From positions 992,001 to 1,056,000 of the forward strand of contig OZ245020.1 in assembly GCA_965223865.1 (NCBI GenBank): a stretch of DNA of 64,000 nucleotides, read 5' to 3'. This document shows, piece by piece, positions 1-64,000 of this stretch (positions are counted from its first letter, which is position 1; the number at the start of each line of letters is the position of its first letter). The notes under the pieces were generated by a model. That model did not search any database and was not told the origin of the DNA. It saw only the letters and a list, made by a program, of their open reading frames with translations. The stretch is from Nitrosarchaeum sp. (lineage in GTDB: Archaea; Thermoproteota; Nitrososphaeria; Nitrososphaerales; Nitrosopumilaceae). The position numbers and the translations under genes were made by a program.

Positions 1-67
1 AAAACCAACGCTAAAAAACATTCATGGATCTTATTAAGTAGTTTGTACAATATAGACAGTAGAAATA

Positions 68-778
68 TTGATTGTAGATACAGAACAAAAATCAAAAACT
101 AAAGTCATTGTCCTAAAACCACATGTTGATAATTCAGAAGTTCAGGAATTGATTGAAAGGAAAAAAGCAGATTACTTTAGGCATCTTTTAAGAAAACCAG
201 ACAAATCTGAAGTTCATGTCCATTCATTGGTTTTGGTGTATGAACCATTTATGATACTATCAGGACAATACAATGCGGATTTTCTACGAAAAACTACTCA
301 CGAAATCAAGGTAGATCATAATGTAAAAGAGATTTTTTTTGGCGAAGGGGTGTTTCCTGCATCAAACTACACGACATCTAGCAAGTTTGGCTCAAAACTA
401 CGAGGAAATTCAGTGCCTCTCGAACTTGAAGAACATGTCTTTGTCACAGAAGAAAAGGAGCTAATCTTGGATCATCATGGCGAGGTTAGAAAATTCACCT
501 ACAAAGTAGATGCAAAGGATGTTGAAAACTATCCAAAGAGGATTTTAAAGAAAAATACTGTCAAAGAATTTGAGATAACAGAAGAGGCTGCAATTAAGAA
601 ACTTGCCAATTCCTTACAGACACATCAAAGCTTTGAAGATGTACGAGATCTCAACGAAAATTTACTAATAAATGAGATAACAGAAATCTATATTCCGATA
701 TTTGAGGCAAGGTTGATTGGACCTAAAAAGAAAGTCCAAATAGTGCGATTTGACGCAATAAAAAAGAAGTTTCTGTAG
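68..778 (+). CDS. Conserved hypothetical protein; intact paralog of the broken gene at 3789-4390
   Basis: 236-aa ORF with TTG start; shares VHVHS, GEGVFP, EEH, LDHHG and NYP motifs with 3926-4390; T-rich tract follows the stop. Confidence 0.8.
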   Translation: MIVDTEQKSKTKVIVLKPHVDNSEVQELIERKKADYFRHLLRKPDKSEVHVHSLVLVYEPFMILSGQYNADFLRKTTHEIKVDHNVKEIFFGEGVFPASNYTTSSKFGSKLRGNSVPLELEEHVFVTEEKELILDHHGEVRKFTYKVDAKDVENYPKRILKKNTVKEFEITEEAAIKKLANSLQTHQSFEDVRDLNENLLINEITEIYIPIFEARLIGPKKKVQIVRFDAIKKKFL

Positions 779-1024
779 AATTTTTATTTTTCCTCAAATA
801 TTTTTCTATTTTTTTTAAACTTATTTCCTGTCAGAGATTTCATATGATAGTACTATTATACAAAAGATTTGTTACAAAATCAAATTAATATTCGCTCAAA
901 CATCAGATTTAGAAAAAAAACTGGAACTGAACAACCTGTCCTTAATGTACAAGAAATCATTATGATTATTACACTGCTAAACAATTCCCAGTTTTGGAAA
1001 GCAAAAAAGAAGTGACATTTTTTG

Positions 1025-1468
1025 TTATTTTACTACAAGTAGTGGGCATTTCAGGTCCCTTACAAGATAGTTTGCCATGCTTTCATGGTATTTTCCTTCA
1101 GTAGCAATTAGCTTGGTCTGACCTATTACCACAAGGCCAATGTGATTTTTCTCAACATATTCTGAAATAGTGTTTGGGGCAAAAGATGATTTTAGAATTA
1201 CTTGTTTTATTGGCTTGTTCAGTTCCTTTATTTCAGATGAAATTTTTTTCAATTCATTTTCAACGATCTTCTTTTCTTGTTCAAATTTCTGTTTCTTGGC
1301 TTCCCTTCTAAAAAATGACAGTATTGACTGGTTTTCGACACATGTCAACAATGTAACTTGTCCATTAACCTTCTTTGCAAGTTCTATGGCAGCTTTTAAT
1401 CCTCGTTTTGCTCCTGCAGTTGCATTATAAGGTACTAAAATTGATTCAAAATCAAATTCTTCACTCAT
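1025..1468 (-). CDS. Universal stress protein (UspA family)
   Basis: ILVPYN...A..LAKK N-terminus, LVVIG, CPLLVVK C-terminus. Confidence 0.9.
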   Translation of the reverse strand: MSEEFDFESILVPYNATAGAKRGLKAAIELAKKVNGQVTLLTCVENQSILSFFRREAKKQKFEQEKKIVENELKKISSEIKELNKPIKQVILKSSFAPNTISEYVEKNHIGLVVIGQTKLIATEGKYHESMANYLVRDLKCPLLVVK

Positions 1469-1513
1469 ATTTCACATATTCATTAATTGTATTTGAATTT
1501 AAACAAGAATTCA

Positions 1514-1594
1514 AAATCAAATGAGAAGGCAGTTTGCGTGACTAAATCCACTGCAACTATTATGCTGCAAAGAGGATGGGCAGACTACTTTTAG
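1514..1594 (+). pseudogene. Orphan 3' remnant of a gene ending in the 'CV...RGW' module
   Basis: Reads KSNEKAVCVTKSTATIMLQRGWADYF* with no start; matches the module found in eight proteins at 34-63 kb. Confidence 0.65.
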
Positions 1595-1709
1595 TGTATA
1601 CAAAAGACACTGACCTGAGGATAATGCTATTTCTGATAAATGTGTAAATCCCACGACTGAAAATCAAGTTTACATACTTTATTATGTTTTTGTTTTTATG
1701 TGAACTAGT

Positions 1710-2435
1710 ATGAGTTCACAAGAAATTACAAATGAAAAAATTTTGATTGTGGCATTTCCCAGCGTAGGTCTGGTGGGAGCTTTTGCTACATCTTACCTTG
1801 TCACGCAATTACAAATGAAAGATATGGGAGAACTAGAATTTGCCGAGATTTCTCCAACATATACAATTAAAAATGGAGAAATCTATGGACCAATTCGCAT
1901 CTACAACAAGGATAACATATATGCCATTTTAGCCAGCATTCCGTTGAGTCCCATCTCCACATATGATCTAATTATAAAGTCAATAGAGTTTGCAAAAAAT
2001 AACAATATCAAAAAATTAATTATTCCACGAGGATTGGAAGTTAGCAAAGAATACAAAGATGAACCTAAATCATATGGCCTGGCCGTGAACAATATTTCAA
2101 AACCCCTTTTAGATGAACATAATTTACCAATTATTCCCGGTGCAACAATTCTTGGTGCTGATGCGAGTGTTATTTCTGCATTAAAAAATTCTGAAATTTT
2201 GTGCATTGTTTTGTACACTACTTGCCGTATGATGATGCCTGATGATGATGCCATCATTAAAGCCGTCAACACGCTTGCAGACGTCATTAATGTCAAAGTG
2301 GAAACTGAACAGTTTGAGGAGAGGCTTGAAAAGATAAGTAAAGAAAACGAGAAACTAATAGAAGAAACTAAAAAATATTTTGACAATCTAAAAGGAAAAC
2401 CTGCATCCATACCACAGCCGCCTGGAGTAGCATGA
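1710..2435 (+). CDS. PAC2 (proteasome assembly chaperone) family protein
   Basis: ILIVAFPSVGLVG motif, PIRIY, PD..A near the C-terminus, C-terminal coiled coil. Confidence 0.8.
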   Translation: MSSQEITNEKILIVAFPSVGLVGAFATSYLVTQLQMKDMGELEFAEISPTYTIKNGEIYGPIRIYNKDNIYAILASIPLSPISTYDLIIKSIEFAKNNNIKKLIIPRGLEVSKEYKDEPKSYGLAVNNISKPLLDEHNLPIIPGATILGADASVISALKNSEILCIVLYTTCRMMMPDDDAIIKAVNTLADVINVKVETEQFEERLEKISKENEKLIEETKKYFDNLKGKPASIPQPPGVA

Positions 2436-2552
2436 TTTTTAATATTTCAGATGTCGCTAATGTAGATTTGTTTTTTTACAATAAATGTTTCGCCATTTTT
2501 TTGTTTGAAAAAGTATATGTGAATTTATTTAACACTACCTGATATTGTCTTT

Positions 2553-3026
2553 GTGTATAATACTATTCTAGTTCCTCATGCTGGTACCTCCGCAGGTGAT
2601 GAGGCATTAAAGCATGCAGTACACATTGCAAAGAGCTCATCTGCTAAGATCATACTATTGCATATAATCGAAGAAATTCAAAGACCCCCTACATTTGGAC
2701 TGTCTGAATCTGAAAGAGAAAAAATCCTAGACAACATAAGGGATGCCAATGAATCCATACGAGCAGAATCAAAAAAAGAGATGGAGAAAAGAGCAGACAC
2801 ACAATGTAAAGAAAATAAAATTGAAACTGAAGTTAGAGTACGTGTAGGCGATGCCGCACAGATAATTTTAGACACAATAGAGCAAGAAAATGTAGATCTT
2901 GTAGTTATGGCAAAAAGAAGAAAGCTGAAGGGAGTAAAAAAACTGCTTAGTCTTGGAAGTGTCTCAAGAAAAGTGGTTGAAAACGTTACATGCCCTGTCA
3001 TGTTGCTTGATATAGAAAACTTGTGA
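2553..3026 (+). CDS. Universal stress protein (UspA family)
   Basis: ILVPHAG, GDAAQII, DLVVMA, LGSVSRKVV..CPVM. Confidence 0.92.
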   Translation: MYNTILVPHAGTSAGDEALKHAVHIAKSSSAKIILLHIIEEIQRPPTFGLSESEREKILDNIRDANESIRAESKKEMEKRADTQCKENKIETEVRVRVGDAAQIILDTIEQENVDLVVMAKRRKLKGVKKLLSLGSVSRKVVENVTCPVMLLDIENL

Positions 3027-3280
3027 TAGTTTAGTCATCTGGATTGCATAATGATGAAATGATAATATGCAAAACAATCTTGATTTCACATAGTGAAATT
3101 GTTGTTACTTGATGTCGCTCTAGGCTAACAAAAATTACTATGTGTTGAGTATTTTTAATTGATATTTCGTGAATAGCAATTCACACTCTAAATTTATGTG
3201 TCTAAGATAATTTAATTGAGAAAAATAACTTTTAATATAATCTGTAAGTATGTATGAAAAAAACCTACTCATCAACAATT

Positions 3281-3685
3281 CTAAACTGTAGTAATTGTAA
3301 TCTCATCAAATATCTCTTCTGCCTTTTTAATTATTTTCTTGTCATCTGCAACAGACTCTGCTGTAACGAGTACCAAGTTTTCTCCAATTGGCACACTGAT
3401 AACCAGCTGCTTTGCTCTTCTGGATGCAATATAATCAATTGGACCAAAAACATCATCAAGATCCTGTCTCATATTGAAATCAAGCTGCATCTGCATGTAA
3501 AACATACCTATCTTTTCATCAGACAACAATGGTTTTATCCCTTCTTTGAAACCACCTGCAATCAAACGACCCAGTGAATTTATTACTCCGACGTGTTGAA
3601 CTTTTTCTTCATGGGATAGTTTTTTGCAAGCATTATCCAATTCCTTAATCTTTTCTGGAGATATGATTGCCATAATCGCTAGCAA
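3281..3685 (-). CDS. Thaumarchaeal roadblock/PAS-like small protein (DUF6659-like)
   Basis: GVINSLGRLIAGGFKEGIKPL...D..FGPIDYIASRR pattern typical of this expanded family. Confidence 0.75.
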   Translation of the reverse strand: MLAIMAIISPEKIKELDNACKKLSHEEKVQHVGVINSLGRLIAGGFKEGIKPLLSDEKIGMFYMQMQLDFNMRQDLDDVFGPIDYIASRRAKQLVISVPIGENLVLVTAESVADDKKIIKKAEEIFDEITITTV

Positions 3686-3788
3686 ATTTCGAGTAATTTT
3701 AACTAATGTTTGAATAAAGAAAATTTAGGAAAATAGTACCAGTATAAACTGATATTTTTAACTATGAACAATTGTAATATGTAACAAC

Positions 3789-4390
3789 ATGACCAAAGAT
3801 GACGTCAAAAATGATGATGATTATTCACAAGACTCTGTTGATCTTGCGCATGTAGAACAAAAAACAGTTGTTCTAAAAAACCAACTGGAAGAAGAAGATG
3901 CCGACCAAATTATTTATAGCAAAAAATGTCCTTGTTTGGTTCGGCATTTAGCAGACCAAAACCTGAGGAGATACATGTTCATTCTAAGATAACTGCATAC
4001 GAATCATACCTAATAATTTCAGGAAAATATGAGGTCGATTTTTACCGAAAGGCTTTACATAAAATAAATGTGGATGGGGATGTTACAGAGATTCTCATAG
4101 GCGAGGGGGTATTTCCTATCAAATCAAAATCAGGAGTTTGGGATAAATTTGAAGATAAGATGAAAGAAGGTATTGGAATTGACAAAGAAGAAGTAGAGAT
4201 AGAAGTGGAAGAACATGCCATAAGACGTCAGAGCGGTACGTTAACATTGGATCATCATGGAAACGAAGTCAAAGAATTTCAATACAAAATTGATTCATCA
4301 ACAATTGCAAACTATCCAAGATCCGTTGATAAGAAAAAGAGAATAGAAATACTAAGAATTGACGGAGTAACTAAAAAGATTCTAAACTAA
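3789..4390 (+). pseudogene. Frameshifted and internally deleted paralog of 68-778
   Basis: ORFs 3789-3992 and 3926-4390 join into one homolog if the A6 run at 3921-3926 gains one A; about 55-60 aa are missing after NYPR (~4320). Confidence 0.75.
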
Positions 4391-4767
4391 ATCTTATCTA
4401 ACAAATCCTTTTTCTTTGAATTAAATTCTTTTTCAGTTATTATTCCTTGTTCTTTTAGCTTTGCAAGTCTCTCTAGCAGATTTATTATTTCGTTTTTTGA
4501 ATCAACTGATTTTGGTCTTAGTTTTTTTGCGGCATCCCAACTGTCATCTACTACATCATCAATCTTTTCACCTAATTCTTCAGCTTCTCTTGCAGCAATT
4601 TTGCTAAGCTCAATGCCTTGGCGCCTTATTTCATCTGCTTTTTTTGCAAGATTTTCTAAAAATCCTTTCTTTGGCAGAGAACCTCGTGCAATTTTGGTTT
4701 CAGCGTGTTCCCAATCATTATCAGGTACAATATTTTCTGACTGTTCATCTTTCTTGTCAGTACTCAT
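4387..4767 (-). CDS. SHOCT-domain protein
   Basis: C-terminal LERLAKLKEQGIITEKEFNSKKKDLL; start moved to MSTDKK (4767) because the longer ORF runs over the divergent intergenic region. Confidence 0.8.
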   Translation of the reverse strand: MSTDKKDEQSENIVPDNDWEHAETKIARGSLPKKGFLENLAKKADEIRRQGIELSKIAAREAEELGEKIDDVVDDSWDAAKKLRPKSVDSKNEIINLLERLAKLKEQGIITEKEFNSKKKDLLDKI

Positions 4768-4893
4768 ACAGTAAATACAACACCCTCGTAAATAAACTCC
4801 AATATCATAACAGTACATTATTAGATTATTTTCAAACATTAGATAGCATAGGACTCGATAACGCTGGAGATTGCTAACAGGTCTGATATTTCC

Positions 4894-5115
4894 ATGAAGA
4901 TAACCGATCTTGAGCAAAAGATAGACATGCTAGTAGAAGAACAGGCAAAACACCAGACAGAGCTAAACAAACTTGCAGTACTATCAGAAAAACCTGCATA
5001 TTACGAACAAAAAGTTACAGAACACTCCAACAAGATAATTCAGCTAAGAAACGAGATCAGAGAAGCAAAATTCCAGCTGTATGGAAGCATGTGTGAGGTA
5101 TACAAAAACCCATAA
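4894..5115 (+). CDS. Small coiled-coil hypothetical protein
   Basis: 73 aa, heptad pattern, T-rich tract after the stop. Confidence 0.65.
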   Translation: MKITDLEQKIDMLVEEQAKHQTELNKLAVLSEKPAYYEQKVTEHSNKIIQLRNEIREAKFQLYGSMCEVYKNP

Positions 5116-5207
5116 TTCTTTATTTTTTTATATCCATAATTTTGTTATGATAATTGACACACAACCAATGTTAATTCTTACATGACTAAAAACAAAAAAG
5201 AGGTAGA

Positions 5208-6263
5208 TTATTTGTTAAGGACTATGGCATAGCTTACCGTAAATGGAGTTTCATTCATTGTGTGTACTGCAAGTGCGTTGCCAGAAAACACCCAAGAACC
5301 AGCCGACTTTTTAGGATCTACCAAAACCAAGGCGTATTTTGTCTTGCCGTCTGTAGTCCAAGTAGGCTGTCCTGCAAGCTCACCTTCTGGAATTGGTCCA
5401 ATCAAAGTAACTAACTGAATTGGTTCAGATGCATCATATGTCAAATGTCCTCTGTAAATCTTCTTGTCCATTGGTGGAAGTAATACTGCAAGCTGGTGTG
5501 ACTCGTGTCCCATTCCAGGATCCTGCTCTGAGGTCATTGTTCCTCTGAGGATCTTTTGGTTGTCAACTGTATGCTCAGTGTATGTGACAGAATATGTTAC
5601 TGTGAATGGTTTTGTGTTTTTTGTGTGAACCGCAAGTGCGTTTCCTGTAAACTGCCATACTCCTGCAGAGTTTTGGTTGTCGACAAGCGTTAGACCATAC
5701 TTTGTCTTTCCATCAGTTGTCCATATTGCTTGTCCCTTGTCCTTGCCTTCTGCAAGTGGTCCGTTTAATGCAACTAGCTGTACATTTTCTGATGCAGAGT
5801 ATGTCAGGTGGCCTCTATAGATTTTGTCACTTGGTTGTAGTATGATGGCCAGTTGATGACTTTCATGACCCAACCCTGGATCCTGTTTTGATACAATACT
5901 TCCAGTAACTGTCTTTGAAGTCTTTGTCGTAGCAGATGATTGTTGTTTTGCTTGCTTCATTGTTTCTGCTTTTTTGTCTTTTGTTGGTACTTGTGTTGCC
6001 TTTTTAGCCTCTTCAGTCTTTTTTTCAGTCTTTATCTCTTCTTTCTTTTTGCTACTTTCTTCTTTGGCTTTTTCTGATCTTACTTCAGAACATAATTTGT
6101 CACCGCAAACTACTCCTTTGGTGGCAGAGCCATACTTTGATGATGATACTCCTTTACCCTGGAGTGCATCAGCTGTTTGTAGCAGATTTAAGGGGCCAGA
6201 CACTGCACCTAACAAAAGCACAGAGACTGTAAACAATGCAACAAAAGTTGTTTTATTTGTCAT
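5208..6263 (-). CDS. Secreted protein with a duplicated His-containing domain
   Basis: Signal peptide (MTNKTTFVAL...), GVVCGDKLC motif, Lys-rich linker, two ~115-aa repeats each with QDPGxGHESHQLA...ALAVH. Confidence 0.85.
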   Translation of the reverse strand: MTNKTTFVALFTVSVLLLGAVSGPLNLLQTADALQGKGVSSSKYGSATKGVVCGDKLCSEVRSEKAKEESSKKKEEIKTEKKTEEAKKATQVPTKDKKAETMKQAKQQSSATTKTSKTVTGSIVSKQDPGLGHESHQLAIILQPSDKIYRGHLTYSASENVQLVALNGPLAEGKDKGQAIWTTDGKTKYGLTLVDNQNSAGVWQFTGNALAVHTKNTKPFTVTYSVTYTEHTVDNQKILRGTMTSEQDPGMGHESHQLAVLLPPMDKKIYRGHLTYDASEPIQLVTLIGPIPEGELAGQPTWTTDGKTKYALVLVDPKKSAGSWVFSGNALAVHTMNETPFTVSYAIVLNK

Positions 6264-6390
6264 TGGATTGACACGATCGTTCTTGAATTTAAACAATAGT
6301 TTTTTTCATTTTATTTTACACTGGTTGCATTTTGGTGTCTTGTTCGATATTTTGTTCTTGAATATATTTCTCATCAAATTTTCTTTATTT

Positions 6391-8184
6391 TCACTTTTTG
6401 CCTTGTTCATCTTCCTCTTTTTTTGGGTCCCCAATACCATATTCATCTTCCTCTTTTTTTGGGTCCCCAATACCATATTCATCCAGAATATGTTTGCGCT
6501 CTTCATCGTATTTTGAGATTTCCTCAAATTCTCTTTTTTCATCTCCCTGGTAGATTGTTCTGATTGGCCAGGGAATCCGTATGTCATATTTTTTGAACTC
6601 TTTGTACATCATCATACGCATGTCACTTTCTACTTTGAATTGTGAGCCATAATCTCTGACGTACACCCACATCGCAAAATATAACGATGAATCGTCAAAT
6701 TTTCGAAATCTTACCTTTGGCTGTTCCATATCAACTAGGACGTCCTTGTCACATCCACAGCTTGGCTTGCCTTCCAGAAGATAAGGGCACTGCTCTTGAA
6801 TTATCATGTGGGCGCCATCTGAGTCGATTATCTCTTTCATTGCTCTTTTTCCTATCTTTACTAGTATTGCAGCAACTTGTTCTGGATCATTTAGATATGA
6901 TACGCCAACGTCAATCTCTGCTGGAACAAGCTTGAATGAGGTGGTATAGTTGATGATTTTTGATGTAACAAGTTGCCTTGTTGGAATAATTGCCAATGAC
7001 TCGTTTAGAGCATGTCTGATGTATGTTACACGAGGCGTGATTCGATGAACATACCCATTGTATCCATCCACCTCAATTCTGTCCCCTTCCAGAAATATTC
7101 TGTCTTTTCTGATAAAGACATATGCAAAGTAATTTTCCATTGTATCTTTTAGTGCAAAACCTATTCCGATTGACAAACCTCCAGTGGCAGTAGCTAAAAC
7201 AACAAGATCAACCTGCCACCATGCAACAATTCCAAGAAAGACTGCTACGTTGACAATTATCGGAATCCATTGTCTGAATGATTTTGGTATGTCTTGTACT
7301 CTTTTTTGTGCCCATCCGGGTGGTTGTCCGCCAGGTATGATCGGAGCATAATCTCCAAGTCTTTTTTGTTCAGTCCAAATATCAAAAGGATACACTTCTT
7401 GAGGAGTCACACCTAGTCTTAGTTTGTGTCCTGCAGCGTTGTTTCCTATTGTACAATCCTCAAGATATTTTAGGTATTTTCTTTTTTCAGATTTTTTCCA
7501 TTCCTTTAGAGGATCATCTACTAATTCTTTGTAGCTACCTATGGTAAACCCACGAGTTGTTCTAAACTGCTCAAGACTCTTTTTTCCCTTTTTTGTCTTC
7601 AACAGTTTATGAAATACCTCATCGGACATATTTTTGGGTGAATACTTTGGAGGAATCCATTCAAAAATTTTATGAAAAAAGTCTGGCTTATCGTCTGCAA
7701 ATCCCGTCATCATTTTCCAAGAATCAAAATCAATACGTTCCTGTTTTATCCTGTCGTATTTTGTAATTAGAATCGGAATCAATTGAGATACTGCATAACC
7801 AACTGCAAAAATATTCATTGATGTTAGCAGTTTCGCGAAGATCTCTCGTTGAGTTAGATGATCACTTGCTTGAGCTTCAAGCACTTCGATTCTTTCATCA
7901 AAGAGCTCAAAGATCTGAACATATACATTGACAGCGGTAATGATAGCTATGGCAAAAAATGGCAACATTGCCTTTCTAGTAAATTCTGCTAACTCTGGAT
8001 GAATGTGGCTTATTCTTTTTGAGGTGGCCCATCTTGCAAAACTTCTATGTATTGCAACAATAGAAATTATTCCAATTATGAGAATTACAAGTGCTATCTG
8101 AATCAAAGGTGATGATAATACGAGCTCACTTAGTGTTTGAACTTGGCTTGCATTAATACCGGATACTATTGCTTCTTCTACCAC
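6391..8184 (-). CDS. MscS-family mechanosensitive channel with large N-terminal extension
   Basis: GGLSIGIGFALKDT, GDRIEVDGYNG.V..I..R.T, VGVSY, IRIPWP motifs. Confidence 0.88.
   Translation of the reverse strand: MVEEAIVSGINASQVQTLSELVLSSPLIQIALVILIIGIISIVAIHRSFARWATSKRISHIHPELAEFTRKAMLPFFAIAIITAVNVYVQIFELFDERIEVLEAQASDHLTQREIFAKLLTSMNIFAVGYAVSQLIPILITKYDRIKQERIDFDSWKMMTGFADDKPDFFHKIFEWIPPKYSPKNMSDEVFHKLLKTKKGKKSLEQFRTTRGFTIGSYKELVDDPLKEWKKSEKRKYLKYLEDCTIGNNAAGHKLRLGVTPQEVYPFDIWTEQKRLGDYAPIIPGGQPPGWAQKRVQDIPKSFRQWIPIIVNVAVFLGIVAWWQVDLVVLATATGGLSIGIGFALKDTMENYFAYVFIRKDRIFLEGDRIEVDGYNGYVHRITPRVTYIRHALNESLAIIPTRQLVTSKIINYTTSFKLVPAEIDVGVSYLNDPEQVAAILVKIGKRAMKEIIDSDGAHMIIQEQCPYLLEGKPSCGCDKDVLVDMEQPKVRFRKFDDSSLYFAMWVYVRDYGSQFKVESDMRMMMYKEFKKYDIRIPWPIRTIYQGDEKREFEEISKYDEERKHILDEYGIGDPKKEEDEYGIGDPKKEEDEQGKK
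6406..6483. repeat. 36-bp tandem duplication in the MscS 3' end
   Basis: TTCATCTTCCTCTTTTTTTGGGTCCCCAATACCATA twice plus TTCATC; encodes DEYGIGDPKKEE twice. Confidence 0.95.
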
Positions 8185-8319
8185 GTAACTTTATTGCAAG
8201 GCAGGAATTTATCTATAATGACTCAATTAGATTGAGGGTAATCTTACTTTACATTATTGCATTCATTACCTTCTATATTCCTGAGAATCTTTTATTAACT
8301 ACAATCGTTTTTCTGAAAC

Positions 8320-11207
8320 GTGGCTAAATTTGTTCAGGCTGCATTATTTGTAATAGTAATTTTAGCAACTGGTTCAATTATCGGTTCATTTCCATTTGTT
8401 TCTCCAGCACAAGCAGTTAATGCCAATCTATTTGTCTCTGCAGAAAATTCATCATTTAACAATCGTGTATCAGGCCCACAAATAATCGAGGTTGTGGTTC
8501 GTGATCAAAACATCAGTGATACTGGAAAAGGACTAGGAGAACCTGATGTGACAGTAAATGGTAAAGACTTTAGGATGATTCAGGCAACTGATGGAAATTG
8601 GTATGGCTATTTTGCAGACAGAAAACAAGCTCAGATTGCAGATGGTACTGTAGGGTTACCTGGCAAAGGACTAGACTTTGGGACATTTTGCTCACGTGAT
8701 ACGTCTGTTCTTGGTTTTTCTGTGAGTGACTCTGAAGGTGTTGCAATACCAGTGCACGGTTCAGGCATTGGTGGAGAAAATGGTGCAAAAACTCCCGACC
8801 CAATTTCAGACTCTTGTTCGTTTTCATCTCCTTATACTACTGGAACAATGAATGTAGTAAGACAAGCTAAAACCATCAACCAAGGCAGTGGTTCTATAAA
8901 TCTTGGACAGATTGGTTTGGCATCACAAGATCTTTGGCCTTTCGTCCAATTATATGATTTTTCAAAAGGAGGTAACATTATTGTCCAGTATAACAGAGGA
9001 GGAGGTCCACAACAGACTACCCTGACTTTTGATACTGCTGAAAAGTCTATTAATTTTAATCTGGACAGATCATCCTATCCTAGATCATCTGATGTAAACA
9101 TACGAATTGCTGACTTGAATCTCAACATTGATCCTACTTCTGAGGATTCTTGGTCTTTTGGAACAAATCCGTCAAATCCCTCTACATATTACATGCTCTA
9201 TGAAAGCAGTGGAAAAGCAGATGCTGATGGAACAGATGGCGCAGTAAATCTCATTCCAACTCTTAGTGCAATGATGTTCAAAGAGAATGGAATCTTGAAA
9301 ATCAATCCAAGCACCCAAGGACAATCAAATGTTGTAACCATAAAGGATAATGCAGACTCTCAAACCAATGGTGATGGTGAAAAGACAATCTCTGATGTGG
9401 CATCCAATGGGAGTTCATTGTCTTCTGGCAGCCAACCCATTACACTAACAGAGACAGAGCCCAAAAGTGTCCAGTTACTCCCGAATCAGGATTTACAAAA
9501 TTAGACAAGAACAAATCCGGTGTGTTATCAAGGTTTGATTCAGCTCCCACTGCCAAAGGCAGTAGTTACTGCATCTTGCAAGGTGATGTAATTACAGTAG
9601 AGTATTCAGACCAAACAGATGCATCTGGTTCTAAAAGAACCACAACTGATTCAGCTGCATTTGATCTTCGCATAGGAGCACTTCAGTCTGATCAACAATC
9701 TTACATCATAGGACGTGATGTCTTGATTACCTTGATTGATCCAGATCTGAACTTTGATTCCAAAAAAGCAGAAACCTTATCACTTGATCTATTAGAATGG
9801 GATTCAGATGACGCCAAAGCTTCCATGGGGAACTTGGGTGGACCAATAACAAATAATGGAAAAGTATTTGATCCTCAACCAGTAGGATTACGTGAGACAG
9901 GAGACTCCACTGGAATATTTCAGACCACAATCGAAGTACCATCAGAGATAAACAAAAAACCAGTGGATAGAGGTGAAACAATCAAAATAACATATACTGA
10001 TTGGGGAACTGCAGGTTCTGACTTTGTTGGCAAAGATGATCAAAAGATACAATTGAAATTTACAACATCAAACTTTCAGTCTTTGATTACATTGGATAAG
10101 AAGATGTATTCATGGACAGACAAAGTCTACGTTACAATCACAGCACCAGATCACAACTTTGATGAAAACAAGATTGATGAGATAGGCTCAAAGTCTATAA
10201 ACGAGATCAAGATATCGACTAGGGGTAATAATCTCAAACAATACAAGCTTACAGAGACAGGAACAAGCTCAGGATTTTTTGCAGGTGAGGTAATACTGAC
10301 TGGTTTCAAGCATGATGCAGACGGAAACCCAAGGACTGGAGACATTGATGGAATTGACACAAGACCAAGGACAGAACCCAAGACAGGCGGTGGTCCAACT
10401 AATGGATTTTTAGAATCTAAAAATGATGATGGGCTGACTGTATCATTTCAATTTTCAGACAGAGAAACCGTTACTGGTTCTGCGTTGATCAGATGGAACA
10501 TCGGCAATGTGGAATGGCTTCAAGCAACAACCTCAGCTAATGGCAACGGCATAGTTCGTGTGATTGATCCTGACATGAATCTCAATCCTGAAACCATAAA
10601 CAACTTTTCAATTGATGTGTGGTCTGATTCTGACCTTGGAGGCATTGACTTGGCAGTAACTGAGACGGGTCCTGCAACCGGAATATTTGAGGGACACGTC
10701 ACTTTTTCAAGCAAGGATCAATCTTCAGGCCACAGACTTCGTGTATCTGATGGCGATACAGTAACTGCAAAATATGAAGACAATACATTGCCAAAACCAT
10801 ACACCAGGGCAGATGAGCTCAAAATTTCAGCAAGCACCTTTGTTGGACCTGTTATCCCTCCATTAGAAAGGGTACCTGTCTCAAGCCACAAAGTAATTGA
10901 TTCGTTTGGCAGTAGTATCAACCAAATCAAGGTCAATCAACAGATTCAGATTACAGCCAACATTGCAAACAAAAACATTACAGATCAACCCTTCACATAT
11001 TTGGTTCAGATTCAGGACTCATCAGAGGCAGTGCAATCCTTATCATGGATTACTGGAAAACTGGCTACAGGACAGACTTTTTCACCTGCAGTGTCCTGGA
11101 TTCCTGAAAATTCAGGAAAATACACTGCCACTATATTTGTCTGGCATAGTTTGGAGAATCCAATGGCACTAAGTTCACAACTTGAATTTTCAATTGATGT
11201 AACATAA
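8320..11207 (+). pseudogene. Thaumarchaeal S-layer-type Ig-repeat surface protein split by an out-of-frame internal deletion (ORFs 8320-9504 and 9522-11207)
   Basis: Signal peptide, NANLFVSAEN, GEPDVTVNG..RM.QATDGNWYGYFAD N-terminus; LRETGDSTGIFQ and ETG..SG.F repeats; SLSWITG C-terminal domain; frame break at ~9460-9470. Confidence 0.8.
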
Positions 11208-11890
11208 AACATTAATCGCGTGCGTCTGTTCTATTATTCCCATCGGTTAATCTTTTTACAAATGAGTTGACTTTATTCTGATGCAAATCAACTAGTTAAC
11301 TACAAATAATTTTTATTCAAAATTCTTCTGTCTTAATTATCTGATATTGGATATTCATTTCATGATGCAACAAATCATACTGAACAAAAAGAAATGTGAA
11401 TCAGAAAAAGCAGAAAATCAAACGTCATTATCCTGTCTGGCTGGAAGTGATGCCAAAAACGCTCTTCCTGCCAATAACATATGCCAAATCAATGCAATGG
11501 ATTTGATAGGTTTGTCTTGGATATTTGCAAAGGAGGATGATTTTGATATATGTTAGAGACAATAGAAACTTCACTGTATCTATTAGAATACCAAATCAAT
11601 ATTCCCTAATTAACTTCAGACAACGACTCAAAAAAAGAAAGACAGAACCAACGTTTGATGCTGAAATATTGGAAGCCTACAAGTGATTTAACTTAGTGTT
11701 CTAAAAGAAGGTGAGAAAATGAAAATACGATACAAGAAGACAAGATTTGGCATATGGCCAGAATGTTAATTGGTTATTTTTTTCATTTTTCTTTATGTTT
11801 AATTGCTATCAAATATTTGAAACAATTTGCTCTCTCAACATTGAAAATTATATTCTGTCTTTAAATTCATAAATGTAGAAATTAATAAAA

Positions 11891-12718
11891 TTGAAAAACG
11901 GTATTGTGGTAATAATTTTTGCATTAACTATAATTCCGTTATTATCTTACAATGCGTTTGCTGAATCAATTTATGACATTAACATTCCTTCTGGTTCTGC
12001 AGACAAAACTGCTCCATTTCATTGGATAAGTGAAAAAGATGGAGATACCTCAGGATTTATTGAGATTATTGTAAATGATTCAATTCAATGGAAAAATGGA
12101 GATACAGTTACACATACAGTTATTTCTGGAACTCCTCAAAAAGGACCTGATCAGATATTTGATAGCGGAAGACTTGGTCCTGGACAAACATTTGTGCATA
12201 AATTTACAGAGACAGGAAAATTTCCATATTATTGCACCATACATCCTTGGAGAGAAGGTCTTGTAGATGTGGTTAGTGGGTACAGTATTTTGCCAAATGT
12301 AGCTTCTGATATAGGAGATGGCATGAAAACCTTCGATATAGAATACAAGTTTAACAGATTAGTCAATCGTGCAAGTATTGATGAAAGTTCAAAATCAATT
12401 TTATTTGAACTAAAAGGAAGAACCATAAGCGATGAAAATACCCTTACCATGTTACTGCCCTCTACCCTGATCACCGGAATCTCCTCAGTATCCGTGGATG
12501 GTGTTATGACAGAAAATTTCACTCAAGAACTTGAGGAAGATATTACTAAATTTACAATTACTGAAATTTCTCCTACTGCAAAGTCAATTACGATAATAGG
12601 TGCCACCATAATTCCAGAATTTGCAGAAATTGTTTTTGTAATTCTAACAATTTCTATTGCAGGAACAATTATTGCATCTAAAAAGAAATTAGTCTCAAGA
12701 AATATCCAGTTTAACTAA
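11891..12718 (+). CDS. Cupredoxin (plastocyanin-like) surface protein with PEF-CTERM sorting signal
   Basis: W.N.D...HTV.SG, FDSG, YYCTIHPW; C-terminal IIPEF followed by a TM helix and KKK. Confidence 0.88.
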   Translation: MKNGIVVIIFALTIIPLLSYNAFAESIYDINIPSGSADKTAPFHWISEKDGDTSGFIEIIVNDSIQWKNGDTVTHTVISGTPQKGPDQIFDSGRLGPGQTFVHKFTETGKFPYYCTIHPWREGLVDVVSGYSILPNVASDIGDGMKTFDIEYKFNRLVNRASIDESSKSILFELKGRTISDENTLTMLLPSTLITGISSVSVDGVMTENFTQELEEDITKFTITEISPTAKSITIIGATIIPEFAEIVFVILTISIAGTIIASKKKLVSRNIQFN

Positions 12719-13168
12719 TTTATTGAATTGTAAATAAATTAAAATTGAAGGATAGTATTTTTACAAAACACACAATTCTTCTCTTACTAACTGATGTTGA
12801 ATTGGTTCTTTTTTGGAGAGAAATATGATAAGTCTGCAAAATTATTTTCTGAGTACATGAGTCTTCTAATAAGGCTAGCAATATTAATCTCAGTTGCAGT
12901 TTATGAAAGAAGACAACTTTTCAATTCTTCGGTGTCATTTACACATTTTCATTTGTCACTTTATGTTATTATACAAGGATAGTATTGTTCAGAAATGGGT
13001 CTGATGCATTTAGTTGATCTAATATTCGTTTCAGATCAAAAAGTAACTAGTTATAGATATTATCAGCTTTTGTTTTAATTATAAAATAAAATTTATTTGT
13101 CGTATATTTATTGTATCTTCGTTGTTTCTTTCTTTTTAATTTATTGCAAATTTCAACATAGGAGAATG

Positions 13169-14473
13169 TTATAATTTTTCTTTTATTCCTGCATAACGAA
13201 GGAATTTTTTTGGATGCTCTTCTACTAATTTTTTAATTCTTATCCTGTCTGCTTTTGAAATACCTTTTGTGTTTTTCATTATCTCATCGACTAATTCATA
13301 GCTTGTTTGAGCCCCTTTGTATAACCCTAAATGAAATAATACGGGTAGTTTGGATAATTGATCATTTGTTTTTAGGACTACCGCTTCTGGAGACTTTGTA
13401 TTTATTGCTTTTATTTGAAGTGATTTGTCAACTGCAGTTCCAAAAAGATCTGATAATCCAGAGCTGATGCTTTGCTCAAGCTTTGTGTTTTTTTCTTTTT
13501 TTGCAATTGATACTATGCGTTTTATCTTCAGAATGACCTGATTTTCTATTATTCCTTCAAAGTCTAGTGCTGTTAATTCGACTCCAAAACACGTTTGAAA
13601 ATAGTCAATAATGTATGATAAGGCTTCCTTTCTGCATGCTGCCTTTGTTGTTCCAAAAGGGCAGTTATCGCAATTAGTAGTATAGTATCGCGAACCCCTA
13701 TCACCAAAACTGGAAAGAACAATCTTTTCATTTTTTCTTAGTTTTGATATTGTTCTTGAAATCGTAGCCTCATCAATTCTCAGAATGTCCGATATTTCTT
13801 TGGCAGAAAATGATCCTTCATCAATTAATTCAAGAATTTCTTTTTCAATTTCTCCCGGAGATCTTCTAGATGATTCTCCTATTTCGTCTCCAAGATAATG
13901 CCATACTAGTTTGTCATCTAATTCATGATTGATTTTTAATGTTTTTTCATCAAATTCAGCTACAAAACCAGAAGCGATTTCATTTTTTAGTATTTTTCTA
14001 ATGATTTTTGGTATGCTTTTAATTTTAAATTCTTGTAATAATTCAGAAACTTCCTTGACTGTGATTTTGGGTTTTCCTGAACGCCAAAGATAATACAGTG
14101 CCCATCGAACTTTTCTATCATCGCTTCTTTCAATTCTTCTAAGTGTACTGCAAAACTCATCAAGTCTTTCCCATTTCAGATCTGCACATGATGATTCGTC
14201 ATTTTTTATCATTAATGTTTTATCAAGTTTTTTGCAAAAGTCCTCCACCAATTTTTTTTGTTCATATTTTTTTGTAGGAATTGGTCTTTTTGGTTTTACT
14301 AATTTTGTTCTTTTTAGGAATAGTTCAAGTAAAACTCCCTTATCTATGAAATCTTGTTTTCGCAAATCATCAGTCTCAAACTTTAGCGTTTCTAAAAAAT
14401 CAAGATCATTGTTTTGAATTGAAGAAGGTGCAAAGGTTTTAAGTCCAGATAATGACCCTTTTGACAATCCCAT
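13169..14473 (-). CDS. Winged-HTH DNA-binding protein with a Cys cluster
   Basis: SAKEISDILRIDEATISRTISKL HTH followed by CDNCPFG....AC. Confidence 0.75.
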   Translation of the reverse strand: MGLSKGSLSGLKTFAPSSIQNNDLDFLETLKFETDDLRKQDFIDKGVLLELFLKRTKLVKPKRPIPTKKYEQKKLVEDFCKKLDKTLMIKNDESSCADLKWERLDEFCSTLRRIERSDDRKVRWALYYLWRSGKPKITVKEVSELLQEFKIKSIPKIIRKILKNEIASGFVAEFDEKTLKINHELDDKLVWHYLGDEIGESSRRSPGEIEKEILELIDEGSFSAKEISDILRIDEATISRTISKLRKNEKIVLSSFGDRGSRYYTTNCDNCPFGTTKAACRKEALSYIIDYFQTCFGVELTALDFEGIIENQVILKIKRIVSIAKKEKNTKLEQSISSGLSDLFGTAVDKSLQIKAINTKSPEAVVLKTNDQLSKLPVLFHLGLYKGAQTSYELVDEIMKNTKGISKADRIRIKKLVEEHPKKFLRYAGIKEKL

Positions 14474-14929
14474 TTGTTTTTAGACTTGATCAACCTTTCC
14501 TATAAAGTCATCTAAATGACAGTAGTAAAATAATTTGTTATTGAAACTAAATTGTCAAAATAGGATAATTCTTTCTGGCATTCCTGCGCTTTTGATTTTG
14601 TTGCTTTTGTTCCATCATTGAATTATAATTTGGAAACATGTTAAAAAATACCTTATCAATGTCAACTTGTTCTGTCAATTCTTGTCCTTTTTCTTTTTAT
14701 GATTTATGTAAAGCTGGAAATTTGTTTTGGTAGTGGTATAGTTTTTGTAATCTGCGTACTTCATTCAGTTTTCTGTAATCTCTTAAAATATTATTAAATC
14801 AGGTGTTTCTTGTTTTTAACCTGATTAAGATAAACCATTTGATTAAATCTTGAATATAATCAAGTAATTATTAATTTTTGTCAATACTACAGGAAATATT
14901 TTTAATAATATGTTTTACATGTATTACTA

Positions 14930-15745
14930 TTGAAAAAAATTATCGCTGTTTTTCTTTCTGTATTATTGCTTTCTAGTTTTGGCATTTTTAATTCAGCTTC
15001 TGCAGAAAAAGTACCTGCTTGGGTTAAAAATACTGCAAAGTGGTATGGTGACGGAGTAATAACAGAAGCAGAATTTCTAAATGCTATTCGTTATCTGATA
15101 AATAATGGAATCTTAAACTTGGATGAGAAAATTAGACAAGAACAAGTTGTGATGGTAATACCAACACCTGATATTCCAAATGTAGATATGCTTGAAATAC
15201 CAGTTGCAGATCTGGAGAATAAGGATCAAGTTATTGCATCTGATCTTGACTTGCTTACTTTCAAAATAATACAATTACAGGATCTTGCAGAAAATCCGGT
15301 TGTCAGACAGGCAATAATTGACTCTAATAAAAGATTCAAGGCAATGGAGGACCCTGAAACCTACATTTTAGAACGAGATAGAGAATGGAAAAACACTCCA
15401 AAAGACAAACCATCTCCATTTATGGGATCTCTGATTGAAAACAACATTTCAAAAATCCTAAAACAAAAACAAAAAATCTCAACGGAAGAATTTGGTGATG
15501 TGGTATTCCCTGAAATCATAATAACCAATGAATTTGGGGCAAATGTAGCAATTACTGGTAGAACTGACGATTATAATCAAGGAGATGAAGGTTGGTGGCT
15601 CAGAGCTTTAGATCAGGATGTTCATATCAGGGAAGTGCTATGGGACGAGAGTGCAAAAATATTATCTGCAGATATTGTTCTAAAAATTAAAGACAGTCAT
15701 GGTAGGTTCATCGGAGTTCTTAATGCTGCTACTCCAATCAGATAA
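14930..15745 (+). CDS. Secreted protein: thaumarchaeal PxWxKN..W module plus Cache/PDC-like sensor domain
   Basis: Signal peptide; VPAWVKNTAKWYGDGVITEAEFLNAIRYLINNGIL; EIIITNEFGANVA.T..T.DY.QGDEGWW...WDESA..GRFIGVL. Confidence 0.75.
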   Translation: MKKIIAVFLSVLLLSSFGIFNSASAEKVPAWVKNTAKWYGDGVITEAEFLNAIRYLINNGILNLDEKIRQEQVVMVIPTPDIPNVDMLEIPVADLENKDQVIASDLDLLTFKIIQLQDLAENPVVRQAIIDSNKRFKAMEDPETYILERDREWKNTPKDKPSPFMGSLIENNISKILKQKQKISTEEFGDVVFPEIIITNEFGANVAITGRTDDYNQGDEGWWLRALDQDVHIREVLWDESAKILSADIVLKIKDSHGRFIGVLNAATPIR

Positions 15746-16040
15746 ACTATCACAACTAAGTAAGAATTTTCAAAATATGTGATAATTTTTTACAAAGAAA
15801 AATAGTTTAAGAAAGCATTAAAGAAACACAAAATTTGAATATAGTTACATGCGTGACCATTATCAAAATGGTTAAGTTCAAATCAAAAAATGAAGTTTGA
15901 ATTTGGTATTGTTTGCTTTGTATGTTGCAAGCAAGTCATGATTTTTTAATAATCAGCCTTATAATGTAAATTATGAAGCAACTTTTGCAGGAATTATTTA
16001 AAATTCTGCAGATAATTTTTCAAGAGGAAATTTCACAATA

Positions 16041-17381
16041 ATGAAAAAAGAAATAGTCATACTTGGAGGAGGTTTTGCAGGAACCACTTTGCTAAGACAA
16101 CTTCAGTCAAAATTCAAAAACAATTCTGATGTTAACATTAGTCTTGTAGGAGATGATAATTTCTTTTTGTTTACTCCAATGCTGCCCGAGGTAGCATCAG
16201 GAATGCTGCATGCAGGAGACGTATCCACTCCAATCAGATTGTTTTGCAAACACGCACAGTTTTATCATGCCAAGGCAACATCCGTTGATTTTGAGAAAAA
16301 ACAAGTAAACATAGTTAGGATATTTGATGGAAAGAAAATAATTTTGCAGTATGATTATCTGATTTTTACATTAGGAAGTATCGATAATTTTTTTGGAAAT
16401 GAAAATATGAGAAAATACTCTTTTACAATAAAGACACTAGAAGATTCACTAGCCATACGTAATCACGTTATCAGCATGCTTGAGAGTGCAGACAATGAGT
16501 CAAACATAGAACTACAAGACGAACTGTCAAACTTTGTTGTAATAGGTGGTGGTTTTGCAGGAGTTGAGATAGCTTCTGAAATTAATCACCTAGTGCAAGA
16601 TGCATCAAAAACATATTATCCAAACATAGATCGTGCAAAACTCAAAGTAATTTTGATCTCAGCAAGAGATGGAATATTGCCTGAAGTTGGAGATGAACTT
16701 GGAAAGTTTGCACTTGATTCTCTCAGAAATGACGGCATACAAGTCATTACAAATACAAAGGCATCAGATGCAGGAGAAGATTTCGTAATCTTGGATGATA
16801 ATAACAAAACCAAAATCAATTGCGGCACTTTGATTTGGGCAGGCGGTGTAAGGGTAGACCCCTTGGTAGTATCTCTTGATTGTAAACATCATTCATCGGG
16901 AAGAATAATTGTAGATGAATATCTAAGGATAAAGGATCATGAAGATGTCTATGCACTTGGAGATTGTGCTTATATGATTGACAAAAATAAGGGAATTCCA
17001 TATCCTCCTACTGCACAGATTGCAATAAGAGCAGGCAAAATAACTGCAAAAAACATAATCCATCAAATAACAAAAAGCAACAATACAATTCTTGAACCAT
17101 TTTCTTATCACAACAAAGGAATAATGGCAACAATTGGAAAGAGAAACGCTGTTGCATTGATTGGAGGGAAAAAAATTCATGGTGTTTTGGCATGGATTCT
17201 ATGGAGATTCTTTTATCTCTCAAATCTTCCTACAAATGAGAAAAAAGTCAGAGTTGCACTTGAATGGTTCTTAGATGTGTTCTTCAAACATTCAGACATA
17301 TTAACAGTCGGCATAATAAAGCACAAAGAAGTAACAGAAGAGAATTCTAAACATGATCATCATCCAAGTCAACAGTTATGA
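16041..17381 (+). CDS. ndh: Type II NADH:quinone oxidoreductase-like FAD-dependent oxidoreductase
   Basis: Two GGGFAG dinucleotide motifs, FTPMLPEVASG, YALGDCA, PPTAQIA, KGIMATIG. Confidence 0.88.
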   Translation: MKKEIVILGGGFAGTTLLRQLQSKFKNNSDVNISLVGDDNFFLFTPMLPEVASGMLHAGDVSTPIRLFCKHAQFYHAKATSVDFEKKQVNIVRIFDGKKIILQYDYLIFTLGSIDNFFGNENMRKYSFTIKTLEDSLAIRNHVISMLESADNESNIELQDELSNFVVIGGGFAGVEIASEINHLVQDASKTYYPNIDRAKLKVILISARDGILPEVGDELGKFALDSLRNDGIQVITNTKASDAGEDFVILDDNNKTKINCGTLIWAGGVRVDPLVVSLDCKHHSSGRIIVDEYLRIKDHEDVYALGDCAYMIDKNKGIPYPPTAQIAIRAGKITAKNIIHQITKSNNTILEPFSYHNKGIMATIGKRNAVALIGGKKIHGVLAWILWRFFYLSNLPTNEKKVRVALEWFLDVFFKHSDILTVGIIKHKEVTEENSKHDHHPSQQL

Positions 17382-17452
17382 CTGCCAAAGAGAAACTCTT
17401 GCATGTAAAAAAACTCATCAACTTTTTTGTATGTTGGAAATTATTACTAATC

Positions 17453-17530
17453 ATGAGATGTGTAAATTGTGGAAACCAAGCAAGCTGGCGAGATTCTACT
17501 TGTAACAAATGTGACTTGCAGTCTTTCTGA
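17453..17530 (+). CDS. Candidate 25-aa zinc-ribbon microprotein
   Basis: MRCVNCGNQASWRDSTCNKCDLQSF* (CxxCG-x9-CxxC); below the ORF-track cut-off. Confidence 0.5.
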   Translation: MRCVNCGNQASWRDSTCNKCDLQSF

Positions 17531-17654
17531 TGTAATAGTAAGGGAAAAACAGAAGACTAAGTGTCATGTTGTTAATGAGCAGTTGTGAACACAAAAAAAT
17601 CTCAAAACAAATGAGAAATAGTTTAAATCCCATTGAAACTCACATAAAAATCTC

Positions 17655-19823
17655 ATGAAAGTTGCTTTAATTTACAATGAACGAGAAATCAATCCTGAGG
17701 ACGTAATCAATGTCTTTGGGATGACCACCAAAGAACATTATAGTAAAAAGGCAGTTGAGCGTGTTGCAAGAGCTCTAGAAAAAGGTGGACATACAGTCAA
17801 GGTAGTTGAAGGAGACATTCACTTGGCAGATGAGCTACGTGAGTTTATGCCAAAGGTAGTTGCAGGAGACTCTCCAGGAATGGTATTCAACATGGCATAT
17901 GGAATCCAAGGACAGAATCGTTACACACATGTTCCAGCAATGATGGAGATGTTAGGCATTCCATACATAGGATCAGGACCTGCAGGACACGCTATAGTTC
18001 AAGACAAGGTAATGACAAAAATCATCTTACAGAAAAACAATATTCCAACCCCTGGATTCTGGGTTTTCAAAACTGCAGAAGATACTTTTGATGATTTAAT
18101 ATTTCCTGTGATTGTTAAACCAAAACTAGAATCCACCTCGATGGGCATGGAAGTAGTTGACAACTGGGATGATCTGCGCAAGGCAGTAAAGGTGCAGATT
18201 GAAAAATTTCAACAAGATATTCTAGTAGAACAATTCATTTCGGGAAGAGAGTTTGCAGTAGGTATCCTGGGAAACACCCCCAACATCGACATTCTTCCCA
18301 TAGTTGAAATCAATCTAGATAATCCAGATCAAATTCAGACTATAGAGGATAAAAAGAAAAAAGGAGGGGTTGACAAGACATGTCCGGCAAAATTATCCAA
18401 AGAAAAAACAGAAGAGATGAAACAGATGTGCATAGATGCATTCTCATCTTTGGGACTAAATGATTACAGCAGGGTTGATTTTAGGATGGACAAAGATGAG
18501 AATCTTTACATTCTTGAATTAAATTCAATGGCAAGTCTTGGAATGGGAGGTTCACTATTTTACGCTGCACAAACTGCCGGATACACTTATGAATCTTTGA
18601 TCAACAAAATTCTTGATGTTGCAGTAATGAGATACTTTGGCTCATCACAAAAAATCGCAGAAATAGAGCCAGACATGACACAACCATTACGTGTAGTTGC
18701 AAGGACATACTTGCGAGGACATCTGCAAAGCATTAAAGAAACTCTAAGGGACTTGGTGAATCTCAATACTCATGTATATAATATTGACAACGTAAACAGG
18801 ATGGGCAATATTTTATCTCGCAGGCTAAAGCATTTGGGGTTTAATGAATATATTCACAAACAATTTGAGATCGGAGATTTTCGTTTTTTTAAAAATCATG
18901 ATGAATCAGAAAATGATGTCCTGATTGTATCTCATATTGATACTCACTACGGGCCAAATGACTTGATAAACTATTATGAAGATGGTGATAAAATACTTGG
19001 CTCTGGAATAGCTGAAAGCAAGGGAGGTCTAGTTGTGATGCTAGGTGCATTACATGCACTTCGATTTGCAAAGAAACTCCGTAAGGTAAAATGCGCAGTA
19101 CTGTTAACTACTGATGACAGTCTGGGGGGAAAATTTAGTAAGGATCTAGTGCAGCAATATTCTAAAACATCAAGGTACATCATGGGGTTAAAGTCTGCTA
19201 GTAAGGAGGGGGGAATAATTACAACATGTTATGGACGAAATGACTATCAGATTCGCTTTACTGCTCCTAATATAACATCTGCAGACATTCATGGCATCAT
19301 CCCAGTATTAGGCAAGAAAATCTCAGCAATTGAGAAATTATCAAAAGACGAAAAAGACTATCGCCTCAGAACAACTTCCATTGTTGCTCAAGGTTCTCAT
19401 GGTCACACCCCTAATTATGCAACCCTGTCTTTGGTTTCAAGTTACAAGACGCCCCAACTGGGAGACTCGCTTGATTCAAAAATACGAAATATTATGAAAA
19501 AACGAGAAACAGGTGCTCCAAAACTTGATGTGGCAATTAACAGAGTTCAGACAAGACCGCCAGTAATGGAAGAAGAGTCAGATAAGGCCTTTTATGAGAT
19601 GATAGAAGATTTAGCAAAGAGACATGAGATTAAGATAAAACGACACGAACAAATCATGTCTTCAGATATTAGTAATGTGCCTCCTGAACTTCCAGCACTA
19701 GATGGATTCGGTCCAAAGGGTCACAAGTACCGCTCTCCTCAAGAGTATATCATTCATGACAGTATCGTTGAAAGGGCAGCCCTTCTAACATCTGTTATTT
19801 ACAGATGTTTTGAGAAAAAATGA
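17655..19823 (+). CDS. D-Ala-D-Ala-ligase-like ATP-grasp enzyme fused to a degenerate M20 peptidase domain
   Basis: DKVMTK, PVIVKP..STSMG, LVEQFISGREF, SRVDFR, LELNS (ATP-grasp); SHIDT, GSGIAESKGG, LDGFGP.G (carboxypeptidase G2-like fold). Confidence 0.88.
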   Translation: MKVALIYNEREINPEDVINVFGMTTKEHYSKKAVERVARALEKGGHTVKVVEGDIHLADELREFMPKVVAGDSPGMVFNMAYGIQGQNRYTHVPAMMEMLGIPYIGSGPAGHAIVQDKVMTKIILQKNNIPTPGFWVFKTAEDTFDDLIFPVIVKPKLESTSMGMEVVDNWDDLRKAVKVQIEKFQQDILVEQFISGREFAVGILGNTPNIDILPIVEINLDNPDQIQTIEDKKKKGGVDKTCPAKLSKEKTEEMKQMCIDAFSSLGLNDYSRVDFRMDKDENLYILELNSMASLGMGGSLFYAAQTAGYTYESLINKILDVAVMRYFGSSQKIAEIEPDMTQPLRVVARTYLRGHLQSIKETLRDLVNLNTHVYNIDNVNRMGNILSRRLKHLGFNEYIHKQFEIGDFRFFKNHDESENDVLIVSHIDTHYGPNDLINYYEDGDKILGSGIAESKGGLVVMLGALHALRFAKKLRKVKCAVLLTTDDSLGGKFSKDLVQQYSKTSRYIMGLKSASKEGGIITTCYGRNDYQIRFTAPNITSADIHGIIPVLGKKISAIEKLSKDEKDYRLRTTSIVAQGSHGHTPNYATLSLVSSYKTPQLGDSLDSKIRNIMKKRETGAPKLDVAINRVQTRPPVMEEESDKAFYEMIEDLAKRHEIKIKRHEQIMSSDISNVPPELPALDGFGPKGHKYRSPQEYIIHDSIVERAALLTSVIYRCFEKK

Positions 19824-21082
19824 GTCTTGAGTATGAGTTAGCAGCATTAGCTGCACTTATCGGATTGTCTGGTTTTTTTAGTGGACTAGAAGTCGCTTTG
19901 GTAGGTACCTCTCAGGCAACCATTGAAAGGCTCGTAAAAGAAAAGGTAAAAGGTGCAAAATCGCTTCAAAAACTAAAATCAAATCCAGGGTGGATGATGT
20001 CCAGTGTAAATCTTGGAAACAATCTTGTAAACATTGGTTCGGCATCTCTGGCTACTGTGATCTCAATTGAGATTTTTGGAGAAAATGGAGTTGGCATTGC
20101 AGTTGGAATAATGACTTTTTTGGTGATCATATTTGGAGAGGTCACTCCAAAGACATACTGTAATGCAAATGCTACAAAAATAGCGTTACGAAGTAGCGGA
20201 ATTTTACTTGCATTCAGCTATGTGTTTTATCCTGCAGTTTGGATTTTAGAAAAAATTACGCGCAGCATCATTAAAGTTACAGGAAGCGATTATCTGCCAC
20301 CTGCATTAACTGAAGAAGAGATCAAAGGGATAATCGAACAGGGACACAAAGACAAGGCCCTTGAGAAAGCTGAGAGAGACTTGGTTCGTGGAGCCCTAGA
20401 ATTTGATGATAGGGCAGTCAGGTCTGTTATGATGCCCAGAACAAAGATGTTCTGCCTGCACGCCAACGCACCATTAATTGATGCAGCAGACGCCATCCAC
20501 AAAAGTGGTCATTCCAGAATTCCAATCTATGGCAAAGACCTTGATGACATAGTTGGCATATTGCATGTACGGGATATACTCATACATCTAAAAGAGGCAG
20601 AGATCCAAAAGAAGAATCTTAGAGAGTTTGTAAGGGATCCAATTTATGTCTCACAGGAAAAGAGAATGAGCGATTTGTTAAAACAGATGCAGGCCAAGAA
20701 CACCCACATGGCAATTGTGGTTGATGAATTTGGAGGAGTCGAGGGATTAGTTACACTTGAGGATCTTATCGAAGAGATAGTCGGAGAGATTCATGATGAA
20801 ACAGATTCAACAAAACCATTGTATGAGAAAGTTGATGCAAACACAATAATCACAAACGGAGATATTGAAATTGACATTATTAATGAAATTTTTAAAACGA
20901 ACATTCAATATGGTGACAATTATTCTACACTAAACGGGTTACTGCATGAAAACTTGCATGATATTCCAGAAGTTGGAGATGTTGTCAAAATTGATCCTCT
21001 TTCAATAAAGGTTGAAAAAGTTTCAAAAAACAGACCTACAGTTATACGCATTGAGAAAATAAAAAAACCTGAACAGACATGA
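19820..21082 (+). CDS. CNNM/CorB (hemolysin-family) Mg2+ transporter: DUF21 + CBS pair + CorC domain
   Basis: SGFFSGLEVAL, FGEVTPK, VMMPR, GHSRIP, VDEFGGVEGLVTLEDLIEEIVGEI. Confidence 0.92.
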   Translation: MSLEYELAALAALIGLSGFFSGLEVALVGTSQATIERLVKEKVKGAKSLQKLKSNPGWMMSSVNLGNNLVNIGSASLATVISIEIFGENGVGIAVGIMTFLVIIFGEVTPKTYCNANATKIALRSSGILLAFSYVFYPAVWILEKITRSIIKVTGSDYLPPALTEEEIKGIIEQGHKDKALEKAERDLVRGALEFDDRAVRSVMMPRTKMFCLHANAPLIDAADAIHKSGHSRIPIYGKDLDDIVGILHVRDILIHLKEAEIQKKNLREFVRDPIYVSQEKRMSDLLKQMQAKNTHMAIVVDEFGGVEGLVTLEDLIEEIVGEIHDETDSTKPLYEKVDANTIITNGDIEIDIINEIFKTNIQYGDNYSTLNGLLHENLHDIPEVGDVVKIDPLSIKVEKVSKNRPTVIRIEKIKKPEQT

Positions 21083-22728
21083 AAGAGCAGATTGGAATTG
21101 TCGTAAATAGACTTGTAATAGGATTTACTTTTGCATTTGTCTATCAAATAGTAATTGGTGTTGCAACATCTCTGTTGTCATTACCCCTTACTGGAAACAT
21201 ACAAGATTTGATTGCAGGAATAGAACAAATTGAATCCTATCAAGGTTCTTGGTTTATAGCTTGGTGGATTGTCTCTACAATAATAATTACTGCGCTATCT
21301 CTTTTGGTTGTAAAATACAGGAAATACTTTTCTCCTTACAAAGAAGAAAAAAACATAGATCTTCCAACAAGAATTACTGCACTTACGGCCCTTATTGTAG
21401 GTGCAATAATCTCTTTTCTGTTTTTCTTGTTAGATTTGATAATAGGCTCGTTGGTAAAAATAGGTACTGCTACAGACGTACAAGCAATCTATCAAGCTGC
21501 AACTGCAGGTGATTTTACTCCTCTTACAGTAAGCATTGTGTTTTCTATACTTGCAGGATTTATCATAGTTGGGGTAGTCAGCAAAACTTCCAAAGTTTCA
21601 GAGATTACCCGTGAGTTTGGAATAAATGAATTTACGCGGTTTTCTAAAATCATAAGCAAGAAGAAAGAAGATAACAGAACCACAATTGCCGATACCATCG
21701 GACTTAGACCTGGAGAACTTGTACATGTAGGAGAAAGAAAAGTAGACAAGACTCGAATAGACCTTATTGAATTTGATGAAAAAGACATCAATGAAATCAA
21801 GGATGCATCAATTAAGACGTGTTTAGAATCTAAAAGTAAATCCAATATATCATGGATAAACATCATTGGAATACATGATCCTGACATCATCGGAAAGTTT
21901 GGAAATGCGTTTGGCCTACATACTCTACACCAGGCCAACATAATGAATACAGAGTTGAGACCATCCATTGAGATCTCCGATGAATATATTCATCTTATGC
22001 TAAAGATGCCGCACTTTAGCGAGGAAAAAGGAAAAATTGAGCTTGAACACATATCGCTTGTCATAGCACAAGACCATCTTTTGTCGTTTCAGGAGATTGA
22101 GCAAGATTTCTTTGATGGAATTCGAAAGAGACTAAAAGAGAATCTTGGCACCATTAGAAAACGTAAGACCGATTATCTAGCATATGCATTAATTGATGCA
22201 ATTGTTGATAGTTACTTTGTCATCCTTGAAAAAATTGGTGACATAACAGAAAACTTAGAAGATGAACTGATGTCCGATCCTAATCCTAGTACCTTGCAAA
22301 CCCTTCAGCTATTGAAACGACAAATGATTCTGCTTAGAAAATCTGTTTGGCCTGCAAGAGAAGTGATAGACAGTCTGCAACGCAGTCATGCTGTTCTTAT
22401 CTTTGATGAAACAAAGACGTATCTGAGAGACTCATACAATCACATAGTCCAAGTAATAGACACTATTGAAGGATTGCGTGATGTAATTGGTGGAATGGTA
22501 GATACCTATCTTTCCAGCGTAAGCAACAAAATGAATGAGGTGATGAAGACACTTACTGTCATTGCCAGCATATTCATTCCCATAACCTTCATTGCTGGGA
22601 TATATGGTACCAATTTTAGCTATGTTCCAGAATTAGAATGGGAGGGAAGCTATTTTGTCATGCTTGGTGTAATGATCATAATAGTTGCGGTAATGGTGTC
22701 GTGGTTTAAGAAAAAAAATTGGATTTAG
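21079..22728 (+). CDS. corA: CorA-family Mg/Co transporter with extra N-terminal membrane domain
   Basis: GLRPGELVHVG, DYLAYALIDAIVDSY, MNEVMKTLT..IFIPITFIAGIYGTNF..PEL.W. Confidence 0.9.
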   Translation: MKEQIGIVVNRLVIGFTFAFVYQIVIGVATSLLSLPLTGNIQDLIAGIEQIESYQGSWFIAWWIVSTIIITALSLLVVKYRKYFSPYKEEKNIDLPTRITALTALIVGAIISFLFFLLDLIIGSLVKIGTATDVQAIYQAATAGDFTPLTVSIVFSILAGFIIVGVVSKTSKVSEITREFGINEFTRFSKIISKKKEDNRTTIADTIGLRPGELVHVGERKVDKTRIDLIEFDEKDINEIKDASIKTCLESKSKSNISWINIIGIHDPDIIGKFGNAFGLHTLHQANIMNTELRPSIEISDEYIHLMLKMPHFSEEKGKIELEHISLVIAQDHLLSFQEIEQDFFDGIRKRLKENLGTIRKRKTDYLAYALIDAIVDSYFVILEKIGDITENLEDELMSDPNPSTLQTLQLLKRQMILLRKSVWPAREVIDSLQRSHAVLIFDETKTYLRDSYNHIVQVIDTIEGLRDVIGGMVDTYLSSVSNKMNEVMKTLTVIASIFIPITFIAGIYGTNFSYVPELEWEGSYFVMLGVMIIIVAVMVSWFKKKNWI

Positions 22729-22738
22729 TGTTTGATAG

Positions 22739-23530
22739 ATGACCAACAAAGCAATGCAACGTGCATATGAAATTCTTGAAGGCACTACTGATGACAAACT
22801 TGCAAAAGGATTTCAGATTTTTATCATATCCTTGATTGCAATAAATGTTCTATTTGTTATCATTGAAACTGAAGAATCGGTTTTAGATGAGTATGGTTAT
22901 CTTTTTACTCCCTTTGAAGTTTTTTCGGTAATAATTTTCACAACAGAATACATTGGAAGAATAATTGTCTGTAGGTTAAATCCAAAATATGAGAAGAGCA
23001 GATATGCAAGACTCCGATTTGTCTTTACCCCGATGATGTTAGTTGATTTGGCTGCAATATTGCCATTCTTCTTGCCGTTTGTAGTAACAGATCTTAGGTT
23101 CATAAGAATAATCAGACTCTTGAGACTATTCAGGCTGTTTAAGCTTGCCAGATATTCTGATCCGATGCAAACACTTGGCGAGGTATTCAAGGCAAAAGCA
23201 GGAGATCTTTCCATTGCATTTTTTATTCTTTTCATAGTGTTGATCTTTGCATCAAGTTTGATGTATTATGCAGAAAATGAATCTCAGCCAGAGATATTTT
23301 CTAGCATTCCTGCATCAATGTGGTGGGGAATTATCACATTAACTACTATAGGATATGGAGACACATACCCAGTAACAGTGTTAGGCAAGATAGTTGGCGG
23401 GGCAGTAGCCGTTCTTGGCATTGCAGTTTATGCCATTCCTACAGGCATCATGGCATCTGCATTTACTGAAGAATTACGCAAAAAAAGACAAAAGAAACGA
23501 ACATGCCCTCATTGTGGCAAGGAGATCTAA
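22739..23530 (+). CDS. Voltage-gated potassium channel (6TM) with C-terminal CPHCG
   Basis: S4 RFIRIIRLLRLFRLFKL; filter TTIGYGD. Confidence 0.93.
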   Translation: MTNKAMQRAYEILEGTTDDKLAKGFQIFIISLIAINVLFVIIETEESVLDEYGYLFTPFEVFSVIIFTTEYIGRIIVCRLNPKYEKSRYARLRFVFTPMMLVDLAAILPFFLPFVVTDLRFIRIIRLLRLFRLFKLARYSDPMQTLGEVFKAKAGDLSIAFFILFIVLIFASSLMYYAENESQPEIFSSIPASMWWGIITLTTIGYGDTYPVTVLGKIVGGAVAVLGIAVYAIPTGIMASAFTEELRKKRQKKRTCPHCGKEI

Positions 23531-23535
23531 AAAAA

Positions 23536-25167
23536 TTGGACATAAAAAAGATTGAAAACTCGTTTATCTCAACGTCTGACAAGAAATTTTCTTATGCAAA
23601 ACATGGCATGGTTTCCAGTGCGTTTCCTGATGCAACAAAGGCAGGAATTGAAATACTAAAGAAAGGAGGAAATGCCATAGATGCTGCATGTGCTACATCT
23701 ATTGCATTAGGTGTTTGTGAACCTCAAGCATCGGGCATTGGAGGACAATCCATGGCGATTTTACACATCAAAGGAAAAACAATCGCAATCGACGGGTCTA
23801 GCAGATCGCCTTCTCTTGCACATTCATCTATATTTCAAGGAAAGAGACCAAGATTGTTAGGATACAAGTCCACTACCGTTCCAAGTACTTTGGCTGTTAT
23901 TGGGTATATCCATGAGCGATATGGTGAATTAGAATGGCCAAAAATAATCCAACCAGCCATTAGAATTGCAAAACACGGTTACAAGATAACCAAACTCCAA
24001 CATGACTTGCAGGAAAGAGAGCTTGAAAATTTCTTGAAGATTAAATCAAAGTCAGGAGCAAAGTATTTTCTCAAAGACGGTCAAGTGCCTTATGATGTAG
24101 GAGATAGATTCATTCAAGAAGAGTTGGCAGATACTTTACGAAATATTTCAGAGCACGGATATAGAAGTTTCTATCATGGTCAGATTGCTAAAACAATCCA
24201 CAACGACATGAAAAAGAATAAAGGATTGATAAGAGACGAAGACCTGGCATTCATTCCCGAACCAATTGAAAGAAGACCAATCAGCAGATACTATCGCAGA
24301 ATAAACGTAGTAACCATGCCACCGCCTGCTGCCGGAAGAACCTTGCTTTTAACACTGATGATGCTTAATCATTTACCATCAAAATTTTTGAGAAGTTCAA
24401 AACCTGTTTCTTATCATTTTGTTGCAGAAACATTCAGAAAGGCGTTTTTCCATAGAGTGCAACGACCATTTAATCCTCATACATATCATCAAACTCAAGA
24501 TACGGTGCATTTGGCAAGAAGTTTTGCCAAACAAATGGCCGAATCCATTCACAGTACCATGGATGCTACTTTGCCCATGACTGATCCTGAATTTGGTGGT
24601 GAAGATACAACTCATCTCTCAGTAATGGATGATGAAGGCAACGCAGTAGGAATCACACAGTCAATTGAGTTGGCATATGGTGCAAAAACTGCTGCAGATG
24701 GATTGGGATTCCTTTACAATAATTACATGTCCGCATTTGAGTATACTAATCCTAACCATCCTTTTTTTATCAGGCCCAATGCCATTCCTTGGACGTCGGT
24801 TTCACCTGCATTTGTATTCTATGGGGGCAAGTTATGGATGGTAGTAGGCAGTCCTGGAAGCCAAAGAATATTTTCAGCTATAAGTCACTTTATCTCTAGA
24901 ATGGTTGACGGAGAACTACCAATGAGTGAAGCAATTCAGAGACCAAGGTTTCATTGCTCAATTGGAGGAACAGTAAGCTATGAGGATGAAGGATTTGATG
25001 ATAAAACATTGGACTATCTTACAGGAATAGGATATACTATTTCCAAGAAGGAGAGATGGTCGTTTTATCATGGGGCAATTCATGCAGTATTAAAATGTCA
25101 AACCAGAGAGGGATTTCAGGGTGTTGCAGAAGTAAGACGTGATGGAACAGCAGAGGGATTAAATTAA
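23536..25167 (+). CDS. ggt: Gamma-glutamyltransferase-family Ntn hydrolase (cytoplasmic, atypical pocket)
   Basis: GGNAIDAA, EPQASGIGG, nucleophile TTHLSVMD, GSPG, PRFH; TTG start 5 nt after the K+ channel stop; no signal peptide. Confidence 0.88.
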   Translation: MDIKKIENSFISTSDKKFSYAKHGMVSSAFPDATKAGIEILKKGGNAIDAACATSIALGVCEPQASGIGGQSMAILHIKGKTIAIDGSSRSPSLAHSSIFQGKRPRLLGYKSTTVPSTLAVIGYIHERYGELEWPKIIQPAIRIAKHGYKITKLQHDLQERELENFLKIKSKSGAKYFLKDGQVPYDVGDRFIQEELADTLRNISEHGYRSFYHGQIAKTIHNDMKKNKGLIRDEDLAFIPEPIERRPISRYYRRINVVTMPPPAAGRTLLLTLMMLNHLPSKFLRSSKPVSYHFVAETFRKAFFHRVQRPFNPHTYHQTQDTVHLARSFAKQMAESIHSTMDATLPMTDPEFGGEDTTHLSVMDDEGNAVGITQSIELAYGAKTAADGLGFLYNNYMSAFEYTNPNHPFFIRPNAIPWTSVSPAFVFYGGKLWMVVGSPGSQRIFSAISHFISRMVDGELPMSEAIQRPRFHCSIGGTVSYEDEGFDDKTLDYLTGIGYTISKKERWSFYHGAIHAVLKCQTREGFQGVAEVRRDGTAEGLN

Positions 25168-25193
25168 AAAACACATCACAACCACTGCCTATT

Positions 25194-25961
25194 TTGTTAT
25201 CCATTCCACATGGAGGAACACAAAAACCATCAGAGCTTGACGGACATTTGTGTATCGCTGACAGAGACATGTTTGATGATTCAGATCCATTTGTAATTGA
25301 GATTTATGATCTAGGGGAAAAAGTGCAACAGGTGATTAAGACAGACATTGCAAGGGCCTTCGTTGATCTTAACCGCTCTTTGCAAGATCTTCCACCAAAA
25401 AATCCTGATGGATTGATAAAAAGCACAACTTGCTATCAAAAACCCATTTACATAAAAGGAAAGGAACCCGATGAGGTATTAACTAATACTCTAATAGAAA
25501 TGTATTACAAACCATATCATAAGAAAATTCAGAAAAGTATTCATGAACTGGATTTGCAACTTTGTTTGGATTGCCATTCTATGGCATCGATTGCACCTAA
25601 CATTTCCCCAGACGGGAACAGTAAAAAAAGACCCATGTTTTGTCTTTCAAATCAAGATGGTAAAACATCATCAAATGAAATGATCAATATTTTAGCTGAA
25701 TGCATCTCTGAATCTTTTTCTGTTAGCAGAAATGAAATCGCTCTAAATGATCCGTTTCATGGAGGATACATCACAAAAACCTACGGCAACAACCCAATTC
25801 CATGGATCCAGATTGAGATGAATAGAGATCTATATTTATCAAAAGAGTGGTTTGACTATGAAACTCTAAGCGTTGACAATAAGAGATTAACTGCTTTAAA
25901 CCTCATGTTCAAAGATACGCTAGGTAAATTTTACAACAAATGCTTCAATGGCGAAGACTAA
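25194..25961 (+). CDS. N-formylglutamate amidohydrolase family protein
   Basis: SIPHGG, RAFVDLNR, YYKPYH, LDCHSM, N.PF.GGYIT, IQIEMNR.LY; homology (LPILL) continues upstream of the TTG, so the true start is uncertain. Confidence 0.88.
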   Translation: MLSIPHGGTQKPSELDGHLCIADRDMFDDSDPFVIEIYDLGEKVQQVIKTDIARAFVDLNRSLQDLPPKNPDGLIKSTTCYQKPIYIKGKEPDEVLTNTLIEMYYKPYHKKIQKSIHELDLQLCLDCHSMASIAPNISPDGNSKKRPMFCLSNQDGKTSSNEMINILAECISESFSVSRNEIALNDPFHGGYITKTYGNNPIPWIQIEMNRDLYLSKEWFDYETLSVDNKRLTALNLMFKDTLGKFYNKCFNGED

Positions 25962-26210
25962 ACAAGAAAAGGCAATTGAGATTGAATTTTTCCAATGCTG
26001 ACAACATTATCTTTTTTGGAATTTGCAGATAATTATTCAGAATTTGACTTTATAGTACTTGGCAGTATAATAGTTGTTTTGAATATTGACATGTATTTAG
26101 TAGGACCTATCTTTCTAATCAAGAAGATTTGCAAACGTCATATGTACCTAGACCCATCATTAAAACAAACAAAAGATTAACAGATGCATAAATTGCTCTA
26201 AAAAATACTA

Positions 26211-27206
26211 TTATCCTCTATCAGTTTCTCCAGCAATGTCTCCTACAATCTCCTCTAAAAGATCTTCAACAGTTATAATTCCTTGTAGTTGTTCATCTTC
26301 ATCTAAAACAATTGCTACATGACTAACATTTTTTTTAAGGTCTACTAGCAACTCACTGATCTTTTCATTTGAAAAAACAAAAAATGGTTTTCTGGCAATC
26401 TTGCCTATCTTAGTTCTCTTGTATTCTTTTTCGGCAAGTCTAGCAATGTCCCATATGTGTAAGACTCCTACAATGTTTTCAGAAGTGTTTGAAAAAACAG
26501 GGATTCTAGAGAATCTCTTTTCTTTTATCTGTGGGAAAACCTCAGATAACAGGCTCTCAGCATTCAGCGAAAAAATATTCTTTTTTGGAGTCATTACATC
26601 AATGATTGGTTTGTCGTCAAATTCGAGTGCCTTGTGCACTAGATCATGCTCTTCACGTTCTATGGCCTTCTCAGATAATCCTAAATCTACTACCTCTTTG
26701 ATATCTTCCTCTGTAATTGGTTTTGGGGATGCAGTTCCTCCAACTAATTTTAAAAATGCTTTTGTCAAATACTCCAAAAACAAAACAAATGGATACATCA
26801 CATAAGTAAATGCAAGAAGAAAACTGCTAAAATACAAGGCTACTCTTTCAGACTGAATGTTAGAGTATGTCTTGGGCAAAATCTCGCCAAACACCAATAT
26901 TACAAAAGTCATTATTCCAATGGCAATTCCAACACCCTGATTGCCTAGCAGTTTAATGGCAACATCAGCTGCCAACACAGAAGAAGCTACATTGACCAAT
27001 GTGTTTCCTAAATTTACACTTGAGGTCATACGGCTTGGGTTTGTCTTTAGTTTGTATAGTGCAGACGCGCCTCTGATTTTTTTACGATACAATCTCATGA
27101 CTTTGGAACGTCTTGTACCAACGATAGCAATTTCAAGTCCGCTAAAAAGTGCATATAATCCAATAAGAATCAATATTGCAATGATCTCAATCTCCACATA
27201 TTCCAA
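26211..27206 (-). CDS. Second CNNM/hemolysin-family protein (DUF21 + CBS, no CorC tail)
   Basis: FSGLEIA, FGEILPK, FSRIPV, EDLLEEIVGDI; paralog of 19820-21082. Confidence 0.9.
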   Translation of the reverse strand: MEYVEIEIIAILILIGLYALFSGLEIAIVGTRRSKVMRLYRKKIRGASALYKLKTNPSRMTSSVNLGNTLVNVASSVLAADVAIKLLGNQGVGIAIGIMTFVILVFGEILPKTYSNIQSERVALYFSSFLLAFTYVMYPFVLFLEYLTKAFLKLVGGTASPKPITEEDIKEVVDLGLSEKAIEREEHDLVHKALEFDDKPIIDVMTPKKNIFSLNAESLLSEVFPQIKEKRFSRIPVFSNTSENIVGVLHIWDIARLAEKEYKRTKIGKIARKPFFVFSNEKISELLVDLKKNVSHVAIVLDEDEQLQGIITVEDLLEEIVGDIAGETDRG

Positions 27207-27486
27207 TTAAAAATCGACAGATTTTTGAGAAGTTAAATGATATTTAAAATATCATAGGTGAAATTGATTGCAAATATTCCATCAAGGAATTGAGGGACGC
27301 TTTTTGGTCACCTTTCTGCTTTGCCTAACAGGTTTTCTCTTTTTTTGAATTCGCTTGTTTATGGTCTTTCCTTTAAGCTGGGATTTATGCCGTTGAGATA
27401 TTCTCATCTTTTCTTTTTCTTGGACCTCCTCGATTTTTTTACTATAATTTTTAGAACATCAATTTCATGTTTTGAGAATTTCATTT

Positions 27487-27552
27487 CTATTTTGCCACCG
27501 TGACAGGGATATTTGTGTGATGAATCACATGATAAGATACACTGCCAAGAAA
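27487..27552 (-). pseudogene. 3' remnant of a USP gene
   Basis: FLGSVSYHVIHHTNIPVTVAK* is a canonical USP C-terminus; an in-frame stop lies two codons upstream. Confidence 0.75.
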
Positions 27553-27642
27553 TACCTAATTGGCACAATAATATTGTACCTAGGTCTGGGAGTAATCTTA
27601 ACTGTCATTAGCATATTTTTTGTAGATGTCTCATTTAGATAG
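27541..27642 (+). pseudogene. 3' remnant of a TIGR00341/DUF389 gene
   Basis: TAKKYLIGTIILYLGLGVILT... matches the C-terminus of 33399-34406 (TAKKYLIGTIVLYICLGIILT). Confidence 0.8.
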
Positions 27643-27713
27643 TTTTATTTTTGTTCATTTCTGAGAATCAAAACTGAAAATCTACGATATGTAAAAATCT
27701 CTTTTATGACTTA

Positions 27714-28223
27714 TTGCGCCCAATGACCAGCGATAATGAAAGCAATAACAACAGAGAAAAAAGGGAAGTAGTACCGTTTTGGCGTTCAGGATTTGATGAT
27801 CTGGATAGGGTCTTCAACAATTTTAAGAGAGATTTTGAGCATGTCTTAGCACCATCATTTGCAATGGCAAAGCCATTCCATCATGCATTAGAGTCCTCAC
27901 CAGCATGTGACCTTGTAGATGAAGGAGACAAGTTTGTAGTTACTGCAGACATGCCAAGGATAAAAAAAGAAGAAATCAACCTCAATGTAGGAGATGATTA
28001 TATTGACATCTCAGCTGAGCACAAGGAATCTGAAGAGGAAAAGAAGAAAAAATACATCAGAAAGGAACACAGTAAAGTATCCATTCACAGAAGAATGTCT
28101 CTTCCAGAACGAGTAAAGTCATCAGATGTCAAGGCCAAACTAAATAATGGAATACTTACAATAGATATTCCAAAAGAAAAACCCACTCCTCAACCAAAGA
28201 CAACTAAAATTAAAATAGAATAA
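27714..28223 (+). CDS. Hsp20/alpha-crystallin small heat-shock protein
   Basis: DLVDEGDKFVVTADMP, LPERV, AKLNNGILTIDIPK. Confidence 0.93.
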   Translation: MRPMTSDNESNNNREKREVVPFWRSGFDDLDRVFNNFKRDFEHVLAPSFAMAKPFHHALESSPACDLVDEGDKFVVTADMPRIKKEEINLNVGDDYIDISAEHKESEEEKKKKYIRKEHSKVSIHRRMSLPERVKSSDVKAKLNNGILTIDIPKEKPTPQPKTTKIKIE

Positions 28224-28365
28224 TTATTACAAAGATATCTAAATCGCCATTTCTTTTTTATTTTCAATACATAAAGTACGAAGTCCTAGAATATGTTATT
28301 TTTACATTCTATCTTTTTATCCATTACATTTGGAGATTCAGGTTAATGTAATCATCAAATTATCA

Positions 28366-29169
28366 TTATTTGATTTCATCCCAATGAGAAATATGTGATG
28401 AGCCAGCACTTTTCTGATATGCTTCAATCAAGTCTACTGCAGTAACAATTCCAACTAAATCCTTATCATGTGTAATGCCTAATCTCTTGGTATTATTTGC
28501 AGCCATAATTCGAGCAGCACCTTTTGCATGGATATTATCTTCAGATTTGATTAAAGGCCATGAAGAATATGATTCTATCTCCTCATTCAATGAAGTCTCT
28601 TGTTTTAGACAGTGAAGAACATCTCTTTCAGTAAATATCCCATAATACGCGAAATTTCCAACAATTACACTTCCTATATTTTTTTCAAGCATTATTTTGA
28701 CTGCTTCTTTTATTTTTGTCTTTGAGTTACATGTCATCAAGTCTTTGCTCACAAATGGTTTTATCGGAGGATCATCGTCAGTTTTCTGAAAAGCTCGCAA
28801 CATATCAGTGGCAGTGATTATTCCAACCAATTTTTTGGCTTCTGCAAAGACTAAAATCCGAGATTTTTTTGATGTCATAATTTTTGTAGCATCAAGCACG
28901 GAAATTCCCGGATCAATGACGTCGTACGGTTGTTTTCCTATATGCTTGATTGGTGTTTCAGGATCTGCATCCTTTGACACTATATGTTTTAGAACTTCTC
29001 TTTCTGTAAAAACTCCAATCGGTTTTTCTCTTTCTGTTACTATGAGATTACCAAATCCTCTTTCGGACATAAAGTCAACTACAGTTTTGAAAGAAACGCT
29101 TGATTTTACCGTAATAGGATATGCAGTCATAAATTGAGAAACTGGTAGGTCCTCTATTTTTAAAAACAT
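28366..29169 (-). CDS. Protein with four CBS domains
   Basis: Repeated GVFTERE / GIITATD / GIFTERD / GIVTAVD. Confidence 0.9.
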   Translation of the reverse strand: MFLKIEDLPVSQFMTAYPITVKSSVSFKTVVDFMSERGFGNLIVTEREKPIGVFTEREVLKHIVSKDADPETPIKHIGKQPYDVIDPGISVLDATKIMTSKKSRILVFAEAKKLVGIITATDMLRAFQKTDDDPPIKPFVSKDLMTCNSKTKIKEAVKIMLEKNIGSVIVGNFAYYGIFTERDVLHCLKQETSLNEEIESYSSWPLIKSEDNIHAKGAARIMAANNTKRLGITHDKDLVGIVTAVDLIEAYQKSAGSSHISHWDEIK

Positions 29170-29286
29170 GAATTAAAAAACATAACAAAATATTTCATTC
29201 AAGTATTCAAGAATCAAATCTGAGAATCAGTTTGGAGAATTACATTGTTTTGTAATTAAGGAGAGAGACAAAATTATTGTGATATA

Positions 29287-30621
29287 ATGATAGTAAGATC
29301 CTTTGAGTATACTATTCCTCAAATCACATATCTAGTCAAGAAAAAACTATGGGCTCAGGTTCTTGTTGGTTTATTCTTTGGTTTGATTTTAGGAATAGTT
29401 CTTGGTCCAGAAGCAAATTTAGTTCCTAGAGAATCGGTTCAGGTGCTCACAGAGTGGTTATCAATACCTGCCAATCTATTTCTTAAAATAATACAAATGA
29501 TTATTGTTCCTCTTATCTTTGCATCAATAATCCGTGGACTCACATCTACAGGAAATATGGAGCAGCTAAGATCAATTGGTATTGGAACTACCATGTATTT
29601 TATAATCACCACCATAATTGCCATGGCAATTGGGATTCTAGTTGCAACTGCAATCATGCCAGGAAATTTTATTGACAGTTCTCTGATATTCGAAAGTTTT
29701 GGAATTGAAGAGACTGAAAATATGGTAGAACAAACTGAGTTTGGTCTAAGCGATATCCCCCAAGGTATTGTTGGTTTTATTCCTAGCAACCCCTTAGAAT
29801 CAATGCTTTCAGGTGAGATGTTAAGCATAATCGTTTTTGCCCTATTTGTAGGAGTGGCATTGATATCATTACCAAAGAAAAGCTCTGAGCCAATACTTGA
29901 CTTGTTGGATGGTGTTCAGAAAATCACTATGAAAGTTGTTTCATGGGCAATGCGTTTGGCCCCCTTTGCGGCTTTTGGATTAATGGCAGACATTACATCA
30001 AAACTTGGCGTATCTGCACTTGTGGGACTCGGAGTCTACATGGTGACTGTGGTAATTGGACTCTTTGCAGTATTGGTTGTCTATATAATCATAATCAAGT
30101 TTTTTACCAAAAGGCCTCTTGCCTCGACGTTGGGAATGCTCAAGGATCCTATGCTTCTTGGTTTTTCAACATCAAGCTCTGCTGCAGTAATGCCAGTATC
30201 CATCAAAACGGCTGAGGAGAAATTAAAAGTAAAACCCGAAGTTTCCCAGTTTGTAATTCCTTTGGGGGCAACAATCAATATGAATGGAACTGCCTTGTAT
30301 CAAATAGTTGCAGTGTTTTTCCTGGCACAGCTTTTCAATATTGACCTTGGAATAACCACCATACTTTTGATTGCATTGACTGCCCTTGCTGCATCAATAG
30401 GAGCACCTTCTGCCCCGGGAACTGGAATTGTGATACTTTCATCCATACTTGTTACTGCAGGAGTTCCAGCAGTTGGCATTGTTCTTATTCTTGGAGTAGA
30501 TAGAATTTTAGATATGACCAGAACTATGATCAATGTTACTGGCGATCTTACGGCTTGCCTCTTCTTTGATAAAAGGACAAAAGTAGAGAATGCTACATCT
30601 AAGGATCAGAAACATCAGTAA
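29287..30621 (+). CDS. Dicarboxylate/amino acid:cation symporter (DAACS, GltP/GltPh-like)
   Basis: FSTSSSAA, PLGATINMNGT, DRILDMTRTMINVTGD. Confidence 0.93.
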   Translation: MIVRSFEYTIPQITYLVKKKLWAQVLVGLFFGLILGIVLGPEANLVPRESVQVLTEWLSIPANLFLKIIQMIIVPLIFASIIRGLTSTGNMEQLRSIGIGTTMYFIITTIIAMAIGILVATAIMPGNFIDSSLIFESFGIEETENMVEQTEFGLSDIPQGIVGFIPSNPLESMLSGEMLSIIVFALFVGVALISLPKKSSEPILDLLDGVQKITMKVVSWAMRLAPFAAFGLMADITSKLGVSALVGLGVYMVTVVIGLFAVLVVYIIIIKFFTKRPLASTLGMLKDPMLLGFSTSSSAAVMPVSIKTAEEKLKVKPEVSQFVIPLGATINMNGTALYQIVAVFFLAQLFNIDLGITTILLIALTALAASIGAPSAPGTGIVILSSILVTAGVPAVGIVLILGVDRILDMTRTMINVTGDLTACLFFDKRTKVENATSKDQKHQ

Positions 30622-30693
30622 ACATCGTATCCTACAAGCAATAATTTGAAAATTTAAACAATAATTTTTTGATAAATTAAATTCAAGGGGTTC

Positions 30694-31494
30694 TTATTCT
30701 TTTAGCTTACTCTCTTTGAATATGTCGGAGCCATACCAACAGTATCTGAAATAGTCAAGGCACCACTCATGAAACATTTGATCATCTCCATGGAGCATTT
30801 CAGTAATGTCTGCTTCTCCATTAGTTGTAGGAAACATTATACATGCTTCTTTTTCATTGATTACCAAGACCGTTTGAATACTTTTGACCATTTTTCTTTC
30901 AACTAATCCTTTTTCAATTAGTTTGTCAAACCCAAGTTTTTTCAACAATGCTTTTCTACCTTTTGGCACCACGATATTCTCTGCAAAAATATACTGAAAC
31001 CTAATTCCTTTTTTAACGCGCTTAATCAAAGGCTCAATCAAGTCCAATGGAACCTCTGATAATATTTCGTAGATATACTCATCAGCATTTCTGTAAATTG
31101 TCTTCCACTGTTCAAGGATTTTAGATACTCCCTTGATGTGTTTTCCAGAGGCAAGCTGTCCTGCTCGCATAATAAACTTGGTTGGAAGATCTCCAAACGT
31201 ATGATCTTCAAAGTAGGTTCTATTCTGAGATAAAAACACAAGTGAAGGAACTTGAGTACACATTGTTTTTCCAAAGGTAGTTAATGCATATTTTCCATCC
31301 TTGTCTTTTTCAATCATTCCACTTTCCTCTAAACGAATAAAATTTCTGTGAACTTCTTGTTTTGTGACCCCGATCTCTCTTGCAAGAAATGTTGCTGTAG
31401 TTCTTTTCTGCAATAATTTGAATAAAATCTCTAATCTTTGAGAGCTTGTAAGCTCCAAAAAGTTTTCAGATGCTTTATCGTACAAGTCACTCAT
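30694..31494 (-). CDS. ArsR-like HTH transcription regulator (archaeal DUF1724-type)
   Basis: RLEILF...LAREIGVTKQEVHRNF.RL; C-terminal FHEWCLDYFRYCW. Confidence 0.82.
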   Translation of the reverse strand: MSDLYDKASENFLELTSSQRLEILFKLLQKRTTATFLAREIGVTKQEVHRNFIRLEESGMIEKDKDGKYALTTFGKTMCTQVPSLVFLSQNRTYFEDHTFGDLPTKFIMRAGQLASGKHIKGVSKILEQWKTIYRNADEYIYEILSEVPLDLIEPLIKRVKKGIRFQYIFAENIVVPKGRKALLKKLGFDKLIEKGLVERKMVKSIQTVLVINEKEACIMFPTTNGEADITEMLHGDDQMFHEWCLDYFRYCWYGSDIFKESKLKE

Positions 31495-31536
31495 GTCTAC
31501 AACAGCTCATTTTAACAAGTACTATTGAAATAATTT

Positions 31537-32526
31537 TCACTCCATAACATGAATCAAATCTCTTAATTTTCTTCTAGACTTTGGTGGTTTTTTTGCTGCA
31601 GGATATCCTATACATAATATTGATGATGGTTTCAAATCTGTTCCTAAAATCTTCTTTACTTTTTCTTCATCTATCATTCCAATCCAAATTGAGCTCAGTC
31701 CCAAAGCATGTGCCGCAAGCTGAGCATATGCTGCTGCAAGTGTTGTGTCTTGTATTGAAAATTTTGAAAGTTTCTCAGGTGGAAAATCAAGTTTTACTCT
31801 GCCCGGATTCATACAAAATACAAGCACAAGAGGTGCATTCACGAATGGTTGTTTGTTTGCTGCCTCAACAAGTGCCTCTTTTGCTTCCTTGTTTTTTACG
31901 TAAAAGACCTCTAATCCTTGAAAGTTTCCAGCAGTAGGTGCAGTGTCAGCTGCAGCTAGAATCTTCTCAATCTTCCAGTTTTCGATCTTTGTTTTTGCAA
32001 ATCTCCTAGTTGAGCGTCTAGTAGATAATATTCGAAACAGATTTGCCTCAGATAATTCCTCATCCACTTTTTTTGGATTTCCAGAAAGAATTGCTTGAAG
32101 GAGAGATTCTTTTGCAGGCTCTTTATTTTTATCATCGACTTGCTTTGCTGTCTTTTCTTTTTGAATCCAGACAGAAGGATAGAATTCTTTTGGATACACC
32201 TGAACATATAGTGGCTCATGAGGAACCTTGACGTATTCTAGCACTTTTTTTCTAAAATCATTTGTTTCAGCTTCTAACTGATCTCGTTCTTTTAATCTAA
32301 ACTGTACAGTATCTGAATTTATTAAAATTTCACTGAAATTATCTTCTAGCTCGACTTTTCCTACATTGTTATTTTTTAAAATTTCAACTAACTGTGCCAA
32401 TTCATCTTTATTCAAGATTACTGTATCAGTATCATCTTCATCTGATCCTGTCCATACTAACCTACATCCTTCTTTTGAGAAATAAGATGGTTCTATCTTT
32501 GTAAATTCGCTCAATGTTTTTTTCAA
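31537..32526 (-). CDS. Nitroreductase-family protein with N-terminal extension
   Basis: RRSTRRF, APTAGNFQ, LGLSSIWIG, LCIGYP. Confidence 0.87.
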   Translation of the reverse strand: MKKTLSEFTKIEPSYFSKEGCRLVWTGSDEDDTDTVILNKDELAQLVEILKNNNVGKVELEDNFSEILINSDTVQFRLKERDQLEAETNDFRKKVLEYVKVPHEPLYVQVYPKEFYPSVWIQKEKTAKQVDDKNKEPAKESLLQAILSGNPKKVDEELSEANLFRILSTRRSTRRFAKTKIENWKIEKILAAADTAPTAGNFQGLEVFYVKNKEAKEALVEAANKQPFVNAPLVLVFCMNPGRVKLDFPPEKLSKFSIQDTTLAAAYAQLAAHALGLSSIWIGMIDEEKVKKILGTDLKPSSILCIGYPAAKKPPKSRRKLRDLIHVME

Positions 32527-32562
32527 GTCATCACCATATAAAAAAGAAGAAAGGTTAAGGAT

Positions 32563-32700
32563 TTAAAATCCAGTAACCAAGTATGCTCCAAACCCCATTC
32601 CCATTATTGCACCTAATCCCATGCAGATTAGATCAAATTTTATGACCTTTTTGAATGGGGCGTGGACCATTTTATCCCATGTGTTGTTTTGTGTTTTCAT
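32563..32700 (-). CDS. 45-aa single-TM small protein
   Basis: MKTQNNTWDKMVHAPFKKVIKFDLICMGLGAIMGMGFGAYLVTGF*; Gly-rich TM helix; T-rich tract downstream. Confidence 0.65.
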   Translation of the reverse strand: MKTQNNTWDKMVHAPFKKVIKFDLICMGLGAIMGMGFGAYLVTGF

Positions 32701-32818
32701 GTATGTAATTGGTTATGGTAGTTCATCAAGTAGGGTAAAACTAGGATTGGACTGGTAAGCTTGATAGTTGACTACTAGCAGATTTTTCAAAACCATTTGT
32801 ATTTCTTCTTTATTCTGG

Positions 32819-33253
32819 TTAGAGAATCATAATTGGGCATCGTGCATTTCTAAATACATTTTCAATTGTGCTGTGATAATGCAATTTTTCATAAGGTGAA
32901 GTAAGTTTTGTTTTTGTCATTATTATAAGGTCAACCTCGTGTTTTTTCGCGAATTCTAATATTCTCATTGAAGGCAATCCATTTTTTAGAATTTTTGTAC
33001 TAATTGTAATATCGTATTTCTTGACAAATTTTTCTAATTCATGATGCTGTTTTTCAACTAGTTTTCGTTCTTTTTCAAATTCTTGTTTGCTTGTCTTTGT
33101 CTTAAAGAACCCAAATGTATGTCGTTCTTCCAAGCAAGTAATAACGGTAATTTTTGCATAAGATATTTGTGCCAAGGCTACTGCTTTTTTGAATGCTTTT
33201 TGACTTCCAGTCGTTCCATTATATGGTACAAGAATGTGTTTTATTGGATTCAT
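32819..33253 (-). CDS. Universal stress protein (paralog of 1025-1468)
   Basis: HILVPYNG, DLIIM, CPIMIL. Confidence 0.9.
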   Translation of the reverse strand: MNPIKHILVPYNGTTGSQKAFKKAVALAQISYAKITVITCLEERHTFGFFKTKTSKQEFEKERKLVEKQHHELEKFVKKYDITISTKILKNGLPSMRILEFAKKHEVDLIIMTKTKLTSPYEKLHYHSTIENVFRNARCPIMIL

Positions 33254-33398
33254 ATTCTTCTTTTTTGCGTATCAGTAAAAAGGATGTGCTTATTTTTTGG
33301 TGTTTTCGTTCTAGGTCTAAACTAATTTCAATTTTTTTCATGAAAGTATTTTGAAAATACTAATCAATTTAATAACTAACTAAAAAAATCTAGAATAA

Positions 33399-34406
33399 TT
33401 GGAAAAGATTGAAGTAACCTCTTATTTGGATAAATGTCAGTTCATTGAAAAATTTCTTTCAAAAAAAGATTTGCCCTACCAGAAAATAGAAGGCAAAACA
33501 TTTGAAGATGTTGAATTGCTTCGCTACATAATTACTGTCCCTGATGACTTGGCACCTAATATTATTGAGAGCCTCTCAAAAATAGTCAACACAAAGCAGA
33601 GAGACATTTTCATAACAACAAGCAAAATTGATGCAACTGTATCTGAATATCTACATGATCTTATTGAAAAAATAAAGAAACCCAAAAAGATGCCCCAGGT
33701 TGTAGAGGAGCTAATTCCCCAAACAGAGCCCTTTGTTCACTTTAAAAAAGACCTCTTTATCATGATAATAATTTCCTCTGTAATAGCGATGACTGGTCTG
33801 TACATGAACAGTCCTGCAGTAGTAATAGGTGCGATGCTTATTTCTCCCCTGATTGGTCCCCTTACAGCTTTTTCTTTTAATGCTGCAATAGGGAGGCCCA
33901 AAAAAATGTTTGATGCATTTGTTTCAGGATTGATTTTGATTGTAACCGTGATTGCTGTAAGTTCGGTAGTGTCTTTAGCTGCGATGCAATTTATCGATCT
34001 TCCAATCACAAACGAAATTGAGATCAGAACATCCTCCTCTCCAGTTGATGTAATAATTGGACTATTGTTGGGTGTCGCAGCTGGAATTGCCATGATCTCA
34101 ACCATTCCAGGCATCTTGGTGGGTGTAGCTATTGCAGCTGCTTTAGTTCCTCCAGCTACAGTTGTAGGAATTGGCATTGCTTTTTTCGATATTGATATTT
34201 TTAATGGTGCCTTATTACTAACGTCATCAAATGTTGTTGGCTTGATTTTAGGTTGTATGATTGTCTTCTTTTTTAGAGGAATTACTCCAAGACGATATCA
34301 TGATAGAAAAACTGCCAAAAAATATTTGATTGGCACAATAGTGTTATACATTTGCTTGGGAATAATTTTGACTTTGTTAAATGGTCTCACTCTGTTAAAT
34401 CCTTAG
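33399..34406 (+). CDS. TIGR00341/DUF389 membrane protein
   Basis: NSPAVVIGAMLISPLIGP, GVAIAAALVPP. Confidence 0.9.
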   Translation: MEKIEVTSYLDKCQFIEKFLSKKDLPYQKIEGKTFEDVELLRYIITVPDDLAPNIIESLSKIVNTKQRDIFITTSKIDATVSEYLHDLIEKIKKPKKMPQVVEELIPQTEPFVHFKKDLFIMIIISSVIAMTGLYMNSPAVVIGAMLISPLIGPLTAFSFNAAIGRPKKMFDAFVSGLILIVTVIAVSSVVSLAAMQFIDLPITNEIEIRTSSSPVDVIIGLLLGVAAGIAMISTIPGILVGVAIAAALVPPATVVGIGIAFFDIDIFNGALLLTSSNVVGLILGCMIVFFFRGITPRRYHDRKTAKKYLIGTIVLYICLGIILTLLNGLTLLNP

Positions 34407-34497
34407 GCGTTGAACCTTTAGAGATTCATCTAGTTTTAACCAAAAATCAGTTTTGCCCGTTTTATGATGAATGATTTGAGTATACAAAAATAAATGA

Positions 34498-34514
34498 TTA
34501 GAAGAACTTATGAA
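34498..34514 (+). promoter_or_regulatory. Conserved BRE/TATA-like motif, copy 1
   Basis: TTAGAAGAACTTATGAA, 23 nt before TTG 34538. Confidence 0.75.
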
Positions 34515-34537
34515 CTTGCCAAATTCAGTTTGAGCAA

Positions 34538-36346
34538 TTGAAGACCAAGACATTGATTCTGCTTGCAATTCCAATTGTTGTAATTTTTTCTGCCAGTCAA
34601 AGTGCGCATGGATTATGGTTACCACAATCTCCAACGGAACTTCTTGAGAAAAGCCACTTGATCTTTGTTGGAACCATAACCTCTGTAAATTCTTTGGAGT
34701 TTGAACAGTCCAACTCGTACGAAATTGAGGAGGATGGAGTCTCCCAAACTATTGTTGAAAACTACACTCTTGTCCTTGATGAATATACGGTCAGCGTTGA
34801 TGAATTTGTGAAAAATCATCAAGACATAGATACAATTACAGTCAGACAGCCTACAATCAGCATTCCGGGAAGAATTGTACCTCATGGAGGGTTTGACATT
34901 GGTGACAGGGTATTGTTTTACATTGAAAATTTTGACGGTACTAACACCTACTCTAAGGAATCATTCAAAATTCCAGAACATTGTGATGCGGTAGCTGTTG
35001 TTCAGAAACCAAGAATGATTGGGGGTGACCTGAAAATGATGCAGGAAGGTATGGAAAAACAAGATAATTTCACTGCAAAATATCCTGTGATGTTTATTTC
35101 ACAAATGGATTTGGGCACACTGTATGGTGCAAGTCTGGAATATGATGTATACATTAGCAAACAAGTTGACAATATATACAAAGACATAGTTTTTCATGAG
35201 AAAATTACATCATATGCCAAGCCATGTGAATGGTTGTCTGTTGCAAAATGGGAGTTTACACCTGATACAGGCAACTATCTTGTAAATGGGAGAATATACA
35301 AAGAAGATTCCAACTTACCTATTGGCAACCAATTCTTTTCTGTGTTTGCAGAATCTCCGCTAAAGCAGTTCAAGTCAGGAGTTCCAGCTGATAAGATACA
35401 ATGTAATGATGATTTTGTTTTACTCAAAAAATACAACGGCTTCCCTGCATGTGTAAAACAGAACAGCGTCATTGACCTCATAAAACGAAATTGGATGACT
35501 ACTGATCAAATAGATGGTTATGCAATTGATTATGATGGAGATGTAAAACATCTGCCATTTGCTGATATTTGTACTAATGAAATGAGGATAATCTTACTGA
35601 CTCATTCCAACATAAGGTCACCTGAAGAACATTTTGTAATGGAAGATGTGGCTTTACCATCTAGAATGAATCAAGAAGATTTTGAACAATGTGCACGTGA
35701 AACAGATTTTACAAAATCAAGATGGAATATGGTCTCATTGGAAAATCCTGAACCTGAACCATCTAGCTTGAATGAGAAAAATCTCACCGATGCAAGAAAT
35801 AAACTAAGAGAAGTTTATCATGCTAATGCATCTTTTGGTCCATTTACCATCAAAGAGGCTATTGTTGGTTATGGTATGGGTGATGGATTTTTAGTGGTAG
35901 ATATTCTAGAAGATTACTATGATTCAGATGAATACTACCAATTAATAATACAAAAAATAATTGATATAACTGGCGGTAAAGTAGACATTGAGTTTAATTC
36001 ATCAGGCGCAATAGTTCCAACAAACATTGAATCTATATTTCCCCACATATGGAACGGATTTTTACATAGAAATGGAATAGAGTTTACTCCAAAAGATCAA
36101 CCCTATGCAAATAATGACGTTGGATACGATAATGTTCATCGTGTGTGTTCTCCTGTGGTGACATCTAATGGCACTGAACTATACATTTCGTCTGTATTTG
36201 TCTATGAGCCTTTTGAAATCACTGGAACATTTATTGATAAAATAAAACCTGATGACTGTTACAAAGTTTGGAAAACTGACACTGTTCTAGAAGAACCAGA
36301 CAGAATACTCATGTTATGGCTTGAAAATTATCATAAGAGTAATTAG
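34538..36346 (+). CDS. Secreted mosaic protein with SPLKQ..C..C..W module
   Basis: Signal peptide; N-terminal domain shared with 56701; ESPLKQFKSGV...CNDD...PACVK...RNW. Confidence 0.85.
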   Translation: MKTKTLILLAIPIVVIFSASQSAHGLWLPQSPTELLEKSHLIFVGTITSVNSLEFEQSNSYEIEEDGVSQTIVENYTLVLDEYTVSVDEFVKNHQDIDTITVRQPTISIPGRIVPHGGFDIGDRVLFYIENFDGTNTYSKESFKIPEHCDAVAVVQKPRMIGGDLKMMQEGMEKQDNFTAKYPVMFISQMDLGTLYGASLEYDVYISKQVDNIYKDIVFHEKITSYAKPCEWLSVAKWEFTPDTGNYLVNGRIYKEDSNLPIGNQFFSVFAESPLKQFKSGVPADKIQCNDDFVLLKKYNGFPACVKQNSVIDLIKRNWMTTDQIDGYAIDYDGDVKHLPFADICTNEMRIILLTHSNIRSPEEHFVMEDVALPSRMNQEDFEQCARETDFTKSRWNMVSLENPEPEPSSLNEKNLTDARNKLREVYHANASFGPFTIKEAIVGYGMGDGFLVVDILEDYYDSDEYYQLIIQKIIDITGGKVDIEFNSSGAIVPTNIESIFPHIWNGFLHRNGIEFTPKDQPYANNDVGYDNVHRVCSPVVTSNGTELYISSVFVYEPFEITGTFIDKIKPDDCYKVWKTDTVLEEPDRILMLWLENYHKSN

Positions 36347-36349
36347 AAA

Positions 36350-36742
36350 ATGAAAACTAGACTTGTGATAATCGTTGGAATAATTGGAGTTGTCTTGTCA
36401 TTTTTTGTGATAACTGGTTTTCTGGTGTTTGTTATGGGTCCACTTAACCATCAACAAGTTGTTGAATATCAGTCAAATGAATTAGTGCAACAGTTCCTTG
36501 AGACTTATCCTCAAAGTGGGATAACCTCTATGTCTGGAACGTTGTTTGAGAAGGAAATCAGCTTTACATACTCTAAAAATGCAAGATATGTTTCATTGAC
36601 ATTTTCAGATAGTATGGATGGTCAAACAATTTCTTACAAATGTGAGAGAATAATATCCTCACAAGAACCCGTAGAGATATTTCACTTTGAGGAACCCTCT
36701 CCTGAAATCATCAAAAATAACGTATGTGGAGAATATGATTAG
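36350..36742 (+). CDS. Membrane-anchored hypothetical protein (MKTR head)
   Basis: MKTRLVII + TM helix; 3 nt after the previous stop. Confidence 0.8.
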   Translation: MKTRLVIIVGIIGVVLSFFVITGFLVFVMGPLNHQQVVEYQSNELVQQFLETYPQSGITSMSGTLFEKEISFTYSKNARYVSLTFSDSMDGQTISYKCERIISSQEPVEIFHFEEPSPEIIKNNVCGEYD

Positions 36743-36745
36743 AGA

Positions 36746-38281
36746 ATGAAAACCAATCTTTTGGTAATTGCATTACTGTTTGTAGGTGTTTTTAGTTCTG
36801 TGCACTACTATGTTCCTGAGATTGATGATGAAGAATTGTTTGATAAGACGTCTCTGATTTTCCCAACAATGCCTTTTGCATATGCAGGTTGTGCTGCAAC
36901 AATCATACCACAGCCATGTTTTGACTCCTTTATGGGCAGTCATGAACCATTAACTGAAGACATCATCATGAAGGATCTTGCAAGAAACCTCGAAACAAAT
37001 TATGGTGATTGGATTCCTGTTGACAGAAACTGGGATTTTGAAGATGAATCCTTAGACTTGCCTGCAATAATTTGTACTGAATACATAGTTGATGGCTCAA
37101 AACAATACAGGATGGCTCAATGGGTTGATCCTTACAGGATTTCTTCTTGGGAAAATCATTACAATCCCCTCATGTGTGATAGATGGTTGCCTCCTATTGA
37201 TGATGGAATTAAAATCACTTGGGATAAGCAAAGCTATCAGGCAGACAGACAAGGCATTGTAACTGTAATTGACTACTCTATGAATAAGAATCCAAATGAG
37301 GATGAATATTTTGAAATTAAGGTTCATTCGGATGTTGATCATGCTGGTATCTCACTAACGGTAACTGAAACTGAACTTGATTCAGGAATATTTGAAGGCA
37401 TAGTGTTTTTTAGTCCTACTGAGGAATCAAGCGGATCTCTATTGCTAGTTGAAGACGCAGTATATGCAAAACATGCTGGGAATTCTGCCAGATCTAAAAT
37501 AACAATCGTTGAAAATTCCTTTGACGATTCTCAAATTTCATTCTACAATTCTGAGCTTCAACGCTATATCGACGAGTGTGACCCCTTGATCCACAAAGAG
37601 ACACTGCCTGACATTACAATAGAAACTGAAACTGAATGGTATGACTTGCAATACTGTATGTGGAGGCCTCACTATCCTGATGTCTCAAATATTGATAACT
37701 GTGTAGATTTGTTTGATACCCTTTACGCTTTTCATAGTGCACCAAAGCCAAACTGCGGAGTGCAGAGATACAATGAAGACGGCACTCCCAGAGGAATTTG
37801 TGAACCTGAACCATATTTGTCTGGCATGTACAGTGACGAGAATTTGATTAACAGTAACTGTACTGAAAATTATTCAGAATGGGCATACAAAACAGATGCA
37901 AACGATATGGTGTTTTATGTATTTGAAGAGATGGAAAAATATCAAGATTGGCAACTCAAGCGAGTTTTAGATAGATGTGAGGAAAATAATCCAAACAGAT
38001 CCATCAAGTCTTTTGAAAACTATACCCATTACATTGATTCAGGGTTGTGTCAATGGAATCTAAAAGAAATTTCAGAAAAGGTACAGGCTGTTCCTCTTTG
38101 TGTTGATGAAGACACAATACTAAAAGACGGTGTCTGCCAAAAAATTGTAACTGATCCGCAACCTTCTGATTTTAGAGAATCTGGAGGTAGCATAAGCCTG
38201 CTTTATGCTTATTCTGGCTTGGGACTGGTCGGAATTGTTGTTGGATTTTTGGTAATCAAAAAATGGAGAAAGAGAAAATGA
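36746..38281 (+). CDS. Secreted Cys-rich mosaic protein with one S-layer Ig repeat and C-terminal TM anchor
   Basis: WDKQSY...VID.SMN.NP...SD.D..GI.LTVTET...SGIFEG.VFF matches the S-layer repeats; ends TM + KKWRKRK. Confidence 0.85.
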   Translation: MKTNLLVIALLFVGVFSSVHYYVPEIDDEELFDKTSLIFPTMPFAYAGCAATIIPQPCFDSFMGSHEPLTEDIIMKDLARNLETNYGDWIPVDRNWDFEDESLDLPAIICTEYIVDGSKQYRMAQWVDPYRISSWENHYNPLMCDRWLPPIDDGIKITWDKQSYQADRQGIVTVIDYSMNKNPNEDEYFEIKVHSDVDHAGISLTVTETELDSGIFEGIVFFSPTEESSGSLLLVEDAVYAKHAGNSARSKITIVENSFDDSQISFYNSELQRYIDECDPLIHKETLPDITIETETEWYDLQYCMWRPHYPDVSNIDNCVDLFDTLYAFHSAPKPNCGVQRYNEDGTPRGICEPEPYLSGMYSDENLINSNCTENYSEWAYKTDANDMVFYVFEEMEKYQDWQLKRVLDRCEENNPNRSIKSFENYTHYIDSGLCQWNLKEISEKVQAVPLCVDEDTILKDGVCQKIVTDPQPSDFRESGGSISLLYAYSGLGLVGIVVGFLVIKKWRKRK

Positions 38282-39030
38282 AGACTGGAAATAAAATGAT
38301 CATATCCCTGGTTGCAATATTTGCAGTTTCTATTCCTATTTTTTATTTTACACAGGAAACATCTTTTGAAACCTCAATCCAAACAGATCCAGTAGACAAA
38401 CGAGAAGATCTTGATGAAGTTATACATTCTAACACGTCTTGTGTCAGCTTCTGGCGTACAGAATTATTCGAGATGCGGAAAGATGTCACTTATGATTATA
38501 AAAATGATCCCATATTCATAGAGTGCTCAGATGCCCTGACATCCCAAAGACACCTTGAAAGTCTGGAATTTGACAAATGGAGTGGACAGGGAGACGTTCA
38601 CTATGAAAGGGTAGACAGTGATAAAAAATACTGGGCAACCCTAAAGGACATCAAGTTACGTGGTGATGATGAGTCAATCCAGGTTACTTTTTCAGGCAAT
38701 GACTTTGAGACAAGCTGGACTACCACAGGACAGCAAAAGAAAACCTACACTGTTCCAGACTTTAGGATTGTCACAACAATTCACAAGGGCCAAGAGTTTG
38801 TTGCACTCTGCACCGACACGGTTGAGCGCAGAATTCATGTCCTAAAATATGACGGAATCACAGAAAAAGATGGAATTGACTACTATTCCTTTTGGCACAA
38901 GTCAACTACAATTCCAATTGAAGACTTGCCCAAGTGTCAATATCCGTCCATAATTAAGGACAGCAAAAGTGTTGATTTTGACTTGGGAGAAAAGCCAACT
39001 TCAGAAGTTTGGGACCATGACTGGGAATAG
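38278..39030 (+). CDS. Membrane-anchored hypothetical protein (MKTG head); C-terminal domain related to 59740
   Basis: ATGA overlap with the upstream stop; ...FW...C..P.I...S shared with 59740. Confidence 0.8.
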   Translation: MKTGNKMIISLVAIFAVSIPIFYFTQETSFETSIQTDPVDKREDLDEVIHSNTSCVSFWRTELFEMRKDVTYDYKNDPIFIECSDALTSQRHLESLEFDKWSGQGDVHYERVDSDKKYWATLKDIKLRGDDESIQVTFSGNDFETSWTTTGQQKKTYTVPDFRIVTTIHKGQEFVALCTDTVERRIHVLKYDGITEKDGIDYYSFWHKSTTIPIEDLPKCQYPSIIKDSKSVDFDLGEKPTSEVWDHDWE

Positions 39031-39033
39031 AAG

Positions 39034-39990
39034 ATGAAGACTGAATTTGGAATAATTGTTCTGGTGGCAATCATAGCTTCTGCAACATTGTTTTTCATAT
39101 ACCAAAACCCAAATGAAATCCCAAAATCAATGTCATTTAAAAAACAAACAAGTGAAATTATTCAAATCAATGAAAACTCAAAAAAATACAAACTGGATAA
39201 CGACATGCAACAATTCAATGCATCAAAAAAACTGATGGAGGAGAAACTCAAGGAACTTTCATGGGATTTGCTTGGAATCAAGATTTCCAAAGTCACATTA
39301 CTTGAAGGCCAATATCCGTTCCTAACTGTGCAGGAAAGAGCAGAAAAGTTTGACCTTGATCCTTCCTCAGTGTGTGCCTTTGAGCAAAACATCCCTCTGC
39401 AACTACAAAAAATCTCCCAGATAGACAATTTTCAGATGTTTTCCAAAAAATACCGATCACATACTATTGAACTAGACATATTTGATGAGCGAAATGACAT
39501 ATCAAACATTCACTATGGGTTGATTGCAACAAATGACAATGAGCAGAGTGCATCTACTTTCTTTCATCTTGATACGTGTACCAACAAGATAACGGACAAA
39601 CAACCATATTCTTTGAATTGCTTTGATGCAAATAGCGACTATAAGTTTGCCACATTCAACACCGATGATGTTCTGTCTAGCTACTCAAACGGCCATTTCT
39701 GCAAGATAGAGTTGGATCCTTGGCGTCAATCTCTTCATGAATATTCATTGACATTACGTGAGCAACTCCGACAACTAGAACAAGAATCCATGACAGGAAT
39801 TGTAGATCAAGAATCCCATTGGAAGTTCATCTCGGAGATGAACAAACTAGGAGATCTTGGAAACCTTGTTGCACAAGTTACTCACTACAACTATGATGAA
39901 CAAGGCTTACAAGAAAAAATTGAACAATATGAGAAACAGTATGGAAGCATTCCTGAGGAATTGTCAGAACTAATGGAGAAGAGAAAATGA
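39034..39990 (+). CDS. Membrane-anchored hypothetical protein (MKTE head)
   Basis: N-terminal TM helix, 318 aa, coupled to both neighbours. Confidence 0.8.
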   Translation: MKTEFGIIVLVAIIASATLFFIYQNPNEIPKSMSFKKQTSEIIQINENSKKYKLDNDMQQFNASKKLMEEKLKELSWDLLGIKISKVTLLEGQYPFLTVQERAEKFDLDPSSVCAFEQNIPLQLQKISQIDNFQMFSKKYRSHTIELDIFDERNDISNIHYGLIATNDNEQSASTFFHLDTCTNKITDKQPYSLNCFDANSDYKFATFNTDDVLSSYSNGHFCKIELDPWRQSLHEYSLTLREQLRQLEQESMTGIVDQESHWKFISEMNKLGDLGNLVAQVTHYNYDEQGLQEKIEQYEKQYGSIPEELSELMEKRK

Positions 39991-41354
39991 AAACTAACCT
40001 TTTGATAATCATTGGGATTGTTTTGACATCTGCAGTAATTGGAACAATTTTTGCCATTTTTATGATTTCTTATGATAACACACCTCAGACCACATTTGAC
40101 TATGATGTAGATTATGATGATCTTGTAGTGAGAGATGTTAGCATGATAGTGTACAAGACAGTGAATGATCATCCAGGAAAGAGTTGCTTTACTTTGTCTT
40201 CAGATGACCTAAATAGATTCCCAGATGACTTTTTAGATGACCTGAACAGTGCTGCACAAGAAGGGTTGCGTGAAGATCCTCAAATCTATCCTCCAGGCGT
40301 GTATACAGGATACGGCATGAATGCAGAAAAGAATCTTGTACTGGATCTTGTAACAAAGTACAACTTTAGTGAAACCCAAAATGTCTCTACTGACAACATC
40401 GCATCAATTCCTGACTCTGAATACCTTTTTGACTGCTTTTTTGATTATGATGGCAAGCAGTACCTGTTAAGACTAGAGTTTCAGCAACAACTACATGATG
40501 GCAATTTTGCAAATGTAAATGTCACAAAGAACAGTTTGGGCATTCCACATATCCTCAATGAGGATATTGTTGTGTTTCACGGTGGCTTCAACAGTACAGT
40601 TCTGTTTCACAATAACTTGAACACTGAAATCACTCTTTTCACACATGAGCCAACAGTGAATTTTGTAGATGAGGACGATGGAGACATTCATGAAAACAGA
40701 TTTGCAAAAACATTATCTGACTTTGAAACAATCATTCCACCCGGAAAATTCTTCTCATACTATTTTTCGCCGCACAAAGATAAGAATGATTTGCCAATAA
40801 GATATATGATAAAACCTTTTGATCTAGAGGGAACAGTAACTGTGAAACCCTATCCTCGGTGCATGACAGAAAACGAAGTAGCATCACTTTATGGTACGGT
40901 GAATGTGTATCCAAAGTTTCCAAAATATCTTCCAGGGGGATACACCTTTGAATGTGGAGTGCACAATACAAACGCGTTTGTGCATCTTGTTTACATGACT
41001 GACGAACAGCGCTCAAAGTTCACTGACACGGCAAATGCTGCATTTAACAGGGAATTTTTTGCAGATGGGGGTCTGGTGATTGACTATTATGATGAGGCAT
41101 GGAATGGGTGGATTGAAGATCCTAACTATGACAAGTTTGAAAAGGCACAAGAAAATTCACAGCACCCCAAATCCAAGACACTTGTCATTTCAGACCAGCC
41201 AGCAGTAATGATCAAGGAGTATTTTTGGGATGATGGGCAGCAGCATTCCTTTAACCGATTGGAGCTTTTTCTTGATGAAGAGCAAATCCGAATAAAAAGC
41301 GGTTTGGACGAAGAAGAATTGATTAAGATTGCAGAATCTTTTTTTGACAGGTAA
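39987..41354 (+). CDS. Membrane-anchored mosaic protein (MKTN head); C-terminal P.YLP.GY...EEL.KIAES domain
   Basis: ATGA overlap; C-terminal domain resembles that of 57639. Confidence 0.8.
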   Translation: MKTNLLIIIGIVLTSAVIGTIFAIFMISYDNTPQTTFDYDVDYDDLVVRDVSMIVYKTVNDHPGKSCFTLSSDDLNRFPDDFLDDLNSAAQEGLREDPQIYPPGVYTGYGMNAEKNLVLDLVTKYNFSETQNVSTDNIASIPDSEYLFDCFFDYDGKQYLLRLEFQQQLHDGNFANVNVTKNSLGIPHILNEDIVVFHGGFNSTVLFHNNLNTEITLFTHEPTVNFVDEDDGDIHENRFAKTLSDFETIIPPGKFFSYYFSPHKDKNDLPIRYMIKPFDLEGTVTVKPYPRCMTENEVASLYGTVNVYPKFPKYLPGGYTFECGVHNTNAFVHLVYMTDEQRSKFTDTANAAFNREFFADGGLVIDYYDEAWNGWIEDPNYDKFEKAQENSQHPKSKTLVISDQPAVMIKEYFWDDGQQHSFNRLELFLDEEQIRIKSGLDEEELIKIAESFFDR

Positions 41355-41363
41355 GATTTGAAA

Positions 41364-41522
41364 ATGAAAACTAGGTTTTTGGTATTAATTGGAATTGTTA
41401 TTGCATTGACAATTTCTTTCTTTGCTCTAGATCCATCACAAGATCATATTGCCCAGTATTTTCTGACTGATGAACAATTTGAGGAGATGATTTTGAATAA
41501 TGATATGCTGACAGATATTTGA
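41364..41522 (+). pseudogene. Truncated MKTR-head gene
   Basis: MKTRFLVLIGIVIALTISFFALDPSQDHIAQYFLTDEQFEEMILNNDMLTDI*; 52 aa. Confidence 0.6.
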
Positions 41523-41741
41523 CATATAATGAATCAAGTATTGTACGATGATAGAGATGATCTAAATGAGGTCGTTTATGCTTCCTGTTTCTCACGTATC
41601 ATTAAGGTAACTTCATCTAACTAGAGGAATACAACGAATTTCTTAGAATTTTAAAAGATTAAACCGTAACAAAAATTCCTTCTATGTGAGCGCTTTATTT
41701 TGAAATTATTTTTTGAGAAAGATTTGGTTTTGTGATTACTG

Positions 41742-42962
41742 TTAAGGAGAATCAAGAGTGATGTAACCCGATTTATAATAAACAATATCAATTTCATTCC
41801 CTACAATTTCTCTTAACATCTTGTCAGTTCTTTCTAGAGTCTCTCTGGTAAATTTTTCTTTCACTATTCCTACTTTAATACCTGCAACCTTTCCAGCATA
41901 TCGCTCGTCTAATGAATATGCATCAAGACCAAATGTCACCCCAGAAAAACTTGGAATTGGAAATTTTTCTCTATCATAAGTGCCAAATTTTTCAGAAAAC
42001 AGAGTACTCTTTTCCCAAAGTGTCTTTACTAACTCCCATGATACTTTTTCATTAAAGGCCATATCTGCATGAAGTATAATCAATTCTTGTTCATCATAGA
42101 GTTCATTTCTTTCTTTTTCTGCAATATTTGGATCTTCAATCAAAGTATCTAACTCTAATTTCCTTTTTTCTAATAGTCGAAGATCTTCCAATGACAACAA
42201 ATCTTCCTGTACCATCATCCCTGTGCCCCTTATCACTACTGGACTGTATTTTAGAATATGACTATCTCCTTTAGATTCCTTTTTGGCCCAACCACGTTCT
42301 GTCAATTTTGATATAGAACCTGAATCTACACAAACAGGAATATGCTTTTGTTCATAAAACTTGTATATCTTTGAAAGGTTTGGGTGGCAAATTACTTCCT
42401 GGAAACTGACATCATTTTTCATCTGCTTTAGTGGTGGCAGTATGTGTGAATATGGAGGGTTGTGGATGACGTCACATGAAACATTTGTTATGTTATCAGA
42501 AAGTCCAAACGTACCAATAATTTCAATTTCTTTAGAACCTGACGATAACAAAATTCCGTATTCTCTGCTCTGTGCATGACCTGTTTCATTATAACTTGTT
42601 TCCTCACCATCCACTAAGATGATAAACTCCTTGTCTTTGTCTTCATGTTTCATATCCAACAAATCCCTCGGTATGTCAATTACAAGCGTTCCAGAATCAT
42701 TTGATGTAATGCGGATAACAAGAGAGTTGGATTCGCAATAGGGAATTATCTCATCAATTGTGCTATTTGTTATGTTGTATGGAATATTGTATTTGATCTG
42801 TTTTGTTGTTATGCTGTAAACATCTGATAGTGGAATCGTTGTTGGGGAATAACTAGAAGAGTACATTATCTGGGCATTTGCATCTGGAATAGTCAGAAAA
42901 TAGGACAACGCCGGTACGCCACAAACAGCAATTGCAAAAATTATCAAAAGCCTAGTTTTCAT
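41742..42962 (-). CDS. Secreted mosaic protein (MKTR head): PEFG-protein-like beta domain + PLKQ..RGW module
   Basis: LVIDIPRDLLD..FIILVDGEE..Y.E; PPLKQ...C...PVCV...KLTERGW. Confidence 0.82.
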   Translation of the reverse strand: MKTRLLIIFAIAVCGVPALSYFLTIPDANAQIMYSSSYSPTTIPLSDVYSITTKQIKYNIPYNITNSTIDEIIPYCESNSLVIRITSNDSGTLVIDIPRDLLDMKHEDKDKEFIILVDGEETSYNETGHAQSREYGILLSSGSKEIEIIGTFGLSDNITNVSCDVIHNPPYSHILPPLKQMKNDVSFQEVICHPNLSKIYKFYEQKHIPVCVDSGSISKLTERGWAKKESKGDSHILKYSPVVIRGTGMMVQEDLLSLEDLRLLEKRKLELDTLIEDPNIAEKERNELYDEQELIILHADMAFNEKVSWELVKTLWEKSTLFSEKFGTYDREKFPIPSFSGVTFGLDAYSLDERYAGKVAGIKVGIVKEKFTRETLERTDKMLREIVGNEIDIVYYKSGYITLDSP

Positions 42963-42964
42963 TT

Positions 42965-45109
42965 TCAATCCGAATCTTTGGAAATCAAAAACATGTCATT
43001 GTACTCATGTTCAGGGAAAAAGTTCCTGACAATCTCTTTTTTGATAAATTCCACATTCTTTCCGTTTATGGCATAGTAAAAACCGTCATCTTTGAACCTG
43101 ACCTCATATGTCCTGAGTCTTTCATTGTCTGTATCGTCTTCTCTTTCAAATACGTATTTGTTAACGGTAATTGCTGTGTCTCCTAATTGGAACAATTCAG
43201 AGTGTGATTTTGTCCAGTATGTGTATCCTGTACTGACTGAGTATTTTCCAATTTCCATGAGTATTTTTCCAGAATTGTCAGGAAAGTCAAGATATGATAT
43301 TTTTGCCCTGTATTGCTCGGGCGCAATTTCAGACAAGTCGTATCCGGCAAACTGTAATGGAATGGGCGGATAATCAGGATATGTATTTGCAAACGACTCT
43401 GCAAGGAATTCAGATCCGCTGCGAAAGTCATCAAATGAGATCTCCCTGCCATAGCCGATTACCCCATTCTCTGTTTTGGTCCATCTTGGCGGTTCTGCAT
43501 ACAGCAATCCGTTCTCATCAACTGACAGGTCAAGATAAGGCAGCGCAGTCATCGGAGTTGACCTGTGAATCATTCCGGTAGTCATCGCACCGTCAACTAC
43601 CCTGTACATGCCACCTTGACACGGATTCTCAATCCTCTGCCTTCCGTCATCTGGCCAATACTTTACGATGCATGCATCATCAAGAGACTTTGCATTGTAT
43701 GCCCTGTATGCCGAGGCATCATTTGCATCACCGCCCATCCATTCTGGAAGGCGAATCAGCATGAACAGCCTGTAAGTGTCGGCGTTTCTAGGTATTGGCG
43801 TATTGGGTTCATGTATTGGGGATTCTGGATAATAGAATAATTCCATGCTGTTTGGTTTCATTGTTGAAATATTTTCAAAATTGATAAGATCTTTTTTGAT
43901 TGCCTGAGAATCTTTTGTTTTAGTTTCTGAGATTAGTTTTGTTTCTACAGTTTCTCCATGTTCCTTGCAATCATATTTTGCAATTTTTTGTTCAATATGC
44001 TCTTGAGGCAGTTCATACTGGTGAACCCTTTGATAGTAGCAATGAAAATCAACATTAATTATGTCATGATTCTCATCAAAAACCAAATTCATCCTGACAA
44101 AATAACCCTCATCGCTTCCAGAAGAATATGAGACATGATCCATTCTTACTGAGACCTGTACGTCATCATACGTTTCATAAAACGCTACAACTTCTGGCAG
44201 ATTCTTGAAGCGCTCAAGTAGAGAGAAATCAGATTTTGTTTCATGTTTGGCCCATCCCCTTTCAATGAGCTTGTCCCTTGTTTCGGGTGTAACACATGCG
44301 GTTCTGCCATCATAAAATTGATGTTCCTTTTGTGATAGTTTTTGGTACCCTTCCTTGCACTGTATGAAAAATGACTCCATTCCAAGATCTGACTGCTGGC
44401 GTGGTGAGAGTTGTGCAGTTGCATCTACAAGGTTGCCTGTCTTTGTCTGCACATCTCCTGTTGAAAATTTGCCTTTTTCATTTACCGAAAACTCCCAGTC
44501 AATTACTATTGTACATGTTTTCTTTTCTGTCCTTGGTTGCTCATAATGATACAGTACAATGTTTGTTCTATAGTCTCCCTGTTTTACTGTCTTTGTCAGG
44601 ACTTCAAATTTTGATTTTCCCTCCATAAAGTCGTACAGTCTCTTTTCTTCATCAATTACAGCATCTTTGCCAAAAGTTTCAATTCCGAAGACGAGTGAAC
44701 CAGAATCCAAACCAATTCCAAACCCTGTAACTTGATTGTTGTTCTCATCATATACGTATCCGTAATATCTTGGCTGTCCACTTTCTTCTGGCATAACCGC
44801 TTTGAGGTAACGGTACGAATCAGTCCCGTGTTCATTTAGAAACATGAAAAAATTTCCTTCAGTTTCTGCCAGTTTTTTGGTGGGATTGCTGACTAGGTCA
44901 GTGTCTTTGATTTCAAATGTTGGAATGGTGCATTGTGCATCCTTTGGATCCTGGACAAACTCTCTTACTCCATTTCCAATTCTGTAAATGTTTGGCTGTT
45001 CATCAAAAAATTCTGAAACACCAGAAATGAGACCATGGCCTTGCTGGATTGGTATTGCAAATACAAGCAATCCCAAGACTGCAATTATGACAAAATGTTT
45101 CAAATACAT
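42965..45109 (-). CDS. Large secreted mosaic protein with RGW module and a ligand-less Rieske-like domain
   Basis: Signal peptide; TACVTPETRDKLIERGW; AYNAKSLDDACIVKYW...IENPCQGGMY...G..ALP.LDL. Confidence 0.82.
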   Translation of the reverse strand: MYLKHFVIIAVLGLLVFAIPIQQGHGLISGVSEFFDEQPNIYRIGNGVREFVQDPKDAQCTIPTFEIKDTDLVSNPTKKLAETEGNFFMFLNEHGTDSYRYLKAVMPEESGQPRYYGYVYDENNNQVTGFGIGLDSGSLVFGIETFGKDAVIDEEKRLYDFMEGKSKFEVLTKTVKQGDYRTNIVLYHYEQPRTEKKTCTIVIDWEFSVNEKGKFSTGDVQTKTGNLVDATAQLSPRQQSDLGMESFFIQCKEGYQKLSQKEHQFYDGRTACVTPETRDKLIERGWAKHETKSDFSLLERFKNLPEVVAFYETYDDVQVSVRMDHVSYSSGSDEGYFVRMNLVFDENHDIINVDFHCYYQRVHQYELPQEHIEQKIAKYDCKEHGETVETKLISETKTKDSQAIKKDLINFENISTMKPNSMELFYYPESPIHEPNTPIPRNADTYRLFMLIRLPEWMGGDANDASAYRAYNAKSLDDACIVKYWPDDGRQRIENPCQGGMYRVVDGAMTTGMIHRSTPMTALPYLDLSVDENGLLYAEPPRWTKTENGVIGYGREISFDDFRSGSEFLAESFANTYPDYPPIPLQFAGYDLSEIAPEQYRAKISYLDFPDNSGKILMEIGKYSVSTGYTYWTKSHSELFQLGDTAITVNKYVFEREDDTDNERLRTYEVRFKDDGFYYAINGKNVEFIKKEIVRNFFPEHEYNDMFLISKDSD

Positions 45110-45129
45110 CTTGGTTTCAAAATAACAAA

Positions 45130-45146
45130 TTCATAAGTTCTTCTAA
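45130..45146 (-). promoter_or_regulatory. Conserved BRE/TATA-like motif, copy 2
   Basis: Reverse complement reads TTAGAAGAACTTATGAA, 20 nt before ATG 45109. Confidence 0.75.
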
Positions 45147-45184
45147 CAATTTATGTTCCTGAGACAGACATCCAAGAAACTGTT

Positions 45185-46534
45185 TTACGGGATTGGTATT
45201 TTAAATTCCCACGGGCCTTCAATGATAACAAGTTTTCCTGGGGGACGGTGCTCTTGCGGCAAGTTTGTTTGGGATGGTAATGCAGAAGAACGCATACCAG
45301 AATGAGATTCATCAATTCCATCTTGGTTGCGTTTAAACCATTGAATCTCCTTTATACTAACGGTCAACTCCTTAGCTTTTGGATCAAGTAGAGGTAGCAA
45401 GAATTGATACCATTCCTGCTCTGATACTGCCTCTTTTGTGGAAAGGTCTGGCCCTGTATGTCTAGTACCGCCATTTTCAAATGCTGTGTGATATAGATTA
45501 CCTAGATCATCCCTTAGTGCAATTACAAACCGCGGTTCACCAAGCATGCTAGTTATGCTGTTTACCTTATCCACATTGGTAAAATCTTCTTCAGATATCT
45601 TGATTCGTTGCTCAGAATAAAATATCATCTTCATTATATTCTCATAAATCTCAAGTGATGCCATTGTCACCTTGATTCCGTCAACGTAAACCTGCTTTGC
45701 TATTGGCACTACTCTTGTCAGGTTTCTTGGTTTGAGCTTGAATCCCGGCTCTAGCACATCAGGGTCCACGTCCTGGAATTCAAACCTTGTATCCTTGCCG
45801 ATGCTCCAAAATGATCTTCCTTCAGGCTTTACATCCAATATTATTGAGGAAAAACAACGAGGCAATGGAGCAGGCGGAGATGCAGGACGCTTGCCGCCTC
45901 TTTCTCTGCTTTGTCTTCGCTGCAGTCTGAACTGCTCTTGTTGCTGCTGTTCTGTCTTTCTTTGCTCTGCAAAAGAGCCTTCCTTGAAGGAAATGCTGAT
46001 TTTGTCATCTTTTTGAATCAGCAAGTCTTTGGCATCATCCCAGTCTATCTGTTCTTTGTATCCGGGCATTATCTTCTCAAGCATGTCAAGCGTTCCAAGT
46101 GTTATGGTGGTTGCAGTTGAGTCTTTGTCATTTGGAAATGACAAATCTGGATTGTCCTCAAACCTGCTTACTCTCACTAGGCCGGTTTGACCTCCTCTCG
46201 AACCCAAGTGTGATTCTACCAAACGGTTTATTCTGATTTTTGGGTACGGGTCTGGTCTTTCTGATGAGCTGTTTTTGTTTTTATATTCTATTTCAACATC
46301 ATAGATTCTCGCGTTCTTGTTTGTCACATAGTTTCTATCTTCATCAAGGGCAAAACATATGGCAGCAGTACTTTTTGTAGTTCCTTCAAGTTTTACGACA
46401 TTCCCCTGTTTGATGTCAAGCTGTTTCATGTGGCTCTGTCCTATCCTTACAACTGACTTACATTGGTCATCCTCATCTGCAGGATGTATCCTGAACATAA
46501 GATGAGATGTATGTTGATCAGCATTATTGTTCAT
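45185..46534 (-). CDS. Cytoplasmic protein with CDC48/VAT N-domain-like region but no AAA ATPase domain
   Basis: A...DQCKSVVRI....MKQLDIKQGNVVKLEG...T.A...IRI; no Walker A/B; ends GPWEFKIP. Confidence 0.65.
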   Translation of the reverse strand: MNNNADQHTSHLMFRIHPADEDDQCKSVVRIGQSHMKQLDIKQGNVVKLEGTTKSTAAICFALDEDRNYVTNKNARIYDVEIEYKNKNSSSERPDPYPKIRINRLVESHLGSRGGQTGLVRVSRFEDNPDLSFPNDKDSTATTITLGTLDMLEKIMPGYKEQIDWDDAKDLLIQKDDKISISFKEGSFAEQRKTEQQQQEQFRLQRRQSRERGGKRPASPPAPLPRCFSSIILDVKPEGRSFWSIGKDTRFEFQDVDPDVLEPGFKLKPRNLTRVVPIAKQVYVDGIKVTMASLEIYENIMKMIFYSEQRIKISEEDFTNVDKVNSITSMLGEPRFVIALRDDLGNLYHTAFENGGTRHTGPDLSTKEAVSEQEWYQFLLPLLDPKAKELTVSIKEIQWFKRNQDGIDESHSGMRSSALPSQTNLPQEHRPPGKLVIIEGPWEFKIPIP

Positions 46535-46621
46535 AGAATTAGCCCTCCATAGTTTTCTGATTTAAAACATTGTTCATTTTCTCATGTCTCTTTTTCATTC
46601 TAGATATCTCAATTGATTTTC

Positions 46622-49600
46622 TTATGAACTAAAAGATATTTCCCATGGAATATCTTTTGGAATCACCTCATCGGCTAGAGATGCGTATAGTTCAATTTCA
46701 TCAGGATTATTCTCCAAATCCTTTTGCAATATTATTTCAATTATCTTTGATTGTGAGTTTATCTCCACAAATACTAGTGGGATAGATTCTGTTATGTTTT
46801 GTTGATCAATTTTCCAGTCCAAATTATTTTTTATTGAATCTTCAAAAGTTTCTTTTGCTAAAACATACTTTGCGTATACTTCAGGACCAAACTTGTACAT
46901 CTTGATGTTTTCTGCTTCGATTTCACCTATTCTTTCAAATATCTCCTCAGAAGTGTACTCTATAACATCACCCTCATTTCCGAAAATATTTTGTTGAGAG
47001 TGTATGTTCATCTCAATCATCATGAGTTTTTCTGCAGTCTTAAATCCAAGATCTCCGTTGTAGGTGCCATTTCTGACGGTACCAACATCCATTGTCATCA
47101 GGTTATCTAGTGAAAAGTAATTGTATTTTGCCATAGATTCCAGTTCGGCAAGCTGTTCCTCAATATCCTGTGAAGATTCAGGACCATATGAGACAAATAT
47201 TCTGTCATCTTCAGTTATTACATATTGAGAGATGTCCCCCTTTCTCTCATCATTTACATAAAATTTCAAAACATATTCATCATCATTGCAAAAGTCCCTT
47301 CCATCTGGAAATACAAAACATTCTTGGTTTAGATTCATACCAAGAGTCTCAAAGAACAACCCGATGGTTGCATCTTTAGAGTTTCTGTGGATGAGGTCTG
47401 GTTGTGCAGGCTCTAAATTGATCTTTGGATCTTTTAGATGAAACTGTGGTTGTGAGAAATCAAACTTGTCTCCAAACACCTTGACTAGAATGGTTGCATG
47501 CGCATGTGGTCCTTCTTGAATTATTCCTGATTCTGGAGAATAGTATGATGTGGTCCACTCATCAACTATCTTGTATTGTAGATGAGTATAGTATGCATGT
47601 GTTGCATCATTCATTGTTTTTTCAAACGGACACAAGACAGTCTCATTTATGATTGCCTCAGTATTTGGAAGCAATTCTACTTTGGGCTTGAACATGGAGA
47701 CAAACTTGATGTCATAGATTCCATTTTCGTCAGGATAAATTCCCTTGTCCGTTGACCTAAAGTATACGGTGTCTGTATCAGTCCTTGTGGGCAATGTGTA
47801 GTGCCAACCAGATTCTCCTTCGACTCTTTCCTCTCCATTACATAACAAAGGAAATACAAAAAGTGGCATGGGAATACCAAAGTTTTCAGGCATTCTTTCT
47901 CTGTCTATTGCATCATTTCCATTCTGGTCCACTGTTTCAGATATTCTGTATGGGTCAGGCAAAAAGCCCCACAACTTGTCACGGTTGTCTCCGTGATATC
48001 CGATTGATTGAAATGTCCAGTGGGTTGTGTCTGGATATCCTCCCTGAGATACCTCGGTAATCAACAAAGGAATCAATCCCTTATTGTTTACCCTATCACC
48101 TGGACTCAATATGGTGCCAATTGTAGGAGATACAATAGTTCTATCCCTTGGGTTTTGTCTTTCTGTCAAATCCTCAGATTCAGTTAGCAGAAAAGTATCA
48201 TCAATCTCTGCAAGATGTACTATGTTGTTTTGTACAAGTGTAATCTCTACTGTGTGTTTTAGTGGATTCTTGTCACCATCATATATTGGATTATTTGACT
48301 CAAAAGAACCTTTGATGATAAATGCTGGAGGAACAGAATGCCTTGTCATGTAAATTTCCAATTTTAAAGAGTCTTCAACTATTTTTGTAGAAAGTTTAGG
48401 ATGTGACAGAAGATAGTTTTTTGCAGCATTAAGCGCTATCGTTTCAAATGACTTGTCAGATATAATTTCCCTATCCAGCATTCTGTCATAACTTGCAGCA
48501 GTGACACATATTGGCTGCATGTCATCATCTTGTCGCAGTGCAAGTACATATCCTTTAGAGCGTTCTTCATTGCATCGTACATCTTCAATCTCAACTCCTG
48601 ATTTTATCTGATGGTTTGGTGGCAGTATCTCTTTGATTATTCCGAGACATTCTTTAGGTGTCCCATTGGGACTCAGATTCTTCATGTCTTCAAAAGAGCC
48701 TCCCAAGTCATGGCTTGCAGTATACAGTATGCAGTTGGTATCAGAGTCTCCTTTTGCAACAAAGTAAATGCTGTCGTTTTGAGTTGCAATGTCTGGAAAT
48801 CTAAATGCAGGAGGATTGCTCTCCAGCACATCTACAGGTTTTGCAAACGACTTGCCACCATCATTGCTGCGAGAAACATAGATGGCGCCATCACCATACG
48901 GAGGATTCTTGGTAGTCATTGCCATAGAGTAGAGATTCGAATCATTTTTGACAGTAATTATATCCCCATACATGTTGAGTAGATCATTTAATGGGTGAAC
49001 CTTTACCTCAAAGTCACCACCTAAATTATCACTTGTCGCGTACCATATTTTCTCTGTCTGGTTTTTTCCATCCCAGTAAACCTCATTCCATTTGACATAG
49101 ACAAAGTCATCATGTGCAAAAATGCTAGATCCTTGTGAGCCATGAATATCAATTGATTCTGGATCAGAGTTGAGCTTGGAGGGTTCTGAGAACGTCTCAC
49201 CCCTGTCATGACTCTTAACAAACACAAAATGCCATCTGTCATTTTCCCATGCCCTCCATGCAGCATACACGTTATCTTCTGAAACAGCAATGTTTGCAAA
49301 TGTAACTGCAGTGTCTCCCCCATTAACGCTGATAATTTCACTCAGGGTTCCATTAGGAAGAATCTTTCTTAGTAACAATTCTCCTTTCTCGTCATAGTTT
49401 TTTCCGTCATCTGCCATGACATAGATTGTACCATCTCGTTTGTCCACTTCAAAGTCTACAAACTCATCCCATTGTGAAAACTCAAAGATTACCTTGGGTT
49501 CAGAAAATGTGTTTCCAAAATCATTACTGCTTATGACAATGATGTTGTTGTTCTTTGTGTTTCTATCCCAGTTGTTTGCAAATATGTACACAACATCATT

Positions 49601-50059
49601 TGATTCTATGATGCCAAGTGGTCTGAATATTAAATTCTCAGGATCATTTACTGGATCCATTATCCGTGGTTTGTCAAACGTGTTACCACCATCGTTGCTT
49701 TTTGTAAAGTAGATGGCATCAATACCGTCTGGGTCGATTCTATCCTCCCAGACTATGTAGACATTATTTTCTGCAACTATGATTTTTGGATCAGGATAAA
49801 ATGAGCTGCCATTTGTGAGATTTATTGGCTCATCAAATGTTTTTCCGTTATCAGTGCTTTTTGCAAAAAACAAATCCAAAAACTGTGGACCAGAACCTTC
49901 CGGCCACACCACATACACTCCAGAACCATCCACGGCAATTTTAGGGTCATCAACTCCCCTTGATGCGTGGATGTCATGCACTGAATATGCAGAATTATTG
50001 ATTCCAAAAGAAAACAGCATTACTATTCCAAGAACTAGCACAATCACACCAAAATGCAT
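46622..50059 (-). CDS. Large secreted protein with BNR/Asp-box (sialidase-like) propeller and further modules
   Basis: About seven S.D.G.[TS]F boxes; RGW-type module; HAHA.ILVKVFGDKFDFS...C..FPDGR.FC domain; start placed at MHFG from promoter spacing. Confidence 0.85.
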   Translation of the reverse strand: MHFGVIVLVLGIVMLFSFGINNSAYSVHDIHASRGVDDPKIAVDGSGVYVVWPEGSGPQFLDLFFAKSTDNGKTFDEPINLTNGSSFYPDPKIIVAENNVYIVWEDRIDPDGIDAIYFTKSNDGGNTFDKPRIMDPVNDPENLIFRPLGIIESNDVVYIFANNWDRNTKNNNIIVISSNDFGNTFSEPKVIFEFSQWDEFVDFEVDKRDGTIYVMADDGKNYDEKGELLLRKILPNGTLSEIISVNGGDTAVTFANIAVSEDNVYAAWRAWENDRWHFVFVKSHDRGETFSEPSKLNSDPESIDIHGSQGSSIFAHDDFVYVKWNEVYWDGKNQTEKIWYATSDNLGGDFEVKVHPLNDLLNMYGDIITVKNDSNLYSMAMTTKNPPYGDGAIYVSRSNDGGKSFAKPVDVLESNPPAFRFPDIATQNDSIYFVAKGDSDTNCILYTASHDLGGSFEDMKNLSPNGTPKECLGIIKEILPPNHQIKSGVEIEDVRCNEERSKGYVLALRQDDDMQPICVTAASYDRMLDREIISDKSFETIALNAAKNYLLSHPKLSTKIVEDSLKLEIYMTRHSVPPAFIIKGSFESNNPIYDGDKNPLKHTVEITLVQNNIVHLAEIDDTFLLTESEDLTERQNPRDRTIVSPTIGTILSPGDRVNNKGLIPLLITEVSQGGYPDTTHWTFQSIGYHGDNRDKLWGFLPDPYRISETVDQNGNDAIDRERMPENFGIPMPLFVFPLLCNGEERVEGESGWHYTLPTRTDTDTVYFRSTDKGIYPDENGIYDIKFVSMFKPKVELLPNTEAIINETVLCPFEKTMNDATHAYYTHLQYKIVDEWTTSYYSPESGIIQEGPHAHATILVKVFGDKFDFSQPQFHLKDPKINLEPAQPDLIHRNSKDATIGLFFETLGMNLNQECFVFPDGRDFCNDDEYVLKFYVNDERKGDISQYVITEDDRIFVSYGPESSQDIEEQLAELESMAKYNYFSLDNLMTMDVGTVRNGTYNGDLGFKTAEKLMMIEMNIHSQQNIFGNEGDVIEYTSEEIFERIGEIEAENIKMYKFGPEVYAKYVLAKETFEDSIKNNLDWKIDQQNITESIPLVFVEINSQSKIIEIILQKDLENNPDEIELYASLADEVIPKDIPWEISFSS

Positions 50060-50081
50060 ATGACAAAGCATCGGTACCAAG

Positions 50082-50098
50082 TTCATAAGTTCTTCTAA
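50082..50098 (-). promoter_or_regulatory. Conserved BRE/TATA-like motif, copy 3
   Basis: Reverse complement reads TTAGAAGAACTTATGAA, 22 nt before ATG 50059. Confidence 0.75.
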
Positions 50099-50176
50099 GA
50101 ATTCCCATTAATAGAAAAAATACTAGTCGATTTGGAGTAAAAGAATCATGGATTAGATGAGGTCCTATCTTATCTG

Positions 50177-50575
50177 TATCAATTTGGAATCTAGTTTATC
50201 ATTTCAGCAATATTGATTATCAATTCGGCATCTTTTCGGAGAGTCAAATTATCAATTCAGAAATAAATTCTAACAATTCAGTATCAATTCGGTGGAAGAT
50301 TTCGATTGATCCGGATTGATAACTATCTTTCCGGTAAACAAAAATGACTTTATCGGATTGATATTCAGATAGAATTCAAATGTACCGGAAAGATACCTGA
50401 AAAATCAAGCCTTTTCAAGCTTCTATCGAGAGCCACAAGGCTTGACCTGAAGCCTCTACCGATGGACATTTCTGGACATTGTCCAATTTTATCCGATAAA
50501 ATTCAAAACTGTCCAATTTTGTCTACAAAATTCACGTATGTCAAGAATTATCTGAGAATATCCATTCTGTCCAAA
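50177..50575. repeat. Non-coding array of helically phased 11-bp repeats with inverted copies and palindromes
   Basis: TATCAATTCRG-like units at 50177, 50197, 50218, 50229, 50250, 50271, 50282; inverted units at 50301, 50311, 50353, 50385; 13-bp IR 50324-50336/50383-50395; TGGACA/TGTCCA repeats 50463-50573. Confidence 0.8.
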
Positions 50576-50617
50576 GAATAGCAATAGTTATCAACAATCA
50601 TTTTGGGCAGGATCGCA

Positions 50618-52708
50618 TTGAGGATACTCCTATTTGCACTGATGACAATTTTCATTTTTGGAGTTACTACTATGGCCTATGCTTCTGAACATTCAAACAC
50701 AAGCGGATACTCGGTCTCACTTGACAGGAATGTATATCCTGTGCCATTTGGAGGAATCCGAGACTTTGAAGACATAACATCTTCACATCCAGATGGCAGA
50801 TCATTGTTTCCTGTGCATCATACTGCGATAGCAGCCGAGAAAATGCAAGAAAAGCACACACTAGGACATGGTGACCTTACATTGCATATCAGAATACACG
50901 ATTCTGACTTTGACATATCATCACAAACAACAGACAAGATCTCCCAAGATATTCCTGGCAAGAGTGTTGGTCCGTTGAAGATATCAGTGTCCAGGGATTC
51001 GCAGACAATGGTGCTTGCATATGCTGGTGGCAGCACCCCGAACACCAGCGGAGTAATTGATGTCGGAGATGACAGTCCAGACAACACAAGGCAACTGGGA
51101 TCAATCTTTGAGGTTGCTCCCGAATCAGGAATATTTGAGCTGGACTTTGAAGTAAGATACACAGACGGCCCCTCCAATCCCAGATGTCCTGCAACTGTGG
51201 TATTTACTGCATTAGACTATGATGCGGCACCTGGCAGCGAAGAGTCAAGGTTTGATGTCCTGTCCTCTCCAAAGGAGAATTACTGCATTATGAAAGGAGA
51301 CATGTTAACTGTGGAATACACTAAACTAGATTCTTCTGGAAACATCATAGATGTGCTGACTGATTCTGCAACATTTGACATGAGAGACGCGTCGCTGAAA
51401 TCAGACAGGTCAATGTACATAATAGGTTCGGACATGATACTGACACTTACTGAGCCAGACCTTGATCTGGACAATGACGTTGCTGAGAGATATGACTTGG
51501 ATTTGATAGAGTGGGACTCGGATGCGGCAACGCTGACTTTGGGCGACCTTGGCGGAGAGGAGTCATCGTTTGATCCGGAACCTGCCACGTTTAGAGAAAC
51601 AGGGGACAGCACCGGCATCTTTCAGGTGGTAGTTGAGATTCCAGAAAAACTTCATGATGACTATCTGGAAAGAGGGGAGGAAATTTTGTTGGAGTACACT
51701 GACTGGAGCCCTTCTGGTGCTCAGTATGTTGGACAGGAAGATGAGGATGTAAACTGGACTCTTCACACATCAAACTTTGGTGCGACAGTTGAGCTTGACA
51801 AAAAGGCATACACCTGGACTGACAAGGTCTACATCACCATAGTTGCAAGAGACCACAACTTTGACAGTGATCTGATTGACGAGATTGGCAACTCTGATCA
51901 ATATCCTGTGACAGTATCCACTCAAGGTTTCACACTTGACAGATACAAGCTGGTCGAGACTGGTGTTGACACGGGAATTTTTACGGGAGAGGTGGCCCTG
52001 ACTGGATTTTTGCATGATGCTGATGGAAACAAGATTACAGGCAATGCAGACGGCTCTGACACCAGTCCCAAAACCTCCGGTAATGGAGCAACTGATGGAT
52101 TAATAGAGGCAACCAACAACGACAGCGTTTTCATATCCTTTACCTTTTCTGAAGATGAGACAGTAGTGGGGTCTGCCCTTATCCGATGGAATGAGGGAAA
52201 GGTAAGATGGCTTGAAGACAGTTATCCTACAAGCGGAACAGGAGTGGTCAGGGTGACTGATCCTGACATGAATCTGAATCCTGACAGAATCGACAACTTT
52301 GACATAGACGTGTGGTCTGATTCTGACCCTGGAGGAATTGACCTTACTGTAACTGAGACCGATGATTCAACTGGAATCTTTGAGGGGACTGTATTTTTTA
52401 CCACCACAGACGAGTCCTCAGGTCACAGGCTTCGAGTCATAGAAGGCGACACCCTGACTGCAGAGTATGAGGACAACACACTGCCTGAGCCATATACTCC
52501 TGCAGACGAGCAAGACATCACTGCAAAATCAATGATAATGGAGATGCCTTTATCTCCACTAAAACAGCAGCTGTCAGGAGTGCTTCCAGATGATGTTGCA
52601 TGCAAGAAAGGCCTGGAGAAAGTTTTCAGGTATGATGGCTCTGCAGCTTGTGTGAGTCCATTGACTGCAGAAAAACTGGATCATAGAGGCTGGATCACAC
52701 ACAAATGA
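50618..52708 (+). CDS. S-layer-type Ig-repeat surface protein (C-terminal part only) with own signal peptide and terminal RGW module
   Basis: Collinear with 9522-11207 (YC..GD..TVEY, RETGDSTGIFQ, Y.WTDKVY.TI, SSGHRLRV); ends SPLKQ...ACV...KLDHRGW; TTG start inferred from promoter spacing. Confidence 0.87.
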   Translation: MRILLFALMTIFIFGVTTMAYASEHSNTSGYSVSLDRNVYPVPFGGIRDFEDITSSHPDGRSLFPVHHTAIAAEKMQEKHTLGHGDLTLHIRIHDSDFDISSQTTDKISQDIPGKSVGPLKISVSRDSQTMVLAYAGGSTPNTSGVIDVGDDSPDNTRQLGSIFEVAPESGIFELDFEVRYTDGPSNPRCPATVVFTALDYDAAPGSEESRFDVLSSPKENYCIMKGDMLTVEYTKLDSSGNIIDVLTDSATFDMRDASLKSDRSMYIIGSDMILTLTEPDLDLDNDVAERYDLDLIEWDSDAATLTLGDLGGEESSFDPEPATFRETGDSTGIFQVVVEIPEKLHDDYLERGEEILLEYTDWSPSGAQYVGQEDEDVNWTLHTSNFGATVELDKKAYTWTDKVYITIVARDHNFDSDLIDEIGNSDQYPVTVSTQGFTLDRYKLVETGVDTGIFTGEVALTGFLHDADGNKITGNADGSDTSPKTSGNGATDGLIEATNNDSVFISFTFSEDETVVGSALIRWNEGKVRWLEDSYPTSGTGVVRVTDPDMNLNPDRIDNFDIDVWSDSDPGGIDLTVTETDDSTGIFEGTVFFTTTDESSGHRLRVIEGDTLTAEYEDNTLPEPYTPADEQDITAKSMIMEMPLSPLKQQLSGVLPDDVACKKGLEKVFRYDGSAACVSPLTAEKLDHRGWITHK

Positions 52709-54156
52709 ATTCCAAGATTTTGATTAGTGTTGGCGCTATTGCAGGAATTTCTATCGCAGCAGTTATGGCAATTACATTTGTTGCAACTCTTGGAGATGAT
52801 TCAGATGTATCACTGTCACCTGAAGAGATAAACAAGCTAGAACAGAGTGAAAACATTCCAAGGCAGTTCATAGAAATCACTAATGACAATCCCGAATTCT
52901 TTGAGAAATGGTGTCGTGACCAAAATGGTAACTGGGAGATTAAACAATCACAGATTGGAGGATTCTGCTATTTTGACTCTAGAACTGAAAAGATCAAGGC
53001 AGAACTTGAATGGGACAGATTGCAGCATCCAGTCATTATTGGAGATGACGCGCAGAAGATATGCCATGTTTTGGATTTGAAGTGTAATCAGGATGCAGAG
53101 TTTGAAGGATGGTTTGATGATGAAACAGGATATGTGAAACTTGATTATTCCTTGCATGACAAAGAATATTCATTTAGAATACAGGGAGACAGTATAGAAT
53201 ACTCAAGGCCTGACGTGTCAAGTTTTTGGTATTCATATGACGAGGCCTTTGATCAGCGACTTAATTTTGAACTGTCTGATAATTTCTATTTTGCAGGTAA
53301 TGAGATTCAAATATCTGGAAACGTCTTTGAGCATCCGGTAAATGATGTTGGTGATATGCCTGTAATACTTCAGGTATATTTTGGTAATGATGTGGTAGAG
53401 ATTGCCCAGATTCCTGTCTCTTCTAACGATCGATTTTCCCATCAGATAAAGACAGAAGGCCCGCAATGGCAACAGAGTGGTCGTTATACTGCTGTGGTCT
53501 CATTTGATTCTGGAAAGATGGAAAAAGACTTTGGGTTTTCCACATACTATGTTGGCAAGCCAACAAAATATTTCACAGACCTTGACTCTGGTGATTATGA
53601 GGAGTTGTGCGGTTATCCTGTAACCCATAAGATGCAGCAAGAGTTTTTGGAATCATGGAAGGCAAGACACGATGACAAGGATCCATTCCTTACAATCAGA
53701 CAGGGCACTTTCTCCCATGTTGAACGCTCTCAGTATCTGACTGCCATGCCAATTCTTCACTATTGGTATGACCTGAAAAATGGACAGCAGATCTATTTTG
53801 GCATGGAAGCATGCAGTCTTGACAGAATGTTGTTCAGGGCAGAGCCTGGTCCAAACTGGGAACCACCAAAAGAGTTTGAGATTGATGGCATTACATATGT
53901 GGAGTTGGAGGCTCCTGGAAGGCCATTGATCTACAAGGATACTTTGCTTCCAGTTCTGGATACAGATAACTGCAAACGAGTTGCAGACGAATACACAAAA
54001 CAACAAAGTCAAAAGATATACCTTCGCGAAAACACTTTTTCTGAAAGGGATTGGGAAAATCAAGTTTTCCCTCTGATGGACTATTGTACTGATATTGGGG
54101 AGTACGAGTCAAATACCCGTGATGGAAACATATCGTGGAATTTTATTCTGAAATGA
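52705..54156 (+). CDS. Membrane-anchored mosaic protein with an Ig-like domain
   Basis: ATGA overlap; TM helix; G.EI.ISG.V...VILQV..VEIAQI.V...GPQWQQSG.YT. Confidence 0.82.
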   Translation: MNSKILISVGAIAGISIAAVMAITFVATLGDDSDVSLSPEEINKLEQSENIPRQFIEITNDNPEFFEKWCRDQNGNWEIKQSQIGGFCYFDSRTEKIKAELEWDRLQHPVIIGDDAQKICHVLDLKCNQDAEFEGWFDDETGYVKLDYSLHDKEYSFRIQGDSIEYSRPDVSSFWYSYDEAFDQRLNFELSDNFYFAGNEIQISGNVFEHPVNDVGDMPVILQVYFGNDVVEIAQIPVSSNDRFSHQIKTEGPQWQQSGRYTAVVSFDSGKMEKDFGFSTYYVGKPTKYFTDLDSGDYEELCGYPVTHKMQQEFLESWKARHDDKDPFLTIRQGTFSHVERSQYLTAMPILHYWYDLKNGQQIYFGMEACSLDRMLFRAEPGPNWEPPKEFEIDGITYVELEAPGRPLIYKDTLLPVLDTDNCKRVADEYTKQQSQKIYLRENTFSERDWENQVFPLMDYCTDIGEYESNTRDGNISWNFILK

Positions 54157-54173
54157 AATCAAGTTGCAAAACA

Positions 54174-54190
54174 TCAGAAGAACTTATGAA
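54174..54190 (+). promoter_or_regulatory. Conserved BRE/TATA-like motif, copy 4
   Basis: TCAGAAGAACTTATGAA, 27 nt before ATG 54218. Confidence 0.7.
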
Positions 54191-54217
54191 CATCACACAT
54201 GACCCATAATTGATGCA

Positions 54218-54685
54218 ATGAGCATAGAAAAACTTGGAAAGATTGGAATCAGCGTCGGCATAGCAGTTGGAGTGTTGGTGATATTCATGATTGGCGCGGC
54301 AATTCCTGACACGATTGAACGCTACCATCCTCAGCCACACTTGGTAACTCAGTTTGATCAAACCACAAATGAATATGATATAGATGCTGAATTTTTGATG
54401 AGCAAATTTAACCAGACAGAGGCATATTCAGTTTTTGTCCATCGATATCCTGATCATGTGTCTAACTTGGATGTGCATGAACATGGAGGATATCTCAGAC
54501 TGATTGCAGTAAATACGGATAGAAACAATGTCTTAGAGCTAAGACTGAATATGAATGCAGGAGACAACTGGAGACTAGAACAAGATGCAGAATGCCAAAT
54601 AGGTGCCAGCACAGACAGGGGAGAGATACGTGCAAGAAATTCTGCAGTTGTGGAGTTTATCAAAAAGACAGATTGTATTGAGTGA
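54218..54685 (+). CDS. Membrane-anchored hypothetical protein
   Basis: N-terminal TM helix; F...YP module and terminal Cys pair resemble 36350. Confidence 0.8.
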   Translation: MSIEKLGKIGISVGIAVGVLVIFMIGAAIPDTIERYHPQPHLVTQFDQTTNEYDIDAEFLMSKFNQTEAYSVFVHRYPDHVSNLDVHEHGGYLRLIAVNTDRNNVLELRLNMNAGDNWRLEQDAECQIGASTDRGEIRARNSAVVEFIKKTDCIE

Positions 54686-54721
54686 TGATAGCAACAGGTG
54701 TAAATGCTGAAAAACAATAAA

Positions 54722-55246
54722 ATGAAAACCAAATTTTTGAAAATTCAGTCAAGTGAGAAAAAGACCGTCTGTTTTATCATAGGTCTCTTTGTCCTCAATG
54801 CCTTTGGACTAATTCCAGTTGGAGTCATTGGCGCATATACTGCAGAGCCCATGAAAATAACTTCAAGTGAAACACTAGAGGATGGAACCATCAAAGAAAC
54901 AACAAATCTAAAGTATTACACTGAAGGATTATCTGAGAACATCCAATCCAATGTCTATGAATTTTTTAGATATTCGCTCCCGCTTGCCATGTCAGGATAT
55001 TTTCTAGTCACACCTCCTGACTTTACACATGATTACATTGGAGTTGTAGTGTGGATATTGGCATTTGCATCAATTCCACTTGCAATAAGATACACTGCAA
55101 AATTTCCAAGGTGGCACAGAATAGTCTACGTTTATCTCATTGCAGTACAGATATCGGGAATGTGGGCACTGCACCATATCAATTTTGAATGCATTTCACT
55201 TATCGACTATCCAATTAGACCAGGTCCCCCTTGTAAGGTAATATAG
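54722..55246 (+). CDS. Multi-TM hypothetical protein (MKTK head)
   Basis: Three to four hydrophobic segments; start placed at the MKT junction. Confidence 0.75.
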   Translation: MKTKFLKIQSSEKKTVCFIIGLFVLNAFGLIPVGVIGAYTAEPMKITSSETLEDGTIKETTNLKYYTEGLSENIQSNVYEFFRYSLPLAMSGYFLVTPPDFTHDYIGVVVWILAFASIPLAIRYTAKFPRWHRIVYVYLIAVQISGMWALHHINFECISLIDYPIRPGPPCKVI

Positions 55247-55249
55247 AAA

Positions 55250-55669
55250 ATGAATACTAGAAACAAAATAATATTGATTGCAGTAATTGCCATTATTGCA
55301 ACATTTGTGATAAACTCAGCTATCCCTGGAATATTATTTAGAATGCAAGACAATCTTGGGTTGATTCTATACACTTGCACGCTTGGAATAGAGCGTACTG
55401 GTCCATTAATGCTAATTTCTTATAACAATGGAACACATACCATTGATGAAAATTCCTGTGCTTGGATAAAAAATCCTGGTTACAAACCTGCTTCAATGGA
55501 ACATCAAGAAATTAATGAAATGTCTTGTCAAGAACTTTTAGAAAGACATGCTGCAGGTGACCCTTATCAAAATAAAGAAAACAAGATATTTGCAGAATCA
55601 AAGATCTCAAACTGTAATTTTGTAGATGGCTGGTCTGAAGCACAGAAAAAGGTTGATGATTGGAAATAA
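55250..55669 (+). CDS. Membrane-anchored hypothetical protein (MNTR head)
   Basis: TM helix; N.TH.ID...C.W motif also present in 36746. Confidence 0.78.
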   Translation: MNTRNKIILIAVIAIIATFVINSAIPGILFRMQDNLGLILYTCTLGIERTGPLMLISYNNGTHTIDENSCAWIKNPGYKPASMEHQEINEMSCQELLERHAAGDPYQNKENKIFAESKISNCNFVDGWSEAQKKVDDWK

Positions 55670-55672
55670 GAA

Positions 55673-56175
55673 ATGACGACCAGAGAAATGCTAACCCTGT
55701 GTTTTGCCTTGATGATCATAGTTGGCATCAACCTTAATTTTGTTTTTTACCAAAACATTGTCCCTCCACTGTATATGTCAATGGACCATCTAGATGGGGG
55801 TCATTGGCTCATCTGATCCTGAATTGATTCGGACTCATCTTGCAGGATTAAAACAAGAGTTAAAGAGTATAATGCAGAGTCTGCCTGAAGGCAAGAATCC
55901 GGTCTGGTTTTATCCAACAGAGTCGACCAATTTTCTTAGAATTGAAAGTGACGTAAACACCATGATCACAAGCGTTGAAAAGATTTCTGCATTTCCAAAG
56001 GATACTCTTGCATATCATACTGGAATTATGGATATCAGCAGCAGGGCCTCATTAATCAAAGAAAACCTGTCAGATGCCAAGAGGTTTTCTGTATGCAAGT
56101 GCAACAAATGTAGTTTTTACCCTGATATGGCCGGCCGGTGCTATGGAATTTGCAAAGATATGGATTAGAGAATGA
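55673..56175 (+). pseudogene. Membrane protein gene with two apparent +1 frameshifts
   Basis: MTTREMLTLCFALMII...DHLDG joins ORF 55794 across the G5 run at 55796-55800; a second shift near 56080 gives the hydrophobic tail GFLYASATNVVFTLIW...WIRE* overlapping the next ATGA. Confidence 0.65.
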
Positions 56176-56340
56176 AAACAGGTAAAAAAATGTTAATTGA
56201 ATTTATTGGCAAACACAATAAACTGCTCTTGTGAGAAAAAGCAGTGCATGATAGGACTTGCAAGTATCACAATAGGTGTTGGCGGGTTTATCTTGGCATC
56301 TTTGCTCTAAACACTTCCTTTCTTCTGACATTATAATTAA

Positions 56341-56357
56341 TTAGAAGAACTTATGAA
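56341..56357 (+). promoter_or_regulatory. Conserved BRE/TATA-like motif, copy 5
   Basis: TTAGAAGAACTTATGAA, 22 nt before ATG 56380. Confidence 0.75.
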
Positions 56358-56379
56358 TCTCATAGTTAAGACTAGTCAG

Positions 56380-56697
56380 ATGACAAAGATTGATTGTGCA
56401 CAAAACACTGAGCTTGCAGAAGAGATTGCAGAATTTCTACAGGAAAAGAATTTTTCAATAACATGCGAAAATGATCTGCTGATTACAAATGCAAGACTTT
56501 CAAAATCATTGCTTGAGTTATTTCTTGAAAAAACTGACAGGACCAGACACAAAATCACGCTTGTCGAACCAGATACTTTCCTGATTGCAATTCCTGTAAA
56601 GATGGAGGAAATCGGATTAGAGTCTTGTGAATTTTGCGGGTATACGAGCCACCATGATCTAGTTGAAGTTCATAGAAGGACACACCAAGGCTTGTAG
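56380..56697 (+). CDS. Small protein with C-terminal C2H2-like zinc finger
   Basis: CEFCGYTSHHDLVEVHRRTH; the track's ATG at 56353 lies inside the promoter motif. Confidence 0.75.
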   Translation: MTKIDCAQNTELAEEIAEFLQEKNFSITCENDLLITNARLSKSLLELFLEKTDRTRHKITLVEPDTFLIAIPVKMEEIGLESCEFCGYTSHHDLVEVHRRTHQGL

Positions 56698-56700
56698 AAA

Positions 56701-57642
56701 ATGAAGACTAGGTTCTTGATGATTGTTCTTGTATTTGCAGGTATTTTTGGAACCGTTTATGCTGTTCCAGAGCCTGATCCTGAACACAGCTTTAGATATT
56801 CTGAAATTGTTATTGAGGGCAGGATTTTGTCAGTCAGCATTATTTCTGAGCCCATAATTTACAGAACTGAAGACACTTACTATGAGCAATCAGGAATTGC
56901 AGTTTATGATGTGCAAGTTGTAAAGTCCCTAAAGAACCCTGGTAATGTCAAAACGATTACTGTTGCAGGATATTTCTTAAGAGAACCTCATCCTATGGCC
57001 TATGAGACTTATCCATATGAAGTTGGACAAAAGGTACTGTTGTATTTGCAAGAAAATACTCATGGAGATGGAAATACAGATTTGATTATTCGCTCCAGCA
57101 CTTCAAAGATAGTTGCAGAACCTGATTCTGATTTGGAATCATTGCCTCCTTGTAAGAGTGGACCTTCCCCAGGAAGAAATTTTGTTTTCTTTGATTGTAA
57201 TTGGGTTGAGGTTCCGGATCATTGGAAGTTTGAAAATGGAAAGTGGCAAGAAGATCCATCTGTACTAAAACTTGGACCCGAACCTGATCCCGTATGTCCA
57301 GAAGTTGCTGTTTGTACCTGTCCAGGAAAATACAACTACTACAATTCCACTGACAATCGATGCTACTCTTCACCGTACATTCCGACATCTTATCAGAATG
57401 CATGTAAGCAGTATGCGCAACTTGACTTTGCAGGATGGGCCTTTAATGAAAACACGTGTGACTGGGTTTCTGCCTCTAACCCATACACTGATGATGAAAG
57501 ATTACGTCTGGCGTCTGAGAAGGTAGAACCAGGAGGTCTTGGCATCGATCCTGTCTTTGATGCAAGTACTATTATCGTTGGTGTGTTGATTGGAGCAAGT
57601 GTTGTAGTTGGCATAACATACTACTGGAGAAAAAGAAGATGA
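56701..57642 (+). CDS. Secreted Cys-rich protein with C-terminal TM anchor (MKTR head)
   Basis: Signal peptide; N-domain similar to 34538 (S.[LI]..G.I.SV...G..VL.Y); ends TM + YYWRKRR. Confidence 0.83.
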   Translation: MKTRFLMIVLVFAGIFGTVYAVPEPDPEHSFRYSEIVIEGRILSVSIISEPIIYRTEDTYYEQSGIAVYDVQVVKSLKNPGNVKTITVAGYFLREPHPMAYETYPYEVGQKVLLYLQENTHGDGNTDLIIRSSTSKIVAEPDSDLESLPPCKSGPSPGRNFVFFDCNWVEVPDHWKFENGKWQEDPSVLKLGPEPDPVCPEVAVCTCPGKYNYYNSTDNRCYSSPYIPTSYQNACKQYAQLDFAGWAFNENTCDWVSASNPYTDDERLRLASEKVEPGGLGIDPVFDASTIIVGVLIGASVVVGITYYWRKRR

Positions 57643-58898
57643 AAACTGGAACTTTGATAATTGTTGGTGTAATTGCAATATTTGCAGTGTTTTTTGTACC
57701 TGTAAATGGTTTTTCTGAAGATAATTTTGATATTGGGAGATTTAGCTATTTTCATTACGGGGAAAAATTTTACCAATACAAGTACTATCCATTTGGCACG
57801 TTAGCAAGTGAGTCTTCTAGCAGATGCTATTTTACATCCGATTTTGTTCTTGATAAAAATTCTTTTTCAGAGCCAGGACATGTCATGTACAAATTTCCTA
57901 ATGACATGGTCTGGCCTGGCGGATATGCAAATAGCACATTTTTTGTCATGAGTTCACCCTCATTTAACTTTCCTGAAGATAACAACTTTGAGAGGATAAT
58001 TCCAACCAAAACTGAAGAAGGCAGTATAGTTTTAGAGTTCAATCTTGTGCCCGGACTCAACACATTTCTTGCAAACTCTACTGCTTTTTGGGACTCTCAA
58101 AAATCACAGATAATTGATTGCCCAAACCCATTTGATTATGAAAGACAAGATTATGGATATTATGACTTTGTGTATCCTCTTAAGGTTCAGCAGGACCGTG
58201 CAATGATTTTTGATTTGGACAAAGGTGATTTTTTGTGCAAACCAGAATTTGTTTTAATCAAAAAATATGATGGCTCTCCCGCATGTGTAAGGGAACAAAC
58301 TGCTCCAAAACTAACTGATAAAGAAGAAAGATCAGGTTGGAATGTAAGTGAACAGTTGTGGGAGTCGCTATCAAAGAATATGAATGAATATTATTCTGAT
58401 GATAACTGTCCAAGGCATTGTCTTATCTTTGATGAAAAATATGTTGTAAATGGGATAGAACAAACTTTAGGAAAAACAATTGGACTGCCAAAACTTTTGC
58501 CGGACGGTTATGACCATTTTCAATTTCATCATAGAGACACGTATTCTGTAGTTCAAATTTCTCCCAATTCTATTTCTTTGGATACATCTTGGAATGATTT
58601 TTACTGGGAAGATAATGGAATATTTCTATTATTTTCTGAAACCCCTGTAACTGTTGATGGAAGGACCCAAACTGAATACTGGGCAAAAAACAACGATGCA
58701 CAAAAACTAGATTTGATTACATCTGATGAACATGTGTATATCAAAGAAAGAGGAATTTTTTATGATGATAAACTTGACATTCTTTATCCAACATTTACAG
58801 AAGCCAAATTTAATTATGGAGACCTAACAATTACAGTAACAGGTTATGTTTCAAGTGAAGAAATGTTTAGAATAGTGAATTCATTTTTTGAAAAATAA
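57639..58898 (+). CDS. Secreted mosaic protein (MKTG head); N-half paralogous to 60992, RGW-type module, C-domain like 39987
   Basis: SRC.F...KFP.D..WPG.Y.NSTFF; KKYDGSPACV; PKLLPDGY...EEMFRIVNSFF. Confidence 0.83.
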   Translation: MKTGTLIIVGVIAIFAVFFVPVNGFSEDNFDIGRFSYFHYGEKFYQYKYYPFGTLASESSSRCYFTSDFVLDKNSFSEPGHVMYKFPNDMVWPGGYANSTFFVMSSPSFNFPEDNNFERIIPTKTEEGSIVLEFNLVPGLNTFLANSTAFWDSQKSQIIDCPNPFDYERQDYGYYDFVYPLKVQQDRAMIFDLDKGDFLCKPEFVLIKKYDGSPACVREQTAPKLTDKEERSGWNVSEQLWESLSKNMNEYYSDDNCPRHCLIFDEKYVVNGIEQTLGKTIGLPKLLPDGYDHFQFHHRDTYSVVQISPNSISLDTSWNDFYWEDNGIFLLFSETPVTVDGRTQTEYWAKNNDAQKLDLITSDEHVYIKERGIFYDDKLDILYPTFTEAKFNYGDLTITVTGYVSSEEMFRIVNSFFEK

Positions 58899-58916
58899 TT
58901 GTTGATTAAATAGAAA

Positions 58917-59480
58917 ATGAAAACTAGACGTCTAGAGAATTTACGAAAAAGAATAATTCTGGTAATCTTGGGAATTGTTGCATCCTATTTTGGAATTATA
59001 CCATTAGGCATGTTTTATCATATGTTTACATCTTTTTCATCATCTGATCCTGTATTCTCATACTTTTTCTTTAACGGTGCAAGAATCGGGATTATGGTAT
59101 TGTTTTTGTATTTTGCACTAGTACGTGTAAAACCATCACTTGTTCCACAACAAGAAAAATACAGAAAACTTGTCCTGCTTGCAATATTTGTGATTGTTGC
59201 ACTTGCTGTTTGTCTGCCAAGCGGATATGTCATTCCTCAACTAGAACAAGGCGGATGTATCACAAAATCCGGAAACTATAATGATGATGGTAATTTTGGC
59301 GGTTCTTCATCCCAGGGGATAACAACTGAATCTGAATGTATTGACAATTGTGTATTTTCTGGCAAGTTTAACACCCGAGAAGAAAAGTTTTGCGAGTTTA
59401 AGGGAGTATTTGGAAAAACACAATGGGTACAAACTCCTGCTGATTTTGAGACTCCAGTATTTGGTGAAATTGTAAAATGA
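58917..59480 (+). CDS. Three-TM protein with Cys-rich C-terminal domain (MKTR head)
   Basis: Three hydrophobic segments; C...ECIDNC...CEF. Confidence 0.78.
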   Translation: MKTRRLENLRKRIILVILGIVASYFGIIPLGMFYHMFTSFSSSDPVFSYFFFNGARIGIMVLFLYFALVRVKPSLVPQQEKYRKLVLLAIFVIVALAVCLPSGYVIPQLEQGGCITKSGNYNDDGNFGGSSSQGITTESECIDNCVFSGKFNTREEKFCEFKGVFGKTQWVQTPADFETPVFGEIVK

Positions 59481-59743
59481 AAATACTTTTGGCAATCATT
59501 GGAATTTCTTTATTATTTGTAATTTCAACTAGTGTTGTATTGTGGCCTGAATACGGAATGGTTTGCAACAATGCCGTAACGAAACATCTCCAAAAACATT
59601 CCAATCTGTTTGATGAAAATACTACTCATGAAACATATGCCATACAGGACATTGGATTTCCGTTTGGAGTGCATTCTTGGAACGTTCAAGAGTGTGTAAA
59701 TTATACATTTGAACAGCGCATCACAAAGGATGATGTAAAATGA
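59477..59743 (+). CDS. Small membrane-anchored protein
   Basis: ATGA overlaps on both sides; N-terminal TM helix; Cys pair. Confidence 0.75.
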   Translation: MKILLAIIGISLLFVISTSVVLWPEYGMVCNNAVTKHLQKHSNLFDENTTHETYAIQDIGFPFGVHSWNVQECVNYTFEQRITKDDVK

Positions 59744-60402
59744 AAGATAGTACCAAGAATGCTTCTTATGCAATTCTGTCTGTTATAATCGTCCTGCCTG
59801 CAATTTTTCTTGTCAGCGATTACATCTACTTTCAAGAGCCGTTATCAAGAGTAGCATTGTATCCGGATGATCCTATGTGTGACAAAGACTGCACTGAACA
59901 AGTCTCTGACGGATACAAGTGTACCGAGATAAAACAAGATGAATATGTGTGCAGAAAGCAACGCGGATTTTCCATTGGAGATGATGCTGTTTTCTATCAT
60001 TCAGCAGGGCCAATTTCCTATGGTGAAATCGTATCATTTCCAGAGGGGAAGTTTGAGGATATCTGGTTTAACATATACAATGTGAGAGTAATCGATAAAA
60101 ACTCAAAGACAATACAGGTCGATTTTGTCGAATCTGAAGATTCTTCTAGTGTGATATACAGTGCAAAGCTCAAACCGAATGACTCTTTTCTTTCATGCAT
60201 AAACCCGTGGAAATCTACACATCTTGTGTACTACACAGATCTATACGAGTATGAAAGCAAGACATATGCAGAATTCTGGGGACTTCATCCATACGCCCCT
60301 CCAGAGTTATTTCCCTGTGACATGCCAAAGATACTGGAATACTCATTGAGGACAGACTATGACATCTTGCTGCCAGAATATGAAAAGTTTGGATTTGATT
60401 AG
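59740..60402 (+). CDS. Membrane-anchored hypothetical protein related to 38278
   Basis: TM helix, Cys cluster, FW...PC..PKI..S. Confidence 0.8.
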   Translation: MKDSTKNASYAILSVIIVLPAIFLVSDYIYFQEPLSRVALYPDDPMCDKDCTEQVSDGYKCTEIKQDEYVCRKQRGFSIGDDAVFYHSAGPISYGEIVSFPEGKFEDIWFNIYNVRVIDKNSKTIQVDFVESEDSSSVIYSAKLKPNDSFLSCINPWKSTHLVYYTDLYEYESKTYAEFWGLHPYAPPELFPCDMPKILEYSLRTDYDILLPEYEKFGFD

Positions 60403-60424
60403 AAAATATCCAATATACAAAATA

Positions 60425-60441
60425 TCAGAATCACTTATGAA
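60425..60441 (+). promoter_or_regulatory. BRE/TATA-like motif variant, copy 6
   Basis: TCAGAATCACTTATGAA, 25 nt before ATG 60467. Confidence 0.6.
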
Positions 60442-60466
60442 CATGCTACATGGCGTCTAGTTGAGC

Positions 60467-60550
60467 ATGAAGCACTTGTTGATTTTTCTTATTTTGTTCA
60501 GTATTACGGTCAAAACCCCGCAAGACATTGAAGAGTTTGAATGCATATGA
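60467..60550 (+). pseudogene. 27-aa collapsed gene: signal-peptide head fused to a short tail
   Basis: MKHLLIFLILFSITVKTPQDIEEFECI*; follows the promoter motif, and its stop overlaps the ATG of the next gene. Confidence 0.5.
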
Positions 60551-60822
60551 ATAGCAAATTCACTATAATCAGGAAAACAAACTCAATTCCGTTGTTTGTT
60601 CTGGGAGGACTATCGTTGCTTATGATTCTGATTAATGCAGAAGCGTACTATTTTGGAATCAAGTTCAACGGACTTACCGCATTGTTGTTTGTAGGTTCCA
60701 TTGGATTGGTTGGAATTGTTCTTGGCATTTTTCATGGTGCAAATAAAAGAAAAGCAGACATCCCAGTTGTTATCTGGTATGTTATATTTACATCAGTAAT
60801 TGTAGGAAACCAGCTGTTTTGA
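60547..60822 (+). CDS. Small multi-TM protein, possibly 3'-decayed
   Basis: Three hydrophobic segments; further hydrophobic reading (...IFGIIFWRDKK*) continues to 60917 in another frame. Confidence 0.6.
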   Translation: MNSKFTIIRKTNSIPLFVLGGLSLLMILINAEAYYFGIKFNGLTALLFVGSIGLVGIVLGIFHGANKRKADIPVVIWYVIFTSVIVGNQLF

Positions 60823-60952
60823 AAACAAGTGGTGATACTCTTGCAGATTAGTACTGCTTTATGGTGATTGATTTTGGATTTATCTTTGGTATTATTTTTT
60901 GGAGAGATAAAAAATGAATACTAGATTCTAACTAGACTGTAAAAGAGCAAAA

Positions 60953-60969
60953 TTAGAATTGTTTATGAA
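60953..60969 (+). promoter_or_regulatory. BRE/TATA-like motif variant, copy 7
   Basis: TTAGAATTGTTTATGAA, 22 nt before ATG 60992. Confidence 0.6.
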
Positions 60970-60991
60970 TCTCTTGTCTAACTCTCTTGTT

Positions 60992-61792
60992 ATGCAATTT
61001 TTTGCAATTTTATTAGTGCTTGCGAGCCTTGGGTTTTCATTATTTTTCTTGTCTTCTTATCAAGAATCTCATGCAATACTTGTATCAATAGTAAAAGAAC
61101 CAACTCCTGGCGAAATCAAACTTGCCGAAGAGGGATATTTTGCAGAATCTTACTCTCTTATGCCATTTGGCAACAAGCATTTTTTCTACAAATCTGAACC
61201 GATGCCCAACATTGGAGAAATATCAATGTCAAGATGTATGTTTTCTGCAACATTTCTTCCTAAAGACGGGCAACCTGTACACATGACTATGAAGTTTCCA
61301 CATGACCTAATATGGCCCGGCATGTATGACAATAGTACTTTCTTTTCAATCAAGGATCGATTTGCCTCATTTACTGATGAGTCAGGAAATACCGTCATCA
61401 ATGAAAGAATTCCTCCAAAATACGAAAAGGTAGCTCCAGTAAGGGATTCAGAGTTTACAACAATTGATTTTGATCTTAGGGGTGAGGTCAGTCATGTACT
61501 GATTAACATGACTACATATCCTGCCACTTTGGGGCCAGTAGATTTTAACAAAATATGTCCTACTATACTGCCCCCAATGAGTTCAGACTATTATGATACC
61601 ATTTCATCAAAAAATGCCCAGAAAATGATTGCCGGACGATGGGGGTTTCCACCAGATACATACATCTGTCCAAACAACAAGATTGGTGCAATAAAGGCAA
61701 CAGATAATTCTGAAGTGTGTGTAAAACCAGAGTCAAAAATCAAGCTAGTAGATAGGGATTGGGCAAAGGACTATTCTGATTATAAAAACTAA
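60992..61792 (+). CDS. Secreted protein paralogous to the N-half of 57639, with terminal RGW-type module
   Basis: MQFFAILLV signal; SRCMF...KFPHDLIWPGMYDNSTFF; VCVKPESKIKLVDRDW. Confidence 0.82.
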   Translation: MQFFAILLVLASLGFSLFFLSSYQESHAILVSIVKEPTPGEIKLAEEGYFAESYSLMPFGNKHFFYKSEPMPNIGEISMSRCMFSATFLPKDGQPVHMTMKFPHDLIWPGMYDNSTFFSIKDRFASFTDESGNTVINERIPPKYEKVAPVRDSEFTTIDFDLRGEVSHVLINMTTYPATLGPVDFNKICPTILPPMSSDYYDTISSKNAQKMIAGRWGFPPDTYICPNNKIGAIKATDNSEVCVKPESKIKLVDRDWAKDYSDYKN

Positions 61793-61960
61793 GTTCTTGA
61801 TAATTTCAAGTATTATTTTGATTGGTGTTATTTGCATGGAGAAATAGTTAGGTGATTGATTAAGGTCCACATGGAAAAGGATTTGTTTGTAGCAGAATAT
61901 ATGTTTCTGCAGACTTGATTTGGAAGAAAACCTAAAACTATCTCACAAATAACTTGTAGC

Positions 61961-62347
61961 ATGAACAAAGTAGTTCACTTTGAGATTCCATATGACGACC
62001 AAGCAAGAGCACAAAAGTTCTATCAAGACGTTTTTGGCTGGCAGATAACAAAATTTCCAGAGATGGATTACCACATGGTAACCACAACTGACTCAGATCC
62101 AAAAACCATGAGACCAAAAGAACCTGGTGCAATCAATGGGGGTTTGTTGCCAAAAGATCCTACAGGAAATAATCCAGTGATTGTAATTGATGTTCCATCA
62201 GTAGATGAACATATCAAGAAAATAGAATCTGCCGGAGGCAAGACTGTTATGCCAAAGTTGGAGGTAGGTGATTTTGGGCTGTACGCCAGAGTCTCAGATA
62301 CCGAAGGTAATGTTATTGGCATCTGGCAAACACTCAAGCAATGCTAA
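61961..62347 (+). CDS. VOC (glyoxalase/bleomycin resistance) family protein
   Basis: VVHFEIP.DD..RA.KFY..VFGW, INGG, DTEGNVIGIWQ. Confidence 0.93.
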   Translation: MNKVVHFEIPYDDQARAQKFYQDVFGWQITKFPEMDYHMVTTTDSDPKTMRPKEPGAINGGLLPKDPTGNNPVIVIDVPSVDEHIKKIESAGGKTVMPKLEVGDFGLYARVSDTEGNVIGIWQTLKQC

Positions 62348-62358
62348 CTCATAATTTT

Positions 62359-62661
62359 TTATTTTTTTAAACTGAGATTTTTTAGTTTTTGTAAACTACC
62401 ATGTCTATTTATTATTAGATGAATCATCATACCAAGACCTATTACAAATAATGTGCTGCTTATTATTTGACCAACAAAGGGTACAAGACAATCAGGATTT
62501 GACAGTATTGCCCTTGAATCAAACCCTAAAGTAACAAAAACAAACAATGCCATTCCTGTAAATCTTTTACATTCAGGTATTGTAGAATCTAAAAATAAAA
62601 CTCCATCGATACCAAAAATCATCAAGAACGTTCCAATAATTAGCAAAATTCTAGTCTTCAT
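62359..62661 (-). CDS. Small multi-TM protein (MKTR head)
   Basis: MKTRILLIIG; 3 nt after the upstream stop. Confidence 0.75.
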   Translation of the reverse strand: MKTRILLIIGTFLMIFGIDGVLFLDSTIPECKRFTGMALFVFVTLGFDSRAILSNPDCLVPFVGQIISSTLFVIGLGMMIHLIINRHGSLQKLKNLSLKK

Positions 62662-62664
62662 TTT

Positions 62665-63309
62665 CTATCCCGGTATTGGCGCCCATCCTCGTGTGATTAA
62701 TTCATGCCTTGAATCAATCTTGATGCATACCAATTTGGAAAAATCATGTTTTACAATCGATGATAATTCTGGATTCTTACATCTTCCATTTGCATCAACT
62801 GCCTTGCTATACTCTGAAACTACCCAATATCCACCTCCACTCGAACCGCTTCCTTTTTCTTTTCCAAGCGAATGATCAAAATAATGATACTGATATCTTC
62901 CAGGCTTGTCAAAAGAAACGGTAAAGTTTACAAGCATTGGCAAATCTGATTGTTCTGTATCTATATCGGTAGAGTTTCTCAGAGATAAAACCTGTCTAGT
63001 ATCCTCAAATCCTGTAAATGTTCTATTGTATTCTGGAGTCATGTGGTTGGGAATTTTGTCTAACAAGTAAAACCCATATCCTACCCTTACCTGAGACTCT
63101 TGGTTTCTAGATTGATCATCCAGTACTATTTGTAGGCGGTACTCTTTTCCAACAAGTGGAAAAATAATTTGATTTGATTCAAATCCGTCATCTGTAAAAA
63201 GACCACTTTGGGGAACATATTTTCTTTTTTCTAGTTCCTCATGATATGCAAATGACTCGTTTATAAAAAACACTGTAACCAAAACAAGAAAAATCACGAG
63301 ATATTTCAT
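62665..63309 (-). CDS. Secreted protein with terminal RGW module
   Basis: MKYLVIFLV signal; CKNP...KHD...VCIK.DS..ELITRGW. Confidence 0.8.
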   Translation of the reverse strand: MKYLVIFLVLVTVFFINESFAYHEELEKRKYVPQSGLFTDDGFESNQIIFPLVGKEYRLQIVLDDQSRNQESQVRVGYGFYLLDKIPNHMTPEYNRTFTGFEDTRQVLSLRNSTDIDTEQSDLPMLVNFTVSFDKPGRYQYHYFDHSLGKEKGSGSSGGGYWVVSEYSKAVDANGRCKNPELSSIVKHDFSKLVCIKIDSRHELITRGWAPIPG

Positions 63310-63330
63310 ACGCATTTTCAAAATCGAATG

Positions 63331-63347
63331 GTCATAAATTCTTCTAA
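63331..63347 (-). promoter_or_regulatory. BRE/TATA-like motif variant, copy 8
   Basis: Reverse complement reads TTAGAAGAATTTATGAC, 21 nt before ATG 63309. Confidence 0.7.
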
Positions 63348-63562
63348 TCATTTAATCTTCGCAGCAGTTTTAGACTAACCTTTACGGGTTACTTTGCAGG
63401 GGAGTTAACTGGAACTTCTCTATTATACCACATGCATGTCGTGCTGTGATTATAGGAGTAGGCCTTTTTTCTTCACCAACGTTACAGTTTCTTGTTCAAA
63501 ATTAACTGAATCTAGTTGTTTATTCGTAAATTTTTTAGGCTTACACATTAAACAAATCATGA

Positions 63563-64000
63563 ATGTCCTCTCAGCCATTAAGGGCAAGACGTAATACGTG
63601 GTACCTTTTGCCAATCTTCTTTCATATCATAGGAGGAGCAATTGCATTTTTTGCAATAAGACATGATGACCCAAAAAAGGCAAGAAGATGCCTTGTTTTG
63701 GGAGCGATACTTTTTGCCATTAACATTGTAATTGGTCTTTCTGTTGGAATGTCATTGTCTAGTCCAGACAACCTGTTTGGGCAAATGACTGATGAGAGTC
63801 AGATTGAAATGAAATTCCAAACCGATTCTGTTGAGATTCACCTAAACGACAAGGCACAATTTCTGGCAGTAAAATGGGACCCAATAATAATTCCAGCTGA
63901 GAATGTGGTTACGGTTCATGACCAGATACCCAAGCAATCTGTAAAGGATCTCAGAATTCCAGGCACATATGTTCCAAATGTTGTAAAGGCAGGAACTTAT
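63563..64000 (+). CDS. Membrane protein, truncated by the window end
   Basis: Open frame MSSQPLRARRNTWYLLPIFFHIIGGAIAFFAIRHDDPKKARRCL...RIPGTYVPNVVKAGTY; absent from the track because it has no stop. Confidence 0.75.
   Translation, partial: MSSQPLRARRNTWYLLPIFFHIIGGAIAFFAIRHDDPKKARRCLVLGAILFAINIVIGLSVGMSLSSPDNLFGQMTDESQIEMKFQTDSVEIHLNDKAQFLAVKWDPIIIPAENVVTVHDQIPKQSVKDLRIPGTYVPNVVKAGTY

Follow-up and report, generated by a model that had tools for sequence, protein, structure and literature searches.

A three-enzyme cassette, consisting of an ATP-grasp ligase (LIG), a GGT-like hydrolase, and an FGase-family amidohydrolase, is the conserved unit of the gene cluster described here, and the cation-transport genes found with it are an accessory module. 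The cluster lies in a 64,000-nucleotide stretch of Nitrosarchaeum sp. DNA (the window), where genes for a CNNM-type transporter, a long CorA, and a K+ channel stand between the LIG and GGT genes. The cassette is best explained as a widespread, horizontally mobile, and uncharacterized system—our literature searches found no paper on it. Our reading is that the mobile trio makes and breaks a glutamate-based amide solute connected with the balance of cations and of osmotic pressure; we hold this tentatively, at a little under an even chance. The features of the region are as follows:

17655..19823, + strand: LIG, a Ddl-like ATP-grasp ligase with a degenerate M20/CPG2-like domain (722 aa; Pfam, NCBIfam)
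19820..21082, + strand: CNNM/CorC-type transporter (420 aa; Pfam CNNM, CBS pair, and CorC_HlyC)
21079..22728, + strand: long CorA-family channel (549 aa; Pfam CorA, 5e-63)
22739..23530, + strand: voltage-sensor K+ channel, Kv (263 aa; Pfam Ion_trans/Ion_trans_2)
23503..25167, + strand: GGT-like Ntn hydrolase (ORF of 554 aa, probable start 23536; Pfam G_glu_transpept, 1e-113)
25194..25961, + strand: FGase-family (PF05013) amidohydrolase (255 aa, TTG start; Pfam FGase, 5e-45)
26211..27206, - strand: second CNNM+CBS transporter, without CorC_HlyC (Pfam), convergent with the operon
29287..30621, + strand: DAACS (GltP-like) glutamate/aspartate-type symporter (Pfam SDF, 6e-115), a loose neighbor
30694..31494, - strand: TrmB/HVO_A0261-type winged-helix protein, a candidate regulator (Pfam)

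The original prediction of six co-oriented genes is confirmed at these coordinates: all six are on the + strand, with two ATGA overlaps that can be read directly in the sequence (19820-19823 for LIG/CNNM and 21079-21082 for CNNM/CorA) and gaps of 5-26 nt. The gaps measure 10 nt from CorA to Kv, 26 nt from GGT to FGase, and 5 nt from Kv to GGT with the in-frame TTG at 23536 as the GGT start; starting instead at the ATG at 23503 would give a 28 nt overlap with Kv. The TTG is probably the true start, as it fits the N-termini of nine aligned homologues. A small Cys-rich ORF lies just 5' of LIG. The second CNNM and the DAACS symporter, also part of the prediction, are both present. The former is a recurrent cassette neighbor among relatives: in locus L006 an orthologue with 67% identity follows FGase, and in L016 one with 78% identity precedes a GGT. 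The latter scores 243 bits against the GltP model, under its cut-off; L006 has such a gene too, some 2 kb away from LIG, and none was seen at the loci of the other eight relatives. The putative regulator has a 74%-identical orthologue directly 3' of FGase in L004, and a 51%-identical relative adjoins the ectABCD genes in L102.

LIG combines two domains in one protein: residues 1 to ~330 form a Ddl-like ATP-grasp ligase (Pfam Dala_Dala_lig_C, 1e-33) and residues ~350-722 an M20/CPG2-like domain (Peptidase_M20, 2e-10). Its nearest sequence relatives are the DdlB, DdlA, and VanA ligases, and its best PDB sequence match is the Ddl 5d8d (3e-29). As predicted, it is a relative of Ddl yet not a Ddl equivalog—it reaches 171 bits against the NCBIfam model PRK01372, with a cut-off of 243, and falls under every NCBIfam Ddl cut-off. 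Residue roles for Ddl, CPG2, and GGT follow the literature. LIG keeps K97, K144, E180, E187, R255, D257, E270, and N272 (DdlB numbering) along with the E15 equivalent, so that ATP-, Mg2+-, and phosphate-binding residues are common to both, and from these kept catalytic residues the ligase half looks active. The Ddl specificity positions are altered, S150 to T, V, or A and Y216 to K, T, or V. Further differences from Ddl are the fused M20 fold, the linkage to GGT and FGase instead of mur genes, and the occurrence of LIG in archaea without murein. A passage of PMC9486568 refers to a monovalent-cation site in Ddl, and by analogy with Ddl, LIG may be K+-activated. Among the nearest stand-alone Ddl-like paralogues, two of the five loci examined adjoin an aminomutase-like radical-SAM gene and a GNAT gene, with TreT in one; these are osmolyte-type genes.

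The M20 half shares the fold of carboxypeptidase G2, its closest match in the structure database (1cg2; 2.6e-17 to 6e-17 over residues ~360-650); however, the metal and catalytic residues of that enzyme are not kept, with D141 replaced by E, E175 by D, E176 by S, and E200 by K. Across 16 LIG-M20 fusions, E200 is lost in all 16 and E176 in 13. The domain therefore looks catalytically dead, without its metal ligands, and is not a working third hydrolase. A catalytically dead peptidase fold may plausibly serve in binding, and it could hold a protein or peptide to whose C-terminus LIG adds residues in the manner of RimK, with GGT and FGase as the erasers and the neighboring transport proteins as possible targets. 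RimK-like and GCS2 ligase genes near LIG in L044, L061, and L063 and the small Cys-rich ORF would suit such tagging; the nearest relatives of LIG, however, are small-molecule ligases of the Ddl family, and clustering of the neighborhoods found no conserved small-protein partner. We regard tagging as very unlikely.

The GGT-like protein scores just above the TIGR00066 cut-off (360.9 versus 357.85 bits). Like bacterial GGTs (that of E. coli; lid-less Bacillus GGT and CapD types), it is a full-length G_glu_transpept protein with its Thr nucleophile (T391 of the E. coli enzyme) and S462/S463-type positions kept. It differs in a 10-residue deletion in the lid loop, in the replacement of N411 by E and Q430 by Y, in the loss of D433, and in its N-terminus, where a hydropathy scan found no hydrophobic segment or signal peptide. 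The protein is therefore cytoplasmic and probably lacks canonical binding of a free gamma-glutamyl alpha-amine. In E. coli GGT, Q430 and D433 contact the free alpha-amino group of the gamma-glutamyl donor; their absence makes a plain gamma-glutamyl substrate doubtful.

The FGase-family protein has the Pfam family (PF05013) and fold of HutG, with the PHGG, HSM, and QIE motifs kept; its AF2 model has a pLDDT of 93.4, and the top fold match is 2q7s (TM 0.74). In contrast to HutG, it fails the hutG equivalog cut-off (100 versus 278.75 bits) and is always paired with LIG and GGT. The alignment of 15 cassette homologues contains 36 invariant columns. Neither urocanase nor histidase was found in the genome, which is 99.98% complete; this bears out the earlier statement that no hut genes are there to explain the amidohydrolase.

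Among 37 genomes of the same family (Nitrosopumilaceae), ten encode a full-length ligase, and nine of these ten have the GGT orthologue and FGase together; the remaining ligase locus is truncated by the end of its contig. The three genes are clustered in all eight assessable loci of relatives, and FGase was found in none of 24 genomes from other families. More widely, of 79 ligase-ORF loci drawn from Nitrosopumilaceae, Methanosarcinales, and over ten bacterial phyla, 41 carry the full trio. EctC occurs in five of the ten trio genomes; hence the cassette accompanies ectoine genes and does not replace them.

At 13 of the 79 loci, a GuaA/TrpG-like glutamine amidotransferase stands in place of GGT and FGase. 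This fits ammonia-transfer chemistry as well as hydrolysis: the replacement is a GuaA-N-terminal/TrpG-like class I enzyme immediately 5' of LIG, GATase and GGT both form gamma-glutamyl-enzyme intermediates, and LIG could activate a carboxylate that receives ammonia from the glutamine-hydrolyzing partner (the GATase, or the GGT-like protein as a glutaminase) to give an amino-acid amide. Such a scheme leaves FGase without a role, and no ATP-grasp enzyme is known to have a GGT as its ammonia donor. Moreover, ligases of the GGT and GATase types are interleaved in the tree, a pattern that interchangeable hydrolases fit equally well. We consider amidation quite improbable.

The first CNNM (19820..21082) partially matches two NCBIfam models, CorC and the polyamine exporter PaeA, in each case under the cut-off; it is an accessory gene, found in L001 and L009 and missing from L002-L004. 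The long CorA passes TIGR00383 (280 bits, cut-off 200.75), and a hydropathy scan places about four additional N-terminal membrane segments before its CorA core. The K+ channel of the original description is of the voltage-sensor type, and its translation displays an Arg-repeat S4 segment and the TTIGYGD filter. The Mg2+ part of that description is less secure—motif alignment shows YGTNF where YGMNF is expected, i.e. GTN for GMN, and Mg2+ as the ion of this CorA is uncertain. A second, short CorA is encoded elsewhere in the genome.

The PaeA match bears on another possibility, in which LIG couples an amino acid such as glutamate to a polyamine or other biogenic amine. GGT and FGase, or else the GATase-like protein, would free it again, the CNNM would export polyamines, and the whole would manage organic cations in competition with Mg2+ and K+. 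The window's CNNM reaches 142 bits against the PaeA model, with a cut-off of 500. Genes for arginine/ornithine decarboxylase and for agmatinase-family and deoxyhypusine/homospermidine-synthase-like proteins adjoin LIG in L065, L090, and L094 (directly 3' and in the same direction in L090), and an arginase-family gene lies ~6 kb 5' of LIG in L019. However, the full polyamine gene set occurs at only three of the 79 loci, all in Bacteroidota and all without GGT and FGase; and Pfam searches saw no polyamine genes near the operon in the window. The kept E15 equivalent and an S281-like position of LIG suggest amino-acid substrates on both sides. Conjugation and this role, taken together, are unlikely.

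The neighborhood comparison across archaea and bacteria that had been suggested as a check supports the link to ion transport: the trio travels together, and cation/osmotic channel genes are enriched directly alongside it in many lineages. Counting MscS, CorA, MgtE, CNNM, NhaP, Kv, and CCC, ion/osmotic channel genes make up 42 of 286 genes within two positions of the cassette versus 21 of 660 further out. By position, the counts are 12/32 inside the cassette, 20/134 at distance 1, 10/120 at distance 2, and 21/660 at distances of at least 3; the pooled odds ratio is 5.2 (Fisher p 7e-10), with loci that are not independent of one another. The adjoining transporter families vary by lineage and are spread over ~12 distinct clades in the ligase tree. 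Within Nitrosopumilaceae, long CorA is present in 8/10 trio genomes versus 3/27 others, and the CorA-Kv module is inserted in the cassette in the window and in L001-L004, L009, and L018; elsewhere it lies upstream in divergent orientation (L019), downstream at a distance of 4.5 kb (L016), or after FGase (L006, L038).

The six genes are thus not an obligate unit, as the prediction had implied: transporters are placed otherwise in close relatives, and 47 of the 79 loci have no ion-transport gene in the surrounding DNA examined. The trio also occurs without any transporter in L007 and L008, so the transporters are dispensable for the chemistry. Conversely, Kv and long CorA form a two-gene module that occurs without the enzymes in L095 and L096. 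These separations would suit enzymes and transporters that are unrelated, with CNNM-CorA-Kv an independent unit that inserted where a mobile salt-adaptation island tolerates it. The cassette is patchy in the family and crosses domains, and L015 has a TnpB/IS605-like ORF at the module's expected place, beside an 86-aa Kv remnant. Several observations count against juxtaposition, however: the steep drop in channel-gene density away from the cassette, at least four arrangements within one family alongside different transporter families among the ~12 clades, and the translational-coupling overlaps that link LIG, CNNM, and CorA in the window. Further, at four bacterial loci the CorAs next to the cassette share 32-36% identity with the long CorA of the window, versus 23-25% for the genome's own short CorA. 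Three of these four bacterial genomes have no CorA match other than the cassette-side one, and the fourth holds two weak partial matches as well. On balance, juxtaposition appears rather improbable.

A solute system with a channel gene has a precedent in the same archaeal family. In L103, an MscS-domain ORF comes directly after ectA-B-C-D; this is the ectABCD-MscS arrangement of Nitrosopumilus relatives, which Widderich et al. 2016 reportedly described. As at the cassette, solute-synthesis genes and a channel gene share one strand, which supports the link of the cassette to ion/osmotic genes; the differences are that the ectoine channel lies at the cluster end, whereas the cassette channels (for K+ and divalent cations) lie inside, and that the enzymes and the product are others. 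For the chemistry, the glutathionylspermidine synthetase/amidase and NAGGN (Ngg/AsnO) systems are comparable: each has an ATP-grasp ligase whose product is a small amide with glutamate or glutamine in it, and a hydrolase or amidotransferase for that compound, either as a partner of the ligase or fused to it. LIG differs in that its fused hydrolase fold is dead and its partners, GGT and FGase, come from other families.

In the reading that we favor, LIG would use Mg-ATP to join the carboxylate of a free-amine amino acid to a second amine; the product would be a small amide in the cytoplasm, for example a dipeptide or pseudopeptide. The fused M20 fold probably has a part in binding the substrate or in assembly. 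This product would then be degraded, with release of glutamate, by the GGT-like hydrolase, which has neither lid nor leader, and by the FGase-type amidohydrolase. Since all three hydrolase folds belong to families acting on glutamate amides, a glutamate-based, anionic product is the most likely. The small acidic peptide or N-acyl amino acid originally suggested is, like the osmolyte or counter-ion role, an inference. Its pool may be adjusted jointly with K+ fluxes, divalent-cation fluxes, and turgor, which would make it an osmolyte or a cation counter-ion; in the window genome, the link is a physical one, with the module of CNNM, long CorA, and Kv inserted after the first enzyme gene and before the second, and the genes may be co-expressed. 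A marine ammonia-oxidizing archaeon with cation-transport genes inside an amide make-and-break trio suggests a salt-balancing solute, probably based on glutamate.

The original prediction described a six-gene operon of co-oriented genes joined by overlaps or short gaps, and this is what the sequence holds: six co-oriented ORFs with two ATGA stop/start overlaps, a gap of 10 nt between the CorA and K+ channel (Kv) genes, and one of 26 nt between the GGT-like (GGT) and FGase-family (FGase) hydrolase genes. Kv and GGT are separated by 5 nt if translation of GGT begins at the in-frame TTG 23536, a start that agrees with the N-termini of nine GGT homologues. The genes and their neighbours are listed below.

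Genes of the locus and its surroundings (window positions)
17655-19823, plus strand: LIG, a Ddl-like ATP-grasp ligase and Peptidase_M20 fold in one 722-aa protein (Pfam, NCBIfam)
19820-21082, plus strand: CNNM with CBS and CorC_HlyC domains (Pfam)
21079-22728, plus strand: long CorA (Pfam; TIGR00383 above cut-off)
22739-23530, plus strand: Ion_trans K+ channel, Kv (Pfam)
23503/23536-25167, plus strand: GGT-like protein, G_glu_transpept (Pfam; TIGR00066 above cut-off)
25194-25961, plus strand: FGase, PF05013 (Pfam)
26211-27206, minus strand: second CNNM, close to the operon
27714-28223, plus strand: HSP20 gene, between the second CNNM and the symporter (Pfam)
28366-29169, minus strand: multi-CBS-domain protein, between the second CNNM and the symporter (Pfam)
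29287-30621: SDF/DAACS symporter, close to the operon
30694-31494, minus strand: TrmB/HVO_A0261-type regulator, near the operon

Several features of the surroundings can be noted. The HSP20 and multi-CBS genes are of stress- and nucleotide/Mg-sensing type and share the neighbourhood of the operon. The gap of 273 nt before LIG holds a 50-aa ORF (17378-17530, plus strand) with CxxC...CxxC at its end (MRCVNCGNQASWRDSTCNKCDLQSF) and no Pfam match. Scans with bacterial models, which say little about an archaeon, gave 33 promoter-like sites (sigma-70 model) where 29.7 were expected, and for terminator-like sites 5 where 5.1 were expected. The G+C content is 0.36-0.41 in the operon (17500-25500), 0.28-0.35 in the left flank and about 0.33 in the right flank, a slight difference that would fit acquired DNA. 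An orthologue of the TrmB-type regulator, 74% identical, immediately follows FGase in one related locus (L004:9141-9944), and a 51%-identical relative of it adjoins ectABCD in another genome (L102:4910-5716)—the family may be one of shared regulators of osmo-adaptation genes.

The three enzymes—LIG, GGT and FGase, here called the trio or cassette—form a conserved unit. Among 61 related genomes (37 of the same family, 24 of other families), the full-length LIG fusion occurs in 10/37 same-family genomes and 0/24 of the others. A GGT orthologue (58-81% identity) and FGase are found together in nine of these ten, the tenth locus stopping at a contig end; FGase was not found outside those nine among the 61 genomes searched, and the trio genes are grouped together in 8/8 assessable loci of relatives. 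In one Nitrosopumilaceae locus (L016:5737-13865), three GGT paralogues, 58-65% identical to the window GGT, lie around LIG and FGase on both strands, with CNNM-CorA-Kv downstream.

Beyond these relatives, a representative library held 504 LIG relatives at E <= 1e-30, many of them full-length fusions, and a scan of one genome per species gave 578, of which the loci of the best 80 were analysed by clustering neighbouring ORFs and assigning Pfam names; two further loci were without a ligase ORF, the ORF caller being crude. These best 80 of 578 come from archaea (Nitrosopumilaceae, and Methanosarcinales including ANME-2c) and from bacteria (Nitrospinota, Nitrosomonas marina, Binatia, Acidobacteriota, Gemmatimonadota, Ignavibacteriota, Bacteroidota, Fusobacteriota and others). 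A ligase tree of 75 rows, built by a quick method with SH-aLRT as its sole support measure, unites the 23 Nitrosopumilaceae rows in one supported clade and places those of the Methanosarcinales among the bacterial ones, which indicates that the cassette has crossed between domains.

Partners of LIG in the 79 loci with a ligase ORF (best 80 of 578)
LIG with GGT and FGase: 41/79
GGT present, FGase not in view: 8/79, with a contig end <4 kb downstream of LIG in six
GuaA-N-terminal/TrpG-like glutamine amidotransferase directly upstream of LIG, without GGT/FGase: 13/79
Neither GGT/FGase nor amidotransferase: 17/79, with a contig end <=700 nt downstream of LIG in 8

The amidotransferase loci would also suit an ammonia-dependent amidation, which we consider highly unlikely as the function of the cassette.

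LIG was aligned with E. coli DdlB, which also serves as the numbering reference. The ATP-grasp set K97, K144, E180, E187, R255, D257, E270 and N272 is invariant or conserved, and a Glu matching E15 is present one column offset; however, the substrate triad E15-S150-Y216 is not kept in LIG fusions, with S150 replaced by T/V/A and Y216 by K/T/V/E. LIG also falls below the cut-off of every Ddl and Van model, the best score being 171.2 bits against 243 (NF002378). The kept catalytic residues, the changed triad and the sub-cut-off scores together point to an active-looking ligase of the Ddl branch with a specificity other than that of Ddl. It is established that the lineage is without murein, and no mur genes were found by Pfam among the scanned window ORFs.

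The second half of LIG is recognisable as an M20 fold both in Pfam (PF01546 at 2e-10) and in the PDB, where its closest match is carboxypeptidase G2 (CPG2; 1cg2, 2.6e-17). We take the di-zinc ligands of CPG2 to be H112, D141, E176, E200 and H385, and its general base to be E175. The window protein keeps H112, but D141, E175, E176 and E200 are replaced by E, D, S and K, respectively. Across the M20 halves of 16 full-length fusions (28-54% identity), E200 is lost in 16/16 and E176 in 13/16, and the HxD motif retains its His in 5/16. Since the di-zinc site could not form, the domain is treated as non-catalytic, and LIG offers a natural example of a ligase fused to an apparently dead peptidase fold.

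The GGT-like protein scores just above the cut-off of TIGR00066 (360.9 bits against 357.85). In an alignment of 11 sequences with E. coli GGT, the Thr391 nucleophile is invariant and the S462/S463-type positions are kept; N411, Q430 and D433, which we take to be the residues binding the gamma-glutamyl alpha-amine, have become E, Y, and A or variable, respectively, and the lid loop is lost to a deletion of 10 residues. The homologues begin about 25 residues before the mature-domain match, and a hydropathy scan found no signal peptide or hydrophobic segment; because the same scan is without a hydrophobic segment in LIG and FGase, all three enzymes are read as cytoplasmic.

The FGase-family protein is assigned by Pfam (PF05013, 154.8 bits against 28.9), and its AF2 model (pLDDT 93.4) matches the FGase structure 2q7s at TM 0.74. 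It scores far under the cut-off of the hutG equivalog TIGR02017 (100.3 bits against 278.75), and neither urocanase nor histidase (PF01175, PF00221) was found in the window's genome, which is 99.98% complete. A link to poly-gamma-glutamate hydrolases was sought and not found: the fold search matched well only the FGase-family structures 2q7s and 2odf; matches to M14 carboxypeptidases and amidases are weak (TM < 0.4).

The transporters are accessory to the enzyme trio, but they are not randomly placed. Their arrangement differs from locus to locus, as listed below.

Arrangement of transporter genes around the trio
LIG-CNNM-CorA-Kv-GGT-FGase: window, L001, L009, L018
LIG-CorA-Kv-GGT-FGase, CNNM missing: L002, L003, L004
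CorA-Kv divergent, upstream of LIG: L019
CNNM-CorA-Kv 4.5 kb downstream: L016
CNNM and/or CorA after FGase: L006, L038
Trio without any transporter: L007, L008

One further locus (L015:12145-14066) carries between LIG and GGT a 554-aa TnpB/IS605 OrfB-like ORF (Cas12f1-like TNB domain) and, beside it, an 86-aa Kv remnant; a GNAT gene follows FGase there. A transposon seems to have been involved in the loss of the transporter module, the CNNM, CorA and Kv genes that the window holds between LIG and GGT.

Ion-transport genes (MscS, CorA, CNNM, MgtE, NhaP, Kv, CCC) by distance from the cassette, 79 loci (best 80 of 578)
Inside the cassette: 12/32 genes
Distance 1: 20/134 genes
Distance 2: 10/120 genes
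Distance 3 or more: 21/660 genes

The co-occurrence of enzymes and transporters had been set beforehand as a test of the original prediction, and the prediction withstands it: ion-transport genes are enriched beside the cassette (pooled odds ratio 5.2). In the sequence available, 47 of the 79 loci (best 80 of 578) show none. At least one such gene occurs in the other 32, within two genes of the cassette in 27. The channel families vary from clade to clade, and by our reading of the ligase tree the adjacency occurs in about 12 separate clades. It could be argued from the loci without transporters that this is juxtaposition only, with no function shared between enzymes and transporters; given the enrichment, we judge this decidedly unlikely.

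The long CorA is found in 8/10 of the trio genomes against 3/27 others (Fisher p 1.6e-4, a value that overstates the case because the genomes are related). The window's genome has two CorA genes, one short (349 aa) and one long, which are 23-25% identical; MgtE was not found in it. The long protein scores 280.3 bits against 200.75 with TIGR00383, and a hydropathy scan places two C-terminal hydrophobic segments, as sought for the CorA helix pair, at residues 492-510 and 525-543. It differs in an N-terminal extension of about 240 aa (21079-21810, plus strand) with about four extra hydrophobic segments and no Pfam family for residues 1-244, and in its motif: where CorA has the signature GMN, the window, L016, L095 and L096 read YGTNF, whereas L038, the four bacterial CorAs linked to the cassette and the short CorA read YGMNF/YGMNV. 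The long CorA represents a subfamily set apart by added membrane segments and by GTN, for which Mg2+ selectivity is at most putative. The CorA-Kv pair is conserved even without the trio (CorA at L095:1725-3359 and L096:224-1861). In four bacterial loci the CorA next to the cassette is 32-36% identical to the window's long CorA; in three of these genomes the cassette-linked gene is the sole CorA match, and the fourth has two more weak partial matches.

For the window CNNM, the matches to CorC-type and to PaeA-type (polyamine exporter) models both fall under cut-off. Polyamines also come into view in three Bacteroidota loci (L065, L090, L094), where LIG adjoins arginine/ornithine decarboxylase, agmatinase-family and deoxyhypusine/homospermidine-synthase-like genes; LIG stands there without GGT or FGase, and polyamine or amine conjugation is in our estimate an unlikely function for the cassette.

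Every domain of the cassette and transporter module comes from a known family, yet some of the marks that define these families are lacking: a score above the Ddl cut-offs, the substrate triad and the M20/CPG2 metal site in LIG, the alpha-amine pocket, lid loop and signal peptide in the GGT-like protein, the HutG score and pathway context in FGase, and the GMN motif in the window's long CorA. The nearest functional analogue is a channel-containing osmolyte operon, ect-MscS: in the relative L103, where gene order was checked directly, ectABCD is followed by an MscS-domain gene, which shows that solute synthesis is wired to channels in this family. Further near analogues are GspSA and NAGGN, ATP-grasp systems for the synthesis and breakdown of small amides. 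The ect-mscS arrangement was not found in the searched passages of the review PMC5924519, and no published description of the LIG-GGT-FGase cassette was found in the literature, leaving aside Iyer et al. 2009 on amidoligases, the likeliest prior source.

The window's genome carries the cassette, but EctC, the ectoine synthase, was not found in it. A replacement of the ect genes by the cassette was nevertheless rejected: EctC is present in 5/10 trio genomes against 2/27 others, that is, the two co-occur. Among the nearest stand-alone Ddl-like paralogues, those in 2/5 loci examined, from two other families of the order (L010:10528-13125 and L011:6678-10747), are clustered with a GNAT gene and a radical-SAM gene that is lysine-2,3-aminomutase-like, with TreT adjoining the cluster in L011; this cluster may be a beta-amino-acid solute pathway with a ligase step.

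Characterised members of the M20 (CPG2-like), GGT and FGase families cleave glutamate amides, and class I amidotransferases, the alternative partner in 13 loci, work via a gamma-glutamyl-enzyme intermediate. The reading we favour, tentatively and at a little short of an even chance, is a make-and-break cycle tied to K+ and divalent-cation flux and turgor: in the cytoplasm LIG would build a small amide that probably contains glutamate, GGT and FGase would break it down again, and the pool would be regulated jointly with the two ion fluxes and turgor. Leads in its favour are the ectABCD-MscS cluster of L103, the neighbours of the stand-alone Ddl-like paralogues, and the monovalent-cation site of Ddl (cited in PMC9486568), which would offer a direct route from K+ influx to LIG activity. 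Protein tagging by the ligase, as against synthesis of a small amide, we give a very slight probability.

A more specific version of the make-and-break cycle, which we think doubtful, is that the cassette makes a new glutamate-based anion in the cytoplasm, perhaps a short oligoglutamyl compound that is N-blocked or gamma-linked, whose synthesis would be switched on by incoming K+/Mg2+ via a cation-activated LIG and whose breakdown would be coupled to channel opening. If true, this would be a self-contained ionic-strength buffer common to marine nitrifiers (Nitrosopumilaceae, Nitrospinaceae, Nitrosomonas marina), ANME archaea and many sediment bacteria, and its product a potentially abundant marine metabolite. 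Ectoine aside, little is known of how ammonia-oxidising archaea keep their osmolytes and cations in balance. As a conserved unit of three enzymes, common to the main groups of marine nitrifiers and linked time and again to mechanosensitive channels and to channels for K+ and divalent cations, the cassette offers a concrete, testable entry to a new metabolite and to the responses of nitrifiers to changes in salinity and ions.

Follow-up and report, generated by a model that had tools for sequence, protein, structure and literature searches.

Arrays of mostly unrelated genes in the window (the whole 64-kb stretch of Nitrosarchaeum sp. DNA analysed) are joined by a short conserved module in which one gene stops and the next starts, and at three of five breakpoints the gene content of a close relative departs from that of the window within this module. 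On balance we lean towards a stop/start/signal-peptide module that also offers short homology to ordinary recombination, within an island that is flexible and exchanged horizontally. In what follows, G000 is the genome of the window, G004 the close relative (~91.5% genome identity), and a ‘head’ a gene beginning that carries the module. The principal features are these:

34492..34544 (+): promoter/leader module TTAGAAGAACTTATGAAY (families D3/D4), preceding the gene that opens array 1; G004 has a copy, 98% identical, directly before the 511-aa gene
34538..36346 (+): 602-aa gene that opens array 1, starting at TTG and containing a WING-49 domain; identity to G004 99.1%
36345..36360 (+): junction/head, TAG-AAA-ATG; left copy of the 15-nt core holding the G000/G004 crossover
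36350..36742 (+): 130-aa cassette (family F1), with six different neighbour contexts
36741..36766 (+): junction/head at which the 511-aa gene begins, with 3 mismatches against the 16-mer; left edge of a block 93% identical to G004 138725-142041
36746..39990 (+): three cassettes (511, 250 and 318 aa) with heads at the two joints between them, 38273-38288 (ATGA overlap) and 39029-39044 (TAG plus 3 nt); together with the 130-aa gene, a 3.6-kb block missing here in G004
39982..39997 (+): junction/head, ATGA overlap, upstream protein ending ..EKRK; here lies the right-hand copy of the 15-nt core with the crossover
39987..41354 (+): 455-aa cassette, protein 99.8% identical to G004, where it directly follows the first gene
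41359..41522 (+): head followed by only 52 codons, a short or truncated cassette
41742..45109 (-): converging two-gene operon, a 714-aa first gene (MYLKHF.., WING-49) and then a 406-aa cassette (WING-49), with a head between them at 42952-42967 (-)
54168..60402 (+): array 2, with two promoter modules (54168-54200, 56335-56367); head ATGs at 54722 (weak), 55250, 55673 (degenerate, its body frame-shifted), 56172 (just 20 codons), 56701, 57639 and 58917, weaker at 59477 and 59740
60732 (no strand): right-hand limit of the 98.5% match to G004, falling where a membrane anchor is encoded rather than in a head
60909..60931 (+): orphan head, ATG plus 4 codons and a stop, then a promoter module at 60951-60973
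62359..63351 (-): two-gene operon, TAG-AAA-ATG head at 62651-62666

At ≤2 mismatches, the 16-mer AGAAAATGAARACTRG was found 13 times in the window against 0.58 expected, a count reached by 0/100 dinucleotide shuffles, and all 13 matches were confined to 36345-62666 (ATGs at 36350, 38278, 39034, 39987, 41364, 42962(-), 55250, 56172, 56701, 57639, 58917, 60914 and 62661(-)). The 16 starts at which an earlier note had recognised a common junction were these 13 and three weaker ones: 36746 and 54722, with three mismatches each, and 55673 (MTT), with more. The consensus of the module reads (T)AGAAA followed by ATG AAR ACT AGR YTN TTG ATA ATT, and similarity between heads extends past the 16-mer to about +30 (ATGAAAACTAGRCTTTTGATAATYRTTGGA, encoding MKTRLLIIxG); the nucleotide stretch is conserved at heads across co-oriented clusters (families D1/D2). 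Spacing was tight in 13/18 listed junctions, with stop, 3 nt and ATG in 8 and an ATGA overlap in 5, the remaining five having spacers of 2, 9, 18, 36 and 91 nt. Three heads had little or no body (41364, 52 codons; 56172, 20 codons; 60914, 5 codons), and heads did indeed persist where no hydrophobic core follows directly, at 58917 (MKTRRLENLRK) and 54722 (MKTKFLKIQ). Genome-wide, G000 held 50 matches at the same threshold in 2.01 Mb, 13 of them within the 29-kb stretch studied, with smaller clusters at ~205 kb, 1339 kb, 1685 kb and 1975 kb.

Conservation of the module operates at the level of DNA, as the earlier note had proposed; both synonymous codon bias in heads defined by their protein and retention of a stop at +9 bear this out. 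The third codon of the 16 starts was ACT in 12, ACC in 3 and ACA in 1, just as had been reported. When heads were picked solely by their protein pattern (46 in all), the third codon was ACT in 39/46 (genome frequency 0.36), with TTG in 22/32 (0.19) and ATA in 18/29 (0.26), although binomial figures for such counts overstate independence, because common descent and perhaps gene conversion link the heads. Searching for MKT[R/S][L/F][L/F]II without regard to codons recovered 13 hits in 8/121 genomes, and these used ACT in 12/13, TTG at codon 6 in 12/13 and ATA at codon 7 in 13/13. The same synonymous choices (ACT, TTG, ATA) and the same untranslated bases recur across genera whose core genes are only ~74–80% identical in DNA. 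Nor is the motif a common context of coupled starts: [AT]GA[AG][AG] lay upstream of 22/293 tightly coupled ATGs, 15/22 of which were MKT/MNT heads, and, with only 7/22 being non-head starts, a general reinitiation context was rejected. A Shine-Dalgarno explanation was likewise weak, an SD-like 4-mer at -12..-5 being present in 10/46 heads against 35/270 controls (the 3′ end of the 16S reads ..GGATCACCTCCT).

The consensus, TAGAAA-ATGAAAACTAGA, contains a stop codon in every reading frame: TAG at -6, TGA at +1/+2 (ATGA) and TAG, TAA or TGA at +8/+9 (within ACTAG). This three-frame stop content of the junction is a new observation. All three stops were in use among the 39 heads with an upstream ORF (-6 in 11, ATGA in 11, ACTAG in 7), so that in 29/39 the upstream ORF ended at a module stop, in tight overlap or spacing with the next start; none of the junctions of the third type (stop at +8) lay within the window. 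Since the module has a stop in each frame, any gene placed upstream of it ends no more than 11 nt from the next ATG. The +9 stop was present in 36/46 heads; from codon usage for the residues concerned 11.1 would be expected, and 36 was reached in 0/200,000 simulations. It was also present in 14/18 heads already holding an in-frame -6 stop (4.3 expected), and was rare in controls (28/270 coupled non-head starts; 33/417 signal-like non-head starts). Ordinary genes, too, can overlap by 11 nt (12 cases in G000; 15 in G004, 3 of them heads), and the ATGA overlap is the commonest coupling geometry genome-wide (83/293). Junctions were less structured than other starts, with a mean folding energy over -18..+15 of -0.99 kcal/mol for heads against -2.29 for 417 other signal-like starts, and no known RNA family in Rfam matched the window.

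Comparison with G004 suggested that the locus has moved. The stretch 34422-60732 was 98.5–99.2% identical to G004, whereas the two genomes average ~91.5% over 1.62 Mb, and occupies non-syntenic sites in the two genomes. Variable gene content, non-syntenic placement and signs of horizontal exchange mark it as a flexible island; flexible or hypervariable genomic islands are described in marine relatives (PMC3990693). Identity to G004 changed stepwise at three consecutive heads (99.1 / 80.6 / 93.2 / 98.5%). The 3.6-kb block of four genes is present in G000 and absent from this site in G004, and the crossover lies inside the 15-nt AGAAAATGAAAACTA common to two heads, within DNA differing by only ~1%. 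The 93% block was found elsewhere in G004, behind a promoter module and with both ends in heads.

The expectation that gene-content breakpoints would fall at the motif was borne out in part: 3/5 breakpoints against G004 were in heads, and the other two were not, 34422 lying upstream of the promoter module and 60732 in a membrane-anchor-coding stretch. This was a single close genome pair, in which the three head breakpoints represent two or three events at most. Genome-wide, an alignment end lay ≤25 nt from 3/20 heads and from 6/275 control coupled starts (Fisher p = 0.017), a modest enrichment, and some clustering at gene boundaries is expected anyway because gene-internal cuts would be lost by selection. 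Contigs from public runs, compared with 33000-46000, gave one clear alternative joint, 34543 to 36758 (run X7, a metagenome contig from another study), which is the same promoter-to-511-aa joint as in G004; other joints had sides of only 21–25 letters and were not relied on, and unitig ends may simply reflect repeats. None of the public runs containing this DNA was listed as RNA. An array in genus g13 (genome G233) showed only single-cassette matches elsewhere, with 13/58 alignment ends ≤35 nt from a head against ~3 expected, a figure confounded by gene boundaries.

The earlier note had seen no recombinase in the window, and searches for tyrosine and serine recombinases agree. Matches to the tyrosine recombinase family PF00589 in G000 were found only at 860–866 kb, 1627 kb and 1857 kb (the island being at 1026–1056 kb), so that the nearest was ~160 kb away; in G004 one lay 29 kb from the island, in the conserved flank. 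The co-occurring recombinase that had been suggested did not materialise: neither a tyrosine recombinase nor an intI-type integrase (PF00589) lay in or beside the examined arrays of G000, G004 and a third genome, G109, and serine recombinases were absent from 5/5 genomes searched. An attC site consists of imperfect inverted repeats, roughly 60–140 nt, at the 3′ end of a cassette; at these junctions, where genes stand 3 nt apart or overlap by 4 or 11, there is no space for structured sites of that kind. The integron reading of the earlier note is thus supported in part, but not as a mechanism, there being no recombinase by the arrays examined, no room for attC, an unusually unstructured junction and 2/5 breakpoints outside heads. 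Taken together, breakpoints and recombinases suggest a pattern that short-homology recombination fits better than a site-specific enzyme.

The gene bodies proved mostly unrelated, as had been noted: comparison of 37 head-bearing proteins of G000 and G004 gave few matches beyond orthologues, namely paralogue or local hits and a 50–120-aa stretch in common. Most cassettes had no Pfam or NCBIfam hit, and only WING-49 recurred. This domain is lineage-specific, detected in 5/10 island proteins tested, with 28 hits in the genome and none in 14 control genomes, and no paper on it was found. Genes within each array are co-oriented. Promoter-proximal genes start differently and downstream genes carry the head, again as described earlier; the repeated promoter/leader module occurs at array starts only, with the downstream genes tightly packed behind it. 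The 130-aa cassette was found in six distinct neighbour sets. Among genome contigs, 154 pattern matches to its protein included no relative, and an alignment-based search of metagenome contigs gave only 2 loci. Prepilin-type (class III) signals have G, A or S before the hydrophobic stretch; most heads have R there, which speaks against this class of signal. It is the signal peptides that suggest ‘surface variation’, which we regard as a possible role of the arrays.

The exact 16-mer was present in 26/151 genomes of the class, comprising 24/80 other genomes of the family and 1/70 genomes of other families, whereas the reversed pattern gave no hits in any genome. Hits in the family were concentrated in genera g1 (2/3), g13 (19/33) and g29 (3/8), with ≤16 copies per genome. 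A literature search covering Nitrosopumilus islands, archaeal integrons and the N-termini of secreted proteins found no paper on the junction.

We envisage operon-like arrays of lineage-specific genes for exported or membrane-anchored proteins, in a flexible island that has apparently moved recently between species, every downstream gene of which would open with one portable DNA module. The module may play three parts. It would provide the start codon and, for a Sec-type signal peptide or anchor, the charged n-region and the residues that open the hydrophobic stretch (MKTR-LLII-G); with a stop in each frame and an A-rich, unstructured context, it would be suited to coupling by termination and reinitiation; and, being the only sequence common to otherwise unrelated neighbours, it could serve as short homology at which RadA-type recombination or slippage deletes, inserts and re-joins whole genes unbroken. 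A dedicated recombinase would not be needed. A bolder version, which we offer tentatively, is that these ~30 nt (three-frame stops, start and export signal) evolved as a cassette-exchange module and are kept interchangeable by selection, making the arrays a counterpart of integrons, recombinase-free or with an unknown recombinase, that would trade exported-protein genes within and between species in at least three genera.

It is rather unlikely, in our judgement, that the heads are simply a by-product, a well-tuned start and signal-peptide unit handed down as an old secreted family duplicated in tandem and its mature parts diverged beyond recognition, with recombination at heads incidental and unselected. 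WING-49 is common to several bodies, some bodies share weak local similarity, junctions are unstructured, ATGA overlaps are commonplace, and survivorship bias alone places breakpoints at gene boundaries, all of which would agree with such an origin. It sits less easily with synonymous and untranslated bases that are identical across genera, with the retention of +9 stops that the present upstream gene does not use, with one cassette in six neighbour sets, and with a crossover exactly in the core amid ~1% divergence.

Two further explanations can be set beside these. A true integron-like system, in which a site-specific recombinase, unlinked or unrecognised, would cut and join DNA at the core AGAAAATGAAAACTAG and so shift discrete, perhaps circular, cassettes, seems improbable. 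Tyrosine recombinase genes do exist elsewhere in each genome, the core is kept as an exact 16-mer in three genera, and 3/5 breakpoints lie in or a few bases from the -5..+12 core; against this, one block boundary is at ~+8..+21 and two are outside heads, the core has no inverted-arm architecture beyond AAAA-N6-TTTT, recombinase genes are missing from the examined arrays, and the core, being identical, is equally just the longest homology that the heads have in common. Least plausible, to the point of being hard to credit, is that the conserved bases are a target for a small RNA, RNA-binding protein or processing nuclease that co-regulates or segments polycistronic messages, recombination being irrelevant. 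Conservation of untranslated as well as synonymous positions, and heads retained on genes without a directly following hydrophobic core, would be expected of a regulatory target, but three-stop use and the crossover would be left unexplained, and the window has no Rfam match. Recombination at a shared stop/start/signal-peptide module remains our preferred reading.

Flexible islands of surface-related genes are known in marine microbes, relatives of this archaeon included, but how whole genes are swapped within packed operons unbroken is rarely visible. Here a sequence device for doing so may be in view: one short joint that would end the upstream gene, restart translation, supply an export signal and mark where blocks differ. 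If this is correct, it yields a rule, open to testing, by which abundant archaea of the ammonia-oxidiser type diversify their repertoires of exported proteins, the 16-mer would be a simple marker for finding such arrays, and the module, as a natural three-frame stop/restart element, would be a candidate coupling part.

Elements of the arrangement have counterparts in known systems. Gene pairs coupled by termination-reinitiation are reported to be co-directed, with ATGA overlaps or very short gaps (Huber et al. 2019, PMC6728339; 2023, PMC10666635). The junctions described here share the stop/start overlap or few-nt spacing, and dependence of downstream translation is predicted; they differ in that one conserved module, with a stop per frame, recurs at dozens of unrelated gene pairs. 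Integrons, with intI, attI and attC arrays, have been reported in Archaea too (bioRxiv 10.1101/2022.02.06.479319 / PMC9668308). Like them, these arrays have co-oriented, apparently promoterless, unrelated genes behind what may be a shared promoter, and gain/loss breakpoints at a repeated junction; unlike them, they have no adjacent integrase and no attC-like structured site, only 3-nt spacers or 4- and 11-nt overlaps, and the start codon falls within the junction, which also codes for a portion of a signal peptide. In Mycoplasma, variable lipoprotein genes have a conserved 5′ leader and signal peptide. Their loci (Vpma and others) are described as surface-gene families with recombination (PMC2268961, PMC5634654). 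Here, as in the Vpma type so described, surface-protein genes would have a common 5′ end and differing mature parts, with recombination at the shared end, but accounts of Vpma and Vsa give a recombinase of the Xer1 type beside the locus and a single promoter that is moved by inversions, whereas these genes share one orientation, seem to be co-transcribed, and lack both a neighbouring recombinase and a lipobox. In the lpl tandem lipoprotein-like cluster of a Staphylococcus aureus genomic island, a conserved stretch in every ORF is the proposed homologous recombination site at which the cluster is reshuffled among strains (Tsuru & Kobayashi 2008, PMC2568036). Both cases comprise tandem exported-protein genes in an island, a conserved nucleotide stretch, and inter-genome breakpoints within it (here few events, in one close pair). 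The lpl genes are, by that account, paralogues with the stretch in mid-ORF, whereas in this archaeal host the bodies are mostly without detectable similarity and the stretch is a stop/start junction and signal-peptide start with stops in all three frames.

The window (contig C1:992001–1056000) lies in a Nitrosarchaeum genome of 2.01 Mb in four contigs (34% G+C), here G000, whose SSU rRNA fits the archaeal Rfam model. Ordinary transport and metabolic genes occupy the part upstream of 34.4 kb, while 34.4–63.4 kb consists of short arrays of co-oriented genes, nearly all of whose products open with a charged N-terminus followed by a hydrophobic stretch. No tRNA genes or Rfam families were found in the 64 kb, and most array proteins had no Pfam or NCBIfam match. 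Five of the ten island proteins tested against NCBIfam contained the WING-49 domain (NF058652, 49 residues), which has 28 matches spread across G000 and none in 14 control genomes; a literature search found no paper mentioning the domain. Array starts are marked by a second repeated module, TTAGAAGAACTTATGAAY, whose ATG is the gene start (MNL..) at 50086 (reverse strand), 56353 and 60965, and opens a mini-ORF of 7–8 codons before the real gene at 34510, 54187 and 60438. In several genomes the genes that open arrays also share a start, MKYF/MRYF/MKYL.., following TCATAYWGT or TCATATATT, a promoter-proximal counterpart of the MKT head that opens downstream genes. The variable region runs past the window end.

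Array features and neighbouring genes
Window 34492–34524, 54168–54200, 56335–56367, 60419–60451, 60951–60973, direct: module TTAGAAGAACTTATGAAY
Window 45123–45151, 50075–50103, reverse complement: module TTAGAAGAACTTATGAAY
G000 C1:1977753 (reverse), record L126 (genome G003) 224424 (reverse), L120 (G109) 749168, L129 743: MKYF/MRYF/MKYL.. starts
L123 (G096) 46886 (reverse), 54410, 56554: MKYF/MRYF/MKYL.. starts
Window 45185–46534, reverse: 449-aa protein between arrays, lacking a signal peptide; weak matches to the CDC48 N-terminal domain and to DUF5643, each under its curated cut-off
Window 55673–56168: MTTREM.. cassette, broken into 47 codons and a 124-aa ORF in a different frame; likely frameshifted in G000, the counterpart in the relative G004 being an intact 166-aa gene (127012–127512)
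L127:12908–14401 (C1:1068908–1070401): AIPR (abortive-infection-type) protein
L127:2988–3710 (C1:1058988–1059710): HFX_2341-like/Csa3-like regulator

The junction itself was readily recovered. At ≤2 mismatches, AGAAAATGAARACTRG matched 13 times in the window, all within 36345–62666, against 0.58 expected and 0/100 shuffles reaching 13; the 16 starts listed in the earlier note comprise these 13 and weaker versions at 36746, 54722 and 55673, with ACT as third codon in 12, ACC in three and ACA in one, as first noted. Likeness among heads extends to about +30 (ATGAAAACTAGRCTTTTGATAATYRTTGGA, MKTRLLIIxG). The whole genome has 50 matches, with smaller clusters than that of the window at about 205, 1339, 1685 and 1975 kb. 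On the 11-kb contig C4 a near-match recurs every 2,584 bases (1405, 3989, 6573, 9157), suggesting a long tandem repeat there.

That the motif might be simply an ordinary context for coupled starts or signal-peptide genes is not what the rest of the genome indicates. Among 293 ATG starts placed −4 to +12 nt relative to the stop codon of a preceding ORF (≥100 codons), [AT]GA[AG][AG] directly preceded 22, and 15/22 were MKT/MNT heads; MKT-plus-hydrophobic starts elsewhere in G000 (for example 508575, 517065, 1256365, 1810166, 1984368) lacked the upstream motif. There was no clear enrichment of an SD-like 4-mer (10/46 heads, 35/270 controls), and junctions fold more weakly than the other signal-like starts (mean energy −0.99 vs −2.29 kcal/mol, n = 46 and 417).

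The proposal that constraint acts on DNA held across genera. A codon-blind search for MKT[R/S][L/F][L/F]II returned 13 sites in 8/121 family genomes and five genera, with ACT in 12/13, TTG at codon 6 in 12/13 and ATA at codon 7 in 13/13; reference usage in G000 (807 ORFs ≥250 aa) is ACA 0.46 and ACT 0.36 for Thr, TTG 0.19 for Leu and ATA 0.26 for Ile. In 46 non-redundant heads picked by protein pattern only (whole G000 and G004; array regions of G003, G109 and G096; two metagenome contigs), ACT was used in 39/46, TTG for 22/32 Leu at codon 6 and ATA for 18/29 Ile at codon 7, and positions −5 to −1 read A34, G33, A40, A39, A36. Naive p-values for this bias would be too strong, since heads are not independent samples, but core genes of G109, which is of another genus, share only ~74–80% DNA identity with G000, so common recent ancestry of whole regions does not explain the conserved codons.

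A point beyond the first reading of the junction is that its consensus, TAGAAA-ATGAAAACTAGA, carries stops in three frames: TAG at −6 (the head's own frame), TGA at +2 (second) and TAG at +9 (third). For 39/46 heads an ORF of ≥50 codons lies upstream; its stop is at −6 in 11 heads, forms an ATGA overlap (+1) in another 11, forms an 11-nt overlap closing with ACTAG (+8) in seven, and lies elsewhere in 10. Of the 46 heads, 36 have the +9 stop, against 11.1 predicted from codon usage for their residues (0/200,000 simulations reach 36), as do 14/18 heads already possessing the in-frame −6 stop (4.3 expected); comparison sets gave 28/270 (coupled non-head starts) and 33/417 (signal-like non-head starts). 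This offers a specific explanation of why ACT is followed by AG, AA or GA, and suggests that heads are maintained in a form that suits whatever gene precedes them. As a caution, 11-nt overlaps are found at ordinary genes as well (12 in G000; 15 in G004, three of them heads), and the window has none. At ATGA-type junctions the upstream reading frame runs through the AGAAA tract, which supplies the closing ..RK of its protein (..EKRK, ..WRKRK). The 511-aa (..KKWRKRK, window 38222–38281) and 313-aa (..YYWRKRR, 57580–57642) cassettes end in a hydrophobic anchor and basic tail whose last residues are encoded by the junction purine tract.

G004 was the sole close relative among the genomes searched (mean megablast identity 91.5% over 1.62 Mb, HSPs ≥1 kb). 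Window 34422–36381 and 39982–60732 match G004 109392–132068 at 99.1% and 98.5%, the longest high-identity blocks between the genomes except one containing rRNA. The flanks are not syntenic, those of the G004 island having their G000 counterparts near 1.59 and 1.53 Mb, so the island has recently moved between lineages or between sites.

Along the island, identity to the best G004 match runs 99.1, 80.6, 93.2 and 98.5%, stepping at three successive heads (36345–59, 36745–66, 39982–96). The four-gene, 3.6-kb block 36360–39981 is missing at the corresponding place in G004, which matches the left side through ..TTAGAAAATGAAAACTA and the right from AGAAAATGAAAACTA.. onward; as both sides match through a common 15 nt, the crossover lies within them, reflecting either gain in one genome or loss in the other. 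G004 carries three of the four genes at a site 27 kb away, with 93% identity, directly behind a promoter-module copy and with both ends of similarity in heads. The promoter-to-511-aa joint, as in G004, also occurs in a contig of the unrelated public run X7, and the 130-aa cassette has six different neighbour pairs (window; G000 at 205 kb; G004; G003; two metagenome contigs), always joined through head junctions.

The expectation that synteny breakpoints fall at the motif was thus borne out by the three identity steps, the 3.6-kb crossover among them, but not by the ends of the shared island, of which the left (34422) is upstream of the promoter module and the right (60732) in a membrane-anchor-coding stretch, where G004 has a comparable anchor-plus-head unit (132040–132109). 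Genome-wide, an alignment ended within 25 nt of 3/20 heads vs 6/275 control coupled starts (Fisher p = 0.017; 0.4 expected at random), the three heads representing two or three events. Repeating the comparison in genus g13 gave scattered single-cassette matches only.

Motif copies at ≤1 mismatch numbered 20 in G000, 21 in G004, 16 in G109, 10 in G096, nine in G039 and seven in G099, and 0–2 in most of the 121 family genomes (reversed-pattern control 0–3). Exact matches occurred in 26/151 genomes of the class, among them 24/80 other family genomes (genera g1, 2/3; g13, 19/33; g29, 3/8) and 1/70 from other families; copies were clustered, up to 16 per genome, with 0 everywhere for the control.

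The earlier note likened the arrays to an integron. Junctions at gene-block breakpoints agree with this, but no tyrosine or serine recombinase was found linked to the arrays examined: tyrosine recombinase matches in G000 come no closer than 160 kb to the island, the match 29 kb from the island of G004 belongs to a flank conserved with G000, serine recombinases were not found in 5/5 genomes searched, and sampled proteins around the island included none. Junction geometry is also too tight for attC-like sites. The arrays are best explained by a modular stop/start/signal-peptide junction doubling as short homology for ordinary recombination; heads would serve as such homology within a horizontally exchanged flexible island.

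A literature search on Nitrosopumilus islands, archaeal integrons, secreted-protein N-termini and WING-49 found no paper on the junction. Hypervariable islands are described in marine relatives (PMC3990693), and work on archaea describes termination-reinitiation coupling between genes that overlap or lie very close together (PMC6728339, PMC10666635). The closest published analogue found is the Staphylococcus aureus lpl cluster, a tandem gene array in which a conserved stretch inside every gene is put forward as the recombination site (PMC2568036).
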